Assembly (NCBI GenBank): GCA_018384465.1
Contig: JAHAYQ010000125.1
Span: forward strand, 1 to 42,909
DNA from: Myroides sp.
Lineage (GTDB): Bacteria > Bacteroidota > Bacteroidia > Flavobacteriales > Flavobacteriaceae
Length of the DNA stretch: 42,909 nt
Reading direction: 5' to 3'
A program made the position numbers and the translations under genes. The notes below the pieces were generated by a model, which worked only from the letters and a program-made list of their open reading frames with translations, was not told the origin of the DNA and did no database searches. Shown one piece after another: positions 1-42,909 of the stretch (positions within the stretch are counted from its first letter, which is position 1; each line of letters starts with the position of its first letter).

Positions 1-130
1 CTGAAGGTATTGTTTCAGTTACAGGAGCAGAAGTTTGCTCTGTACTTGCGGCTTTTTTCTCTGTATTTCCGTTACATGCTGTTAAAGCCAGTATTGAAGA
101 GGCGATTAAGCCTAAAAATAAATGTTTCAT
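1..130 (-). CDS. Lipoprotein, N-terminal part only (runs off window); probably metal-cluster associated
   Basis: Manual translation MKHLFLGLIASSILALTACNGNTEKKAAST...; lipobox LTAC; open to window edge; alternative ATG at 136. Confidence 0.7.
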   Translation of the reverse strand, partial: MKHLFLGLIASSILALTACNGNTEKKAASTEQTSAPVTETIPS

Positions 131-151
131 TGTCATGATTTTTGTTAATTG

Positions 152-556
152 TTAAAACTGTTTTATATAATTTGTAAATGTTGCTTTATTTTCAAAATAG
201 GAAACCTCTCCATTATTACCCGTAATAGCTATCAGCGCAGCTGCTTTATCTACATGCTTTTTTGAAAAAGGGTCAATTGCGACACGAACCGATTCATCCT
301 TAGGTATACGTTCTTTACACATTTGGCAACAACCATAATATGTCTTTCCTTCAAACTCTACTTCGAATTGCTTCTTACCCATGTATTCATTATTTACCAT
401 GCAAACCAAATCATTAGGCACGATATCCCCTTTGTTAAAAACATTTGGATTGCTATCCGTTACGTTTTGCTCTTTCTTTTTCGAGGTTTCATTGGAGTTT
501 CCGCTACAAGAAGTTAGTGTAGCTAAAATCATCAAAGCGTATAAAATAATCTTCAT
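152..556 (-). CDS. YHS/TRASH-like metal-binding lipoprotein
   Basis: Lipobox LTSC; VCMVNN...GKTYYGCCQMC motif; AIDPFS repeat. Confidence 0.7.
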   Translation of the reverse strand: MKIILYALMILATLTSCSGNSNETSKKKEQNVTDSNPNVFNKGDIVPNDLVCMVNNEYMGKKQFEVEFEGKTYYGCCQMCKERIPKDESVRVAIDPFSKKHVDKAAALIAITGNNGEVSYFENKATFTNYIKQF

Positions 557-567
557 ATTGTGATTAA

Positions 568-1440
568 TTATTTGATAGTTTCAATAATATTTCCACATGT
601 CAGCATCTTATTGCCGTAATATGGGTTTTTAACCGCTTCTTCCTTGCTTAACCAATTTGCTCCTTTACCACTATTATACATTGGGCAATGCTGATAGTAA
701 ACAGGTGTTTCTTGCTTTGATACTTTGGTTAACTCATACATATATTTAGACAGCAATGCAAAGGCTTCCCTTTGTTTTGAAATATCTTTGGTTGCGGCAA
801 TATTTCCAGCATTGTCCGTTAAATCTTTCAATGCCTTCATCCAAACGGCATGTTCTTCGTTTGAAAGTTTTGTCATTTCTACCGCTTTAATTGCTTTTAC
901 CAGTTCAGCGGCCTTTGCAAATGAATTACCTGCATCGGTTTTCACCAACGCATCTTTTACCAAGTAATAATTATCGAAAACAGCTTTTAACTGTTGTCCC
1001 TCTTGAGCGGCAGTAACTTTTGTTTGGTTCATATCGTTATGGCCTTTATGCTCATTATGCATCAGCATATCCGCATCTTTAGCTTTTACAACTGGCTTAG
1101 CCACTCGATCATATTGGCAACATTCAGGCAATTTGGTATATACATCATCAGGAGCTAAGAAGTTGTCACTGTCGTACCCTGCTAAAGCAATACGTTTAAG
1201 TATTTCATCTTGATTCGTTTTATTAGCATCATAAGTAAACGTAGCCATTTTAGTATCTTCATTCCATTCTACGTTGGCTACTTTGTTCACGTTACCAGCT
1301 TTTTCGATATTGGCTTTACACATATCGCAATTGCCATATATTTTTACGGTTTCTGTTTTCGCATTTTTGATTTGTGCAAAACTGTTCATGGATGATAGTA
1401 ATACGACGATTACCATCACTATTTTTGATAATGATTTCAT
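568..1440 (-). CDS. Exported heavy-metal-binding protein, HMA domain + DUF3347
   Basis: Signal peptide; GNCDMC HMA motif; LPECCQY; C-terminal CPM...WLS...NPYYG..MLTCG typical of DUF3347 proteins. Confidence 0.85.
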   Translation of the reverse strand: MKSLSKIVMVIVVLLSSMNSFAQIKNAKTETVKIYGNCDMCKANIEKAGNVNKVANVEWNEDTKMATFTYDANKTNQDEILKRIALAGYDSDNFLAPDDVYTKLPECCQYDRVAKPVVKAKDADMLMHNEHKGHNDMNQTKVTAAQEGQQLKAVFDNYYLVKDALVKTDAGNSFAKAAELVKAIKAVEMTKLSNEEHAVWMKALKDLTDNAGNIAATKDISKQREAFALLSKYMYELTKVSKQETPVYYQHCPMYNSGKGANWLSKEEAVKNPYYGNKMLTCGNIIETIK

Positions 1441-1533
1441 TTTGAAAATTTTAGATAATTAAGATATAAGATGAGTGTCGAAAACTGTATTTAGTTCTCG
1501 ACAAGACCTACCTGTGGCTATCAAGCCATAGTT

Positions 1534-1911
1534 TTAACCTATTTTAGGCGGTTGCCAAATGGAATAAACCCCTGAAGAATAATAGGGTTGTTTATAGAAT
1601 GAGTATGATTTTTCGTTCTCAAAAAAGAAAGTGTTATGAGAATATTTAAGATTCTGAATCCAGTGTGTTGGAGAAGAATTGTGACAGGATTTTGCATCAC
1701 AAGCTCCTAAACAACCGGAATCGCCCTCGCTATCTTTGCAACAGTTCTTTTTGCAAGCCTGTTTACTTTGATGATCAGAAGAATGATCGCAACAAGATTT
1801 ATCTTTTTTAACGATTTCGGTTTTATGGGATGAGCATGCCAAAGCCTCTCCTGGAATTAGAAAAAATCCCAGCAAGCACATACTTAAGAATATCTTTAGT
1901 AAGTTAGACAT
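1534..1911 (-). CDS. Cys/His-rich exported small protein ending IWQPPKIG (possible regulatory leader)
   Basis: Signal-like N-terminus, CC/CxxxC clusters, C-terminal WQPP; first gene of the metal cluster. Confidence 0.7.
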   Translation of the reverse strand: MSNLLKIFLSMCLLGFFLIPGEALACSSHKTEIVKKDKSCCDHSSDHQSKQACKKNCCKDSEGDSGCLGACDAKSCHNSSPTHWIQNLKYSHNTFFFENEKSYSFYKQPYYSSGVYSIWQPPKIG

Positions 1912-1943
1912 ATACCTTGCTTATAATAAACTTCATCGCTATG

Positions 1944-1951
1944 CAAATTTA
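1944..1951 (-). promoter_or_regulatory. Bacteroidetes -7 promoter element for the metal cluster
   Basis: TAAATTTG on minus strand matches TAnnTTTG, ~30 bp upstream of the 1911 start. Confidence 0.6.
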
Positions 1952-2159
1952 TACTATTTTTTTATAAGAATCCTTATTTTTTATAAATATGTGCGTAAGG
2001 AACAATAATTATATTATCAAACCCTATAATACTAGGTATTGATTTCTTTATTTTAGAAATTGTCTGTTTCATCTGCTGTTCAGTTTCACCATCGGATGTA
2101 ACGATTAGCACTTATCCTTACTAGTTGTATCAACTTTCCAATAAATGTTGAATTTAGTT

Positions 2160-4157
2160 TTATTTCTGCACCAAATGCTGCAAGTCAGGATCGTTTTTGA
2201 TACGTTCTAATTCCTTTTCCACAACCTCAACGATATCCTGTTTTATCTGTTTATAATTGTTTTCTATTTCTTGCTTCATATTGTCTACCCCATTTTCATC
2301 AATAAAGGATAATATCTGCGGTATCTTCTTATAGGCTTTAGTCTCGGCTAAAACCTTATCATTATCCACTACAATTTCAGCATGAAAGATTTTCTGTTCG
2401 ATACGCTCCTCAAAGTTATCCGAAACTGCTCCTACGAACATACCTTGTGTCAACGTTGAAATCTTAGAAGCTGGAATCAAGCTGTCTAATTGTGTGGAAA
2501 TAGAAGTTGATGTATCATTTCTATTGATCGATATGCTCTGACGTTTTTGCAAAACTTTACCAAAACGTTCTGAAAGACTTTTTGCTGTTTCACCAACTAC
2601 CTGACCACTAAAAATATTACCTACCGTATTTTGAATTACCTTGCTTTCTTTATCGCCATAATCTCGGATCAGCTGCGAATAATCTTGAAATCCTAAACAA
2701 ACGGCTACTTTATTACTTCGGGCAGTTGCTATCAAATTGTCTAATCCTCTGAAATAAATCGTAGGTAATTCGTCTATAATGACCGAACTTTTGAGTTGCC
2801 CTTTCTTGTTGATCAGCTTCACAATTCTGGAATTGTATAGTCCCAAAGCTGCGGAATAGATGTTTTGGCGGTCGGGGTTATTACCGACACAAAGAATTTT
2901 GGGTGCTGCCGGATTGTTGATGTCCAATGTAAAATCATCTCCTGTCATTACCCAATAAAGCTGTGGCGAAATCATTCGTGATAAAGGAATTTTAGCTGAA
3001 GCAATTTGTCCTTGTAATTGATCTTGTGCACCTCCTTGCCACGCATCCATAAAAGGTGATAAATAGTTTTCCAAATCGGGATAAGAAGTCATAATGGTAA
3101 ATACATCTGAATACTTTTTGTTCAGCAATTCTATAGCGTGTGGAAAGGTACAATACTTACCATTCTCGTAAATTTTCAAAAACCAGATGATAGCCGCCAA
3201 AAGAATAATTGGAGATTCGACAAAGAAATCACCTTGTTTTTGTATCCAGCTTCTGTTTAGGTTCAGCATGATGGTATAGGCTGCTTCGTAAGCATCGGAT
3301 ATGTCGGTCATAAAATCAGGGTTGAGCGGATTGCAACGGTGGCTCTTGCGTGGATCGTCAAAATTGATGACGTAGAACTTTGGTTTTATTTCGTACTTAT
3401 CCTGATGTTTCAATAAATGATTATAAGCAATCGTAGAAAGATCGTCAAACTTGAAATCGTAGATGTACATACTAAATCCCTTTTCTATATGCTGCTTGAT
3501 ATAGTTGTTTACGACGGCATACGATTTACCCGAACCCGGAGTTCCCAAAACAATCGTTGCTCTGAAAGGGTTTACAATATTGATCCAGCCCTTGTGTTCC
3601 TTTTTATTGTACCAGAATTTGGTGGGCAGGTTTACCGAATATTCATTTTCCATCAGTTTGGTTTCCTGCATAAAACTTTCATTCTCCATATTGAAAACAT
3701 CATCCATGAGATTGTTTTTCAACAATCTGCTTATCCAAACCCCAGCCATCAGCAAAGCAATATAACCTAGTCCGATAGTCAGTATATAAAAGGATGTGCC
3801 AATGATCGGTGACAACTTTAACAGTGGCGTATTCATAAAGAACAGCACAAAACCAATGCCCAAAGCCACATAAATCTTTGACCAGGTTATCTTCTCGTTC
3901 TTGACACCTTTGGTCCCTAAACAGCTTAAAGCCAGTAACACGATTGCAAATACTTTGGTATATAAAGTATGTGTAAACAAACCAGCTGTTCGGTCAAAAT
4001 TGCCTAATATTTTATTGATTACTTTTAGTGTCCAGCCACGTTCCAGAAAGAAACCATAGCAAAACCAATAAAGATGCATCAGTACTAATAGAATACTGAC
4101 TGCTCTCATAAATGCCATTATTTTGGCTAAACCTCTTAAATCGTCTTCTCCTTGCAT
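2160..4157 (-). CDS. mobC: Type IV coupling protein (YWFCY domain, VirD4/TraG-like)
   Basis: MQGEDDLRGL start, YWFCY motif, Walker A GTPGSGKS, Walker B IIDELPT. Confidence 0.95.
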   Translation of the reverse strand: MQGEDDLRGLAKIMAFMRAVSILLVLMHLYWFCYGFFLERGWTLKVINKILGNFDRTAGLFTHTLYTKVFAIVLLALSCLGTKGVKNEKITWSKIYVALGIGFVLFFMNTPLLKLSPIIGTSFYILTIGLGYIALLMAGVWISRLLKNNLMDDVFNMENESFMQETKLMENEYSVNLPTKFWYNKKEHKGWINIVNPFRATIVLGTPGSGKSYAVVNNYIKQHIEKGFSMYIYDFKFDDLSTIAYNHLLKHQDKYEIKPKFYVINFDDPRKSHRCNPLNPDFMTDISDAYEAAYTIMLNLNRSWIQKQGDFFVESPIILLAAIIWFLKIYENGKYCTFPHAIELLNKKYSDVFTIMTSYPDLENYLSPFMDAWQGGAQDQLQGQIASAKIPLSRMISPQLYWVMTGDDFTLDINNPAAPKILCVGNNPDRQNIYSAALGLYNSRIVKLINKKGQLKSSVIIDELPTIYFRGLDNLIATARSNKVAVCLGFQDYSQLIRDYGDKESKVIQNTVGNIFSGQVVGETAKSLSERFGKVLQKRQSISINRNDTSTSISTQLDSLIPASKISTLTQGMFVGAVSDNFEERIEQKIFHAEIVVDNDKVLAETKAYKKIPQILSFIDENGVDNMKQEIENNYKQIKQDIVEVVEKELERIKNDPDLQHLVQK

Positions 4158-4217
4158 TATTTTAAATTTTAATGTTCGGGCGTGAATTTAAAGATGCTAA
4201 AGAGTGATTATGATAAT

Positions 4218-4252
4218 GTGGCAGCCGATGGCGGTGAGTGGCTGACTTTGGC
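4218..4252 (-). promoter_or_regulatory. 4xGCC 10-bp-phased operator upstream of mobC
   Basis: Minus strand GCCAAAGTCA GCCACTCACC GCCATCGGCT GCCAC, then 27 bp to TAAATTCA (4190-4183). Confidence 0.65.
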
Positions 4253-4259
4253 TTTTCAG

Positions 4260-5549
4260 TTACTTTTGCCCCCTTTTGTATTTCCGTTTTTTCTTCATCC
4301 TATTAGCGAAATCCAATTCCTCGTAATCTTCGCCCTGCGCTTCGGGCAATAATCCACCCAACGCCTCAATCAAACCATCTTCGTGTTTATCGGTATTTAA
4401 GAAGTCAAATAATTGATGAGGTTTTTCCGAAGATAAATTATCTTCATCGTTGGAATGTGATACTTTTTGTTGAGGTTGACTAGGCTCTTTAATCTCCGGT
4501 TTGATATTATTGTTCCAAAAATCATTAAAAGTATTCGCAGAAAGCTCCTTCCCCAAACGCGAACCATTCCAAACCGTTTTAGAATTGTGGTCAATAAAAG
4601 TCATTCCGTAAATACGACCAGTATCATTTCTACGCACCACAACATTAATGCCTTGTTCGCCTAATTGTTTTTTAAAGGTTTGTTCATCACTTGTAGATTG
4701 CAGGGCCATAGTAACAGCTGATTTTACAGTCTGTTTAGTTGGAAAGTTTTTTAAGTTTTCTTTCGATTTTTCAAAATGTAATTCCAATGCCGAAATTCCT
4801 GCATCTTTTCCGAATAAGGAAGCTTTAAAAGGATGACTTACTTTTTCCCCTTTATCGTTCAATGCGAAATACAATAATCCTTGTTGGAATTTACCTTGTA
4901 GTTCGCCTTCCACTTTATCTGTCGTAATATGGAACAAGGATAACAAAGCATTGTATTCACCTAAAGTTTGGAACTGATAATACTTAGGCAAATGCCGAAT
5001 AACCGAAGCAATCTGACTTTTTATATCGCCAGTTTGATAATCCACAGGACGAAAGATTTTGTCGTTCTGTTGTCGCTCCTTATCTGTTGCTGGGATTAAA
5101 TCGTGTTTTCTTTCGAGTTCACGACACACATTCATAGACCGTCTTTTTTCAAATTTATCTGAAATCTTTTTACCCTCTTCATCCACGCAAACCGATACGA
5201 TATGAATATGACTGCGATCAATATCGGTATGCTTAAAGACTACAAATGGTTGTTCACCGTACCCCATTTCACGCATATATTCTTCCGCCATTTCCCTAAA
5301 CTTATCATCATCTACATTATCCTTGGGATCAGGATTGAGCGAAATATGCAACGTATGTTTCTCGGTATTGCGGTTGGCGATGAGATAAGGAGCAAAAGAT
5401 TGGGCTAATTGTGCTACGGAATAATGTCCGTTAGCAGTTTCAATCATCTTATTGGCGAACAAAATTTGTCCATTTTCGTTCTCCACTTTCAAATTGTTAT
5501 ATGCCAATGCTCCGTATAGATTTTCGCTTCTTCCGATTTTTGCAATCAT
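4260..5549 (-). CDS. mobB: Relaxase (MOBP-type)
   Basis: ALAYN catalytic Tyr, HISLNP, HTDIDRSHIHIVS HUH motif. Confidence 0.95.
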   Translation of the reverse strand: MIAKIGRSENLYGALAYNNLKVENENGQILFANKMIETANGHYSVAQLAQSFAPYLIANRNTEKHTLHISLNPDPKDNVDDDKFREMAEEYMREMGYGEQPFVVFKHTDIDRSHIHIVSVCVDEEGKKISDKFEKRRSMNVCRELERKHDLIPATDKERQQNDKIFRPVDYQTGDIKSQIASVIRHLPKYYQFQTLGEYNALLSLFHITTDKVEGELQGKFQQGLLYFALNDKGEKVSHPFKASLFGKDAGISALELHFEKSKENLKNFPTKQTVKSAVTMALQSTSDEQTFKKQLGEQGINVVVRRNDTGRIYGMTFIDHNSKTVWNGSRLGKELSANTFNDFWNNNIKPEIKEPSQPQQKVSHSNDEDNLSSEKPHQLFDFLNTDKHEDGLIEALGGLLPEAQGEDYEELDFANRMKKKRKYKRGQK

Positions 5550-5557
5550 TTCTGCTG

Positions 5558-5992
5558 TTATTTTTTCAGATATTTCACATCAAATTCTTCCGTTATCCGG
5601 ACAATTTCTTTAAACAAGGCGGTCATTTCAGCCGTATGTTTTTCCAATTTATAAAGATATGCTGCTGCCTTTTTCTCCGAAAAGTTCTTATACAATAGCT
5701 TCACAACCTGATTATAATTCACGCCAATAGATCGAAATTGACTGTGAAACGAAGTCAATCGCATATAAAAATCAATTGTTCCTTTGTCTATTTTAATCGA
5801 TTTCATCGTCTTATCGAAGATACAAGACGTTATAAAATGTGCCTTAACCTGCATACCCGACTTTTCAAATAAGTCAAGAAAACGGGCATGCTCTTCCTCA
5901 TTAAAGGAAATCGTGTACCGGATTTTAGCGGGGTCGTTTTTAAGAGGACGGCCTCCCTTTTTTAACTGCTTTCTGCTGTTTTCATTCATCAC
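5558..5992 (-). CDS. mobA: Relaxosome accessory (RHH) protein
   Basis: GGRP start, IGVNYNQVVK motif, directly upstream of relaxase. Confidence 0.9.
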   Translation of the reverse strand: MMNENSRKQLKKGGRPLKNDPAKIRYTISFNEEEHARFLDLFEKSGMQVKAHFITSCIFDKTMKSIKIDKGTIDFYMRLTSFHSQFRSIGVNYNQVVKLLYKNFSEKKAAAYLYKLEKHTAEMTALFKEIVRITEEFDVKYLKK

Positions 5993-6053
5993 TAATCCAT
6001 TTATAATTTACACAAAACCCTGACTTCGGAAGGTGTTTTTCAGCTCCCAGCAG

Positions 6054-6150
6054 GGCAAGTTGTTTTGAGCATCGGAAATCTTTTCGAGATGCTCAAAACA
6101 CAACTTGCCGTGTTCTGGTGAACACAAAAATCCGCCCTTCGGGACGGATT
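6054..6150. other. Probable oriT (inverted-repeat cluster)
   Basis: IR GGCAAGTTG-TTTTGAGCATC...GATGCTCAAAACACAACTTGCC (6054-6109) plus hairpins at 6110-6125 and 6129-6150, between divergent mobA and traA. Confidence 0.75.
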
Positions 6151-6287
6151 AAATGTAGCAGGGAAAAACGGTTTGATGCCGTTCTGCTTTTGTCCATTTC
6201 CTCAAGATGCCTTTGCATAAATCTGTTAATAAAATTCTATATACAAAGTAAGATACTACTTATGAGAGCATCACAATCAGACACATA

Positions 6288-6357
6288 GCCAAACACTGCC
6301 TTTGGGTGCCAAAGACTACCACACATCAATAACGAGCCGATTCAATCGCTTTATTTG
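6288..6357 (+). promoter_or_regulatory. 4xGCC operator and -7 element upstream of traA
   Basis: GCCAAACACT GCCTTTGGGT GCCAAAGACT ACCAC, 27 bp, TTTATTTG. Confidence 0.65.
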
Positions 6358-6662
6358 CCGTATAGTTTTAGTGCAGGTAATAAAAATTGTAATGAGGATA
6401 AAAAATAAATTGGGTTTTAGTACAGAAATTTTGGAATAAAAGCATAGGGTTTTAAAAACATAAAAGCGGTAAAGCAATTTACAAGTTGTAAGGTTTTCCA
6501 GTTGCTAAAAATGATTACCCACCAAGCAGTAATAAAAGAAAATAACAATCAAGAAAATTTCCAAAAAGGGAATACAGGCATATAGGAAATAGGTACTATT
6601 TAAATAAACCAATATTCAAACCTGCCAAATAAATAAAATATGTAACAATAAATCTTTAAATA

Positions 6663-7430
6663 ATGGAAACAAAAAAGAAAACTTTAAAAATCAGTTTTTC
6701 AACGCCTAAAGGGGGTGTTGGAAAATCTACTATGACCGCATTACTTTCAAGTGTATTGCATTATCGTTTAGGTTTTAATGTCCTTGTAATGGATTGTGAT
6801 TTCCCACAACACAGCTTAGCCAATATGAGGGAAAGGGATTTGAAAACTATTATGCAGAATGATTACCATAAAAGAGCTGCAATGAAGTTGTATCAAAGTA
6901 TCAATAAAAAAGCATATCCGATTATCAGTTGTAAACCGGAGGATGCCTTGTCAAAGGCTTTAGAATACGTAAATCAATCTGCAATAGAGCCTGATATAAC
7001 TTTTTTTGACCTTCCCGGAACAGCTAATACAAAAGGTGTGCTCAGTACCTTAAGAACAATGGATTTTATTTTTTCTCCAATTAGTGCTGACCGTCTAGTT
7101 ATGGAAAGTACACTGAGCTTTACTAAAGCATTCCTTGGCTTGCCTGAAACGGAGGAGAGTAACGAAGATCAGAAAATGTGGATGTTTTGGAATCAGGTAG
7201 ATGGTCGAGAGAAAACAGGAATATACGAGGCTTATCAAAGCGTTATTAACGAACTAGATTTATCTGTGATGAATTCTCGGATAATGGATAGTAAACGTTT
7301 CAGAAAAGAGACGGACGATACACCGAACAGTGTATTTCGGTCAAGTCTGTTACCTGCCGAACCTCAACTAATGAAAGTAACGAGACTGGATTTATTTATT
7401 GAAGAATTTTTAAAAATTGTTAATCTCTAA
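6663..7430 (+). CDS. traA: ParA-family ATPase TraA
   Basis: Deviant Walker A KGGVGKST, DCDFPQHS, FFDLPGT; first gene of tra cluster. Confidence 0.9.
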   Translation: METKKKTLKISFSTPKGGVGKSTMTALLSSVLHYRLGFNVLVMDCDFPQHSLANMRERDLKTIMQNDYHKRAAMKLYQSINKKAYPIISCKPEDALSKALEYVNQSAIEPDITFFDLPGTANTKGVLSTLRTMDFIFSPISADRLVMESTLSFTKAFLGLPETEESNEDQKMWMFWNQVDGREKTGIYEAYQSVINELDLSVMNSRIMDSKRFRKETDDTPNSVFRSSLLPAEPQLMKVTRLDLFIEEFLKIVNL

Positions 7431-7441
7431 AATAGTTAAGT

Positions 7442-7846
7442 ATGTCAACAGATAAGAGAAGAAAAGATTTCGATAAGCCCGATGTTGATGAAGAATTAAT
7501 CATGAATATCATGAGTGGTAATCAATCTGTTACTATACCCGAAGTTATTCAACAACAGGAAATACAGAAGGAAACAAAACCAAAAGAAAAAGCCCGCAAT
7601 AGTTCCTTAAAGAAAGTGGATTATGAGGAGACATTTCTGGTCAATCGTTTTCCTTCAGGTCGAAACGGAAAGGTCGTTTACATTCGTCCGGAATATCACG
7701 AAAGGTTGTTACGTATAGTACAATTAACAAGAGAAGAAAAGACTACACTCTATTCTTATATCGACAACATTCTTGAGCACCATTTTAGGGAGTTTGGAGA
7801 CGATGTTACAAATTATTTCAACGAACGTTTTAAACCAATTTTATAA
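7442..7846 (+). CDS. traB: DUF3408 conjugative transposon protein (TraB-like)
   Basis: YEETFL...KVVYIRPEYHERL...SYIDNILEHHF. Confidence 0.8.
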   Translation: MSTDKRRKDFDKPDVDEELIMNIMSGNQSVTIPEVIQQQEIQKETKPKEKARNSSLKKVDYEETFLVNRFPSGRNGKVVYIRPEYHERLLRIVQLTREEKTTLYSYIDNILEHHFREFGDDVTNYFNERFKPIL

Positions 7847-8118
7847 TGAAAAAAGCAAAGAAAAAACCGAAAAAAGTTTTACGGACAACCGAATACAAAA
7901 CGACATTTCTTACGCCAACAGATTTTTTGGCTCGGAACGGAAAAACAGTGTATATCAACAAAGAATTTCATCACAAACTTACCCAACTTGTATTTATGGT
8001 CGGTGGTGGTAAGCTGACACTTTCAGATTACTTACACAATCTGCTCCAACAGCATTTTGATGATTTCGGGGCTGAAATGAGAGAAGTTTATAACAATTTG
8101 GACAGACCAATTCTTTGA
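7846..8118 (+). CDS. traC: DUF3408 conjugative transposon protein (TraC-like)
   Basis: Paralogous to previous gene (YKTTFL...KTVYI...DYLHNLLQQHF; both end PIL). Confidence 0.75.
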   Translation: MKKAKKKPKKVLRTTEYKTTFLTPTDFLARNGKTVYINKEFHHKLTQLVFMVGGGKLTLSDYLHNLLQQHFDDFGAEMREVYNNLDRPIL

Positions 8119-8120
8119 TC

Positions 8121-8756
8121 ATGGAAATTGTAATAGTAATATGCCTGCTGATAGTTATTGTCCTGCTTTTGCAGGATAAGATTATCATTAAGAAAAGGTC
8201 AAAACAAAAACCTCCGCAGAAGAAAGTCAATCCAGATCTGCCCGATATTATGGGGCAGCCCAAGCCCGTAGAACGCCATTTAGTGCCAAATAGAGCCAAT
8301 GAAAGCCATATAGTGGAACCAGAGGTAAATACCAATAATTTAGACATTGAATACGACGAAAATGAAAACAGGAGTATTCAAATTCCGCAGGAAGAGCTGG
8401 ATGAAGTTTTTAGCAATCAACCTGATTTTGAAGAAGAGGAAGAAGAATGGAACAGGTACGGAATATCCGGTGGCGATAATGGTTTTGCCCAAGGGGTTAC
8501 CTTTGAAGAACTAAGCTCCGTGGGGATGTTGCTTCAGCAAGAAAAACTGGAGTCATCTCAAAAGGAAACAGCGATAGCAATTGTTCAGAAAATACAGGGA
8601 ACCGAATTATTTAGTCTGCTGGAAAATTCTATAGGGAGTGCATCCAGTAAAATTGCCAAGCTATTGGATAGCTCACTCTCATCTGAAACAGAAACCAGTT
8701 CTTCCACTTTGCGGAACAATGATTTAGATGATTTTGATATTGGGGAGTTTGTATAG
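8121..8756 (+). CDS. traD: Conjugal transfer protein TraD-like
   Basis: N-terminal TM segment, DIMG, acidic region, AQGVTFEEL, C-terminal FDIGEFV; ATG at 8121 preferred over TTG at 8115. Confidence 0.75.
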   Translation: MEIVIVICLLIVIVLLLQDKIIIKKRSKQKPPQKKVNPDLPDIMGQPKPVERHLVPNRANESHIVEPEVNTNNLDIEYDENENRSIQIPQEELDEVFSNQPDFEEEEEEWNRYGISGGDNGFAQGVTFEELSSVGMLLQQEKLESSQKETAIAIVQKIQGTELFSLLENSIGSASSKIAKLLDSSLSSETETSSSTLRNNDLDDFDIGEFV

Positions 8757-8774
8757 ACTTCCCTTTGTCTTTTA
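8742..8774 (+). terminator. Probable intrinsic terminator overlapping the traD stop
   Basis: GGGAGTTT-GTAT-AGACTTCCC followed by T-rich tract. Confidence 0.5.
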
Positions 8775-8789
8775 TAAAAATAAGGAAAT

Positions 8790-9329
8790 ATGGAAAATGA
8801 AATTAATCAGGAAGCATACGATATGCGTGTAAATAAAGGAATATTGCCCACAGTTGATATTGCCGGACATACGTTCTATGTAGATATTCGGATGGACATG
8901 CTCCGTCCCAAAGATGACTTTCTATCTAAAGGGATCGTGTTCGATGAAATAGACCACTATTTTTCGGATGAAAGGGATACCTACCTCATACCGTATGATC
9001 CGAAGAAACATGAGTTCAGGGAGTTGGACTATGATAACCTTCTCAGTATTCCCAAAGACCTGATAGCGGTGGAATTTCCTTTCCAAAGGGTACTTGACCC
9101 CATCGGTTGGAATCGGCATGGTGGTTGGGATATCAAGGACGATTTAAAACTTATCGGGCTTAAATCACATTTTCAAGCTAAGACCATTCCCTGGGAAGAA
9201 ACCTTTATCCGTGATATTATTAAGGATAATCTGGAAAAAGTGAAACAAAAATCAGAGAAGGAAAAACAGCCCAATAAGTCAGTTGTCCCACCTAAAGAAC
9301 CGCAGCGTAAAAAAGGCAGAAAAATGTAA
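8790..9329 (+). CDS. Hypothetical ICE protein
   Basis: 179-aa ORF in the tra cluster, basic C-terminus RKKGRKM; family not recognised. Confidence 0.8.
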   Translation: MENEINQEAYDMRVNKGILPTVDIAGHTFYVDIRMDMLRPKDDFLSKGIVFDEIDHYFSDERDTYLIPYDPKKHEFRELDYDNLLSIPKDLIAVEFPFQRVLDPIGWNRHGGWDIKDDLKLIGLKSHFQAKTIPWEETFIRDIIKDNLEKVKQKSEKEKQPNKSVVPPKEPQRKKGRKM

Positions 9330-9351
9330 AACATATTATCAATGAAAATGT

Positions 9352-9387
9352 AAACGTCGAAAAAACACCATGTCTCGGCGTTTTTTT
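9352..9387 (+). terminator. Probable intrinsic terminator
   Basis: AAACGTCGA...TCGGCGTTT followed by T-run. Confidence 0.5.
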
Positions 9388-9409
9388 ATACCCGATTGCT
9401 TATCACACC

Positions 9410-9479
9410 GCCACCCACAGCCAAACAATTCCTCTCACTGCCACTTTGTTAGAACGCTTTGATTTCTGAAACACCTTTG
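9410..9479 (+). promoter_or_regulatory. 4xGCC operator and -7 element upstream of traE
   Basis: GCCACCCACA GCCAAACAAT TCCTCTCACT GCCAC, 27 bp, CACCTTTG. Confidence 0.65.
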
Positions 9480-9532
9480 TCACGAAGCTCGCAAGAAGCG
9501 GGAAGACAATAACAATTTAATGTGTTTCAATT

Positions 9533-9838
9533 ATGAAAAAACAAAGAAAAAAAGTTTTGATGGCAGTCGTTGCAATGCTATCAGGAATGGGTGCATTCGC
9601 ACAAGGAAACGGTACAGCAGGTATTACCGAAGCTACCCAAATGGTCACCTCTTATTTCGATCCTGCAACTCAATTAATTTATGCCATCGGTGCCGTTGTT
9701 GGGCTAATTGGAGGTGTTAAGGTGTACAACAAATTTAGTTCGGGCGACCCAGACACAAGTAAAACGGCAGCAAGCTGGTTTGGTGCCTGTATCTTCCTGA
9801 TCGTAGCGGCTACCATCCTCCGTTCATTCTTCCTGTAA
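9533..9838 (+). CDS. traE: TraE (DUF4134, VirB2-like pilin)
   Basis: AQGNGTAGITEATQMVTSYFDP...WFGACIFLIV. Confidence 0.92.
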   Translation: MKKQRKKVLMAVVAMLSGMGAFAQGNGTAGITEATQMVTSYFDPATQLIYAIGAVVGLIGGVKVYNKFSSGDPDTSKTAASWFGACIFLIVAATILRSFFL

Positions 9839-9849
9839 TCCTTTGTCCT

Positions 9850-10182
9850 ATGAGTATTTATAACATCAATAAAGGGATTGGAAGAACAGTAGAGTTTAAA
9901 GGACTGAAAGCCCAATATCTGTTCATTTTCTCAGGTGGATTGCTTGGTACACTCATCTTCGTGATGATATTGTATATGGCTGGTGTCAATTCCTACATCT
10001 GCTTGTTTCTGGGAGCAAGTGGTGCATCACTGATCATCTGGCAAACCTTTTCATTGAACAGGAAATACGGCGAACACGGATTAATGAAAGTGGGCGCAAG
10101 AAAAAGGCATCCTCGCTACATCATCTGTCGCAAGCCGGTACACCGCTATTTAAAATTCACTCCTAAATCAAATGCCGTATGA
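9850..10182 (+). CDS. traF: TraF (DUF4133, VirB3-like)
   Basis: YNINKGIGRTVEFKGLKAQYL...KYGEHGLMK. Confidence 0.92.
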   Translation: MSIYNINKGIGRTVEFKGLKAQYLFIFSGGLLGTLIFVMILYMAGVNSYICLFLGASGASLIIWQTFSLNRKYGEHGLMKVGARKRHPRYIICRKPVHRYLKFTPKSNAV

Positions 10183-12683
10183 GAAATGTATCAAAAACGA
10201 CCACATTGGAAAATAAATTTCCTTTACTGGCTGTAGAAAACAATTGCATTCTTTCCAAAGATGCAGACATTACTGCCTGTTTTGAAGTGCGTTTACCTGA
10301 ACTGTTCACGGTAGCTTCTGCGGAATATGAAGCGATTCATTCCGCTTGGCATAAAGCAATCAAAACCTTGCCAGATTTTACGGTTATCCACAAACAGGAT
10401 TGGTACATCAAAGAGAACTACGCACCTGATTTGGCAAAGGAAGATCAAAGTTTTTTGGCTAAATCCTATCAACGCCATTTCAACGAGCGACCGTTTCTAA
10501 ATCATTATTGCTATCTGTTCCTGACCAAAACCACCAAAGATCGGATGCGGATGCAAAGTAACTTTTCTTCGCTTTGCAAAGGTACGCTGATACCAAAGGA
10601 AATCAGGGATAAGGAAGCCATCCACCATTTTATGGAAACCGTGGCGCAGTTTGAGCGTATTGTGAACGATAGCGGTTTTGTAAGCCTAAAACGTCTGAGC
10701 GAAGATGACATTATCGGCACGGATGAAAAACAGGGTTTGTTAGAACAATACCTTACGCTTTCCAGAGAAACTGGTACACCGATGCAGGACATTGCGCTTG
10801 GGGCTGAAGAAGTCCGTATCGGAAACAAAAGATTGAGCTTGCACACCTTGTCCGATACAGATGACTTGCCTACAGCGGTTTCAGCAGATACTCGTTTTGA
10901 GAAACTATCGACCGATCGAAGTGACTGCCGTTTATCGTTTGCTGCACCTGTGGGATTGCTGTTAAGCTGTAATCATATTTACAACCAATATTTATTTTTG
11001 GATAACAGCGAAGCTAATCTGCAAAAGTTTGAGAAGTCTGCACGGAATATGCACTCACTGGCTCGGTACAGTCGTGCCAATCAAATCAACAAAGAATGGA
11101 TCGAAAAGTATCTGAACGAAGCACATTCGTTTGGACTTTCTTCTATTCGGGCGCATTTCAACATTATGGCTTGGTCGGAAGATCCAGCAGAGCTTAAACA
11201 ATTAAAAAATGATTGTGGTAGTGCATTAGCATTAATGGAATGCAAACCCCGTCATAATACCACCGACGTAGCTACGCTATACTGGGCAGGAATGCCGGGC
11301 AATGCTGCTGATTTTCCAAGTGAGGAAAGTTTTTACACGTTCATTGAGCCTGCTTTGTGTTTGTTTACCGAAGAAACCAATTACCATAATTCGCCCTCGC
11401 CATTTGGTATCAAGATGGCGGATCGTTTAACTGGAAAGCCTATCCATTTGGACATTTCGGATTTACCAATGAAACGTGGGATTATCACCAATCGGAACAA
11501 ATTTATATTGGGTCCTTCAGGTTCAGGAAAATCGTTCTTCACTAACCACATGGTACGTCAATATTATGAGCAAGGTGCACACGTGTTACTTGTGGATACA
11601 GGAAATTCTTATCAAGGATTGTGCGAGTTGATTAAAGGAAAAACCAAAGGCGAAGACGGCGTGTATTTCACCTACACCGAAGATAATCCGATTGCTTTTA
11701 ATCCTTTCTACACCGATGATGGTGTATTCGATATTGAGAAAAGGGAAAGTGTCAAAACGCTCATCTTGACTTTATGGAAGCGTGATGATGAACCACCAAC
11801 TCGTTCGGAAGAAGTAGCATTGTCCAATGCTGTAAGTGGTTACATCGACCGTATTAAACAGCACAGCGAATTTCCTTCTTTCAATGGGTTTTATGAATAT
11901 GTAAAAGGAGATTACCGCAAAGTATTGGAAGAAAAACAAGTTCGTGAGAAAGACTTTGACATTGCCAATTTCCTTAACGTACTCGAACCTTATTACAAAG
12001 GAGGCGAATATGATTACTTATTGAACTCCAATAAGCAACTCGACCTGCTTTCCAAACGCTTTATTGTTTTCGAAATTGATGCGATAAAGGATCACAAAAT
12101 TTTATTTCCCATTGTGACCATCATCATTATGGAGGTTTTTATCAACAAGATGCGCAGGCTCAAAGGTATCCGAAAACTCATCCTGATCGAAGAAGCTTGG
12201 AAAGCTATTGCCAAAGAAGGTATGGCGGAATACATAAAATATTTGTTTAAAACCGTTAGGAAGTTCTTTGGTGAAGCCATTGTGGTAACTCAAGAAGTGG
12301 ATGACATCATCCAATCGCCCATCGTCAAAGAAAGTATCATCAACAATTCCGACTGTAAAATCCTGCTCGATCAGCGCAAGTACATGAACAAGTTTGATGA
12401 GATACAAGCCATGCTGGGGCTAACCGACAAAGAAAAAGCACAAGTCCTTTCCATCAATATGAACAACGATCCTTCTCGACTTTACAAAGAAGTATGGATT
12501 GGGTTGGGCGGTACACACTCTGCGGTATATGCCACAGAAGTTAGTCTGGAGGAATATTTTGCCTACACCACCGAAGAAACCGAAAAAATGGAAGTGATGC
12601 AGCTAGCCTCTGAACTGGGCGGTAACGTAGAACTCGCCATTAAACGTATCGCCATGCAAAGGCGAGAGAAATCAAATCAATAA
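10179..12683 (+). CDS. traG: TraG conjugation ATPase (VirB4-like)
   Basis: Walker A GPSGSGKS, IEEAWKAI, 834 aa. Confidence 0.96.
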   Translation: MRNVSKTTTLENKFPLLAVENNCILSKDADITACFEVRLPELFTVASAEYEAIHSAWHKAIKTLPDFTVIHKQDWYIKENYAPDLAKEDQSFLAKSYQRHFNERPFLNHYCYLFLTKTTKDRMRMQSNFSSLCKGTLIPKEIRDKEAIHHFMETVAQFERIVNDSGFVSLKRLSEDDIIGTDEKQGLLEQYLTLSRETGTPMQDIALGAEEVRIGNKRLSLHTLSDTDDLPTAVSADTRFEKLSTDRSDCRLSFAAPVGLLLSCNHIYNQYLFLDNSEANLQKFEKSARNMHSLARYSRANQINKEWIEKYLNEAHSFGLSSIRAHFNIMAWSEDPAELKQLKNDCGSALALMECKPRHNTTDVATLYWAGMPGNAADFPSEESFYTFIEPALCLFTEETNYHNSPSPFGIKMADRLTGKPIHLDISDLPMKRGIITNRNKFILGPSGSGKSFFTNHMVRQYYEQGAHVLLVDTGNSYQGLCELIKGKTKGEDGVYFTYTEDNPIAFNPFYTDDGVFDIEKRESVKTLILTLWKRDDEPPTRSEEVALSNAVSGYIDRIKQHSEFPSFNGFYEYVKGDYRKVLEEKQVREKDFDIANFLNVLEPYYKGGEYDYLLNSNKQLDLLSKRFIVFEIDAIKDHKILFPIVTIIIMEVFINKMRRLKGIRKLILIEEAWKAIAKEGMAEYIKYLFKTVRKFFGEAIVVTQEVDDIIQSPIVKESIINNSDCKILLDQRKYMNKFDEIQAMLGLTDKEKAQVLSINMNNDPSRLYKEVWIGLGGTHSAVYATEVSLEEYFAYTTEETEKMEVMQLASELGGNVELAIKRIAMQRREKSNQ

Positions 12684-12703
12684 CAGTTTAAAAATTATCA
12701 AAA

Positions 12704-13336
12704 ATGAAAAAAATCATGTATTTGGTGTGTACGGCACTTATGCTTGCCGTAGCACCATCAGCGAAAGCGCAATTTGTAGTTACCGATCCAGTAAATTTGG
12801 CATCGGGTATCCTGAACAGCGCCAATGAAATCATACAGACTTCATCCACGGTATCCAATGTCGTTAAAAACTTCAAAGAGGTGGAAAAGATGTACAACCA
12901 GGGTAAAGAATATTACGACAAACTACAGGCGGTAAACAATCTGGTGAAAGACGCCCGTAAGGTGCAGCAGACCGTATTACTTGTCGGTGATGTGTCCGAA
13001 ATGTACGTTCAGAATTTCGGTAAGATGATGAATGACCCAAACTTTTCTGCACAGGAATTGGCTGCGATTGCTAACGGTTATTCGGCATTGCTGAATGAAA
13101 GTACGGAGTTACTGAAAGAACTCAAACAGATCGTAAGCTCATCTAGCCTATCGCTAAATGATAAAGAGCGTATGGATATTATTGATAAAGTGTATAACGA
13201 AGTAAAAGAATACCACAGTCTGGTACGCTACTACACCAATAAGAATATCTCCGTCAGCATTCTAAGAGCAAAGAAACAGAACAATACCCAAAGGGTACTT
13301 GAGCTGTACGGCACTTCCAATCAAAAATACTGGTAG
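12704..13336 (+). CDS. traI: TraI (DUF4141)
   Basis: Signal peptide, AQFVVTDP motif, position between traG and traJ. Confidence 0.85.
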   Translation: MKKIMYLVCTALMLAVAPSAKAQFVVTDPVNLASGILNSANEIIQTSSTVSNVVKNFKEVEKMYNQGKEYYDKLQAVNNLVKDARKVQQTVLLVGDVSEMYVQNFGKMMNDPNFSAQELAAIANGYSALLNESTELLKELKQIVSSSSLSLNDKERMDIIDKVYNEVKEYHSLVRYYTNKNISVSILRAKKQNNTQRVLELYGTSNQKYW

Positions 13337-13338
13337 TT

Positions 13339-14334
13339 ATGGAATTTCAAAATCTTCACGAAGTACTACGTTCCCTGTATGACGAGATGATGCCACTGTC
13401 CGCCGATATGGCGGCAGTGGCTAAAGGAGTCGCAGGATTGGGTGCTTTGTTCTATGTCGCCATCAAAGTATGGCAGGCACTCAGTCGAGCAGAACCAATC
13501 GACATGTACCCGTTACTTCGCCCGTTTGCTTTGGGACTTTGCATCATGTTTTTTCCAACCATGGTTTTGGGAACCATCAATGCGGTATTAAGCCCTGTGG
13601 TACAAGGTACGCACGCTATTCTCGAAAATCAGGTGCTTGATCTAAATGATTTGCAGGTAAAAAAAGACTTATTGGAACGAGAAGCGATGTTGCGAGATCC
13701 CGAAACTGCTTATTTGGTGAGTGATGAAGTGTTTGATAAAAAACTCGAAGAATTGGGTTGGTCGCCTTCCGATTTGGTTACGATGTCGGGCATGTACCTA
13801 GAACGTGGTATGTACAGTATGGAAAAAAGTGTCAAGGATTGGTTTCGCAATTTGTTAGAAATATTGTTTCAAGCGGCTGCATTAGTCGTTGACACCATAC
13901 GAACGTTTTTTTTGATTGTACTATCCATACTCGGTCCCATCGCTTTTGCAATATCGGTATGGGATGGTTTTCAATCGACACTCACGCAATGGCTCACCCG
14001 ATACATCAGTGTTTATTTATGGTTGCCAGTCGCTGATCTGTTCAGCGCGATGCTTGCCAAGATACAATCCCTCATCATCGAAAAAGATATTGAGATGCTT
14101 GCCGATCCGACTTTCATTCCCGACACCTCAAATACGGTTTACGTCATTTTTATGATTATCGGCATCGTGGGATACTTTACCATTCCGACGGTAACAGGTT
14201 GGGTTATCCAAGCCGGAGGTGCAGGAAACTTTACCCGCAACGTAAATCAAGCGGCTATGAAAGCAGGAAATGTCGCAAGTGCGGGCGCAGGTTCAGCTGC
14301 TGGCAACATTGGAGGTCAGCTTCTAAAAAAATAA
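13339..14334 (+). CDS. traJ: TraJ (VirB6-like membrane protein)
   Basis: LHEVLRSLYDEMMPL, AEPIDMYPLLRPF, multiple TM segments. Confidence 0.93.
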   Translation: MEFQNLHEVLRSLYDEMMPLSADMAAVAKGVAGLGALFYVAIKVWQALSRAEPIDMYPLLRPFALGLCIMFFPTMVLGTINAVLSPVVQGTHAILENQVLDLNDLQVKKDLLEREAMLRDPETAYLVSDEVFDKKLEELGWSPSDLVTMSGMYLERGMYSMEKSVKDWFRNLLEILFQAAALVVDTIRTFFLIVLSILGPIAFAISVWDGFQSTLTQWLTRYISVYLWLPVADLFSAMLAKIQSLIIEKDIEMLADPTFIPDTSNTVYVIFMIIGIVGYFTIPTVTGWVIQAGGAGNFTRNVNQAAMKAGNVASAGAGSAAGNIGGQLLKK

Positions 14335-14360
14335 GGTATAACAACTAATCATTCAAGAAA

Positions 14361-14984
14361 ATGGAATTTAAAACATTAAGAAATATTGAAAACAGTTTTC
14401 GCCAAATCAGGCTGTACGCCCTTGTATTTGCCGTACTCTGCATAAGTGTTGTAGGATTTTCCGTGTGGAAATCCTACCGCTTTGCGGAGCAACAGCGAGA
14501 AAAAGTATATGTCTTGGACAATGGAAAATCATTGATGTTGGCTTTAGCACAAGATGCAAGTATCAACCGACCTGTGGAAGCAAGGGAACACGTCAAGCGC
14601 TTTCACGAACTCTTTTTCACTTTAGCACCCGATAAAAATGCCATTGAAAGCAACATGAAACGAGCTTTCAACCTTGCGGACAAATCGGCATTTGACTATT
14701 ACAAAGACCTTTCGGAAAAAGGGTATTACAGCCGTATCATATCCGGAAACGTACAGCAACGCATCGAAGTGGATAGTGTGGTTTGCAATTTTGATACCTA
14801 TCCGTATTCGGTACGTGCCTACGCCAAACAATTCATTATCCGTTCGAGCAATGTAACCAGACGAAACCTGATTACTTCCTGCTATCTAGTCAACTCCGTC
14901 CGTTCCGACAACAATCCACAGGGGTTCAATATCGAAAAATTTGCGGTGCTTGAAAACAAGGATATCGAAGTGATTGAACGCTAA
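14361..14984 (+). CDS. traK: TraK (VirB8-like)
   Basis: MEFKTLRNIENSF...RSDNNPQGF. Confidence 0.94.
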   Translation: MEFKTLRNIENSFRQIRLYALVFAVLCISVVGFSVWKSYRFAEQQREKVYVLDNGKSLMLALAQDASINRPVEAREHVKRFHELFFTLAPDKNAIESNMKRAFNLADKSAFDYYKDLSEKGYYSRIISGNVQQRIEVDSVVCNFDTYPYSVRAYAKQFIIRSSNVTRRNLITSCYLVNSVRSDNNPQGFNIEKFAVLENKDIEVIER

Positions 14985-14994
14985 AATTTCGGGT

Positions 14995-15282
14995 ATGAAA
15001 AAATTAAGAGCAAATATGGACAGGTATTTTGACAAGCTGGACAATCGTTGGCGGAGGTTACCGCTACGCAAACAGTACCAATACACCTTGTATTTCTTCA
15101 CGGCGTATTTACTGCTTACCGTAGGTGTCGTTTTCAAAGTATGGTACGATACAGCAAAATCCCGTAACGATATGCACATCCAGCATATCGAAAACCCTAT
15201 TCTCAAGAAGAACGAAAGCCCTGCAAGATTGCAGGACACCTTAACAACAATTTTTAAAAACAAGTTATATGAAAGAAAATGA
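14995..15282 (+). CDS. traL: TraL-position small membrane protein
   Basis: Single TM, QHIENP motif, between traK and traM; ATG at 14995 preferred. Confidence 0.7.
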   Translation: MKKLRANMDRYFDKLDNRWRRLPLRKQYQYTLYFFTAYLLLTVGVVFKVWYDTAKSRNDMHIQHIENPILKKNESPARLQDTLTTIFKNKLYERK

Positions 15283-16606
15283 GAACAAAAAGTCGGTTGT
15301 TCGGGTAACCGAGGGGAATCCGAAAGATATCGCCGATGTACTGCAAGACAGTACACAGAACAAAATGGACAAACTTAAAAAACCGCTCATCTTTGGTTTA
15401 ATGAGTGTGGTTTTCTTGGGTTGTATGTACCTCATATTTAAACCATCCAAAGGTTTGAAGGAAATCGAAAACATTGGTTTGAACGATGCTGTCCCCCAAG
15501 CAACGGGTGCAGGAATGCCTGCTGACAAAGGCAAAGCGTACGAATTAGAAATGTTGGAACGTAAAGATCAGGAAAAGCGTAATGCTTTAACTACGCTTTC
15601 GGATTATTGGAGTACCGAAGACAAGGACGAGTCGATTGACGAATTTTCCGACGAAGACGAAAGCTACGATTATGGCGGTGGTGGCAGAAATTCAGGAAGA
15701 GCTGGCAATCCTGCATTAAGTAGTTACCGAAATATGCAAAGTACACTGGGTTCTTTTTATCAAGATGACAACTCGGAAACGATGGAACTCCGTAAACAAG
15801 TGGACGAATTAAAAGAGCAATTAGCGGAAAAAGATGTACCACTTGTTCCAACATTAGATGACCAGCTTTCCCTCATGGAGAAATCCTACCAAATGGCAGC
15901 GAAGTATTTGCCAACCGGAACAAATTCGACGGAAGTTACCCCTGCTAAAAGTATTGCTCCAGTGACAACGGGTTCAACACAAAAAGAACAATTTGTATCC
16001 TTTACCTCATCAAGAAAGAACACCGTTTCAGCTTTGTATCGTGAGCCTACAGACAGTGCTTTTCTAGCCGATTGGAACGAAACCAGAAATCGAGGTTTCT
16101 ATACCGCTGGTTCAACCCAGCAAATCGTACAACCAAAAAACAGCATCAAAGCCTGCGTACACGATGAACAGACGGTTGTTGGTGAAACAGGCGTTCGTTT
16201 GCGTTTACTGGAAGCTGCACAAACACCTAATCGCACCATTCCAAAAGGAACAATCGTAACCGCTAATGCCAAATTTCAAACAGGCCGGTTACAGCTAAAA
16301 ATTACTTCCATAGAATTGGAAGGCAACATCATTCCAGTGGATATCACCATTTACGATCTGGATGGACAGCAAGGTTTGTACGTACCGTATTCACCAGAAA
16401 TGAATGCGCTGACCGAAATGGCAGGTAATATGAGCCAGAATACGGGAACAAGCGTAATGCTTACGCAATCGGCAGGACAGCAAGTAGCCGCTGATTTGAG
16501 CCGTGGCGTGGTACAGGGGATTTCGGGCTATTTCGCCAAAAAAGTAAAAACACCAAAAGTGACCCTAAAAGCAGGACATCAAGTATTCCTGGTTACTAAA
16601 AAATAA
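15269..16606 (+). CDS. traM: TraM (VirB10-like)
   Basis: N-terminal TM, MEKSYQMAAKY, RLRLLE, YDLDGQQGLYVP. Confidence 0.94.
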   Translation: MKENENKKSVVRVTEGNPKDIADVLQDSTQNKMDKLKKPLIFGLMSVVFLGCMYLIFKPSKGLKEIENIGLNDAVPQATGAGMPADKGKAYELEMLERKDQEKRNALTTLSDYWSTEDKDESIDEFSDEDESYDYGGGGRNSGRAGNPALSSYRNMQSTLGSFYQDDNSETMELRKQVDELKEQLAEKDVPLVPTLDDQLSLMEKSYQMAAKYLPTGTNSTEVTPAKSIAPVTTGSTQKEQFVSFTSSRKNTVSALYREPTDSAFLADWNETRNRGFYTAGSTQQIVQPKNSIKACVHDEQTVVGETGVRLRLLEAAQTPNRTIPKGTIVTANAKFQTGRLQLKITSIELEGNIIPVDITIYDLDGQQGLYVPYSPEMNALTEMAGNMSQNTGTSVMLTQSAGQQVAADLSRGVVQGISGYFAKKVKTPKVTLKAGHQVFLVTKK

Positions 16607-16611
16607 TGTTC

Positions 16612-16698
16612 AACATAAAAATTTAAAAACGATGAAACCTGTTCCGTGCAACGGAACACGCTTCATCACAATTAACAATAAAATTAAAAACGATGAAA
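16612..16698 (+). repeat. Direct repeat of the traN translation-start region flanking a hairpin
   Basis: AAAWTTAAAAACGATGAAA twice, 61 bp apart; between them GATGAA-ACC-TGTTCCGT-GCA-ACGGAACA-CGC-TTCATC. Confidence 0.75.
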
Positions 16699-17586
16699 AA
16701 TCATTTAAAAACCTTTTGGGCAATCACCCTGATGATTGGCTTTGCCCTACCTTCTTTTGCACAGGACAACATAAGAACTCCACTTGCTTTGGGCAAGATA
16801 GAACCTTATCAAATGGAAGTTACCTACGATAAAACTTCGCATCTGATTTTCCCAACTGCCATTCGTTACGTCGATTTAGGAAGTGAATACCTCATCGCTG
16901 GAAAAGCAGAAGATGCCGAAAATGTGTTGCGTGTGAAAGCATCGGTTAGGGATTTTGAATCCGAAACCAATTTTTCGGTCATTACCAATGACGGACGTTT
17001 TTACAGTTTCAATGTGTATTACAGTGGGTATCCCAATGTGTTGAGCTATGATCTTTTGACCATGCAAAAGGCAGTGGACAAAACCAACGGAAACGATGTG
17101 CTTTTTGAAGAGTTAGGCAACAATTCGCCATCACTCGCAGGATTGTTATTAGAAACGATCTATAAAAACAACAAGCGCATTGTAAAACATATCGGGGCGA
17201 AAAGTTTCGGTATTCAGTTTATCCTGAAAGGAATCTACATCCACAACGGCAAATATTATTTCCATACGGAAGTAAAAAACCGTACCAACGTGCCTTTTCA
17301 GATTGATTTTATCAATTTCAAAGTAGTAGACAAAAAGATAGCTAAACGTACCGTGGTACAGGAACGTCCGATGATACCACTGAGAACTTATAAACCATTG
17401 GACGGTATTAATGGTAAATCGGCCGAACAAAACGTGTTTCTTTTAGACCAATTTACCATTGCTGATGACAAGGTGCTGCTGATTGAAATTTTCGAGAAAA
17501 ACGGTGGCAGACATCAAACGCTTCAGGTCGAAAATTCAGATTTAATCAAAGCTCGTTTGATTGACGATATGCACCTGAAATTTTAA
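16693..17586 (+). CDS. traN: TraN (VirB9-like, DUF4138)
   Basis: KTSHLIFPTAIRYVDLGS, EKNGGRH. Confidence 0.94.
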   Translation: MKNHLKTFWAITLMIGFALPSFAQDNIRTPLALGKIEPYQMEVTYDKTSHLIFPTAIRYVDLGSEYLIAGKAEDAENVLRVKASVRDFESETNFSVITNDGRFYSFNVYYSGYPNVLSYDLLTMQKAVDKTNGNDVLFEELGNNSPSLAGLLLETIYKNNKRIVKHIGAKSFGIQFILKGIYIHNGKYYFHTEVKNRTNVPFQIDFINFKVVDKKIAKRTVVQERPMIPLRTYKPLDGINGKSAEQNVFLLDQFTIADDKVLLIEIFEKNGGRHQTLQVENSDLIKARLIDDMHLKF

Positions 17587-17606
17587 TAACCTTTTAAATT
17601 ATAACG

Positions 17607-18167
17607 ATGAAAAAATATATCTATACCGTGATGCTCGTTTTGCTGGGCATCACGGTTACACAAGCACAAAGAATGTTGCCCAAACAGAAAGGATTGGAAG
17701 TAAATGTTGGCGTATTATCCAACGACAAGATTGGCAATGATTATTTCCTCAATATCGGAATGACCGTGAACGGTAAAAACGGCAATTACCAGCTTTGGGC
17801 GTTGGAATATACACACCAATACCACAACTACAAAGACCTCTATATACCGCAGGAAACTTATACTGCCGAAGGTGGTTATAGTTTCTTCCTATTGGGCGAT
17901 GCCCGTAAGAACATTACGCTGAATGCAGCAATTACAGGCGTAGTTGGTTATGAAAACATCAACCGTGGCGAAGCGATGTTATATGACGGAGCCAAGATTT
18001 TGAGTGAGGACAACTTCATTTACGGGGCAGGCGGACGATTGTCTTTTGAGACCTACTTGTCTGACCGATTTGTACTCGTCTTACAAGGTCGTACAAAAGT
18101 ATTATGGGGTACGGATCTACAACAATTCCGACCATCAGCTGGTCTAGGATTACGGTTTAACTTTTAA
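17607..18167 (+). CDS. traO: TraO outer-membrane beta-barrel
   Basis: AQRMLPKQKGLE, C-terminal GLRFNF. Confidence 0.92.
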   Translation: MKKYIYTVMLVLLGITVTQAQRMLPKQKGLEVNVGVLSNDKIGNDYFLNIGMTVNGKNGNYQLWALEYTHQYHNYKDLYIPQETYTAEGGYSFFLLGDARKNITLNAAITGVVGYENINRGEAMLYDGAKILSEDNFIYGAGGRLSFETYLSDRFVLVLQGRTKVLWGTDLQQFRPSAGLGLRFNF

Positions 18168-18176
18168 AATGTAAAA

Positions 18177-18629
18177 ATGATGATAGCAATATTTAATAAA
18201 TTCAGGACAGGATTAAGCCCGATATATACAATGCTGGCAATCCTCATAGCTTCGGTTACCTTGGTATCTTGCAATAAAGATGACGAACTGGAAATACAGA
18301 ATGATTTTCCTTTTGAAGTCAAAATAATGCCTGTACCAAAAGAGGTAACAAATGGTCAGACTATCGAGATCAGGATAACCATACAAAAAAGCGGTAATTA
18401 CCGTAATACACAATACTATCTGCGGTATTTTCAGTTTGACGGAAAAGGTATGCTTCGTTATTACGATGAACCTCCGTACCTGCCGAATGATTTATACCCA
18501 TTACCTTCGGAACAATTCCGGTTGTATTACACTTCGGCATCTACCGTATCACAATCTTTTGAGATTTGGATTTCGGATAGTTTTGGGAATGAAAAGCAAT
18601 TAAGCTTTGACTTTAACAGTAGTAATTAG
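18177..18629 (+). CDS. traQ: TraQ lipoprotein (DUF3872)
   Basis: Lipobox LVSC, RYFQFDGKG, PNDLYPL, FRLYYTS. Confidence 0.9.
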   Translation: MMIAIFNKFRTGLSPIYTMLAILIASVTLVSCNKDDELEIQNDFPFEVKIMPVPKEVTNGQTIEIRITIQKSGNYRNTQYYLRYFQFDGKGMLRYYDEPPYLPNDLYPLPSEQFRLYYTSASTVSQSFEIWISDSFGNEKQLSFDFNSSN

Positions 18630-18646
18630 AAATACTTGAATTAAAG

Positions 18647-18685
18647 AAAAACCGACCTGTATGCAATTATGCAGGTCGGTTTTTT
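18647..18685 (+). terminator. Intrinsic terminator of the tra operon (bidirectional form)
   Basis: AAAAACCGACCTGTAT...ATGCAGGTCGGTTTTTT. Confidence 0.85.
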
Positions 18686-18749
18686 GCTTTTCAACTTTCA
18701 GTGTATGAATGATTTTGTTTAAATTTACTTGAATTATAATTTTATAGGT

Positions 18750-19043
18750 ATGGATGCAGTTACTTCTCAATTGGTGCTGGGGATTATTCCTCTTATTGTT
18801 GGAATAGGTCTTGTCTATTGGATAAACCGCAGGAAATTTTATAGGCGTAATGCCGTAGGTGCTGAAGGATTTTCAAGTTTTGAATCATCCGTATTTATTC
18901 GTCTTATAGAGCGTATCGGTAAATGGTGTGCTTACGCTTTGATTATTATTGGAATTCTTTTTGTTTGGTCGTATTCGCAAATGAAAAAAGAGAAAGAAAA
19001 AAAACAATCTGAAGTAAAAACCGAACAGCCTGCACAACGTTAA
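18750..19043 (+). CDS. Small two-TM membrane protein of Bacteroidetes ICEs
   Basis: Two hydrophobic segments around INRRKFYRRN; ATG at 18750. Confidence 0.75.
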   Translation: MDAVTSQLVLGIIPLIVGIGLVYWINRRKFYRRNAVGAEGFSSFESSVFIRLIERIGKWCAYALIIIGILFVWSYSQMKKEKEKKQSEVKTEQPAQR

Positions 19044-19114
19044 TTTTTATTCTTCACAATAATTTTAAAATCGGATAACCTTTTGGATTATTCTATTTTT
19101 AGCAAAAGTAAACT

Positions 19115-19184
19115 GCCAAATACCGCCTTTCAAAGCCATCGGCTACAACATTTCAGAATGTCTTAAAATACCTTTATAAATTTA
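19115..19184 (+). promoter_or_regulatory. 4xGCC operator and -7 element upstream of the HTH pair
   Basis: GCCAAATACC GCCTTTCAAA GCCATCGGCT ACAAC, 27 bp, TAAATTTA. Confidence 0.62.
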
Positions 19185-19209
19185 ACTTCCACCGAAAAAA
19201 TGAGTAAAA

Positions 19210-19521
19210 ATGGAAGTGATTGCAATTCAGAAGTCCGCATTGGATGAAATGAAGAATGAGCTAAGGAAACTTTTGGAATTGACCGAAAATGCCTCAAGGA
19301 AATATACCCCAATTTTCAAAGAAGAGAAATGGTTGGATAACCAGGAAGTGTGTTTGATGATGAACATTACCAAACGGACATTACAGACTTATAAAGACAA
19401 AGGCTTATTGCCTTATTCCAAATTGAATCGTAAGAATTATTATAAACGCTCGGACGTACAAGTTTTGCTCGAAGCTGGTCAACCGTACAATACAAACAAC
19501 AATGGATTTACTGACAAATGA
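19210..19521 (+). CDS. Excisionase-like HTH_17 DNA-binding protein (Xis2c-like)
   Basis: WLDNQEVCLMMNITKRTLQTYKDKGLLPYS. Confidence 0.9.
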   Translation: MEVIAIQKSALDEMKNELRKLLELTENASRKYTPIFKEEKWLDNQEVCLMMNITKRTLQTYKDKGLLPYSKLNRKNYYKRSDVQVLLEAGQPYNTNNNGFTDK

Positions 19522-19801
19522 AGCGGAAGAAATCATCTCTCATCAGGAGTTGATCATGCAGTTAAAAAATCGTATCGAAGAAATATTGAACAACTACCGT
19601 CCTGTAATGAAAGGAGAAATATACCTATCTGGCGAAGATGTATGCGAACTGCTCCATATCAGCAAACGAACTTTACAGCAATACAGAGATGATAAAATCC
19701 TACCGTATATACAAATAGGGGGAAAGATCATCTACAAGGAAAGTGATATTCTGACAGTCTTGGAGCAGAACTACATATCCAATAATACCGACCATATATA
19801 A
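19502..19801 (+). CDS. Excisionase-like HTH_17 DNA-binding protein (Xis2d-like)
   Basis: YLSGEDVCELLHISKRTLQQYRDDKILPYIQIGGKIIY. Confidence 0.9.
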   Translation: MDLLTNEAEEIISHQELIMQLKNRIEEILNNYRPVMKGEIYLSGEDVCELLHISKRTLQQYRDDKILPYIQIGGKIIYKESDILTVLEQNYISNNTDHI

Positions 19802-19899
19802 CCAAATTTTATTCAGATTGTGTTTTCGTATCGGAACCTCTTTAGTATATTTGTAGGAACATATAGAAAAATCTTAAAGTGTTTTTACTTTAAGTCCCA

Positions 19900-20044
19900 C
19901 ATTGAAAACTGGTAATTTTTAAGACAACGGGACAATAAGGAAGAACGCTCATGCCATAGGCGTGGGCGCTCGCTTATTCGTTGTCGGGTATACCAGTGCC
20001 TCAATGTCGGTGTAAGTGTAGTTGCCTGCGCTTTATTTTTTTTG
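19900..20044 (+). ncRNA. Candidate structured leader RNA / attenuator
   Basis: Five nested stems with G-U pairs, downstream of TATATTTG -7 element (19846-19853), ending in a T-tract. Confidence 0.5.
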
Positions 20045-20076
20045 TGCAGGGCTACATCAACTTAAAAAGGTATGAT

Positions 20077-20469
20077 ATGGAAACTGGCACAGCAAAAGAA
20101 AAAATCACCCTCGCCTTTATCAACGATAAAAGCCCAATTATTGATGTTATTAGTAGAGACCTCTCAACTTCCGGATATGAAATATTATTCAAATTGGAGT
20201 CTATTGAAGACGGACTCTCTCAATTAGCAGCATTAAAAGAACTTCCTCAGGTTTGTATTATCGACCTTGATTTCTTCGATAAGAATGTATTGAAACAACT
20301 TCAAGAATTCAAAACAAAATACCCTAGCATTAAACTTATTGCCCATAGTGATATTGACAATGAGAAAATTGGTAAGACGCTCTTAGCTATTGGTTTTTCA
20401 AGTTATTTATTAATTGGTACTGATACTGACGATTTTAAAAAAGCCATTGAAAGAGTTTCCAATGGCTGA
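20077..20469 (+). CDS. Stand-alone response-regulator receiver-like protein, C-terminus possibly eroded
   Basis: ITLAFIND...VCIIDLD...KLIAHSD...GFSSYL receiver pattern; ATG at 20077 preferred. Confidence 0.75.
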   Translation: METGTAKEKITLAFINDKSPIIDVISRDLSTSGYEILFKLESIEDGLSQLAALKELPQVCIIDLDFFDKNVLKQLQEFKTKYPSIKLIAHSDIDNEKIGKTLLAIGFSSYLLIGTDTDDFKKAIERVSNG

Positions 20470-20656
20470 TAGATATTTTGGTGTGCGATGTAACGAAAAT
20501 CGTTTAAAAATATTTTTCAATAAGTAACGCCTCCAGCATTAAAAGACAAATAATTTTAATAAAAAATGTGGGGTGGGTTTATTATTACACAATAATTTTG
20601 GCCATAGGAAACAGGCAGGGTTGGGCGCTGGATAAAATAGATTTATTACATTATTT

Positions 20657-20682
20657 GGGTCGACACAGAGGTCGACCCTTAC
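20657..20682 (-). repeat. REP-like palindrome
   Basis: Minus strand GTAA-GGGTCGAC-CTCTGT-GTCGACCC, resembling GTAG-family REPs. Confidence 0.5.
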
Positions 20683-20792
20683 CGTATGATTTCTTAACGG
20701 ATTTGCATCAAAAGAGGGGTTTTCTATGTTGGGTCAAAGTCAAAAAATATTGTATTCCGATACATCTCCTTATTCATTTACGGATAATAGGT

Positions 20793-21860
20793 TTACCTTG
20801 TAGTAGCCAAGTATTCCTTAATTTCGTTTACTGTATTCTTAGCTGATCTTCCAACTCCAATAAGTGTGGCAGATGCAAAGCCTGTCCAATTTCCATATCC
20901 TACTAGCCAAAGTCCAGAAACTCTATTCGCTCTAGTTACTGTTGTTTCAACTCGGCCGTTCGGATCGGTAATACCTAAGTTATCGAGATGTTGAGTGGCA
21001 TACCTAAAACCAGTACACCAAACTATGGCATCAAACTTTTCCTCTTCTCCAGTTTCCCATTCAACACCGGTAGCTGTTATGGAATTTATACGACCTTTGC
21101 TATATAAAACATTTCTTCTTCTTGCTTCGACAACTGATGGTACCATTACAATATTTGACAAATTATAGGTGTTTGTATCCAATGTTTTCCCTTCTTTTTG
21201 GGCATTATACATTGCAGTTGCAGTATCAAATAGCACACGACCGTCTACTTCATCAGGAAGAAAACTAGGATTTTCAAGTGTAGACCATTCGGTTTGTCCT
21301 ACTTTGGATATTTCAGCAAGTAATTGTGCTCCTGAATTACCACCTCCTACAATTAGTACTTTTTTATCCTTAAAAATCTCAGGATTTCTGTAATGAGCAG
21401 AATGTACCTGTAGACCTTTAAATAATTCCTTTCCTTTTACATCTGGAATAAATGGCGCAGACCAAGTACCAGTTGCTGAAACCACTGCTTTCGCAAAGTG
21501 CTCACCATCTGATGTTTGCAATTTAAATCCTTCTTGGGTTCTTTCTACCGATTGAACCTTAACCGATCTAGTTGTTGGTATATTATATTTCTTCTCATAC
21601 CTTTCTAGATAATCAATTGTTTCTTTTCTGAATGGGAATTTACCCTGAGATTCTGGCATGAGCCATCCAGGTAATGAACTAAATTGTGCTGGGGAGAATA
21701 GGGTCAATGATTCCCATCCATGATTCCATGCTCCACCAGACTGCTCTTGCTCATCGAGTAGTATATAATTTAAACCAGTGCGTCTTAAAAAATATCCACA
21801 AGCAAGGGCACTTTGCCCACCACCAATAACTATTACATCATAAATTTTCATTTCACTCAT
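20793..21860 (-). CDS. arsO: ArsO-family NAD(P)H-dependent flavin monooxygenase
   Basis: FAD motif IGGGQSAL, HSAHY, NADPH motif VGGGNSG, SATLIGVGR; adjacent to ars operon. Confidence 0.85.
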   Translation of the reverse strand: MSEMKIYDVIVIGGGQSALACGYFLRRTGLNYILLDEQEQSGGAWNHGWESLTLFSPAQFSSLPGWLMPESQGKFPFRKETIDYLERYEKKYNIPTTRSVKVQSVERTQEGFKLQTSDGEHFAKAVVSATGTWSAPFIPDVKGKELFKGLQVHSAHYRNPEIFKDKKVLIVGGGNSGAQLLAEISKVGQTEWSTLENPSFLPDEVDGRVLFDTATAMYNAQKEGKTLDTNTYNLSNIVMVPSVVEARRRNVLYSKGRINSITATGVEWETGEEEKFDAIVWCTGFRYATQHLDNLGITDPNGRVETTVTRANRVSGLWLVGYGNWTGFASATLIGVGRSAKNTVNEIKEYLATTR

Positions 21861-21964
21861 TTAAACGATTACTATTCCATACAGTACAAAAAATCTAAAG
21901 CTTTTAATGTCATTAAGTATGTATATATTGATATGTCAATACCAGAAAAACAACTTATATAATT

Positions 21965-22000
21965 AAAAAAAACAGGGATTTACCTTTTTGGAAGTCCCTG
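21965..22000 (-). terminator. Terminator after acr3
   Basis: CAGGGATTT...AAGTCCCTG stem with T-run on minus strand. Confidence 0.65.
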
Positions 22001-22019
22001 CCTTACTGAGCAATAAAGT

Positions 22020-23054
22020 TTAACTGTAATATTTCTTTTTAAGCCAAAGGCTGACACGTACTAACAGGATTAAGACTGGTACTTCAATCAATGGACCAAT
22101 AACCCCCACAAATGCTTGTGGAGAATGTATTCCGAATACGGCTATCGCTACCGCAATGGCTAATTCGAAGTTGTTGCCCGTAGCGGTAAAGGATATTGCG
22201 GCATTCTTATCATAGGCTACATTCATGGATTTATTCATGAAAAAACTGATAAAGAACATCAATACAAAATAAATCACTAACGGAATAGCAACTTTCAGAA
22301 CCTGCATAGGTAGTTGTACAATTTGCTCCCCTTTTAGGCTAAACATTAAAACAATGGTGAATAGCAAAGCATACAGGGTAAATGGTGATATAAAGGGTAT
22401 AAATTTACGGGTATACCAATTTTCACCTTTTATTTTAGAAAGGTATTTATGACTTAAAAATCCGGCTAAAAAAGGAATTCCTAAATAGATGAGTACGCTT
22501 TTAATGACTTCGCTCATCTCTATTGAAACGGAATATTCAGCAAAACCAAAATAAGTTGGCAATATATTGATAAACAACCAAACAAAAAAGCTGTAAAATA
22601 CGATTTGAAAAATACTGTTTAATGCAATTAGAAGCGCGGCATACTCTCTATTTCCTTTTGCAAGGTCATTCCATACAATGACCATGGCAATACATCGTGC
22701 GAGACCAATAAGAATTAATCCGACCATATAGTCTGGTTCATTTCTTAAGAATATCACTGCTAGTATAAACATCAAGATAGGACCAACAAGCCAGTTTAAG
22801 ATAAGTGATAAGCTAAGCACTTTTTTATCCTTAAACGCAAGCGGCAAAAGATTATAATTTACTTTAGCCAAAGGAGGATACATCATGATGATTAGACCAA
22901 TAGCCAATGGGATATTGGTAGTTCCAACCGATAGTGAATCCATCACGTTAGAAATGCTTGGAAATAAATTCCCTATTAACACCCCTAATCCCATCGCCAA
23001 AAAGATCCATAAGGTTAAGTATCGGTCTAAAAACTTCATTCTTACTTCCATCAC
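22020..23054 (-). CDS. acr3: ACR3-family arsenite efflux transporter
   Basis: [44 protein letters not shown]. Confidence 0.96.
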
Positions 23055-23060
23055 TATTCT

Positions 23061-23669
23061 TTATTTAATTTGTGAAAAGACATAAAACATTTCTGAGGCT
23101 ATTTCTAAACTTCTACGATTATAGACCTGATCTTGTTGGTCTGTATTGTCTGAGATTTTAGGATCCTCAAAGGTAATAGGTATGCGTTTCTCAGCACCTG
23201 CAATAAATGGACAACCACCGTCTGCTTGTGAACAGGTCATGACGGCAGCAAAGTTGGATTGAGGATTGAATGCTGCATCGTATTTTTTAGAGAAACCTAT
23301 TATCGGCAACGCATTTTTATCATATTTGAGTGCATATACCGGATTAGCACCTTCGGAAATGGTAATTACCTCGATTCCTGCTTTTTCAAATGTTTCTGCA
23401 ACTTTAGGAAACATAGCTGTTTCTTCGGTACCACCTGAATAACATATAACTCTAGGTATCTGGTAGTGTGTCGCCGCTATTTGTGCCCATACTTGAGACA
23501 AGTGACTTCTACGTGAATTGTGCGTACAGATAAAATTGATGTTGATATCTAATCCATCTGTAAATTTACCTTGGATATAGTCAATCAAGGGCTGCAAAGT
23601 AGCTTTGCGCCCTTGATTGATTTCTAATTTTAGTATATCCGTAACTGTATTTACTAATTTTGTGTTCAT
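23061..23669 (-). CDS. arsC: LMW-PTP-fold arsenate reductase
   Basis: FICTHNSRRS P-loop, CSQADGGCPF, EDPK; ATG at 23669 avoids overlap with upstream gene. Confidence 0.85.
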   Translation of the reverse strand: MNTKLVNTVTDILKLEINQGRKATLQPLIDYIQGKFTDGLDININFICTHNSRRSHLSQVWAQIAATHYQIPRVICYSGGTEETAMFPKVAETFEKAGIEVITISEGANPVYALKYDKNALPIIGFSKKYDAAFNPQSNFAAVMTCSQADGGCPFIAGAEKRIPITFEDPKISDNTDQQDQVYNRRSLEIASEMFYVFSQIK

Positions 23670-23682
23670 AATCGTATTTTGA

Positions 23683-24138
23683 TTAACAACAGCCTGATCC
23701 TGGTGCACAGCTATTGGATTTTGATTCGCTCACTTGCGCTAGACTAGGAATACCACAAGCATCTTGTGCTAAACAAGCTGTAGTTTTGTTCGTTAAAACA
23801 AAATTCTTGCCATTGAAATCTAATCCGAATTTTCCAATGGTTCCGCTTTGATACTCTACTTCAATCTCGTGATCACCGATATTCAGTTTTGTTTCGGATA
23901 GCTCGATGATATGTAATAGCTTGCCGGGTTTTAGTCTGTGCTCATAATCATCTGCATTCCACAACTGGAAGTTTACAGTATTCTCTGCACGAGTTACTCC
24001 ACCACAATCAATGAAATTTTTAATAATTTGACCTACTTCGGTAACGTGAAAGTGTTCCGGTACAAATGTTCCGTCTTCTAATTGAAATTCAACATTTTCT
24101 AATGTTGGAAGGATTTGTTTGATTTCTGATAGTTTCAT
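23683..24138 (-). CDS. DUF6428-like ars-associated protein
   Basis: VPEHFHVTEVG, FIDCGG, TACLAQDACG, C-terminal CAPGSGCC. Confidence 0.8.
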   Translation of the reverse strand: MKLSEIKQILPTLENVEFQLEDGTFVPEHFHVTEVGQIIKNFIDCGGVTRAENTVNFQLWNADDYEHRLKPGKLLHIIELSETKLNIGDHEIEVEYQSGTIGKFGLDFNGKNFVLTNKTTACLAQDACGIPSLAQVSESKSNSCAPGSGCC

Positions 24139-24168
24139 ACTATTTTTATTTAAATTAATTTTTAATGA

Positions 24169-24184
24169 ATCGTTATATTACGAT
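24169..24184. promoter_or_regulatory. Putative ArsR operator (internal)
   Basis: Near-palindrome ATCGTTATATTACGAT, similar to the copy at 24560. Confidence 0.65.
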
Positions 24185-24204
24185 GTTACTTTGCAAAAAA
24201 ATGC

Positions 24205-24534
24205 CTAACAACATTCTTTTAAATCAATGTTCTGGGCAAAAAAGTCTTTGAATTCTTCGGAAAAATCCTTCCATACTGTATCGTTGATACAATAACAAAC
24301 AGATTTTCCTTCAATAGTGCCTTGAATGAGTCCACTAGTCTTGAGTTCTTTTAAATGTTGAGAAATAGTAGCTTGTGCTAATCCTAACTCCTCAACTAAA
24401 TCATTACAAATACATGCCTTTTGGTTTATGATATATTGTAAAATAGCTAATCTTGCCGGATGAGCTAGGACTTTAAACATAGTTGCTAGCGTATTCTTCT
24501 TGTCACTAAATAATTCTGATTTCGTGATACCCAT
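24205..24534 (-). CDS. arsR: ArsR/SmtB-family repressor
   Basis: LAHPARLAIL, ACICNDL, LAQATISQHLKELK, C-terminal CC. Confidence 0.95.
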   Translation of the reverse strand: MGITKSELFSDKKNTLATMFKVLAHPARLAILQYIINQKACICNDLVEELGLAQATISQHLKELKTSGLIQGTIEGKSVCYCINDTVWKDFSEEFKDFFAQNIDLKECC

Positions 24535-24559
24535 TTATAAATCTTTAATTAAACTTAAT

Positions 24560-24575
24560 ATTGCAATATTACGAT
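24560..24575. promoter_or_regulatory. Putative ArsR operator upstream of arsR
   Basis: Near-palindrome ATTGCAATATTACGAT. Confidence 0.65.
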
Positions 24576-24678
24576 AATAGATTTAAACCAACAAGATTTA
24601 TTTTATTTTATTTTTAAACAGGTCAGGAATTACGAATTAAAAGTTTGATAACCAATCAAATAAAGCGACGTTCTTTTG

Positions 24679-24886
24679 CTTCTTTTCTTTGGTCGCAGAT
24701 ATGGAAAGAAAAGAAGTCAATCCAAAATCAAATATTGGGATACCGAATATCCCACGAAAACAGCTCGCAACCTATTTGATAAAATGTAAGGGAGGGAATT
24801 GTGGAGCGGTACATTTTGGCAATGTGGTTGCTCCGAATTTAATGCAAAAATGTGTTTCCGACCGTAGCGAGGAATTGCATTTTTGC
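24679..24886 (+). other. Hairpin cluster, candidate single-strand origin (sso/ssi)
   Basis: Four consecutive IRs; TAGCGA in the loop of the last one. Confidence 0.5.
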
Positions 24887-24902
24887 CGCCCGATTTTGGC
24901 TA

Positions 24903-25712
24903 TCAGGCGACTTTGAGGGGGTGGGTTTGGAAGTTCTTCAGATTAAGAAAAAAACCTCTATTTTCGGTCATTCCATTACGAAACAAGCTCCACAACAAAG
25001 AACAACCCATTTGAGCCAATGTTGCATTGATGTATAAATCCTGTTTTTCCAATGCTTCGGCAAGTGAGCAACTTGGCGTATCGTCCGCTTGTTCGGACTG
25101 TTTCAATAGTTCGCCAAATTCATCGGTAACCATTGGCAGGCTTGCCACCGTTTCGTACTTTTCGGAATTGGGTTGTTTTACCGTTCCGATAGTGGATAGT
25201 ATTACTTGTCCTGTATGTTGGCTATTGCCAAAGTCTAACCAATATTTGGGTTCGTCCCGATGGTGTCTGCGGTCACTTAACTCTTTTAGTATTTCAGCAA
25301 CGCCAAACCTCGCCTTTACATTGTCCACACAAGTAATGTAAATCGTTGATTGTGCATTTTCGGGAAATCCACCCAACGCAGTGCGTTCAAACTTTTGGGT
25401 TTCGGCTTTCCAATTTGTACCCATAAACCGATTGACACGGTTTATCAAAGCTACCGATTTGTACAAGCCTATTTCGCTTGGTGCAAAACGCTGTCTGCCC
25501 AAATTGGCTTCCGTGATAATATCATCATCCCACAAACGGATTTGCAATCCTGCGTGTCCCAATGTTATTAAACTGTGGTTCATTTCCATTAAAGCGGTCA
25601 GAACCTTTGAACCTGTGCCACCTGCACCAATAAGGTTTACCGAAATTGGATTGGTGGGATTGAGCAGGTAATTGTCCGTAAAATGAATGGCTGTTTTTGT
25701 CGTTTCCATCAC
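24903..25712 (-). CDS. PRTRC-system ThiF/E1-like activating enzyme
   Basis: LIGAGGTGS, DDDIITEANLGRQRF, KSVAL, TCVDN, WLDFGN, DDTPSCSLAEALEKQDL. Confidence 0.92.
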   Translation of the reverse strand: MMETTKTAIHFTDNYLLNPTNPISVNLIGAGGTGSKVLTALMEMNHSLITLGHAGLQIRLWDDDIITEANLGRQRFAPSEIGLYKSVALINRVNRFMGTNWKAETQKFERTALGGFPENAQSTIYITCVDNVKARFGVAEILKELSDRRHHRDEPKYWLDFGNSQHTGQVILSTIGTVKQPNSEKYETVASLPMVTDEFGELLKQSEQADDTPSCSLAEALEKQDLYINATLAQMGCSLLWSLFRNGMTENRGFFLNLKNFQTHPLKVA

Positions 25713-26434
25713 AATAGATTTTTAAGAGTTTTGTTATTCTTTTTTAATACTTCTTTCGGAAAGATTTTATCGGTATTGATTAACTCATTCCAAAGGTTTA
25801 CACAATTGCCTTTAATCGGACTTTGTCCTCCCAATAAGTGACTGAAATAGCTGTTAAAAAAATAGTCCTCCCAAGCTTTAGTAAATTCCTCAACCGAAGC
25901 CGAATTTTTAATTTCAACATTTACCGTACCCATACAGACTTTGCCGTCTTCATAGATATTGAAAAAGGGTCCATAATACAATTTTGTATTATTTGTGGGT
26001 CTTCGGTCGCTTGCAAGGGCAAACACACTCAAACTGTTTTTACTCGCTTTCCAAAGCATTGGCGGTACGTGTGCTTTACCGTTCGGAATATCCAAACCAT
26101 TTACAAAATACAGTTGCCTTTTTTGTGCTTTAGTGTACCAGATGACCGTGCCTTTTTCCGTACTCGGATTAAGGTGCAGAATGTTTGTCGGCAAAATTCC
26201 GTTTGCCTTTAAAAAGGCTTTGTCCTTTTCTTTTTGGGTATGAAGTGACTTTGCCAATATATTTGCTTCCCTCACGGTCAATGGGTGGGCATTGATTGGA
26301 TTTCCGTTTTTGTCCATATCAAAATGCTCTACATACACCTCTGTGTTCGCTCCTTTGGTTTCATAGAATACCAAAGCGGATTTGGGGTGGTATAATGTCC
26401 CGAAGTCTTTTGTTATATCAGTTATTGTTTCCAT
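25709..26434 (-). CDS. PRTRC-system protein B (prokaryotic E2 family D)
   Basis: PFFNIYEDGKVCMG with putative catalytic Cys, WEDYFFNSYFSH; adjacent to ThiF. Confidence 0.88.
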   Translation of the reverse strand: METITDITKDFGTLYHPKSALVFYETKGANTEVYVEHFDMDKNGNPINAHPLTVREANILAKSLHTQKEKDKAFLKANGILPTNILHLNPSTEKGTVIWYTKAQKRQLYFVNGLDIPNGKAHVPPMLWKASKNSLSVFALASDRRPTNNTKLYYGPFFNIYEDGKVCMGTVNVEIKNSASVEEFTKAWEDYFFNSYFSHLLGGQSPIKGNCVNLWNELINTDKIFPKEVLKKNNKTLKNLL

Positions 26435-26446
26435 GATTTTCGGTAT

Positions 26447-27601
26447 TTAAAAGGCGTTTAATATGTCGCATAACTTATGTAGTAGTTCAAACAATCGGCT
26501 TTCAAAACAAAGGTTGTTAGTGGTTATATCTTTGCCGTTAAACATTTTTTTAATAATGGGTTCTTCTATTTGTCCGTATTCCTGTATTTCATTGTTGACC
26601 GATTGTATCAATGTTTCATTGAGCCAACCTTTGTGATCAGCATAAAAGGATATGTACTTTTCCATTCCGATAATGTTGTCCATATCTTCTTCAGATACTT
26701 CTCCATTGAGTTGGGCATTCCGGAATACATTTTCATTCGGGTAGGTCTGATATAGTGCAAAAGCTTCTTTTACTACTGTCAAACATTCCCTGTCAAAATT
26801 GTCTTTTACTTTAAAACTTTCAATCCGTTGTTCAAATACGGTCAGATTGATACGGTTATAAATCCGTTGCTCAATATAATCCCCGATAAATTCGGCTTGT
26901 TTGATTTCTGATAAATAAACTTCGGTTTCTTCCGTATAATCGTCCTGTTCAACCCAATCGTTCATCATTTCGTACATCCAATAGAGATAGCTTGCTTCCT
27001 GTCTGTAATACGGAATATCGGCTATATGGTACAGATAAGCACAAGCGGACAATAACAAATGGGCGTTTCTTTTCCGCTTACGGTTGTGCAACATTCGGTA
27101 CAACGAAGCAACGGGAATGTAAAAAAGTGTTGCCCCTGTATTGTAGCGTTCCTCACTTACAAAATAAGTTTTCTTACTATCCTGTACCAAACGTATTTCT
27201 TCCCAATTTAAAACACGTTGTTTTAGCTTCTCTTCCATATCCCACGTAGCCAATGCCATATTATAGGGATAGGGAAATTGTTGGGTTTCTATCGGTGCTA
27301 TTTGGTAATGTTTGGCAAGATTGGAAAGGGACTTATAAAAATCCCTCTCCGTTTTTGCTGTTTTCTTACAAGCCTGTACGGATTGTTCCGCTTTCAGTTT
27401 AGGCAGAAACGTACACTTTAGAATACCATTGGTAGCATTGCTATCGGTACGGATTTCTGCTTGTCTTTTCGTAATTGGTTTGCATCCTTTGGTCTTTGCA
27501 TCCAATTGGCGAACTCGCCCAACTGTCGGTGCAATTGCCGTTGTCGTTGCTGTGCGGGTATTGTGATTGTTCCCGATAGGATATGTTTGTGCATAGTTCA
27601 T
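26447..27601 (-). CDS. PRTRC-associated helical protein (occupies the protein F position)
   Basis: 384-aa ORF between the Ubl and E2 genes; family assignment by synteny only. Confidence 0.7.
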   Translation of the reverse strand: MNYAQTYPIGNNHNTRTATTTAIAPTVGRVRQLDAKTKGCKPITKRQAEIRTDSNATNGILKCTFLPKLKAEQSVQACKKTAKTERDFYKSLSNLAKHYQIAPIETQQFPYPYNMALATWDMEEKLKQRVLNWEEIRLVQDSKKTYFVSEERYNTGATLFYIPVASLYRMLHNRKRKRNAHLLLSACAYLYHIADIPYYRQEASYLYWMYEMMNDWVEQDDYTEETEVYLSEIKQAEFIGDYIEQRIYNRINLTVFEQRIESFKVKDNFDRECLTVVKEAFALYQTYPNENVFRNAQLNGEVSEEDMDNIIGMEKYISFYADHKGWLNETLIQSVNNEIQEYGQIEEPIIKKMFNGKDITTNNLCFESRLFELLHKLCDILNAF

Positions 27602-27618
27602 TGCTTTAAATATTTAGA

Positions 27619-27837
27619 TTAACCTTTCGTTCCCATTACACTCTCAAATTTGTATTCAACTGCATCATCCTTGATTTGTGGTGCAGATATTTTTGCCGTT
27701 GTGAGTATGGGGTACATATTGGCGTAAAAATTCATCACGGCTTCCACGCTCCAACGTGGTTCGGGGTCGGTCAGTCTGATGTCCTGTCCTTTATCTTTGA
27801 GTATAAATACTCGTTCTAATTGCGTTGCTAATAACAT
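27619..27837 (-). CDS. PRTRC-system protein C (prokaryotic ubiquitin-like)
   Basis: 72 aa, RVF...LTDP...VMNFYANMYPILTTA, C-terminal GTKG. Confidence 0.9.
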   Translation of the reverse strand: MLLATQLERVFILKDKGQDIRLTDPEPRWSVEAVMNFYANMYPILTTAKISAPQIKDDAVEYKFESVMGTKG

Positions 27838-27856
27838 AATTGCTCGTTTTTAAATA

Positions 27857-28501
27857 TTAATATTCTGCATCTTCTTCGTCCTCTTGGAATAAGTCCTCGT
27901 CCTCATTTTGCGCATAGAGTTCATTTACCTGCTGTTCAAATTCGGTTTCCTGGTTCGGTGGTTCGGGTTGGGTTTCTTCCGTTGCTCCGAAAAGGCTCGG
28001 TGTTCCAAACTTGTCAGATAAGGAGGTTTTACGTTTACGTATCTCGTCCGCTTTTTCGGGAAACTCGGCTATGTCGGGAACTTTTATCCACGCATCACGG
28101 AATTTACCTGCTTTTTCAAGTTCGTCTACCTTTGCCATGCCGTCCTTAAACTTCTTGTCTTTGGCTTCTTTTTCCTTTTTCGCTTTCTCGGTTTTTTCTT
28201 TCTCCATTGCCGATTGCTTTTTGACTTCTTCCATTTGTCTTAGAAATTTTTCCATATCCACCATTACGCCCGAAACGGTTTTGATAGGTGCTTTTATCTG
28301 CTCAAAAAATCCCTCATCAAACTCTTGGGGTGTGGCGTTAAATGTCAATGGGGGAATAAGGTTTTTGGCATTATCTCCGCATTGTTCGTTGTTGAGCAGT
28401 ATCGATACGATAAGGTTATTTTCTGCTCCTTTGGAAATATTCAGTTGTAATACTCCTGTAAAGTCCAACTGTTGTATCTGATTGAAAAAATTAGTATTCA
28501 T
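27857..28501 (-). CDS. PRTRC-system protein E
   Basis: N-terminal FF...PLTFNATPQEFDEGFF, coiled coil, PSLF, acidic tail. Confidence 0.85.
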   Translation of the reverse strand: MNTNFFNQIQQLDFTGVLQLNISKGAENNLIVSILLNNEQCGDNAKNLIPPLTFNATPQEFDEGFFEQIKAPIKTVSGVMVDMEKFLRQMEEVKKQSAMEKEKTEKAKKEKEAKDKKFKDGMAKVDELEKAGKFRDAWIKVPDIAEFPEKADEIRKRKTSLSDKFGTPSLFGATEETQPEPPNQETEFEQQVNELYAQNEDEDLFQEDEEDAEY

Positions 28502-28513
28502 CGTTTTGAAATT

Positions 28514-28708
28514 TTAAGGGTTGTTTACTTGTTCTCTTATTGCTGTCAGTTTCTCATATAAGTCCGTCCAATAGACTTTTAGTCTTTTGTCAAACTCCGA
28601 AAAACTTTTGTCTTCGTGTTGGTTTTCTGTGCATTCTTCCGCTATGCGGATGGCTTCGTCAAGATTTGGTATTTCGAGACGGCAACCGTGTAAATCTGTT
28701 ATTTTCAT
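28514..28708 (-). CDS. Small hypothetical protein
   Basis: 64 aa; start overlaps the upstream stop codon; co-oriented in the operon. Confidence 0.75.
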   Translation of the reverse strand: MKITDLHGCRLEIPNLDEAIRIAEECTENQHEDKSFSEFDKRLKVYWTDLYEKLTAIREQVNNP

Positions 28709-29181
28709 ATTGATGCTATTTTGCGTTCCAATAGGGTTTCCAGTATTTCACAATCGCTGTCGTAGATTTCACCTTCAAAAGAATAGGTATCAGTTTCTTC
28801 ATCAAATTGATACCTGTCAAAATCCTCATCTTCCAAATAAATATCTGTGAGTAGCTTGTCAGAAAATATTGCCCTACCATATATAAGGTTGCTCATTTCC
28901 TCATAATCCTGTACGAAATTCACGTGGTAGTATTCTGCTATCGCTTGTACTACCTCAATATTGGGCGACCATTTTGTTTCGTATTGAAACATTCCTATAT
29001 CCCCCTCGTTCCAATAGATGTTGAAGAAATACCCACCGTTTTCATCTGTGATAAAATCGGGTAATTGTCCTCTTTCTGTTTGTTCTTCCTTTTCCTTCAT
29101 TGCTTGGAAAAGCTGTTGTATCTGTGTGATTGCTTCGGGATTCCCCTCGAAAACAATCGTATTACTGCACCAATTTGCCAT
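28705..29181 (-). CDS. DUF1281/YubB-like ferredoxin-fold acidic protein
   Basis: MANWCSNTIVFEG start, YETKWSPN. Confidence 0.75.
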   Translation of the reverse strand: MANWCSNTIVFEGNPEAITQIQQLFQAMKEKEEQTERGQLPDFITDENGGYFFNIYWNEGDIGMFQYETKWSPNIEVVQAIAEYYHVNFVQDYEEMSNLIYGRAIFSDKLLTDIYLEDEDFDRYQFDEETDTYSFEGEIYDSDCEILETLLERKIASI

Positions 29182-29202
29182 TGTAATTTTATTTATTCGT
29201 TA

Positions 29203-29304
29203 CTATATAATATTGTCCTGTTCGAAATTCCGCACCTTTTCTTCGGCTTCCTGTATCGTTCTTCGGATATTCGCCAGTCTTTCAGGTGTAAAAGGCTTGA
29301 CCAT
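29203..29304 (-). CDS. Candidate 33-aa small protein (not in ORF track)
   Basis: MVKPFTPERLANIRRTIQEAEEKVRNFEQDNII fills the only large gap in the operon; tandem TAG TAA stops. Confidence 0.45.
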   Translation of the reverse strand: MVKPFTPERLANIRRTIQEAEEKVRNFEQDNII

Positions 29305-29316
29305 AGCCACATTGAT

Positions 29317-29721
29317 TTATATAAGGTTTTTGCGATCTATGAACTGCTCAATCTTTAAAGCGGTCTTACGGTTCTGTTCTTCGGCATATTCCAAAGCCTT
29401 TTTCTTGATTCTGAACCTTGCACCGTCCACGTTCCAACGTACTTTTATTCTATGAATGGTGGATGGGGTACTGTATGCATCGTATGTCGTGCCTGTTATT
29501 TCCTGCTCTTTTTCAACCTTGACAACTTTAATATATACACCTTGCTGTTCTACGTTGGGGTAATATGTAGAAAGCAAAAGATTTTGAGCCTTGTCAAAGA
29601 TTTCAAATCGGACAAAATCTTTATCTTCCAATAGGATACGGAACAGTTCTTTCATGTGAAAATTCCAATTCATCAAAACCCTTTCTTCGTATTTTTTATA
29701 TGTTATGATACCAATATTCAT
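29317..29721 (-). CDS. Hypothetical protein
   Basis: 134-aa ORF co-oriented in the operon. Confidence 0.75.
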   Translation of the reverse strand: MNIGIITYKKYEERVLMNWNFHMKELFRILLEDKDFVRFEIFDKAQNLLLSTYYPNVEQQGVYIKVVKVEKEQEITGTTYDAYSTPSTIHRIKVRWNVDGARFRIKKKALEYAEEQNRKTALKIEQFIDRKNLI

Positions 29722-29737
29722 GATAATTGATTTTAAT

Positions 29738-29763
29738 GGCTACCACCGATTAAGGCGGTAGCC
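29738..29763 (-). terminator. Hairpin after DUF932 gene (weak terminator or mRNA-stability element)
   Basis: GGCTACCACC-GATTAA-GGCGGTAGCC; no clean T-run. Confidence 0.45.
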
Positions 29764-29772
29764 TGTGGTTAT

Positions 29773-30846
29773 TTAATTAAGGTTTAGGATTTCTGCACCG
29801 TCCGTTGCAAAAGAAGTACATAAGTCAAATGCTTTCTGCGATTTCAGTTGAGCCGTTCCACCTAGTACAATGCTTTGTAGTTTGGCTTCATCGTTTTTGT
29901 AATTGCGTACATTTTGGTAGTAGCCTGTGACAGCGTTGTACGCTCCGAACAAAGTACCTTTTGTGGTGTCCATTTGTTGCGTATCGCTTAGCATTGCATA
30001 CGCAAAAGCATCTTCAACGGTGTTTTTAAACACGGTAGAAACTTCATCTTCCACACCTTTTTTAAGTAAATCCAACGTTTCTTTATTCGGGCAAAGTGCC
30101 AATTGAATTAGCTTTTTAACCTCTTGGTCTGTTACTTTTACCTTAGTCCAACCATTGAAGATACTTTCTAGCTGTGTGCTTAACGTATTCGCTAATCCCA
30201 TAATTTTATGAGCATTTTCAATACGTTGTTTTGCTCCCGATGTGTGTTTAATACGGACTACATTAGTCATACTGCGTAATGAGGCATTCAGCGTGTTTTG
30301 GCATACAATACGGATAGGCGTAAAAGCGGCTGTGATACTGCCCGAACCATCGTGCGAAGTTGTGAGGAAGATATATTTTTCTGTCACGTCATCGCCATTG
30401 CCAACACGGATATAATCGGGTAATTTGGCTGTGATAAATATACGTTCGCCATTACCTAATGCTCCTGCGGTTTCGTATAGAATACCCTCGCCACCACCTA
30501 CAATAGCATCAAAGAAATTAAAGGCTTCACGGTTTTGTACAATGTGGTAATCCTTACCGACTACACCCAATACTGCATTGTTATCAGTGCGTATGTTGGC
30601 AAAATAGTTGGGTACTTCCAATTCGTTACTGCCTATTTCGATACCGCTAGCTGTTTCGATAATACCCGAATCTTTGGTAAATAGTGGACTTTTTACGACT
30701 TCATAGTCTAAACCTGCGTGCTTGATAGCTTCTGCGCTTGTTGGGTATTGCTCTACGATTTGCCCCAAACCGTGCCACGCTTTTTGTTGAACGCTAAAGA
30801 ATGAATAACGTCCTGTTTTCTCGTTGAAATTGATGTTGTGTGCCAT
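29773..30846 (-). CDS. DUF932 phage/plasmid-like protein
   Basis: MAHNI, AWHGLG, YETAGAL, TSHDGSGS, TPIRIVCQNTL, GAYNAVTGY. Confidence 0.9.
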   Translation of the reverse strand: MAHNINFNEKTGRYSFFSVQQKAWHGLGQIVEQYPTSAEAIKHAGLDYEVVKSPLFTKDSGIIETASGIEIGSNELEVPNYFANIRTDNNAVLGVVGKDYHIVQNREAFNFFDAIVGGGEGILYETAGALGNGERIFITAKLPDYIRVGNGDDVTEKYIFLTTSHDGSGSITAAFTPIRIVCQNTLNASLRSMTNVVRIKHTSGAKQRIENAHKIMGLANTLSTQLESIFNGWTKVKVTDQEVKKLIQLALCPNKETLDLLKKGVEDEVSTVFKNTVEDAFAYAMLSDTQQMDTTKGTLFGAYNAVTGYYQNVRNYKNDEAKLQSIVLGGTAQLKSQKAFDLCTSFATDGAEILNLN

Positions 30847-30891
30847 AATGCTAAAAATTTTGATGTTTGAAAAATGATTAAATACTCGTTG

Positions 30892-31284
30892 TTAGAATGG
30901 GAGGTCGTCTTCTGTTTCCAATGCTGTAACCTTGATACTTTTCGATTGTGTAGAAGCTTGTGTAGTTTCTGCTCGCTTACTACCTCCGTGCAGTTTGATT
31001 TGCGAGGTATGGAAATTCAGTCCTGCTCTTAATTCTCCGTCATTACCTACCCACGCTCTTGTACTTACTCTGCCCGATAGTTCTACCAAAGTGCCTTTTG
31101 TGAGTAGTGTGGCTACCTTAGCAGAAATCCAATAAGAGCAGTCGAAATAGGTGGTTTGCTCAATGCGTTCGCCCTGCTTGTTTTTGTAGCTGTCGTTGGT
31201 CGCTACTGAAAAATTTACTACTTGTTTGTCCTGTGACGTGGTGCGTACTTCCGCATCTCTTGTCAGTCTTCCGATGATGTTCAT
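30892..31284 (-). CDS. ssb: Single-stranded DNA-binding protein
   Basis: IIGRLTRDAE, FSVATN, KGTLVELSGR, C-terminal DDLPF; ATG at 31284. Confidence 0.93.
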   Translation of the reverse strand: MNIIGRLTRDAEVRTTSQDKQVVNFSVATNDSYKNKQGERIEQTTYFDCSYWISAKVATLLTKGTLVELSGRVSTRAWVGNDGELRAGLNFHTSQIKLHGGSKRAETTQASTQSKSIKVTALETEDDLPF

Positions 31285-31416
31285 GATTTCTACTTTTTTA
31301 CGTTTTTGAATTTGTCCCGATTTGATTTTTTTAAAATTTATTCGGAAATGAGAGGTGGTGCTGAAGTTTCGTTTCACTTTTTCACCATTTTCAATGTTTA
31401 TTTTTCCCATTTCTGA

Positions 31417-31645
31417 CATTTTTTTTATTCGTTTAAAGAGCCGGAGTATGCTTTGTTTCGTTTCACGAGCATAAAAGGTTCGTGTTTAGCAGCAACAAGG
31501 TTTTGGCAAAAAAATACGACCCGAATGGGTGGAGATTATTTTGCAAACCCGAAGGGCATGACCTTTTTGCTGTGTTAAGAACACGGAAATACCTTTGCTC
31601 TTGAAATGGGACAAAACAGCATACTGGCTCTTGAATAAAAAAATG
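31417..31645 (+). promoter_or_regulatory. Long imperfect fold-back, candidate single-stranded (Frpo-like) promoter for ssb operon
   Basis: ~85-nt complementary arms; right arm holds TTTG-N20-TACCTTTG (31566-31597). Confidence 0.7.
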
Positions 31646-31903
31646 AAGTGGAAGTAATGAAAATGACGTTACACAAATGGTCTATGTGATTACAAAGTCT
31701 GCTCACTTGCTTGACCGTATTTTTTTCTTGTGTAAATAAGTGGCTTGGAGAGCCACAGAAAGGGTATTGAAGAAAATATTGAAGTGGGTACTGAGAGGTG
31801 TTTTCTCAATATCCTTGACCAAGGATCCGATCAAAGCTCTTTTATGTGCGGTGGGATTAGCAAAGGATAAATAAATGTGCTTTGGGGATAAAAAATAAGG
31901 TGT

Positions 31904-31932
31904 AAAAAAAGCAGGATCGTCAAATCCTGCTT
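31904..31932 (-). terminator. Terminator after xis
   Basis: AAGCAGGAT...ATCCTGCTT with T7 on minus strand. Confidence 0.8.
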
Positions 31933-31953
31933 AATTCATCTTTTCTTAATCGT

Positions 31954-32235
31954 TTAACTGCCATCAACTCCTTCCAGCAATTTCCGAATATCTTCGTAAC
32001 GATAGTACATCAATCCACCAATTTTAGTGTAGGGTAATGTTCCATTTAGCCGAAGGTTTTGAAGTGTGCCAGCTGAGATTCCTAATAATTTGCGCACCTC
32101 ATAGCTTTTTAACCATTCCTTTGGTTCCTGTCCCGATTTTCTCATATAAGGTGAATATCTTCTAATTTCTTCAAAAAGTTCTTTTTTAAAACTTTCAAGA
32201 TCCTCTCGGGTAATAAGTTCTACTCTCATTTGCAA
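31954..32235 (-). CDS. Excisionase-like HTH_17 protein
   Basis: WLKSYEVRKLLGISAGTLQNLRLNGTLPYTKIGG; next to integrase. Confidence 0.9.
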   Translation of the reverse strand: MQMRVELITREDLESFKKELFEEIRRYSPYMRKSGQEPKEWLKSYEVRKLLGISAGTLQNLRLNGTLPYTKIGGLMYYRYEDIRKLLEGVDGS

Positions 32236-32305
32236 TTCCTTTAAATATTAATAATTTCATGAGGGGCAGAACAGCCTTCTGTTATCAATTCTGCCACTAT
32301 GAATA

Positions 32306-32375
32306 CAAATGAACTGAAAGTAACCAAAGACTTAAACAAACTGGTATCCAATGGCACCATTTGGCTGCGAAAGGC
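32306..32375 (-). promoter_or_regulatory. 4xGCC operator and -7 element upstream of xis
   Basis: Minus strand GCCTTTCGCA GCCAAATGGT GCCATTGGAT ACCAG, 27 bp, TTCATTTG. Confidence 0.65.
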
Positions 32376-32424
32376 ATGTAATACCCTGCGTATCCTTAAA
32401 AATATACACACCAATTGCATTAAG

Positions 32425-33666
32425 CTAACCTTTTGAAGCCATTCGTTTCCTAAGGTTCTGCATATCTTCGCTAAGTTTGTGCTCTACAACTTTCGCATAG
32501 ATTTGTGTAGTACGTATCGAAGTGTGTCCAAGCATCTTACTAACAGATTCGATCGGAACGCCGTTACTCAAAGTTACAGTTGTAGCAAATGTATGTCTAG
32601 CAAGGTGGAAGGTGAAATTTTTATTAATTCCACAGATTTCAGCAATCTCCTTTAAATAACCGTTCATGCGCTGATTGGAAATGACTGGAAAAAGTGTACC
32701 TTTTGCTAAAGCTACGGGATGATCTCTATATTTTTTGATCAATTGGACCGCCTCTGGTAAGAGTGGAACCCTAACCGTCGTGTTCGTTTTTTGTCGGTTG
32801 GTCATTAACCAGTCCCGACCATCGATTCCCTTAGCAATGTTCTCTTGGGTTAGATTGAATATATCAATGTAGGCAAGCCCTGTGTGACAACTGAAAAGAA
32901 ACATATCAAGTACAGATTGCAAGCGTTCAATTTTAAAACTTTTTTTGCTCAATACCTTTAATTCTTCCTTTGTAAGATGCCCTCGTTCTACTTTGTCGAA
33001 GTGGAGTTTATATTTGGAAAAAGGATCTTTTTCCAACCAGTCCATCATAACAGCCATATTAACCATTTTCCGCAAACGCTCCATGTGCTTCATCACTCCA
33101 TTATTATTAAGAGATTTATGATGATCAATCGACTCATAATTAATAAGAAAGTTTTCGAAATCCAGAATAAACTTATAATTGAGTTCATCCAGTGTTATAT
33201 CACTTTTACGATATTGATGCTTTATAAACTTTTTGAGATAACTTTCTGTAGTGTAATAGTTTTTCATGGTGCCTGGAGCAAGTTTTGTAATAGCTACTTG
33301 CTTATGATATTCAATAACCTTTAGCAAGGTCATTGCTTCCTCTATATCTTCACCAAGGTATTTGGCTTTAACAGCATCGACAGAAACCACTTTGTTTTGC
33401 TGTATCAATTCCTGATAGCTATCAAAGATCAAAGAGCGCACCTGTTCCATGTGGCTGTTCAATTTTACGATTTCTTGCCGTTTCCCTTTTGCTCTTCCTT
33501 TTGCTTCATCCCAATTGTTGATCGATACTTTGCTTTTTAAGGAAATTTCAGTTCTGCGACCGTTTACTGTAATCCTTGCATAAACAGTGGCCGTCTCATC
33601 TTTCTTGTTCTTGGGCAACCGTAACACGAATTGAATCCCAAAGGTGTTTTTACTCTTCATATCCAT
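32425..33666 (-). CDS. int: Tyrosine integrase (Bacteroidetes type with N-terminal arm-binding domain)
   Basis: YARITVNG arm domain, TGLAYID, RQKT, HLARHTFAT, LGH...TTQIYA. Confidence 0.96.
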   Translation of the reverse strand: MDMKSKNTFGIQFVLRLPKNKKDETATVYARITVNGRRTEISLKSKVSINNWDEAKGRAKGKRQEIVKLNSHMEQVRSLIFDSYQELIQQNKVVSVDAVKAKYLGEDIEEAMTLLKVIEYHKQVAITKLAPGTMKNYYTTESYLKKFIKHQYRKSDITLDELNYKFILDFENFLINYESIDHHKSLNNNGVMKHMERLRKMVNMAVMMDWLEKDPFSKYKLHFDKVERGHLTKEELKVLSKKSFKIERLQSVLDMFLFSCHTGLAYIDIFNLTQENIAKGIDGRDWLMTNRQKTNTTVRVPLLPEAVQLIKKYRDHPVALAKGTLFPVISNQRMNGYLKEIAEICGINKNFTFHLARHTFATTVTLSNGVPIESVSKMLGHTSIRTTQIYAKVVEHKLSEDMQNLRKRMASKG

Positions 33667-33706
33667 TTATTTTATGTTCAACTCATACTCTTTGGTGCTG
33701 TTCTCT

Positions 33707-33726
33707 CCTTCCAACTAGTTGGAAGG
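33707..33726. repeat. Perfect 20-bp palindrome upstream of integrase
   Basis: CCTTCCAACTAGTTGGAAGG equals its own reverse complement. Confidence 0.85.
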
Positions 33727-33810
33727 GATGCAGTAAAGAAGTCAAACAATCATAAATAGCATCAAAATAAATGTTGTAAACAAATGATTTACAGTTATTT
33801 ATAAGCTATT

Positions 33811-33856
33811 CGGTGAGTAAATATAAAACTTAAAAAGACTCACCGTTTAACTCACA
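33811..33856. promoter_or_regulatory. Candidate integrase arm-type sites near att
   Basis: CGGTGAGT / ACTCACCG inverted pair plus a third ACTCAC copy. Confidence 0.5.
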
Positions 33857-33899
33857 TTTAGATTGATATTTATTGGGGTTTCTTGATATGAAATAAAAC

Positions 33900-33934
33900 A
33901 AAAAACCCTCAAATTCATAGAATTTGAGGGTTTT
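33900..33934 (-). terminator. Terminator downstream of tRNA-Pro
   Basis: AAAACCCTCAAATTC-ATA-GAATTTGAGGGTTTT. Confidence 0.85.
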
Positions 33935-33955
33935 AGACCTTACTTAGTGTAAGTG

Positions 33956-34033
33956 TGGTCGGGGTGGCAGGATTCGAACCTGCGACCTCCTGCTCCCAAA
34001 GCAGGCGCGATGACCGGGCTACGCTACACCCCG
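33956..34033 (-). tRNA. tRNA-Pro(TGG), CCA encoded; probable ICE integration site
   Basis: CGGGGTG acceptor stem, anticodon loop TTTGGGA, GGTTCGAATCC T-loop, ACCA end. Confidence 0.97.
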
Positions 34034-34075
34034 AATTAAAGGTAGTAATAAGATTATAATTTTAATGAACTACTG

Positions 34076-34159
34076 CGGAGAGACAGGGACTCGAACCCTG
34101 GCATCGGTTTCCCGATGACAGATTAGCAATCTGCTCCATTACCGCTCTGGCACCTCTCC
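34076..34159 (-). tRNA. tRNA-Ser(GCT)
   Basis: GGAGAGG acceptor stem, GCAGA-TTGCTAA-TCTGT anticodon arm, long variable arm, GGTTCGAGTCC. Confidence 0.96.
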
Positions 34160-34203
34160 TAACTTATCTACAAATAACATACATTACTTGTTCTAAGCGG
34201 TTG

Positions 34204-34234
34204 CAAATATAGAACGGGATTTCAGTTTACGCAA
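34204..34234 (-). promoter_or_regulatory. Promoter of the tRNA pair
   Basis: Minus strand TTG-N20-TATATTTG. Confidence 0.7.
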
Positions 34235-34306
34235 GTCTTTTTGAAAAAAAAATTAAAAAATTTGGCTTAATTTTGGTGCTACATTAGCTAAATTACAAGT
34301 AAAAGA

Positions 34307-35224
34307 ATGAATGTTAAAGGATTAGTGTTTTTAGGAATTTTATCAATATTTTCACTTTCGAGCTGTTCAAGTTCAAAAAATATTCCTCAAAAGGTCATAA
34401 CTAAAATTATTCGCGATACAATTATCGTAAATTCGAAGACAGACCAATACGAAATGACGCGTGCTGCTAAATTAGAAGATTACAAGATTAACGCGATAAA
34501 TTACCCTGCAGTTGGGCAAGATGAACGTGTTCGCTTCTTAGTTTTGCATTATACTGCTTTAAACAACGAGAAATCGATGCAAGTTTTAACGCAACAAGAA
34601 GTAAGTTCGCATTATTTAATAAATGATTTAGATGATAATGATATCCATTTATTGGTCGATGAAACGAAAAGAGCGTGGCATGCTGGTGCAAGTAAATGGA
34701 AAAATTTAGATAATTTAAATTTCACTTCCATCGGGATAGAAATTGTAAATCTTGGTTATACTACTAATAATGGTGTAATGACACATTATCCTTATCCTGA
34801 ATATCAATTTAAAAAAATTGGAAGTTTAACAAAGGATATCGTAAATCGCTATAAAATTTCACCTGTTAATGTTATTGCACATTCTGATATTGCTCCAGGT
34901 CGTAAACACGATCCAGGACCATTATTTCCATGGAAAAGATTATATGACGAATATGGAGTTGGTGCGTGGTATGAAGAAGCAGATAAGCAAATGTTTATTT
35001 CTTCCGCTCCGTTTATTTTTGACGGCGAAGTTGTGATAAAAGAGTTCCAAAAAGAATTAAAAAAATATGGTTATGATATAACTGAAACTGGAATTTGGGA
35101 TGATAAAACAAAGAAAACAACACAAGCTTTTCAGTATCATTTTAATCCTACAAAATTCGACGGAAACTTAGATGTTGAAACTTGGGCAATTATAAAAGCT
35201 TTAAACAAAAAATATAATCCGTAA
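34307..35224 (+). CDS. amiD: N-acetylmuramoyl-L-alanine amidase lipoprotein (AmiD-like, Amidase_2 + peptidoglycan-binding domain)
   Basis: Lipobox LSSC, LHYT, RAWHAG, SIGIEI, HSDIAPGRKHDPG, AFQYHF. Confidence 0.9.
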   Translation: MNVKGLVFLGILSIFSLSSCSSSKNIPQKVITKIIRDTIIVNSKTDQYEMTRAAKLEDYKINAINYPAVGQDERVRFLVLHYTALNNEKSMQVLTQQEVSSHYLINDLDDNDIHLLVDETKRAWHAGASKWKNLDNLNFTSIGIEIVNLGYTTNNGVMTHYPYPEYQFKKIGSLTKDIVNRYKISPVNVIAHSDIAPGRKHDPGPLFPWKRLYDEYGVGAWYEEADKQMFISSAPFIFDGEVVIKEFQKELKKYGYDITETGIWDDKTKKTTQAFQYHFNPTKFDGNLDVETWAIIKALNKKYNP

Positions 35225-35230
35225 ATTTGA

Positions 35231-35255
35231 GCTCCTACTTTTAGGAGCTTTTTTT
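35231..35255 (+). terminator. Intrinsic terminator after amidase
   Basis: AGCTCCTA-CTTT-TAGGAGCT followed by T-run. Confidence 0.85.
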
Positions 35256-35278
35256 ATACAAACAACACAACAACAAAA

Positions 35279-35746
35279 ATGTCAAGTTACATTTACATTA
35301 AAAATTATTTTCTTGAAGAGTTACAAAAACTTGTTCAAGAATATTTTAACAATAATTACACGGAAGAATCTACATTAGAAGTTAATATTCTAATGAAAAA
35401 TTCTCGAACGTATTTTGTTCAATTTAATGAAGAACTAGCTATTGAAGAATTGTTAGATTGGATTAATAATATTAATTTAAATAAACCATCAACCGAGCGT
35501 GAAACGATTATAGAGGGCTATCAAACTATTAATTCTGTTGATTATAAATTCTATTTTATAAATGATGACATTTTTGCAATTAACTCTAAAAATGAAACTT
35601 ATAAAATTGAAGATTTAGAAGAATTAGTTCCTATAACAATCTCGAATTCTTTATTTTCGAAAACTGATATTCCAACAAAAAACATACATTCTATGGCTAC
35701 TATCAAATTCTTTGTGCCTAAGAAAAAATGGTGGAAAATTTGGTAA
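35279..35746 (+). CDS. Hypothetical protein with KKKWWKIW C-terminus
   Basis: 155-aa ORF; family not recognised. Confidence 0.75.
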   Translation: MSSYIYIKNYFLEELQKLVQEYFNNNYTEESTLEVNILMKNSRTYFVQFNEELAIEELLDWINNINLNKPSTERETIIEGYQTINSVDYKFYFINDDIFAINSKNETYKIEDLEELVPITISNSLFSKTDIPTKNIHSMATIKFFVPKKKWWKIW

Positions 35747-35765
35747 ATAATTAAATAACTGCTGA

Positions 35766-36170
35766 ATGAGAAAATATATACTACTTATTTTATTTGCGTT
35801 ACAATCAAGTTTTATATTTGCACAATTACAATCCAATTCATTTAAAAATGATGAATTAAATTTGAAATTAGAATTATCAAATAATCACTTTTTTTATTTT
35901 CAGAATTTAAATGGATTAATCAAAGAATATGTTCGTGGAGAATGGAAAATTGATGGTAATAAATTAATCCTAACCGAATCGTCTCATAGCGAAAAAGCAG
36001 AAAATAAACACAGTATTCGAAAAGCGCCGAAATTTGATTATACTACTGCAAAACGAGAAACTATTTATACGATTTCAGGGGATAATTTAATTTTTTTCTC
36101 ACAAAAAACAGAACCCGTACAAGCCAAATTTGAGTATCAGCTATTTGGTGATTTTAAATCAGAAAAATAA
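35766..36170 (+). CDS. Exported hypothetical protein (beta-rich)
   Basis: Signal peptide; GEWKIDGNKLIL lipocalin-like strand motif. Confidence 0.7.
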   Translation: MRKYILLILFALQSSFIFAQLQSNSFKNDELNLKLELSNNHFFYFQNLNGLIKEYVRGEWKIDGNKLILTESSHSEKAENKHSIRKAPKFDYTTAKRETIYTISGDNLIFFSQKTEPVQAKFEYQLFGDFKSEK

Positions 36171-36176
36171 ATCAAT

Positions 36177-36554
36177 ATGAAATTAAAAAGCTTAACTCCA
36201 ATTATTTGGACAAAAGATATACAAACTACTACAACTTTTTATAAAAAGTTAGGATTCAAAATCAACGAAGAAAACGAAGATTTAGTTTGGACAAGCATAC
36301 AAAATGGCGAAATTGAAATCAACATTGCTAATCCAGAAGCAAACCCTGATTTTAAACAACCTCAATTCACAGGAACATTATACTTTAATGTAGAAAATGC
36401 GGATGAAGCGTGGGAAGAATTAAAACACAACAAAGTGGTTTACGAAATCGAAACGTTTGATTGGGGAATGCGCGAGTTTGCGATCGAAGATAACAACGGA
36501 TACATTTTACAATTCGGTGAAGCCATCGAATTTGATTACGGAGACGAAGATTAA
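36177..36554 (+). CDS. VOC/glyoxalase/bleomycin-resistance family protein
   Basis: FYKKLGF, LYFNVENAD, WGMREFAIEDNNGYILQFG. Confidence 0.9.
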   Translation: MKLKSLTPIIWTKDIQTTTTFYKKLGFKINEENEDLVWTSIQNGEIEINIANPEANPDFKQPQFTGTLYFNVENADEAWEELKHNKVVYEIETFDWGMREFAIEDNNGYILQFGEAIEFDYGDED

Positions 36555-36617
36555 TCCAAGATTTAAAATTAAATTCATCGTATTCTTTCCTACATTTGGA
36601 GCGAATACGATTTTTTT

Positions 36618-37190
36618 ATGCATAAGAATTACACCGCCGACCAACGTTTTGATAAAATAGATTTCACAACTTCTCCTCTATCTTTCAGGGATTTTGAACA
36701 ATGTCAATTTGTTCAATGCAATTTTAACGGAGTTGATTTAAATGATTTTAATTTTATCAATTGCGAATTTATAGAGTGTAATTTGAGCTTAGCGCAAATC
36801 AACGGAACCACGTTTCAAGATGTCAGTTTTACGAATTGTAAAATGATTGGTTTTAATTTGGAAACCAGTAATAAATTTGGATTAAAAATTAAGTTTAATA
36901 ATTGTATTCTGAATGATTCTTCTTTTTATGAGGTTCAACTTTCTAAATCTCATTTCAAAGATTGTACATTAGAAAATGTTGATTTCGCTTATGCGGATTT
37001 ATCGCAAACTTATTTTGAAAATTGTAACTTAATGAATGCAATTTTTGATCAAACCAATTTAGAAAAAGCGAATCTTACCTCATCGTATAACTTTTCTATT
37101 AATCCGACACAAAACAAAGTTAAAAACGCTAAATTTTCAAAAGAAAATTGCATTGGATTATTGGACAGTTTCCAAATCAAAATCGAATAA
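36618..37190 (+). CDS. Pentapeptide-repeat protein
   Basis: Tandem x(F/L)xxC/A pentads (CQFVQ CNFNG VDLND FNFIN CEFIE CNLSL...). Confidence 0.92.
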   Translation: MHKNYTADQRFDKIDFTTSPLSFRDFEQCQFVQCNFNGVDLNDFNFINCEFIECNLSLAQINGTTFQDVSFTNCKMIGFNLETSNKFGLKIKFNNCILNDSSFYEVQLSKSHFKDCTLENVDFAYADLSQTYFENCNLMNAIFDQTNLEKANLTSSYNFSINPTQNKVKNAKFSKENCIGLLDSFQIKIE

Positions 37191-37320
37191 TTTTCTTGTT
37201 TATAAGTCTTTTCATTTTAACGCTTTCTAGGTTTTAAAAAACAATTTTAAAAACTTAAATTGCTCGTCTATCCTCTATTTTAGCTCGTTTTAGCTAAGAT
37301 TTTAATTATTAATCATTTAT

Positions 37321-38784
37321 ATGTTAGACGGTTCAAAAATTTCATCCATTTTACAACGTTCACCCAGCGTGGATTTGCTAAAAATGCGAAATAGAGAATT
37401 GATTTTGGTCTTTTTGGCTGATCAATTCGCAGAGAAACATCGCATTTTATCTTCAGAGATTATACATTCTCGTTTAACGGATTATTTGGAATATCGTCAA
37501 GTAGAAAATGACGAAGAAACAGACATTCAGGTTTTTGATTCGTACGAATTAAAAGCTAAAAAATACATTACCGATTGGACCAATCGTGGTTTTTTAACGA
37601 ACTTTCAGACCGAAAATGGAGAAGTATTTTACGAACTTTCTTCTCATACAAGTAAAACGTTGGATTGGATTAACAGTTTAGACAAAGACGAATATGTCGG
37701 AACGGAATCAAAATTCAAAACCATTGTTACTCAACTGAAAGAATTAGTCGAATATTCGAACGATAACAAAGAACAACGTTTGGCAATTTTGGAAGAACGT
37801 AAAAAAGAAATCGAACACGAAATGACTCATTTACGTTTGGGTGAATCTTTAAAAGTGTACGAAGATTTCGAGATTATTCCACGTGTTAATCAAATTACCC
37901 AAGCGGCTAAAGAATTACTTTCTGACTTTAAGGAAGTAGAAGATAATTTCAAAACTATTACGAAAGAAATTTACCAACGTCATAACGAAGGAACCTTATC
38001 TAAATCAGAGATTTTAGATTTTACGTTTAATTCGTTGGATAGCTTAAAAGAAAGTCCACAAGGAAAAAGCTTTTATGCGTTCTGGAATTTCTTGTTGAAT
38101 CCTTCGCTTCAAACAGAATGGGATAAATTAACGCAAGAATTGTACGCTACCTTATCGCAAAAAGAAATTGAGATTCAAGATGCTTATCTAAAAAATATGA
38201 AAAAGCATCTGCACGCGGCTGGGCAAAAAGTGTACAAAGCCAACGATAAAATGGCGGATAAACTGAGTAAAGTGATTCGTGAAACCCAAGTGTCAAATGC
38301 AAAAGCCACGAAGAAAACGATTCAGGACATCAAAAAATCATTGATTAAAATTAGTCAACAAAAAGATTCTCCTGATATTTCGTTAATGGTGGATGATGGG
38401 ATTAATATCCATTTGCCTTTTGACCGTAAATTAACGATGGAACAAACCCAAGAAGTTATTTATGATGCACATCCAAAAGTTGCCGAATCGGACATCTCGA
38501 AATCGGAACATTTAGAAAAGATTTTCAATAAATACGCAATTGATAAACAAGTTATTCGAGATCGAATTAACGAGCAATTAGCGACTAATTCTGAGTTAAA
38601 TCTAAATCAAATCATCGAAAATTCGGGTGGTTTACAAAAAGGTTTACCCGAACTTTTTGCTTTTATCGCGTTAAGTAACGAGTACAATCACGACAAAAAC
38701 GATGCAGAATTACAAGAAATTGTATTCAACAAAGCAGAACAAAAATCAATACAAATTCCTAAAATTACCTTAAAGTATGAGTAA
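37321..38784 (+). CDS. jetA: Wadjet JetA / MksF-like (DUF3375)
   Basis: WTNRGFL, GTESKF, LLSDFKEVEDNF, SPQGKSFYAFWNFL, GLPEL; first of three overlapping genes. Confidence 0.88.
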   Translation: MLDGSKISSILQRSPSVDLLKMRNRELILVFLADQFAEKHRILSSEIIHSRLTDYLEYRQVENDEETDIQVFDSYELKAKKYITDWTNRGFLTNFQTENGEVFYELSSHTSKTLDWINSLDKDEYVGTESKFKTIVTQLKELVEYSNDNKEQRLAILEERKKEIEHEMTHLRLGESLKVYEDFEIIPRVNQITQAAKELLSDFKEVEDNFKTITKEIYQRHNEGTLSKSEILDFTFNSLDSLKESPQGKSFYAFWNFLLNPSLQTEWDKLTQELYATLSQKEIEIQDAYLKNMKKHLHAAGQKVYKANDKMADKLSKVIRETQVSNAKATKKTIQDIKKSLIKISQQKDSPDISLMVDDGINIHLPFDRKLTMEQTQEVIYDAHPKVAESDISKSEHLEKIFNKYAIDKQVIRDRINEQLATNSELNLNQIIENSGGLQKGLPELFAFIALSNEYNHDKNDAELQEIVFNKAEQKSIQIPKITLKYE

Positions 38785-39358
38785 TTTAGAACAACATATC
38801 AAACCCTATTCTAAAGCGATTGTAAAGCTTTTAAAACAGCCGATTGAGAATCATCAATCCCTTTGGCAAGATGTTTTAAACTACCAAGTGGAAATTCAGA
38901 ATTATTTGAATTTAATTGGATTAGAATTAGTGGTAAAAAAAGACGAAGGATTTGCTTATTTACGCGAATTAGAAGACCGTGAAGGAAATACAATAGGTCT
39001 GGTTTCTAAACGTAAAATTGGATTCGAAGCTTCGATAATTTTGGTGGTCTTACGCCAAAGTTTAGAAGAATTCGACCAAAATCCTACGCAATTTGATGTA
39101 AGTGAGAAATTCATCACCTATCAAGAAATCAAAGAAGAAGTCGAATTATTCTTACCCGAAACATACAACAAAGTCAAACTTTTAAAAGACTTAGATCTTA
39201 ACATTCGCCGAATTGTGGATTTAGGTTATTTAAAAGAAATTGATAAAAATGAGTTTGAAACTAAATATCAAATTCATCGTATCATCAAAGAAAAAGTGAC
39301 GTTGGATCAATTACAAGAATTTAAAAACAAATTAGAGGAATATGTTGAATCTATTTAG
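38777..39358 (+). CDS. jetB: Wadjet JetB / MksE-like (DUF4194)
   Basis: IGLELVVKKDEGFAYLRE, SIILVVLRQ; overlaps jetA and jetC. Confidence 0.88.
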   Translation: MSNLEQHIKPYSKAIVKLLKQPIENHQSLWQDVLNYQVEIQNYLNLIGLELVVKKDEGFAYLRELEDREGNTIGLVSKRKIGFEASIILVVLRQSLEEFDQNPTQFDVSEKFITYQEIKEEVELFLPETYNKVKLLKDLDLNIRRIVDLGYLKEIDKNEFETKYQIHRIIKEKVTLDQLQEFKNKLEEYVESI

Positions 39359-42300
39359 TACAACATCCGAAGAATCGGGATACAGACTGCAATACATGGA
39401 AGTTTTCAACTGGGGAACTTTCACCGATCGCATTTTCCGTATTCAGCCCGAAGGGAATAATTCGTTGTTAACGGGAGCGAATGCTTCTGGGAAAAGTACG
39501 TTTATCGATGCACTTTTAACCTTGTTGGTTCCGGCAAAAAAAGACCGTTTTTACAACCAATCTTCTGGTGTCGATAAAAAAGGTGACCGTACGGAAGAAA
39601 CCTATGTTTTAGGAAATTATGCCCACATTCAGCGTGAAGGTGATTTGGGTACGATGACAAAATCATTGCGAGATAAAAATACATATTCGATTATTTTAGC
39701 GCATTTTGATAACAAAGACGGAAAGAAAATCACGATTTTCCAAGTTCGATGGTTTTCGGGTGATGAATTAAAACGTACGTTTGGAATTGCGCACGTTCCT
39801 TTATTAATAGAAACCGACTTTTCTCATTTCGATCAAAAAGGAAATTGGAAAAAGACTTTAGATAAAAAATACAATTCGAATTCGACGAAAAAGAAAATCG
39901 AATTCATGGACGGTCCGATTGCTTATGGTGATCGAATCTCGGATTTATTCGGAATGAAATCTTCCAAATCATTGACGCTTTTCAACCAAGTGGTTGGAGT
40001 AAAAGTTTTAGAAGATTTAGACGAATTTATTCGTACCAATATGCTGGAAGAATGGAACGCTGAAGCCGAATTCTTACAGCTGAAAGAAAGTTTCAACACG
40101 TTGATGGAAGCGAAAATCAATATTGAAAAGGTCAAAGACCAAATCAAATATTTGGAGCCGATTAACGAACACGCCAACAAAATCATTGATTTAAACGGAA
40201 AGCTTGAAACCTTAAATCATTCCAAAGAAACTGCCGTTTATTGGTTTGCTCAAAAAGGGTTACACTTAGCGCAAGAAGAATTAACGAAAGCCAATACTAC
40301 TTTCCAAGGTTTCCAGCAAGAATTGGAAAAATTAAAGGAAAAAGAAGCGTCGTTAAAAAATCAAGAAACAAATTTAACGGTTCAGATTAAGTCAGATGAT
40401 ATTGGGAAACAGTTGGAACAAATTAAAATTGATTTGGCTCAATTGGAAAAATCAAAAGCTGCAATTGAAGAAAAACGTCAATCGTATAATGCATTGATTC
40501 AGATTTTAGGTTTAATTGAAAATCCAACAACTGAAGAATTTAATCAAAACATCACGCGAATTGCAGAAATTAAAAATGAAAGCAATACGAATGTTGAGGT
40601 ATTACACGAAGAAATTCGCCAATTAAAAAATCAAGCGGATCAAATCAAAGCGGAGATTACGCAAGCACAAGAAACGATTGATTTTTTAACGAAACATCAA
40701 AATAATATAACAGGAACAATTGCAACGGTTCGTGATGAGATTGTACAACTTACAAATGCTACACAAGCCGAAATTCCTTTTGTTGCTGAATTGATTAAAG
40801 TTAAAAATCCAACTTGGGAAACAGCAATTGAACAAATATTAAATCAATTTTCGCATCAAATTGTAGTTCCTGAAAAATATTTAACAGAGGTCGAAAAATA
40901 CGTTCAATCCAATCAATTAGAAGCTTTTTTACAAATTTTAGCCTATAAAGGATTTACTTCGATGGAAGGTTTAAAACCAGTTGTCGCGGAAAATCATTTG
41001 GTGAATCAGATAGAGTTTAAATCGGAAAGTATTTACGCGAAATGGATCAAAGAAACAATAGAAGAACAATTTGATTTTGTTTGTTCAGATGAAATCTTTT
41101 CCAATGTAAATACCGTTTTAAAAGAGGGAACGATCGTTTTTGCGAATGGAAATATCCAAAAAGATGGACGAACTGAAACCAAGCGTAAGGAAAACTTTGT
41201 TTTAGGTTGGGAAAATACCTCAAAAATTCAAGCGATTTATCAAGATTTAAAAGATTTTGAGGCAGAATTTGAAGCGAACGAATTGTTAATCAATGAAACG
41301 CAAAAGAAGATTCAATTCATTGAAAAAATCAAAGAAACGATTTCGAAAGTAGAAAATACTTTCACTTCTTACGCGATTATCGAAACCAAAGAAATCGAAG
41401 AAGAAATCGCACAAAAACAACATTTAATTGATGTTTTAAATTCAGGTTCCAATCGTACGGAAGGTTTACAATACGAGTTAGAGAAAGTTCAGGCAACGTT
41501 GAAATTATTGTCTGAAAAGGAAATTCATAATCTAAACCGTGAAACCTTTAAAGTTGAGACTCAAATTCAGCAGATTCAAAAAGAAATCAAACGTAACGAA
41601 GAGATCTTAAAAGCGTTGGATGTAGTTTCAATTGATGAATTCGAAGAAAAACATCAAGATTTACTAGCGATTGATTATTTCTCGATTAAACTGAAACAAA
41701 CAGAATTCCAAAAAGAATTAGAAACGCAAATCAAAAGTTTTGAGTATTCGAAACGATTAGCGGAAGATAAAATCAAGCAGAAAATCAACGAATTCAAAAA
41801 TCCAAAAGAAGATATTATTTTAAAATACAAGGATTGGCGTTCAGATGCTTCTGCTCTACCCGATTCGACACATTTGGAATTGGTTTCGGAATACCAAGAA
41901 TTCTATCAGCGATTAAGTGAAGATAATTTACCACGTTTCGAAACGAAATTTGAATCGTATTTACAAGAAACCATCATCAATAAAATTGGAGATTTCCGAA
42001 TGTTCTTCGAGAATTGGTCAGAAAATATCCAAGAAAACATTGGGTTATTAAACGAATCGCTTGCTGAAATTGATTACAATAACAAAGAATACACAACCTT
42101 TATTCAATTGGTTGCGAATCCACATTATGTAGCGGAAATTCAAGATTTCAAAGCATTACTGAATCGTGCGATTGCTAATGGAAATGATGCGTTAATGTTA
42201 TTTGAAGAAAAACGTGACCATTTTAACGATCATATCGCGCCTTTAATCAAGAAATTGAATAAAGAAGAATGGCGATCGAAAGTTATGGATGTCCGTTATT

Positions 42301-42716
42301 GGTTCAATTATAAAGCGGAAGAATTCCGTCGTGACACGAACGAAAAAGTGAAAACCCACGAACATATGGGCGCACTTTCTGGTGGAGAAAAAGCTCAATT
42401 AACATATACGATTTTAGGTTCAGCAATTGCGTATCAATTTGGATTGATGCGAAAAGACAAAGCCAATACGTTCCGTTTTATTGCGATTGATGAGGCTTTT
42501 AAAGCGCAAGATGAAGATAAAGCGAAGTATTTATTACGACTTTGTGAGCAATTGAACCTACAATTATTGGTGGTTACACCTGCAGATAATATCCATATTG
42601 TAGAAGATCATATTTCGTTTGTGCATTATGTAGAGCGAAAAGAAGAAAAATATTCGTGGTTATACGATATGCCAATAACGCAATATAAGGCTCAAAAAGA
42701 GTTATTTGAAATTTAA
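39342..42716 (+). CDS. jetC: Wadjet JetC / MksB-like SMC ATPase
   Basis: NWGTF, Walker A GANASGKST, long coiled coils, LSGGEK signature, Walker B IAIDEAF. Confidence 0.92.
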   Translation: MLNLFSTTSEESGYRLQYMEVFNWGTFTDRIFRIQPEGNNSLLTGANASGKSTFIDALLTLLVPAKKDRFYNQSSGVDKKGDRTEETYVLGNYAHIQREGDLGTMTKSLRDKNTYSIILAHFDNKDGKKITIFQVRWFSGDELKRTFGIAHVPLLIETDFSHFDQKGNWKKTLDKKYNSNSTKKKIEFMDGPIAYGDRISDLFGMKSSKSLTLFNQVVGVKVLEDLDEFIRTNMLEEWNAEAEFLQLKESFNTLMEAKINIEKVKDQIKYLEPINEHANKIIDLNGKLETLNHSKETAVYWFAQKGLHLAQEELTKANTTFQGFQQELEKLKEKEASLKNQETNLTVQIKSDDIGKQLEQIKIDLAQLEKSKAAIEEKRQSYNALIQILGLIENPTTEEFNQNITRIAEIKNESNTNVEVLHEEIRQLKNQADQIKAEITQAQETIDFLTKHQNNITGTIATVRDEIVQLTNATQAEIPFVAELIKVKNPTWETAIEQILNQFSHQIVVPEKYLTEVEKYVQSNQLEAFLQILAYKGFTSMEGLKPVVAENHLVNQIEFKSESIYAKWIKETIEEQFDFVCSDEIFSNVNTVLKEGTIVFANGNIQKDGRTETKRKENFVLGWENTSKIQAIYQDLKDFEAEFEANELLINETQKKIQFIEKIKETISKVENTFTSYAIIETKEIEEEIAQKQHLIDVLNSGSNRTEGLQYELEKVQATLKLLSEKEIHNLNRETFKVETQIQQIQKEIKRNEEILKALDVVSIDEFEEKHQDLLAIDYFSIKLKQTEFQKELETQIKSFEYSKRLAEDKIKQKINEFKNPKEDIILKYKDWRSDASALPDSTHLELVSEYQEFYQRLSEDNLPRFETKFESYLQETIINKIGDFRMFFENWSENIQENIGLLNESLAEIDYNNKEYTTFIQLVANPHYVAEIQDFKALLNRAIANGNDALMLFEEKRDHFNDHIAPLIKKLNKEEWRSKVMDVRYWFNYKAEEFRRDTNEKVKTHEHMGALSGGEKAQLTYTILGSAIAYQFGLMRKDKANTFRFIAIDEAFKAQDEDKAKYLLRLCEQLNLQLLVVTPADNIHIVEDHISFVHYVERKEEKYSWLYDMPITQYKAQKELFEI

Positions 42717-42729
42717 CCTTGATAAAATA

Positions 42730-42760
42730 AAGAGTTGGATAGCTATTCAGCTCTTTTTTT
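42730..42760 (+). terminator. Intrinsic terminator directly after jetC
   Basis: AAGAGTTGGAT-AGCT-ATTCAGCTCTT followed by T-run. Confidence 0.85.
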
Positions 42761-42909
42761 ATGTTTGTTATTTTACAATTAGTTTATCAAAAAATCTTAT
42801 TTTTACAAAACTCAACAACACTTTAAAATAACACGTAATACATGAATGCACAAAATCTAATTAACAATTATAGCAATTTAATAAATAGCTATAGTAAAGC
42901 CTCTACTAC

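What the first reader, a model, noticed from the sequence alone, without database searches (positions are those of the whole stretch)
4183..32375. ICE-wide regulon: four GCC units at 10-bp period, exactly 27 bp before the -7 box, at five promoters
Seen: 35-bp sites upstream of mobC (4252-4218, minus), traA (6288-6322), traE (9410-9444), the HTH pair (19115-19149) and xis (32375-32341, minus). All read GCC-N7-GCC-N7-GCC-N7-(G/A)CCAC with few mismatches. Each is followed after exactly 27 bp by a degenerate TAnnTTTG (TAAATTCA, TTTATTTG, CACCTTTG, TAAATTTA, TTCATTTG). One-helical-turn phasing and invariant spacing imply an oligomeric activator that rescues weak promoters and co-induces excision, coupling protein and mating pore. 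Established: CTnDOT uses RteC and Xis2c/Xis2d as activators. No rteC is in this window, so the binder is either encoded further left or is one of the three HTH_17 proteins (inference).
Basis: partly seen in the sequence, partly recalled or inferred. Interest (0 to 1): 0.8.

Follow-up and report, generated by a model that had tools for sequence, protein, structure and literature searches.

The report
Shared activator site of Bacteroidota ICEs
Six predicted promoters of this mobile element carry the same four-unit DNA repeat at a fixed distance; the repeat recurs in related elements across Bacteroidota and is likely the landing strip for a small excisionase-type protein (Xis2d-like) that would switch on excision and conjugation genes together.

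Summary
In detail: five arrays of four G[C/A/T]C units at 10-bp period end 27 bp before a TAnnTTTG-like box (0 in 100 shuffles). A sixth lies inside traD (26 bp). In 3.7 Mb of related loci, 59 of 82 arrays picked without box information have the box at 26/27 bp, and the period is 10 (144 hits, at most 2 for other periods). Arrays recur at orf3-topB and DUF1896-helicase, on small mobilisable elements, and in Bacteroidales ICEs, including tetQ/CTnDOT-type traA promoters, where they sit one turn further (37 bp). The binder is probably none of the window's three HTH_17 proteins: G278 keeps arrays but lacks their orthologues. RteC is also unlikely: its target promoter carries a different, roughly palindromic site, and arrays persist when RteC is replaced by a 25%-identical type. 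The best candidate is the Xis2d-clade HTH_17 gene behind rteC on contig C89, likely this ICE's left half, binding head-to-tail like BldC. Binding, start sites and activation are untested, and one lineage keeps arrays without xis2d. Verdict: a previously undescribed operator architecture (in the papers I could search) for the known CTnDOT cascade.

The parts
4218..4252 (-). array 1 (4 units, 10-bp period) upstream of mobC, starting 8 bp after the mobB stop
   Evidence: orthologous site in 11 of 29 loci with the GCC-only model
4183..4190 (-). predicted -7 box TAAATTCA, 27 bp after array 1
2160..4157 (-). mobC, coupling protein (YWFCY + T4SS-DNA_transf); predicted target
4260..5992 (-). mobA (MobC_2) and mobB (relaxase), divergent from traA; no array of their own found
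6288..6322 (+). array 2 upstream of traA
   Evidence: 18 of 42 orthologous promoters
6350..6357 (+). predicted -7 box TTTATTTG (the same octamer at CTnDOT-type traA promoters)
6663..8756 (+). traA (ParA-like), two DUF3408 genes, traD-like gene; predicted targets
   Evidence: 25 of 28 homologues
8336..8343 (+). predicted -7 box TAATTTAG, 26 bp after array 3 (predicted internal promoter)
9410..9444 (+). array 4 upstream of traE
   Evidence: 24 of 68 loci
9472..9479 (+). predicted -7 box CACCTTTG
9533..18629 (+). traE-traQ mating-pore operon; predicted target
19115..19149 (+). array 5 upstream of the HTH_17 pair
   Evidence: 9 of 9 loci
19177..19184 (+). predicted -7 box TAAATTTA
19210..19801 (+). 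HTH_17 pair, similar (36-42%) to the pair divergent from xis2c in the CTnDOT-type element; predicted target, not the activator
32341..32375 (-). array 6 upstream of the xis-like gene
   Evidence: same site in G382 and G910
32306..32313 (-). predicted -7 box TTCATTTG
31954..32229 (-). xis-like HTH_17 gene (91 aa from the ATG); predicted target
32425..33666 (-). tyrosine integrase
33958..33972 (+). 15-bp 3' end of tRNA-Pro, duplicated at C89:645-659: predicted att core linking C89 to this ICE

Best explanation
The six arrays are a conserved four-unit, 10-bp-period site at a fixed distance from predicted -7 promoter boxes, and are likely the operator of an Xis2d-clade HTH_17 protein that would line up head-to-tail, one protomer per helical turn, and activate these promoters together. 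Inferred cascade: RteC, at its own roughly palindromic site, turns on the xis2d-like gene (here C89:18867-19172, likely the left half of this ICE). About four Xis2d protomers then coat roughly -74 to -40 (start site position inferred from the recalled Bacteroidota promoter geometry) and stand in for the missing -33 element. The predicted targets are orf3-topB, DUF1896-helicase, mobC, traA, a traD-internal promoter, traE-Q, the HTH pair and xis. Small mobilisable elements that carry the site but no xis2d would be switched on in trans. In CTnDOT-type traA promoters the good units end one turn further upstream (37 bp), and the promoter-proximal slot may be filled by Xis2c (speculative). Shown: sequence, period, spacing, conservation, gene co-occurrence. 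Inferred: binding, oligomer, activation, start sites.
For: (1) Geometry: period 10 gives 144 hits against 0-2 for periods 8, 9, 11 and 12; a -7 box lies at 26/27 bp in 59 of 82 arrays chosen without box information, at most 4 at any other offset. (2) Experimental anchor, read from review passages only: in CTnDOT, RteC activates only the excision operon, while Xis2c and Xis2d activate tra without RteC and bind upstream of it (PMC3809561; PMC5812530). In a tetQ-rteA-rteB-rteC element whose MobA and Xis2c are 100% identical in 9 of 121 genomes of one family, the traA promoter has the array, and the xis2c promoter has a 7-1-7 inverted repeat and no array. (3) The C89 and C59 HTH genes group with that element's Xis2d in a 28-row clade (SH-aLRT 96, quick tree); the window's three HTH genes fall outside it. 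(4) Five complete genomes with arrays each have the Xis2d-like gene (67-83% identical) and no close orthologue of the window pair; G278 has no other ICE-type HTH_17. (5) RteC swap: five ICEs carry an RteC only about 25% identical to the usual type, with a different predicted recognition helix and a different upstream palindrome, yet keep the same arrays; G447, G493 and G278 have no other RteC type. (6) RteC is not sufficient: 20-kb loci around rteC hold an array in 1 of 32 cases from genomes without a detected Xis2d-clade gene, against 5 of 8 with one. (7) Fold: model pLDDT 83.7; the top sequence and Foldseek hits are the BldC-smeA filament, 6AMA (E about 0.02, weak). BldC protects four tracts one turn apart (PMC5859096, section read).
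Against: One lineage (L138, L161 and one copy in L160) has excellent arrays but only an Xis2c-like gene, no xis2d in the element. L142 has xis2d but no array was found. 5 of 30 orf3 promoters scored below threshold, including the CTnDOT-type one, where orf3 is reported to be co-transcribed. RteC, unlike Xis2d, was present in every fully examined array-bearing ICE. The type-a RteC target promoter itself contains the GCCAA pentamer in inverted and 10-bp-spaced copies. The type-c RteC copies are 86-98% identical, so the swap may be recent and the arrays could be relics. G910 has arrays and RteC but no detected xis2d; its contig ends inside topB, so this is unresolved. The Xis2d profile was built partly from the genomes in which it was then found. 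From recall of its abstract (paper not held), Hopp et al. 2015 describe the Xis2d site as dyad-symmetric, not as direct repeats. No RNA reads to place start sites.
Confidence: 0.66

Rival explanations
1. RteC (winged helix) binds the arrays directly as tandem half-sites, and so activates all these promoters in one tier.
For: RteC is present in every fully examined array-bearing ICE, three copies in this genome. The type-a RteC target promoter shares the GCCAA pentamer. The review places RteC binding 50-70 nt upstream of its target promoter, similar to the inferred array position. This would explain L138 and L161, which lack xis2d.
Against: The orthologue of the known RteC target has an inverted repeat and no array. 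tra activation in CTnDOT does not need RteC. Arrays are unchanged across RteC types that are about 25% identical. 31 of 32 RteC loci in genomes without detected xis2d lack arrays.
Confidence: 0.15
2. The arrays are read by Xis2c and Xis2d interchangeably or as a mixed filament, so either paralogue can serve depending on the element.
For: CTnDOT tra needs both proteins. L138 and L161 have only the Xis2c-like gene; most Flavobacteriaceae ICEs examined have only the Xis2d-like gene, and four have both.
Against: No Xis2c-like gene was found in this genome, nor in G278, G447, G493 or G526, so here it cannot be required unless it lies in unassembled DNA (genome 74% complete). The two clades have different recognition helices.
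Confidence: 0.1
3. One of the window's own HTH_17 proteins (19210, 19502 or 31954) binds the arrays, giving positive feedback.
For: They belong to the same family. The small mobilisable elements that carry arrays mostly encode such a pair.
Against: No close orthologue of the pair in 5 of 5 complete array-bearing genomes; a xis orthologue in only 2 of 5, none in G278.
Confidence: 0.05
4. The arrays are repressor or host-factor sites, or a DNA-bending promoter element that needs no ICE protein.
For: Nothing here measures the sign of regulation. BldC represses whiI from a -50 to -80 site.
Against: Strong sites are confined to mobile elements in this genome and cluster in them in 36 genomes. Strict phasing to boxes that lack a conserved -33 element fits activation.
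Confidence: 0.04

Closest known systems
CTnDOT RteC -> Xis2c/Xis2d cascade (PMC3809561, passages and first part read; PMC5812530, passages read)
   Same: The same gene set (rteC, xis2d-like, orf3, topB/exc, mob, tra). Arrays lie at the traA promoter of a CTnDOT-type element, where Xis2c/Xis2d are reported to act 'via an unknown mechanism'.
   Different: No tetQ-rteA-rteB and no xis2c found here. The excision operon is split, and orf3-topB, mobC, traE, xis and DUF1896-helicase each have their own array. The spacer is 26/27 bp rather than 37 bp. I found no direct-repeat operator described for CTnDOT; the primary papers were not readable.
BldC-family head-to-tail binders (BldC-smeA, PMC5859096, one section and passages read)
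   Same: HTH_17-type winged helix, four repeats one turn apart; top fold and sequence hit (weak E-values).
   Different: BldC is a chromosomal developmental regulator with loose, variable sites. Here there is a sharp G[C/A/T]C unit, a fixed count of four, fixed phasing to the -7 box and an extra 28-residue N-terminal helix.
RdfS of ICEMlSym (PMC11963761, passages read)
   Same: An oligomeric excisionase-type protein that also regulates ICE promoters under an upstream activator (FseA).
   Different: The authors could not identify a consensus motif, and the targets shown are few. Here a clear motif marks about eight operons.
AcaCD / SetCD boxes of IncC plasmids and SXT/R391 ICEs (search listing only; details recalled)
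   Same: One master-activator site at many promoters, also present on mobilisable islands.
   Different: Unrelated proteins (FlhDC-like, recalled) and a single non-repeated box.
PvCTn upstream motifs (PMC11005914, passages read; figures not readable, supplement text gave no sequence)
   Same: MEME motifs upstream of five co-regulated conjugation operons in a Bacteroidota element.
   Different: Described as imperfect dyads under an XRE-type repressor. I could not test whether they are the same motif.

Membership tests
CTnDOT-type cascade | rteC upstream of an xis2d-like HTH_17 gene, followed by orf3 and topB (exc) | tested here: met
   C89 17772-22828; linkage to the window is inferred from the att duplication and synteny
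CTnDOT-type cascade | tetQ-rteA-rteB tetracycline input upstream of rteC | tested here: not met
   Neither C89 rteC has these neighbours; the gap between C89 and the window is unassembled
CTnDOT-type cascade | xis2c partner gene | tested here: not met
   tblastn of the Xis2c-like protein hits only the C89 xis2d-like gene, weakly; genome 74% complete
CTnDOT-type cascade | Xis2d binds and activates tra/mob promoters | not testable with these tools
   Needs EMSA, footprint or reporter
RteC binding site | inverted half-sites at the promoter of the excision operon (inverted-repeat nature recalled from the abstract of Park and Salyers 2011, not held) | tested here: not met
   The arrays are direct repeats; the orthologous RteC target carries a separate inverted repeat
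BldC-family head-to-tail binder | HTH_17/MerR-like winged-helix fold | tested here: met
   PF12728 match, model, top hit 6AMA
BldC-family head-to-tail binder | direct repeats one helical turn apart | tested here: met
   Period 10 only
BldC-family head-to-tail binder | cooperative head-to-tail oligomer on DNA | not testable with these tools
   No protein-DNA prediction available
Bacteroidota sigma-A promoter | -7 box TAnnTTTG | tested here: met
   At least 5 of 6 positions at spacer 26/27 in 59 of 82 arrays; consensus from a PMC9330008 passage
Bacteroidota sigma-A promoter | -33 TTTG element | tested here: not met
   No conserved column block in the spacer; TTG in the first 10 spacer bases in 2 of 6 window sites
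Bacteroidota sigma-A promoter | start site just downstream of the -7 box | not testable with these tools
   No raw RNA reads hold the region

The most novel reading that the evidence does not exclude
An excisionase-type protein acts as a sequence-specific master activator by forming a four-protomer filament that replaces the -33 element at about eight ICE operons. The same operator is the undefined Xis2c/Xis2d site of CTnDOT, where a one-turn shift creates a slot for Xis2c and makes tra a two-protein gate. Mobilisable islands across Bacteroidota copy the operator to sense a helper ICE.
Probability: 0.4. Interest if true: 0.78.

Novelty: new variant of a known kind. Interest (0 to 1): 0.62.

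Why it matters
How Xis2c/Xis2d activate CTnDOT transfer genes is called unknown in a 2017 review. This gives a base-level, testable operator and separates it from the RteC site. It predicts a wider regulon, including a promoter hidden inside traD. The site also serves as a searchable tag for mobilisable islands that may respond to these ICEs in Flavobacterium, Capnocytophaga, Pedobacter, Bacteroides and Parabacteroides. This ICE family spreads resistance and metal-tolerance genes. It would also be a clear case of a BldC/Xis-type filament used as a consensus-reading activator.

Tried and rejected
Chance: rejected. Coding constraint for the traD site: unlikely, since the units fall in three different frames and persist at 38-81% protein identity. 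Hits in RteC-less genomes G317, G256 and G263 looked like counter-examples, but most are one GC-rich hairpin followed by a T run, i.e. terminator-like, not before ICE genes. Loci L117-L123 were left out of the counts for that reason. A class-wide pattern with 2 mismatches was too noisy to score co-occurrence: 53 of 301 genomes, many single hits, and 12 hits from a 10-bp tandem repeat in G791. The strict collection scan gave only 10 loci, 7 in Bacteroidota records and 3 in other phyla. Periodic arrays with other units or periods 9/11 near RteC-only elements: 2 hits at period 9, 0 at 11, and 5 at 10, all of the known type. The palindrome score had no control, so the RteC sites were read by eye. 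The homodimer prediction gave no verdict. RNA: no raw-read run holds the region, so no reads were laid. The careful tree did not finish and the quick tree is used. Six primary CTnDOT papers were not held. Nine literature searches found no description of this operator; subscription papers, figures and bioRxiv supplements were not visible and could contain it. Three look-ups of earlier scan findings returned nothing.
Full report
Observation. The five sites are exactly as described: 35-bp arrays with 0-1 mismatches in 14 fixed positions, each followed after 27 bp by the stated octamer. Array plus spacer plus box gives 5 matches in the window and none in 100 shuffles; the array alone gives 7 hits against 0 in 20 Markov simulations. 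A sixth array lies at 8275-8309 inside the traD-like frame, 26 bp before TAATTTAG.

Setting. The window is the right part of a Bacteroidota ICE: metal cargo, mobC-mobB-mobA, traA-Q, an HTH_17 pair, arsenic and PRTRC cargo, xis-like gene, integrase, tRNA-Pro. Close TraG relatives occur in 133 of 401 genomes of the genus. RteC has three matches in this 74%-complete genome, on C89 (two) and C59. C89 carries a 15-bp copy of the tRNA-Pro 3' end and an arm-like repeat, both also found at the far end of the complete G382 element, and its right end matches DNA upstream of the window's left end in G320 and G382. C89 is therefore likely the left half of this ICE; the join is unassembled. C89 and C59 each have two more arrays, 27 bp before a box, upstream of orf3-topB and of DUF1896-helicase; these four were not used to define the motif. 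Two further loose genome hits (C197, C296) were not followed up.

Conservation and geometry. Among 80 metagenomic TraG loci (the best 80 of 594), the GCC-only model with at most 2 mismatches found the site at 24 of 68 traE, 18 of 42 traA, 11 of 29 mobC and 9 of 9 HTH-pair promoters. Almost all were in loci with TraG at least 85% identical; units are kept while spacers vary. In more distant gut elements the same architecture appears with a GACA unit, 26-27 bp before a near-perfect box, at traA, inside traD and at orf3, including named Bacteroides ovatus and Parabacteroides distasonis records. To avoid circularity I picked arrays without box information in 3.68 Mb of loci, leaving out L117-L123 as terminator-like hairpins. 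This gave 82 non-redundant arrays against 4 in reversed sequence. A box matching at least 5 of 6 positions lay at spacer 27 in 41 and 26 in 18, and at most 4 at any other offset; period 10 gave 144 hits against 0, 1, 0 and 2 for periods 8, 9, 11 and 12. The unit weights were set by hand after seeing examples. The spacer has no conserved -33 block. The traD-internal site is kept in 25 of 28 homologues and the orf3 site in 25 of 30 promoters, with 0 of 400 reversed controls reaching the threshold. In 36 genomes a pattern search gave 70 hits against 4 controls. Follow-up placed most in ICEs or in small integrase-HTH pair-mobAB elements, two of which (L124, L129) have no rteC nearby.

Which protein. 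Reviews state that in CTnDOT RteC activates the xis2c-xis2d-orf3-exc operon, while Xis2c and Xis2d activate tra without RteC, by an unknown mechanism (PMC3809561; PMC5812530; passages read, primary papers not held). I found an element with Tet(Q) above the curated cut-off, a sensor kinase, a response regulator, a 217-aa RteC and a four-gene HTH-HTH-orf3-topB operon. Its MobA and first HTH are 100% identical in 9 of 121 genomes of one family. That it is CTnDOT-type is inferred from this gene order, not from a direct comparison. Its xis2c promoter, the orthologue of the RteC target, has a 7-1-7 inverted repeat and no array (6 of 11 distinct loci show that repeat). Its traA promoter has four units ending 37 bp before the same TTTATTTG octamer as in the window, with a degenerate fifth slot; by eye, 13 of 18 distinct traA promoters share this (three short loci dropped). 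The divergent HTH-pair promoter has an array at 26 bp in 7 of 11. So the array marks the Xis2c/Xis2d-type target and not the RteC target.

The HTH gene right behind rteC on C89 and C59 groups with that element's second HTH (Xis2d) in a 28-row clade (support 96, quick tree with long branches); the window's three HTH genes lie outside it. Whole-genome HTH_17 searches of five complete array-bearing genomes found the Xis2d-like gene in 5 of 5, close orthologues of the window pair in 0 of 5 and of xis in 2 of 5. G278 has no other ICE-type HTH_17. Promoters in front of the first HTH after rteC (45 examined) carry a different site, read by eye as palindromic and varying with RteC type. Five ICEs carry an RteC type about 25% identical to the usual one, with its own palindrome, yet keep the arrays and an Xis2d 66-75% identical to C89's; three of these genomes have no other RteC type. 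RteC occurs in 41 and the Xis2d clade in 8 of the same 301 genomes. Loci around rteC hold an array in 5 of 8 cases from Xis2d-positive genomes and 1 of 32 from the others; that one (G910) ends at a contig break inside topB.

Mechanism. The Xis2d-like model (pLDDT 83.7) has a long N-terminal helix and a winged helix. Its best sequence and fold hits are the BldC-smeA filament, with weak E-values near 0.02. BldC binds four repeats one turn apart, cooperatively, and the related RdfS activates an ICE promoter. I infer a four-protomer head-to-tail filament at about -74 to -40 that substitutes for the -33 element, downstream of RteC in a two-tier cascade. The 26/27 versus 37 bp spacing differs by one turn, as a face-of-helix mechanism predicts.

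Against. One lineage (L138, L161, one copy in L160) has arrays but only an Xis2c-like gene; activation in trans or by Xis2c would have to explain it. L142 has xis2d and no array was found. RteC was present in every fully examined array-bearing ICE, and the type-a RteC target contains GCCAA in inverted and 10-bp-spaced copies, which could be RteC half-sites or Xis2d autoregulation. The RteC swap may be recent (86-98% identity within the type). The Xis2d profile was partly built from the genomes counted, and kin are not independent. From recall, the Xis2d site in CTnDOT was described as dyad-symmetric. No binding, start-site or expression data exist here.

Novelty. The regulators and the cascade are known from CTnDOT. 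The operator architecture, the wider regulon, the traD-internal site and its presence on mobilisable elements were not found in nine searches. The primary CTnDOT papers and the PvCTn motif figures (PMC11005914) could not be seen and may overlap. Verdict: real feature (about 0.97), activator operator (about 0.9), Xis2d-clade binder (0.66); new variant of a known kind; interest 0.62.

Noticed in passing
G000:C89:17772-19198 (L006:773-2199): rteC, then a promoter with CCAATTGG and a second TTGGC 10 bp on, then the xis2d-like gene whose last codons overlap the orf3 array. The reversed GCCAA pair near -33 may be an autoregulation site.
   Followed up: partly
G000:C59 (L004): A second element half with rteC, xis2d-like, orf3-topB, DUF1896 and two arrays; no matching tra region was found in the assembly.
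   Followed up: partly
L124-L127, L129, L130: Small integrase-HTH pair-DUF3408-mobAB elements carry one to four arrays; L129 has two divergent arrays and no HTH_17 or rteC found: candidates for activation in trans.
   Followed up: partly
L151, L153, L157, L158, L163, L165, L176-L178: rteC followed by an xis-like gene, with RteC-type-specific palindromes upstream and no arrays: a ready set for mapping RteC specificity.
   Followed up: partly
window 20793-24534: Arsenic-type cargo: ArsR, DUF6428, SBF (ACR3-like) transporter, FAD oxidoreductase.
   Followed up: no
window 24903-31419: PRTRC-type genes (ThiF, Prok-E2_D, PRTRC_E) with DUF932 and ssb, downstream of xis on the same strand; possibly part of the array-6 transcript.
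   Followed up: no
window 37321-42716: DUF3375, DUF4194/MksE and an SMC-like ATPase outside the ICE, resembling a Wadjet (JetABC) system (name recalled).
   Followed up: no
G000:C89:1295-17326: Four very large ORFs (690-2088 aa) just inside the left att site, probably a defence locus.
   Followed up: no
L117, L118, L120, L121, L123; G339:C12: A repeated GC-rich hairpin followed by a T run mimics the array; several copies per genome, terminator-like or a repeat family.
   Followed up: partly
plasmids NZ_MZ465529.1 and NZ_CP025402.1: An unannotated RteC-like stretch (53% over 185 aa) on Escherichia coli plasmids, suggesting captured Bacteroidota ICE DNA.
   Followed up: no
G791 (L232) and L012: Longer 10-bp GCCAA tandem runs with no recognised ICE genes nearby; unexplained.
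   Followed up: partly

What the first reader, a model, noticed from the sequence alone, without database searches (positions are those of the whole stretch)
24903..28501. Minimal ubiquitin-like conjugation system (E1, E2, Ubl plus two partners) on a conjugative element
Seen: a tightly packed operon encoding protein E, a 72-aa Ubl ending in Gly (GTKG), a 384-aa unknown, an E2-like protein with Cys in GKVCMG, and a ThiF/E1 with nucleotide-binding motif and Cys in TPSCS. Established: PRTRC cassettes are defined bioinformatically and, to my knowledge, have no demonstrated function; canonical versions also include a JAB peptidase (protein A), ParB and protein D, none of which is here. Bacterial E1/E2/Ubl chemistry is used in antiphage defence (CBASS Cap2, Bil). 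Inference: a pre-matured Ubl that needs no JAB is conjugated, possibly irreversibly, to recipient proteins, with the 384-aa protein or protein E as adaptor/E3. Its position among establishment genes points to an anti-defence or host-takeover role rather than defence.
Basis: partly seen in the sequence, partly recalled or inferred. Interest (0 to 1): 0.85.

Follow-up and report, generated by a model that had tools for sequence, protein, structure and literature searches.

The report
Protease-free ubiquitin-like cassette on conjugative transposon
A mobile DNA element of a Bacteroidota bacterium carries an intact five-gene PRTRC kit, a type catalogued in 2006, that likely glues a small ubiquitin-like tag onto other proteins without a trimming protease, probably soon after the element enters a new cell, so it is a common member of a known family and a simple version in which to test that family's job.

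Summary
Observation confirmed. Window 24903-28501 (minus strand) is a PRTRC / Iyer-2006 'type 6d' cassette (E, Ubl ending GTKG, 384-aa protein, E2 Cys167, E1 Cys214) inside a Bacteroidota conjugative transposon. It is neither rare nor new. The same JAB-less, ParB-less order recurs across 80 GTDB loci, in gut Bacteroidales and in B. thetaiotaomicron, which the 2006 paper lists. This scan also reported JAB-less cassettes on other DNA.

Added here:
(1) The 384-aa 'unknown' is probably a remote PRTRC protein F (structural bridge; sequence test not significant), with weak predicted binding to the E2.
(2) Ubl tail extensions occur only where JAB is present (10 of 14 versus 0 of 11), so JAB looks like a maturation enzyme.
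(3) A covarying ~190-nt stem-loop, like a single-stranded-DNA promoter, heads the ssb-DUF932-PRTRC operon.
(4) The cassette differs sharply between near-identical element backbones, F most.
(5) Protein E keeps a clamp-motif-like xLF.

Best reading: a one-way protein-tagging pathway for element establishment or replication. Anti-defence is possible but has no direct support. I found no experiment on any PRTRC system.

The parts
27857..28501 (-). PRTRC protein E (214 aa). Helical domain ending in a conserved P-[S/D]-L-F motif (168-171), then an acidic low-conservation tail; candidate sliding-clamp tether (inferred).
   Evidence: TIGR03741 and PF19556 above cut-off; motif in 79 of 80 Flavobacteriia-type E proteins
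27619..27837 (-). PRTRC protein C, the ubiquitin-like protein (72 aa), ending at Gly72 with no pro-tail
   Evidence: TIGR03738 and PF14454 above cut-off; C-terminus [VI]MGTKG in 72 of 72 called ORFs
26447..27601 (-). 384-aa protein, probable remote PRTRC protein F; fastest-diverging gene of the cassette; candidate E2 adaptor / target selector
   Evidence: Same slot as F; AF2 models of it and of Cupriavidus F share element order and both match only BFVD A0A6J5L345 at E<=0.001; profile-profile not significant; weak predicted binding to the E2
25709..26434 (-). PRTRC protein B, E2 family D (241 aa), Cys167 with downstream His199
   Evidence: PF14460 above cut-off; TIGR03737 128.1 vs 131.45; Cys167 invariant in 17 of 17 diverse sequences, His199 nearly invariant
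24903..25709 (-). PRTRC ThiF / E1 (268 aa): GxGGxG, Asp61, Arg72, Lys84, Asp129, crossover-loop Cys214; start overlaps the E2 stop
   Evidence: TIGR03736 above cut-off; residues invariant in 17 of 17; profile matches solved E1 structures, best E 1.9e-11
31420..31650 (-). Conserved ~190-nt imperfect stem-loop upstream of ssb at the head of the operon; candidate single-stranded-DNA (Frpo-like) promoter or priming signal
   Evidence: DNA fold -51 kcal/mol, z -9.27, 0 of 200 shuffles; homologues in 49 of 80 loci; 12 of 59 pairs covary, 0 of 500 shuffles; no Rfam match
30892..31284 (-). Single-stranded DNA-binding protein, first gene of the likely operon (probable start 31284; the ORF finder's 31419 start is longer than most relatives)
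   Evidence: TIGR00621, PF00436; an SSB-sized member of the SSB/DUF932 cluster in 75 of 80 loci
29773..30846 (-). DUF932 / TIGR03299 phage-plasmid protein, co-oriented neighbour
   Evidence: a member over 240 aa in 68 of 80 loci
28514..29721 (-). Variable slot: 134-aa unknown, DUF1281_C (Api92-like) protein of 158 aa, 64-aa unknown
   Evidence: content varies among loci
24650..24900 (-). Conserved non-coding element with four short hairpins downstream of the E1 gene, at the edge of the cargo slot; function unknown
   Evidence: homologues in 76 of 80 loci; z -3.24; 7 of 33 pairs covary

Best explanation
The cassette is an intact five-gene PRTRC (type 6d) operon of a Bacteroidota conjugative transposon that likely works as a one-way ubiquitin-like tagging pathway for the element's own establishment, probably switched on from single-stranded DNA after transfer and probably acting on proteins at the element's replicating DNA. 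Shown: gene set, order, catalytic residues, the Gly-ended Ubl, absence of JAB nearby, the covarying stem-loop before ssb. Inferred from E1/E2 chemistry: the E1 adenylates Gly72, forms a Cys214 thioester and passes the Ubl to E2 Cys167. Inferred from weaker evidence: protein F binds the E2 and selects the target; protein E docks on the sliding clamp through its xLF motif; JAB is dispensable because its main job in this family is to trim a Ubl pro-tail. My odds by step: covalent Ubl transfer 0.75; F as E2 partner 0.55; expression on entry 0.5; replisome-proximal target 0.35.
For: Catalytic Gly, Cys and ATP-site residues are invariant across phyla. Tail extensions occur in 10 of 14 JAB-containing versus 0 of 11 JAB-less plasmid/phage loci (Fisher p 5.5e-4). 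All 81 Ubls found in 82 Flavobacteriia-type loci, and 61 of 65 found in 80 gut loci, end at Gly; the other 4 are frameshifted. Precedent: in Bub operons JAB may act mainly to cleave the pre-protein (PMC11601596, passages). F-E2 model: score 0.41, best control 0.01; that mark was reached by 116 of 157 solved complexes and 2 of 215 mismatched pairs, but at 0.60 or under by only 18 of the 157 and by both mismatches; runs agree in at least 81% of contacts, partner pLDDT at least 82. A Deinococcus plasmid repeats F-slot gene, B and ThiF as a unit beside single E and C. F diverges fastest (median identity 0.64 vs 0.96 for the Ubl, 55 loci), and the cassette is 60-85% identical between backbones whose left flank is 90-100% identical. 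The stem-loop before ssb covaries almost only by Watson-Crick swaps (62 cells both sides, 5 one side), as Frpo elements sit before ssb (PMC11541004, passages). That paper's supplement lists PRTRC B, C and E families (5 members each) on a sheet of leading-region families. Clamp link: xLF motif; Q-x-x-[LM]-F in 27 of 43 gut E tails vs 1.9 expected; dnaN annotated beside the cassette in 5 of 28 plasmid/phage loci.
Against: No biochemical or genetic test of any PRTRC system was found. The window-type E motif lacks the Gln of the recalled QL[SD]LF clamp consensus (0 of 80); only 10 of 23 plasmid/phage E proteins end in L[FW]; the Q-x-x-[LM]-F pattern was chosen after seeing the sequences; no dnaN lies in the 80 GTDB loci. 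No promoter consensus was found inside the stem-loop, it folds on both strands, and the transferred strand is unknown. One of 8 control gaps also folded strongly (z -6.5), and none of 8 proteobacterial loci had a strong fold before ParB. The cassette is about 18-22 kb and 26-30 ORFs from the presumed oriT, behind the tra genes. The loci are related and hand-picked: JAB-less needs 4 changes on the E1 tree, but one origin is not rejected (p-AU 0.065). The F-E2 pass is weak. His199 is not universal.
Confidence: 0.4

Rival explanations
1. Anti-defence: the same chemistry tags and disables recipient defence or stress-response proteins on entry, with fast-evolving protein F choosing the host target.
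For: Stem-loop and ssb context typical of early-expressed regions; PRTRC B, C and E on a leading-region family sheet; F diverges fastest and the cassette differs between near-identical backbones, as expected in an arms race.
Against: In that sheet the anti-CRISPR and anti-restriction columns are NA for B and C, and for E apart from one structural hit to a plasmid Bet protein. The cassette also occurs on temperate-size phages and large plasmids next to ParB, dnaN and helicases. No defence target is identified.
Confidence: 0.22
2. Defence or exclusion: like Bil, the resident element tags proteins of incoming phages or rival elements.
For: Characterised bacterial E1/E2/Ubl systems (CBASS Cap2, Bil) are antiphage (passages; abstracts). 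Divergent alleles could encode exclusion groups. A 2026 preprint reports recurrent variation in a prophage PRTRC B (10.64898/2026.10.01.756045, passages).
Against: The cassette sits at a fixed backbone position with ssb and DUF932 (or, by my reading of N-termini, DUF3945-like and topoisomerase-like genes in gut loci), not in the variable cargo slot. No PADLOC model matches beyond weak E1 similarity.
Confidence: 0.15
3. Sulfur carrier or nucleic-acid / small-molecule modification: the Ubl becomes a thiocarboxylate or acyl donor, and F is the enzyme that uses it.
For: ThiF-family ancestry. The 2006 paper suggested the helical protein might be an enzyme. F keeps a few polar residues (Ser91, Asn114, Arg259, Asn336, Glu367 at 90% or more of 125 sequences).
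Against: No desulfurase, rhodanese or biosynthetic gene among the window ORFs scanned or annotated beside the plasmid cassettes. An E2 with an invariant Cys is always kept, which sulfur relays do not need (established knowledge). F has no invariant column in 125 sequences.
Confidence: 0.1
4. Addiction or self-regulation module: tagging is toxic or regulatory and is held in check by E or F, with F a cryptic deconjugase replacing JAB.
For: Addiction was proposed for these operons in 2006. Bub operons use an unrecognised serine protease, BubE, as a likely eraser.
Against: F is present with and without JAB. It has no His or Cys conserved at 75% in the 125-sequence alignment. Four gut loci carry a frameshifted Ubl with E1 and E2 matches still full length.
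Confidence: 0.1

Closest known systems
PRTRC system (NCBIfam TIGR03734-TIGR03742) = operon type 6d of Iyer, Burroughs and Aravind 2006 (PMC1779556)
   Same: E, C (Ubl with terminal Gly), F-slot helical protein, B (E2 with Cys and downstream His) and ThiF in the canonical order on a mobile element
   Different: No protein A (JAB), ParB or D in the cassette; the F-slot protein is below all F models; ssb and DUF932 stand upstream where ParB usually does
B. thetaiotaomicron VPI-5482 BT2645-BT2649 and gut Bacteroidales ICE cassettes
   Same: E, unknown, E2 and ThiF, with E2 and ThiF adjacent and so no JAB gene between them (BT2646 as the Ubl is my inference); JAB in 0 of 80 gut loci; one Bacteroidota branch on the E1 tree
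   Different: Gut E proteins have long Pro/Gln tails with Q-x-x-MF, and different upstream genes
JAB-less PRTRC cassettes of pQBR103, a P. aeruginosa megaplasmid, and Alteromonas, Vibrio, Aeromonas, Shewanella, Photobacterium and Deinococcus plasmids
   Same: Five core genes, no JAB, Ubl ends at Gly
   Different: Most keep ParB; several have dnaN next door
Bil (BilABCD) and Type II CBASS Cap2/Cap3
   Same: Bacterial E1/E2 cysteine relay, shown experimentally in those systems (abstracts and passages)
   Different: They are defence systems with a JAB and different E2 families; PADLOC E1-E2 models match only the nucleotide-binding part weakly (E about 1e-4)
Bub (6E / DUF6527) operons
   Same: Ubl matured by JAB in Type I; Type II typically lacks JAB; target unknown
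   Different: Tyr/Ser oxyester chemistry and a BubE protease; here Cys214 and Cys167 are invariant and no protease is recognisable
Frpo / ssi single-stranded-DNA promoters of plasmid leading regions
   Same: Long imperfect stem-loop just upstream of ssb
   Different: Sequence similarity to known Frpo not tested; no promoter boxes found; it lies behind the tra region rather than next to the presumed oriT

Membership tests
PRTRC / 6d | ThiF-family E1 (TIGR03736) | tested here: met
   252.9 bits vs cut-off 144.75
PRTRC / 6d | Protein C, Ubl with conserved C-terminal Gly (TIGR03738, PF14454) | tested here: met
   60.2 vs 45.95; 95.5 vs 25
PRTRC / 6d | Protein B, E2 family D with Cys and downstream His | tested here: met
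   PF14460 127.2 vs 25; TIGR03737 128.1, 3 bits under its cut-off; Cys167 and His199 present
PRTRC / 6d | Protein E (TIGR03741, PF19556) | tested here: met
   45.2 vs 37.95; 243 vs 26
PRTRC / 6d | Protein F / alpha-helical protein between C and B | tested here: inconclusive
   No TIGR03742 or PF14456 hit listed for 125 family members; hhalign E 0.09-0.11; but same slot, same element order and a shared unique structural match
PRTRC / 6d | Protein A (JAB) in the cassette: typical, not universal | tested here: not met
   Absent from window and genome (genome 74% complete) and from 82 + 80 Bacteroidota loci; also absent in 13 of 28 plasmid/phage loci and at the B. thetaiotaomicron locus listed under 6d, so I file this under the JAB-less subtype, not the full seven-gene form
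PRTRC / 6d | PRTRC ParB and protein D | tested here: not met
   No hit among 51 window ORFs; the element's left end is off the contig; ParB is also missing next to the Deinococcus, Azonexus and phage Dina cassettes
PRTRC / 6d | Carried by a mobile element | tested here: met
   MobABC, TraG/J/K/M/N, integrase and adjacent tRNAs
Protein-conjugating Ubl pathway (Bil, Cap2, Bub) | Demonstrated Ubl adenylation, transfer and target conjugation | not testable with these tools
   Residues are present; chemistry needs experiment
Bil / CBASS Cap2 defence systems | Match to PADLOC models and a JAB partner | tested here: not met
   Only weak E1-E2 matches over 70-85 residues of the E1; none for the other four proteins
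Frpo-type ssDNA promoter | Long conserved stem-loop upstream of ssb | tested here: met
Frpo-type ssDNA promoter | Promoter boxes in the stem and activity on the transferred strand | tested here: inconclusive
   No sigma-70 site and no TAnnTTTG (consensus recalled) in the element; activity not testable

The most novel reading that the evidence does not exclude
PRTRC is a zygotically induced, eraser-free ubiquitin-like ligase of mobile elements. It is transcribed from a Bacteroidota-type single-stranded-DNA promoter as the transposon enters, tethered to the host sliding clamp by protein E, and aimed by an exchangeable E3-like protein F of a fold not found among solved structures. It would irreversibly tag replisome or defence proteins to secure establishment: a bacterial ubiquitin-like pathway working for the invader rather than the host.
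Probability: 0.25. Interest if true: 0.85.

Novelty: new member of a known kind. Interest (0 to 1): 0.5.

Why it matters
PRTRC/6d cassettes were described computationally in 2006, and I found no experiment on them. Yet relatives occur in 366 plasmid records, many of them large Pseudomonas plasmids, in gut Bacteroidales elements, and in 11 of 401 sampled genomes of this phylum. The five-gene JAB-less form is the smallest version and needs no maturation step, so it is the easiest to reconstitute and should accumulate conjugates for target identification. The analyses here give four concrete handles: JAB as a dispensable maturase, F as the E2 partner and specificity factor, the E motif as a clamp tether, and a stem-loop that predicts expression on entry. 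If tagging helps elements establish, it would extend bacterial ubiquitin-like chemistry from host defence to mobile-element biology.

Tried and rejected
1. The 384-aa protein against family libraries: no hit at cut-off for it or for 124 relatives; scattered single-member matches there are chance.
2. Against solved structures: Foldseek found nothing at E<=0.001; VIA-align best Z 4.7, rmsd 4.2 over 117 residues, none at Z>=5. This is no evidence of a new fold by itself.
3. Sequence link to F: HMM and hhalign not significant.
4. ESM Atlas gave no answer.
5. F as a hidden protease: no conserved His/Cys; not favoured.
6. JAB in trans: none in three whole JAB-less plasmids or a Pedobacter genome, with a positive control ringing (the plasmids' host chromosomes were not searched); none in 4 of 5 further genomes, one Prok-JAB about 22 kb from the cassette in G210. 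The TIGR03735 searches had silent controls.
7. Independent losses of JAB: not established (p-AU 0.065).
8. Four gut loci first scored as JAB-less with a tail proved to be frameshifted Ubl genes and were left out of the tree.
9. Expression: only small shares in RNA-labelled runs, all held as contigs and none laid; no evidence either way.
10. The promoter scan found fewer sigma-70 sites than shuffles. The repeat search found no att pair. Viral contigs gave 1 locus.
11. The 2006 supplement's operon table came through as only about 20,000 characters and did not reach the 6d rows. Burroughs 2009 (PMC2732565) is not held. Both may already describe the JAB-less form and the tail pattern.


Full report
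1. What is there. The five ORFs are real, co-oriented and tightly packed. Family scans of 51 window ORFs name them PRTRC protein E, protein C (Prok_Ub), an unmatched 384-aa protein, protein B (Prok-E2_D; TIGR03737 3 bits under its cut-off) and PRTRC ThiF. The window is the whole contig C309 of a 74%-complete genome. It holds a Bacteroidota conjugative transposon: mobCBA (2160-5992), tra genes (6663-18629), an arsenic-resistance cargo (20793-24534), the cassette, DUF932, ssb, and an integrase (32425-33666) beside tRNA-Pro and tRNA-Ser, the likely right end. The left end is off the contig.

2. How common. A GTDB scan with the E2 found 95 relatives and kept 80 loci from named Flavobacteriia, Sphingobacteriia and other Bacteroidota. 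They keep the order E, C, 384-aa protein, B, ThiF wherever the contig reaches. A six-frame search found JAB in 0 of 82 such loci (80 GTDB, the window, one viral contig) and a Gly-ended Ubl in 81; the miss is a 1.5-kb contig. In 80 gut-metagenome loci JAB was absent in all. 61 had a Gly-ended Ubl, 15 had no Ubl in the stretch held, and 4 had a frameshifted Ubl. 11 of 401 genomes sampled from the phylum match TIGR03737, and so does the control B. thetaiotaomicron. The E1 has relatives in 366 plasmid records and 5 phage records.

3. In print. Iyer, Burroughs and Aravind 2006 (PMC1779556; I read search passages and one tenth of the text) describe operon type 6d: Ubl with terminal Gly, helical protein, E2 with a downstream His, JAB and E1. 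Their table lists B. thetaiotaomicron. A transcriptome table (PMC10434189, passages) shows BT2645 as protein E and BT2648-49 as E2 and ThiF side by side, so the JAB-less form was in the founding set; whether the authors remarked on it I could not see, because the supplement came through cut. An Elizabethkingia preprint reports PRTRC in related ICEs, function unknown (10.1101/2024.12.10.627669, passage); PMC3318190 and PMC4073490 only mention it (passages). Five searches turned up no experiment on a PRTRC system; 40 of 45 hits for 'PRTRC' were listed, and most subscription papers are not held. Earlier notes of this scan report JAB-less cassettes and clamp-like motifs on other DNA.

4. Chemistry. 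In 17 sequences from several phyla the E1 keeps G28/G30/G31/G33, D61, N69, R72, Q73, K84, D129 and S213-C214, and its profile matches solved E1 enzymes. The E2 keeps P156, N159, C167 and G169, with H199 nearly invariant. That these residues run an adenylate-thioester relay is inference from E1/E2 enzymes. A sulfur-carrier role is less likely: no sulfur-donor gene was found, and the E2 is always retained.

5. Why JAB can go. I fetched 28 plasmid and phage loci, hand-picked for diversity. Fifteen have JAB: 10 with a Ubl extended past the conserved Gly (3-80 residues), 4 ending at Gly, 1 with no Ubl found. Thirteen lack JAB: 11 end at Gly, 2 had no Ubl found. On the 25 scored, Fisher p is 5.5e-4, but the loci are related. 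JAB-less needs 4 changes on a 25-row E1 tree (bootstrap 3-5), yet one clade is not rejected (p-AU 0.065). The one-way pattern fits JAB as a maturase that is lost when the Ubl is born mature, as suggested for Bub (PMC11601596, passages), and it implies that the free Gly matters. No Prok-JAB was found in three whole JAB-less plasmids or a Pedobacter genome, with pMOL28 as positive control, nor in 4 of 5 other genomes. Irreversibility is therefore plausible but unproven.

6. The 384-aa protein. It has 482 relatives among cluster representatives (the best 150 were listed and 124 aligned). Its model is confident (pLDDT 88) and has no clear match in the PDB. It sits in the slot of protein F. Its secondary-structure elements run in the same order as those of a Cupriavidus F model (my comparison by eye). 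Both models have the same single significant match in BFVD, A0A6J5L345 (E 1e-7, TM 0.45; E 4.7e-4, TM 0.38). Profile comparisons are not significant. I take it as remote F (about 0.85). It has no invariant column and no conserved His/Cys, which suits an adaptor better than an enzyme. A complex prediction with the E2 gave weak support: 0.41 against a best control of 0.01. That mark was reached by 116 of 157 solved complexes and 2 of 215 mismatches, but at 0.60 or under by only 18 of the 157 and by both mismatches; runs agree in at least 81% of contacts, partner pLDDT at least 82. It is the most divergent gene (median identity 0.64 over 55 of the 80 loci that had all six genes called). Against L063, a Sphingobacterium MAG, the window is 90-100% identical over 19-25 kb and 85-100% over 29.7-33.7 kb, but 60-85% over the cassette, lowest in F. 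This points to allele exchange of the whole cassette.

7. Protein E. A [PG][SDN]LF motif follows the helical domain in 79 of 80 Flavobacteriia-type proteins, without the Gln of the clamp consensus QL[SD]LF (recalled, not from a call). 27 of 43 distinct gut E tails carry Q-x-x-[LM]-F against 1.9 by shuffling, a pattern I chose after seeing them. 10 of 23 plasmid/phage E proteins end in L[FW]. dnaN is annotated beside 5 of the 28 plasmid/phage cassettes (two loci are unannotated) and was not found in the 80 GTDB loci. The clamp idea came from earlier notes of this scan; binding was not tested.

8. Timing. The strand runs ssb, DUF932, three small genes and the cassette, with gaps of at most 136 nt. 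Upstream of ssb, 31420-31650 folds as one long stem-loop (DNA energy -51 kcal/mol, z -9.27). It has homologues in 49 of 80 loci. In 19 distinct copies 12 of 59 pairs change on both sides (62 cells, against 5 cells with one-sided G-U-type changes; 0 of 500 shuffles, slid controls far lower). No Rfam family matches. Near-pure Watson-Crick covariation suggests a DNA structure, and Frpo promoters lie before ssb (PMC11541004, passages). That paper's supplementary sheet 'Other unknown leading families' holds PRTRC B, C and E families of 5 members each (one scanned supplement could not be searched). Five of 7 gut-type loci also fold strongly upstream of E, but 1 of 8 control gaps did too, and 0 of 8 proteobacterial loci did before ParB (14 shuffles per window). 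No promoter boxes were found. The presumed oriT (inverted repeat 6051-6112) is 18-22 kb away, and the transferred strand is unknown. If the relaxase enters last, the operon points toward oriT as leading-region genes do (recalled).

9. Verdict. A genuine, intact, common member of the JAB-less subtype of a family known since 2006. Most likely it is a covalent tagging pathway serving the element's establishment or replication (0.4 for the whole mechanism; 0.75 for covalent transfer). Anti-defence (0.22), defence or exclusion (0.15), sulfur or other chemistry (0.1) and addiction (0.1) are rivals. Novelty: new member of a known kind. Interest 0.5, for testability of a long-open question rather than surprise.

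Noticed in passing
window 37321-42716 (+): Wadjet jetABC genes (strong PADLOC JetA1, JetB1, JetC1 matches) beyond the tRNAs, probably outside the element; jetD would lie off the contig end.
   Followed up: partly
window 20793-24534 (-): Arsenic-resistance cargo (ArsR, DUF6428, arsenate-reductase-like, Acr3, ArsO) in a slot between the cassette and tra whose content varies among relatives.
   Followed up: partly
window 24650-24900: Conserved four-hairpin non-coding element after the E1 gene in 76 of 80 loci, 7 of 33 pairs covarying, no Rfam match; terminator, priming signal or recombination site.
   Followed up: partly
window 6051-6112: Long imperfect inverted repeat between mobA and the first tra gene, candidate oriT region.
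   Followed up: no
L063 vs window 19000-33700: Near-identical element backbone in a Sphingobacterium MAG with a much more divergent PRTRC allele, suggesting recent spread and cassette exchange.
   Followed up: partly
L147, L155, L194, L200: Gut cassettes with a frameshifted Ubl gene (in L200 also a split E) while E1 and E2 matches remain; decaying copies.
   Followed up: partly
L085 3421-8666: Deinococcus plasmid with two tandem F-slot/B/ThiF modules but one E and one Ubl.
   Followed up: no
G210:C1 1504826-1505137: A Prok-JAB gene about 22 kb from the PRTRC B match; it may belong to another system in the cargo.
   Followed up: no
window 36618-37190 (+): Pentapeptide-repeat protein with matches far below the cut-offs of Qnr models; outside the element.
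   Followed up: no
BFVD A0A6J5L345: Uncharacterised 384-aa phage protein that structurally bridges the window protein and canonical F; its gene context was not checked.
   Followed up: no

Follow-up and report, generated by a model that had tools for sequence, protein, structure and literature searches.

A conserved strand-specific hairpin upstream of ssb in a Bacteroidota integrative conjugative element is a likely promoter of folded single-stranded DNA

The element and the hairpin in front of ssb

How ssb is transcribed in an integrative conjugative element (ICE) of Myroides is the question raised by the gap that separates this gene from an excisionase-like HTH gene. The gap is occupied by a long hairpin (31386-31665), and the intact housekeeping promoter box within it faces away from ssb as long as the DNA is duplex. 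Our analysis suggests, with a probability of about 0.6, that this conserved and strand-specific hairpin is a promoter for the host housekeeping polymerase, active only when the + strand is single and folded, most likely while it enters a new cell by conjugation. The parts of this reading differ in strength: a fold-activated promoter is quite probable, and its action on the incoming strand is somewhat better than an even bet. Direct support comes from the fold with its covariation and strand preference, from the intact -7 box of the distal arm and from the broken copy of that box facing the gene.

The window, that is, the whole stretch of 42,909 nucleotides analysed here, holds most of a Bacteroidota ICE within its 43 kb. 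Its main features are the following.

2160..5992, - strand: mobC, mobB (MOBP-type relaxase) and mobA (NF041326, NF041325, NF041324, PF03432), on the same strand as ssb
6052..6112: inverted repeat upstream of mobA, a candidate oriT, both ends of which bear a CTTG^C copy
6663-18629, + strand: tra genes
20793-24534: cargo for arsenic resistance (ArsR-type regulator, Acr3, ArsO), lying between tra and PRTRC
24903..30846, - strand: block co-oriented with ssb, its synteny examined in 80 loci
30892..31284, - strand: ssb, the first long gene behind the hairpin (PF00436, TIGR00621)
31740..31756, - strand: hairpin resembling a terminator (by consensus match only), between xis and the element
31909..31932: terminator-like hairpin closing the int-xis unit, both strands matching
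31954-32235: excisionase-like HTH gene (xis)
32425-33666: integrase

The block behind ssb codes for DUF932, three small proteins (one DUF1281_C), PRTRC E and C (Prok_Ub), an unnamed protein of 384 aa, B (E2-like) and ThiF (E1-like). A previous reading of the sequence alone had proposed that the hairpin drives SSB, anti-defence and ubiquitin-like proteins; the SSB, ubiquitin-like, E2-like and E1-like genes are indeed there, but profile searches and PADLOC found no anti-defence families among the proteins of the ssb block. The two terminator-like hairpins would, judging from their sequence, stop read-through from the int-xis unit into ssb, and a hairpin and T run similar to those at 31909..31932 recur in 30 of the 51 loci that carry the same hairpin upstream of ssb (class A, below). 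Two tRNA genes lie directly past the integrase (33959-34159), a likely integration site, and PADLOC placed Wadjet jetA, jetB and jetC at 37321-42716, outside the ICE.

All the pieces from which the sequence-only reading had built its hairpin were found in place: the outer CATTTTCA at 31386-31393 and TGAAAATG at 31658-31665, the left arm at 31417-31501, the head pieces ACCCGAATGGGT at 31519-31530 and CCCGAAGGG at 31548-31556, and the TTTG at 31566-31569, separated by a 20-nt spacer from TACCTTTG at 31590-31597. Folded as single-stranded DNA, the + strand reaches -61.8 kcal/mol (z -9.3, with none of 200 shuffles as low), the - strand fold is weaker (-55.4, z -6.6), and 31386-31665 is the strongest GC-corrected fold among the 280-nt windows of the whole 43 kb. 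The possible extension of the stem by CATTTTCA and TGAAAATG forms in the fold of the window, but drops out of the consensus structure of 35 homologues. The hairpin is made up of the following parts.

31417..31419, - strand: invariant ATG in an A-rich context at the stem base, opening a leader ORF of 30-45 codons
31417..31502, + strand: left (proximal) arm, expected to serve as template once the promoter folds and almost without variation in its transcribed part
31467..31481, + strand: partner of the -7 box, with a bulge of 3-5 nt; as duplex toward ssb it reads AACCTTTT, a broken -7 box
31503..31559, + strand: branched head, 24 of 34 columns invariant
31560..31573, + strand: -33 region and spacer helix of the distal arm, where most of the covariation lies
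31590..31598, + strand: within the distal arm, the Bacteroidota sigma-A -7 box, TACCTTTG(C), which in duplex points away from ssb
31602..31645, + strand: remaining distal arm, variable, its pairing kept largely through G.T

The ATG at 31419 is present in 51 of 51 class A loci. The frame of the leader that it opens is not conserved, and it is in frame with ssb in the window; an N-terminally extended SSB begun at this ATG was rejected as a general feature, the frame being shared and open in only 3 of 51 loci. The GAA loop of the second head hairpin was likewise discarded as a sign of DNA folding, because, by the known stabilities of such loops, C-GNA-G on one strand is a UNCG-type loop on the opposite one. 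Between the hairpin and ssb, class A loci share a further conserved block, GAGAGG(A/T)GGTG on the + strand (31337-31360).

Conservation of the fold and the promoter boxes

The homologue set comprised the best 80 of 321 relatives of the ICE SSB; this hairpin is present in 50 of these loci (class A) and another one in 27 (class B), and the remaining 3 are truncated or interrupted. In 35 of 35 distinct class A sequences the strand that folds lower is the template strand of ssb. Pairing of the arms is conserved as well, with 98.3% of cells paired in the alignment of these 35 homologues, and changes affecting both partners are seen in 8 of 65 pairs, where shuffles average 4.1 and none of 500 is as high. 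Six of the eight changes fall in the spacer helix (6 of its 13 pairs). The class A homologues are related, so that such counts overstate independence, but on a tree built from flanking genes three pairs of the spacer helix change state at least 13, at least 10 and at least 5 times.

Sequence conservation across the 35 homologues is distributed unevenly over the stem. The -7 box is invariant in 9 of 9 columns and the spacer helix is free (2/8 and 1/8 columns invariant), and 48 of 53 columns are invariant in the transcribed arm against 20 of 52 in its partner; a fixed box and transcribed arm facing a loose partner is the asymmetry expected of a fold-back promoter. The partner of the -7 box occurs in five variants, every one of which retains the bulge. 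Mismatches are biased too: in an alignment of the arms that is neutral with regard to strand, the window has 7 G.T and no A.C, and G.T exceeds A.C in 35 of 35 class A sequences. This count was used because the one taken from the + strand consensus structure (184 G.T vs 4 A.C) is biased.

Class B consists of a hairpin of different sequence in the same slot (27/80 loci, e.g. L005, L049, L060, L069, L023 and L100-L103). Nine of its 46 pairs covary, one of five measures lies below its shuffles, and a -7-like box sits in a bubble, exact as TACCTTTG in L100. At locus L038 unrelated sequence that contains an ORF, possibly an insertion element, appears to interrupt a class B hairpin just behind its opening bases.

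The right arm had been described as holding an exact housekeeping promoter, and this description stands for the invariant -7 box but not for the -33 box, since the exact version with its spacing (TTTG-N19-21) occurs in only 6 of 80 ssb loci and in 3 of 59 clusters of the distant family described below. What is conserved at -33 is a paired TTG, 17-23 nt upstream of the -7 box (53/59 clusters, vs 49 of 263 control sites in the genome). The CCTTG found in 20 of the 35 homologues has become CCTTT in the window, where a TTTG lies at 31566-31569 in its stead, so that the exact TTTG is an accident of this lineage and was dropped as evidence. According to PMC7366714, the -33 motif was not recovered from the Flavobacterium johnsoniae data. 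The two-box pattern alone gives 3 matches in the window where 1.6 are expected, and 21 of 100 shuffles reach 3; its significance therefore comes from conservation.

By the published definition of the Bacteroidota -7 box (PMC9723704, PMC7366714), which places it at -12 to -5 (PMC9723704), TACCTTTG lies on the anti-sense strand 278-321 nt upstream of ssb in 50 of 50 class A loci, and start sites of B. thetaiotaomicron (PMC7366714, supplement 3) show it to be a genuine and frequent -7 box, 4-5 nt upstream of the start. In duplex this box points away from ssb and the left arm has no consensus toward the gene, the gene-facing AACCTTTT having 2 mismatches, which agrees with the sequence-only reading. 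An ordinary promoter of double-stranded DNA was also looked for: a sense TAnnTTTG within 450 nt of ssb was found in 0 of 80 loci (three with shorter flanks), compared with 138 of 253 among host ORFs preceded by a long gap (crude ORF calls), a search that would miss a duplex promoter toward ssb driven by an activator or an ECF sigma factor. Within 31200-32500 a single sigma-70-like site (TTGACA/TATAAT) was found, and it is not part of the hairpin. The B. thetaiotaomicron table of start sites (PMC7366714), from a strain that may not carry the hairpin, returned nothing informative for guessed hairpin motifs. Sequencing runs searched for signs of expression were contigs throughout, one of them on record as RNA; none contained half of the sequence words, and the four that were aligned show presence only.

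In the mechanism that we propose, the + strand, which is the template strand of ssb, would be single and folded, likely as the strand entering a new cell. Folding would restore a double-stranded promoter whose non-template arm bears TTG (-33) and TACCTTTG (-7), and the bulge opposite the -7 box would ease melting. RNA polymerase would start near 31466, pass the ATG at 31419 and meet ssb about 180 nt later, and the transcript would continue from the short leader ORF through ssb and DUF932 to the PRTRC ubiquitin-like block. The same transcription may also prime the second strand, and it would end with the return to duplex, where the intact box faces away from ssb and, as far as its sequence indicates, may give a short divergent RNA. 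All these transcription steps are modelled on the precedent of F and IncI1 (PMC9849209, PMC12672017, PMC11541004, bioRxiv 10.64898/2026.01.09.698686).

Like Frpo1/Frpo2 (ssp1a/b) of F and ssi/class 1 of IncI1 (PMC9849209, PMC12672017, PMC11541004), the hairpin is a long imperfect stem-loop of the template strand upstream of ssb, with boxes rebuilt by folding, co-oriented genes behind it and a predicted switch-off in duplex. Unlike them, it has -33/-7 boxes of the Bacteroidota instead of -35/-10 boxes and a conserved branched head, occurs in phage records too, and belongs to an ICE with a MobABC relaxase in which it lies 25 kb from oriT behind the tra genes. Probably working in the manner of Frpo but lacking sigma-70 boxes and a leading position, it is set apart here as no member of that group, and the best reading is that it would be the Bacteroidota counterpart of Frpo, a comparison of architecture and boxes, not of sequence. 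Enterobacterial single-strand promoters in general also comprise several unrelated hairpin classes with one job, as class A and class B may, stand upstream of anti-restriction genes and suggest by analogy a possible roadblock role; they differ in their sigma-70 boxes, in their enterobacterial hosts and in being verified by 5' RACE.

The sequence-only reading knew of no description of such an element with -33/-7 boxes, and our literature search for a Bacteroidota single-stranded DNA promoter, in which subscription papers and bioRxiv supplements were poorly covered, found none either. The accessible parts of PMC11541004 and PMC12282955 make no mention of such a hairpin in Bacteroidota, and the verified single-strand promoters described in the available text of PMC9849209, PMC12672017 and PMC11541004 have sigma-70 boxes and come from enterobacterial plasmids only. 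Searches for such promoters used sigma-70 boxes (PMC11541004), so Bacteroidota versions would be missed.

A distant family sharing the branched head

The sequence of the branched head is conserved in Flavobacteriaceae, Bacteroides elements, a Cytophagales plasmid and phage records. A scan of viral and metagenome collections with the head motif alone gave 84 and at least 121 stretches, respectively; of these (L150-L354), L150-L317 were examined, and the 146 with enough flank were clustered at 85% into 76. Of the 76 clusters, 60 have an exact -7 box (TAnnTTTG) on the distal arm, in 47 of them 45-54 nt away from the head, and none of the 76 has one on the arm that faces the gene; most of the 16 clusters without an exact distal box have a near match by eye. 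The core of the box is paired by the fold in 36 of 59 clusters, and in 36 of these 36 the gene-facing copy has 1-4 mismatches. Across the 76 clusters the strand-neutral count is 288 G.T vs 169 A.C, with G.T in excess in 50 and the reverse in 13, and the strand bearing the head folds lower in 66, compared with only 10 of 34 coding windows of the ICE in which the + strand is the lower one.

In the family, 61 ORFs on the opposite strand point away from their hairpin, and 56 of them were scanned. Matches were SSB (4), DUF6943 (4), ArdA (3), RadC/JAB (3), ArdC (1), DUF932 (1) and others (4), and 36 of the 56 had no profile match. Establishment genes thus named are ssb in the window and ssb, ardA, ardC and radC behind members of the family.

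Several members stand in recognisable elements. A hairpin with the same head precedes a PcfK/PcfJ block in an element of the CTnDOT/CTn341 type (L129, NZ_OR675140.1, 49091-49470), two precede radC and ardA in a Bacteroides ovatus ICE (L128, NZ_CP081918.1, 1653-1911 and 2364-2662), and all three fold on the mob-template strand. Another adjoins the mob genes of pFTRAC01 (L367, NC_014750.1, 4600-4780), a 4.9-kb Rep3/MOBP plasmid without an establishment operon. When the hairpin was compared with 72,556 plasmids by blastn set for distant matches, only 4 records matched, all of them from Bacteroidota.

Of the long viral records with the head motif, 35 of 38 had no match to the PF03432 relaxase, and virion (tail or head) genes were found in three of the four records inspected. 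These four (G656, G657, G659 and G689) hold six family hairpins (L355-L366), all without a relaxase match; among the 50 of 117 ORFs scanned over the four records, a head protease and a tape measure protein were recognised in both G656 and G659 and a tape measure protein in G657, with no structural match in G689. A reverse transcriptase is present in G659 and G689. The distal -7 box of the six hairpins is exact in 4 and near in 2, and the template strand folds lower in 4 of 6. A search for Terminase_6N in the 38 viral records gave 4 weak matches and none over the cut-off, and is too weak to class them. Cultured phages had no match to the hairpin of the window or to one phage hairpin, and another phage hairpin matched one unverified 6-kb record.

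The relaxase-free phage records show that conjugative entry may not be the sole trigger. Tentatively, and at odds that we consider rather low, the hairpins could form one phylum-wide family of fold-back promoters with a shared branched head, carried by ICEs (including those of the CTnDOT type), small mobilisable plasmids and tailed phages; it would sense the single-strandedness of one strand and fire on the strand retained in the donor or in the cycles of double-stranded DNA phages that lack a relaxase.

Strand of transfer, other possible triggers and meaning

Whether the promoter acts on the incoming strand depends on the polarity of transfer. Tested with a relaxed form of the MOBP nick consensus (PMC3772185), Y-A-n-C-Y-T-G^Y, the + strand copy in the candidate oriT fits in 20 of 20 distinct oriTs and the - strand copy in 12 of 20, which favours the + strand as the one transferred. 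The same is indicated by the position of relaxase genes, which typically lag (PMC11541004), given that mobABC is on the - strand. The orientation of the ssb block against tra is kept in related loci, with traQ opposite in 14 of 14, and the + strand copy has the same distal sequence in pFTRAC01. Around the long repeat, the oriT region (6020-6150) also contains conserved small hairpins, including an almost invariant GACTTCGG(A/G) adjoining mobA.

The opposite polarity has its own support. Whittle et al. (2006) reportedly found that CTnERL transfers its integrase end first and its tra genes last. Combined with the gene order int..rteABC..mobC..oriT..tra and a marker about 20 kb from oriT (PMC5729914), this would make the mob-sense strand, the - strand of the window, the transferred one; papers citing the oriT work on CTnERL, CTn341 and CTnDOT (PMC5442108, PMC1976400) give no transfer direction in their accessible parts. 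The bases that follow the - strand copy on its 3' side (CCCTGCTG) resemble those of RP4 nic, and pFTRAC01 has a perfect CATCCTG^T on the mob-sense strand, opposite to the folding strand, as one of two candidate nick sites of opposite polarity between its hairpin and mobC. In the window, 25 kb with the tra genes and cargo separate the hairpin from the candidate oriT, so that it is not strictly in the leading region; only in pFTRAC01 does the hairpin adjoin oriT. PRTRC and TraN are among the leading-region families in the supplement of PMC11541004, a listing that assumes the relaxase to come last and is therefore no independent support for polarity.

The strongest alternative, though clearly less probable than entry by conjugation, is the same fold-back promoter with another trigger: the strand retained in the donor, intermediates of replication or recombination, or extrusion by supercoiling, which would make it a general sensor of strand separation. 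Such a sensor fits the phages, where members of the same geometry occur in tailed phage records without a relaxase match, as well as the polarity reported for CTnERL together with its gene order, the canonical MOBP nick motif on the opposite strand of pFTRAC01 and the accumulation of single-stranded DNA in F donors (PMC9849209). However, oriT conservation favours the + strand, ardA and ssb are cargo suited to an early need in recipients, and the phage copies could derive from ICEs or act when prophages move by conjugation. A two-strand cruciform is argued against by the strand bias that viral clusters keep (129 G.T vs 73 A.C), and the arms are probably too imperfect for easy extrusion.

It is rather unlikely that the hairpin is mainly a single-strand origin or conversion signal, either as an RNA polymerase primer for the second strand or as a stem that delays conversion, with expression secondary; such a role is compatible with a fold-back promoter, and the two are not exclusive. 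RNA-polymerase-primed single-strand origins include ssoA of rolling-circle plasmids and sso of ICEBs1, and they share with our hairpin a long strand-specific stem and the use, predicted here, of host RNA polymerase on single-stranded DNA. What sets our hairpin apart from ssoA and sso is the predicted course of polymerase, from the head out past the stem base into genes, together with a complete housekeeping -7 box and an ATG for a leader. Frpo transcripts do serve as primers for synthesis, and in F ssp2 acts as a roadblock (bioRxiv 10.64898/2026.01.09.698686), the pFTRAC01 hairpin is beside oriT without an establishment operon, and no primase gene was recognised among the tra genes of the window (L129 has a toprim gene). 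Priming, however, needs no gene behind it, yet co-oriented genes follow members of the family, several per element (two in L128); the transcribed arm and the ATG are nearly invariant, and ssb is otherwise without a sense -7 box.

Very improbable is an element acting as RNA, be it a non-coding RNA (about 31602-31930) transcribed divergently from the -7 box or a structured RNA that spans both arms, with ssb promoted separately. The distal box is a full duplex consensus with a terminator-like + strand match downstream at 31909-31932, the + strand folds well as RNA (z -9.0), and the G.T/G.U bias cannot separate DNA from RNA. But an RNA begun at the -7 box would lack the left arm and leave the pairing upstream of the box unexplained, and a + strand RNA spanning the two arms would have to start from a promoter on the 5' side of the left arm, where no box is conserved (candidates at -23 in 13 of 80 loci and at about -59 in 3 of 80); the ssb-sense RNA folds worse (z -5.9), and Rfam has no family at gathering score, its matches at E<=5 being at chance level only. 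Least probable of all is an inverted repeat that binds a protein or recombines in duplex, with the promoter box incidental, for even though the head and left arm are kept beyond what pairing requires and the head travels among ICEs, plasmids and phages, such a site gives no reason for a one-strand preference of G.T over A.C or for a -7 box that is confined to one of the arms and held at a constant distance.

If the hairpin is a promoter of the folded incoming strand, it would explain the expression of SSB, anti-restriction and ubiquitin-like proteins on the arrival of Bacteroidota ICEs, which are the main gene movers of the gut and environmental members of the phylum. The PRTRC block would then be an entry-time system whose function becomes testable, and the short motif could serve for finding early operons. 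The hairpin family would also bring the transfer polarity of MobABC elements to the fore as a question, and the copies in tailed phages would carry the mechanism beyond conjugation.
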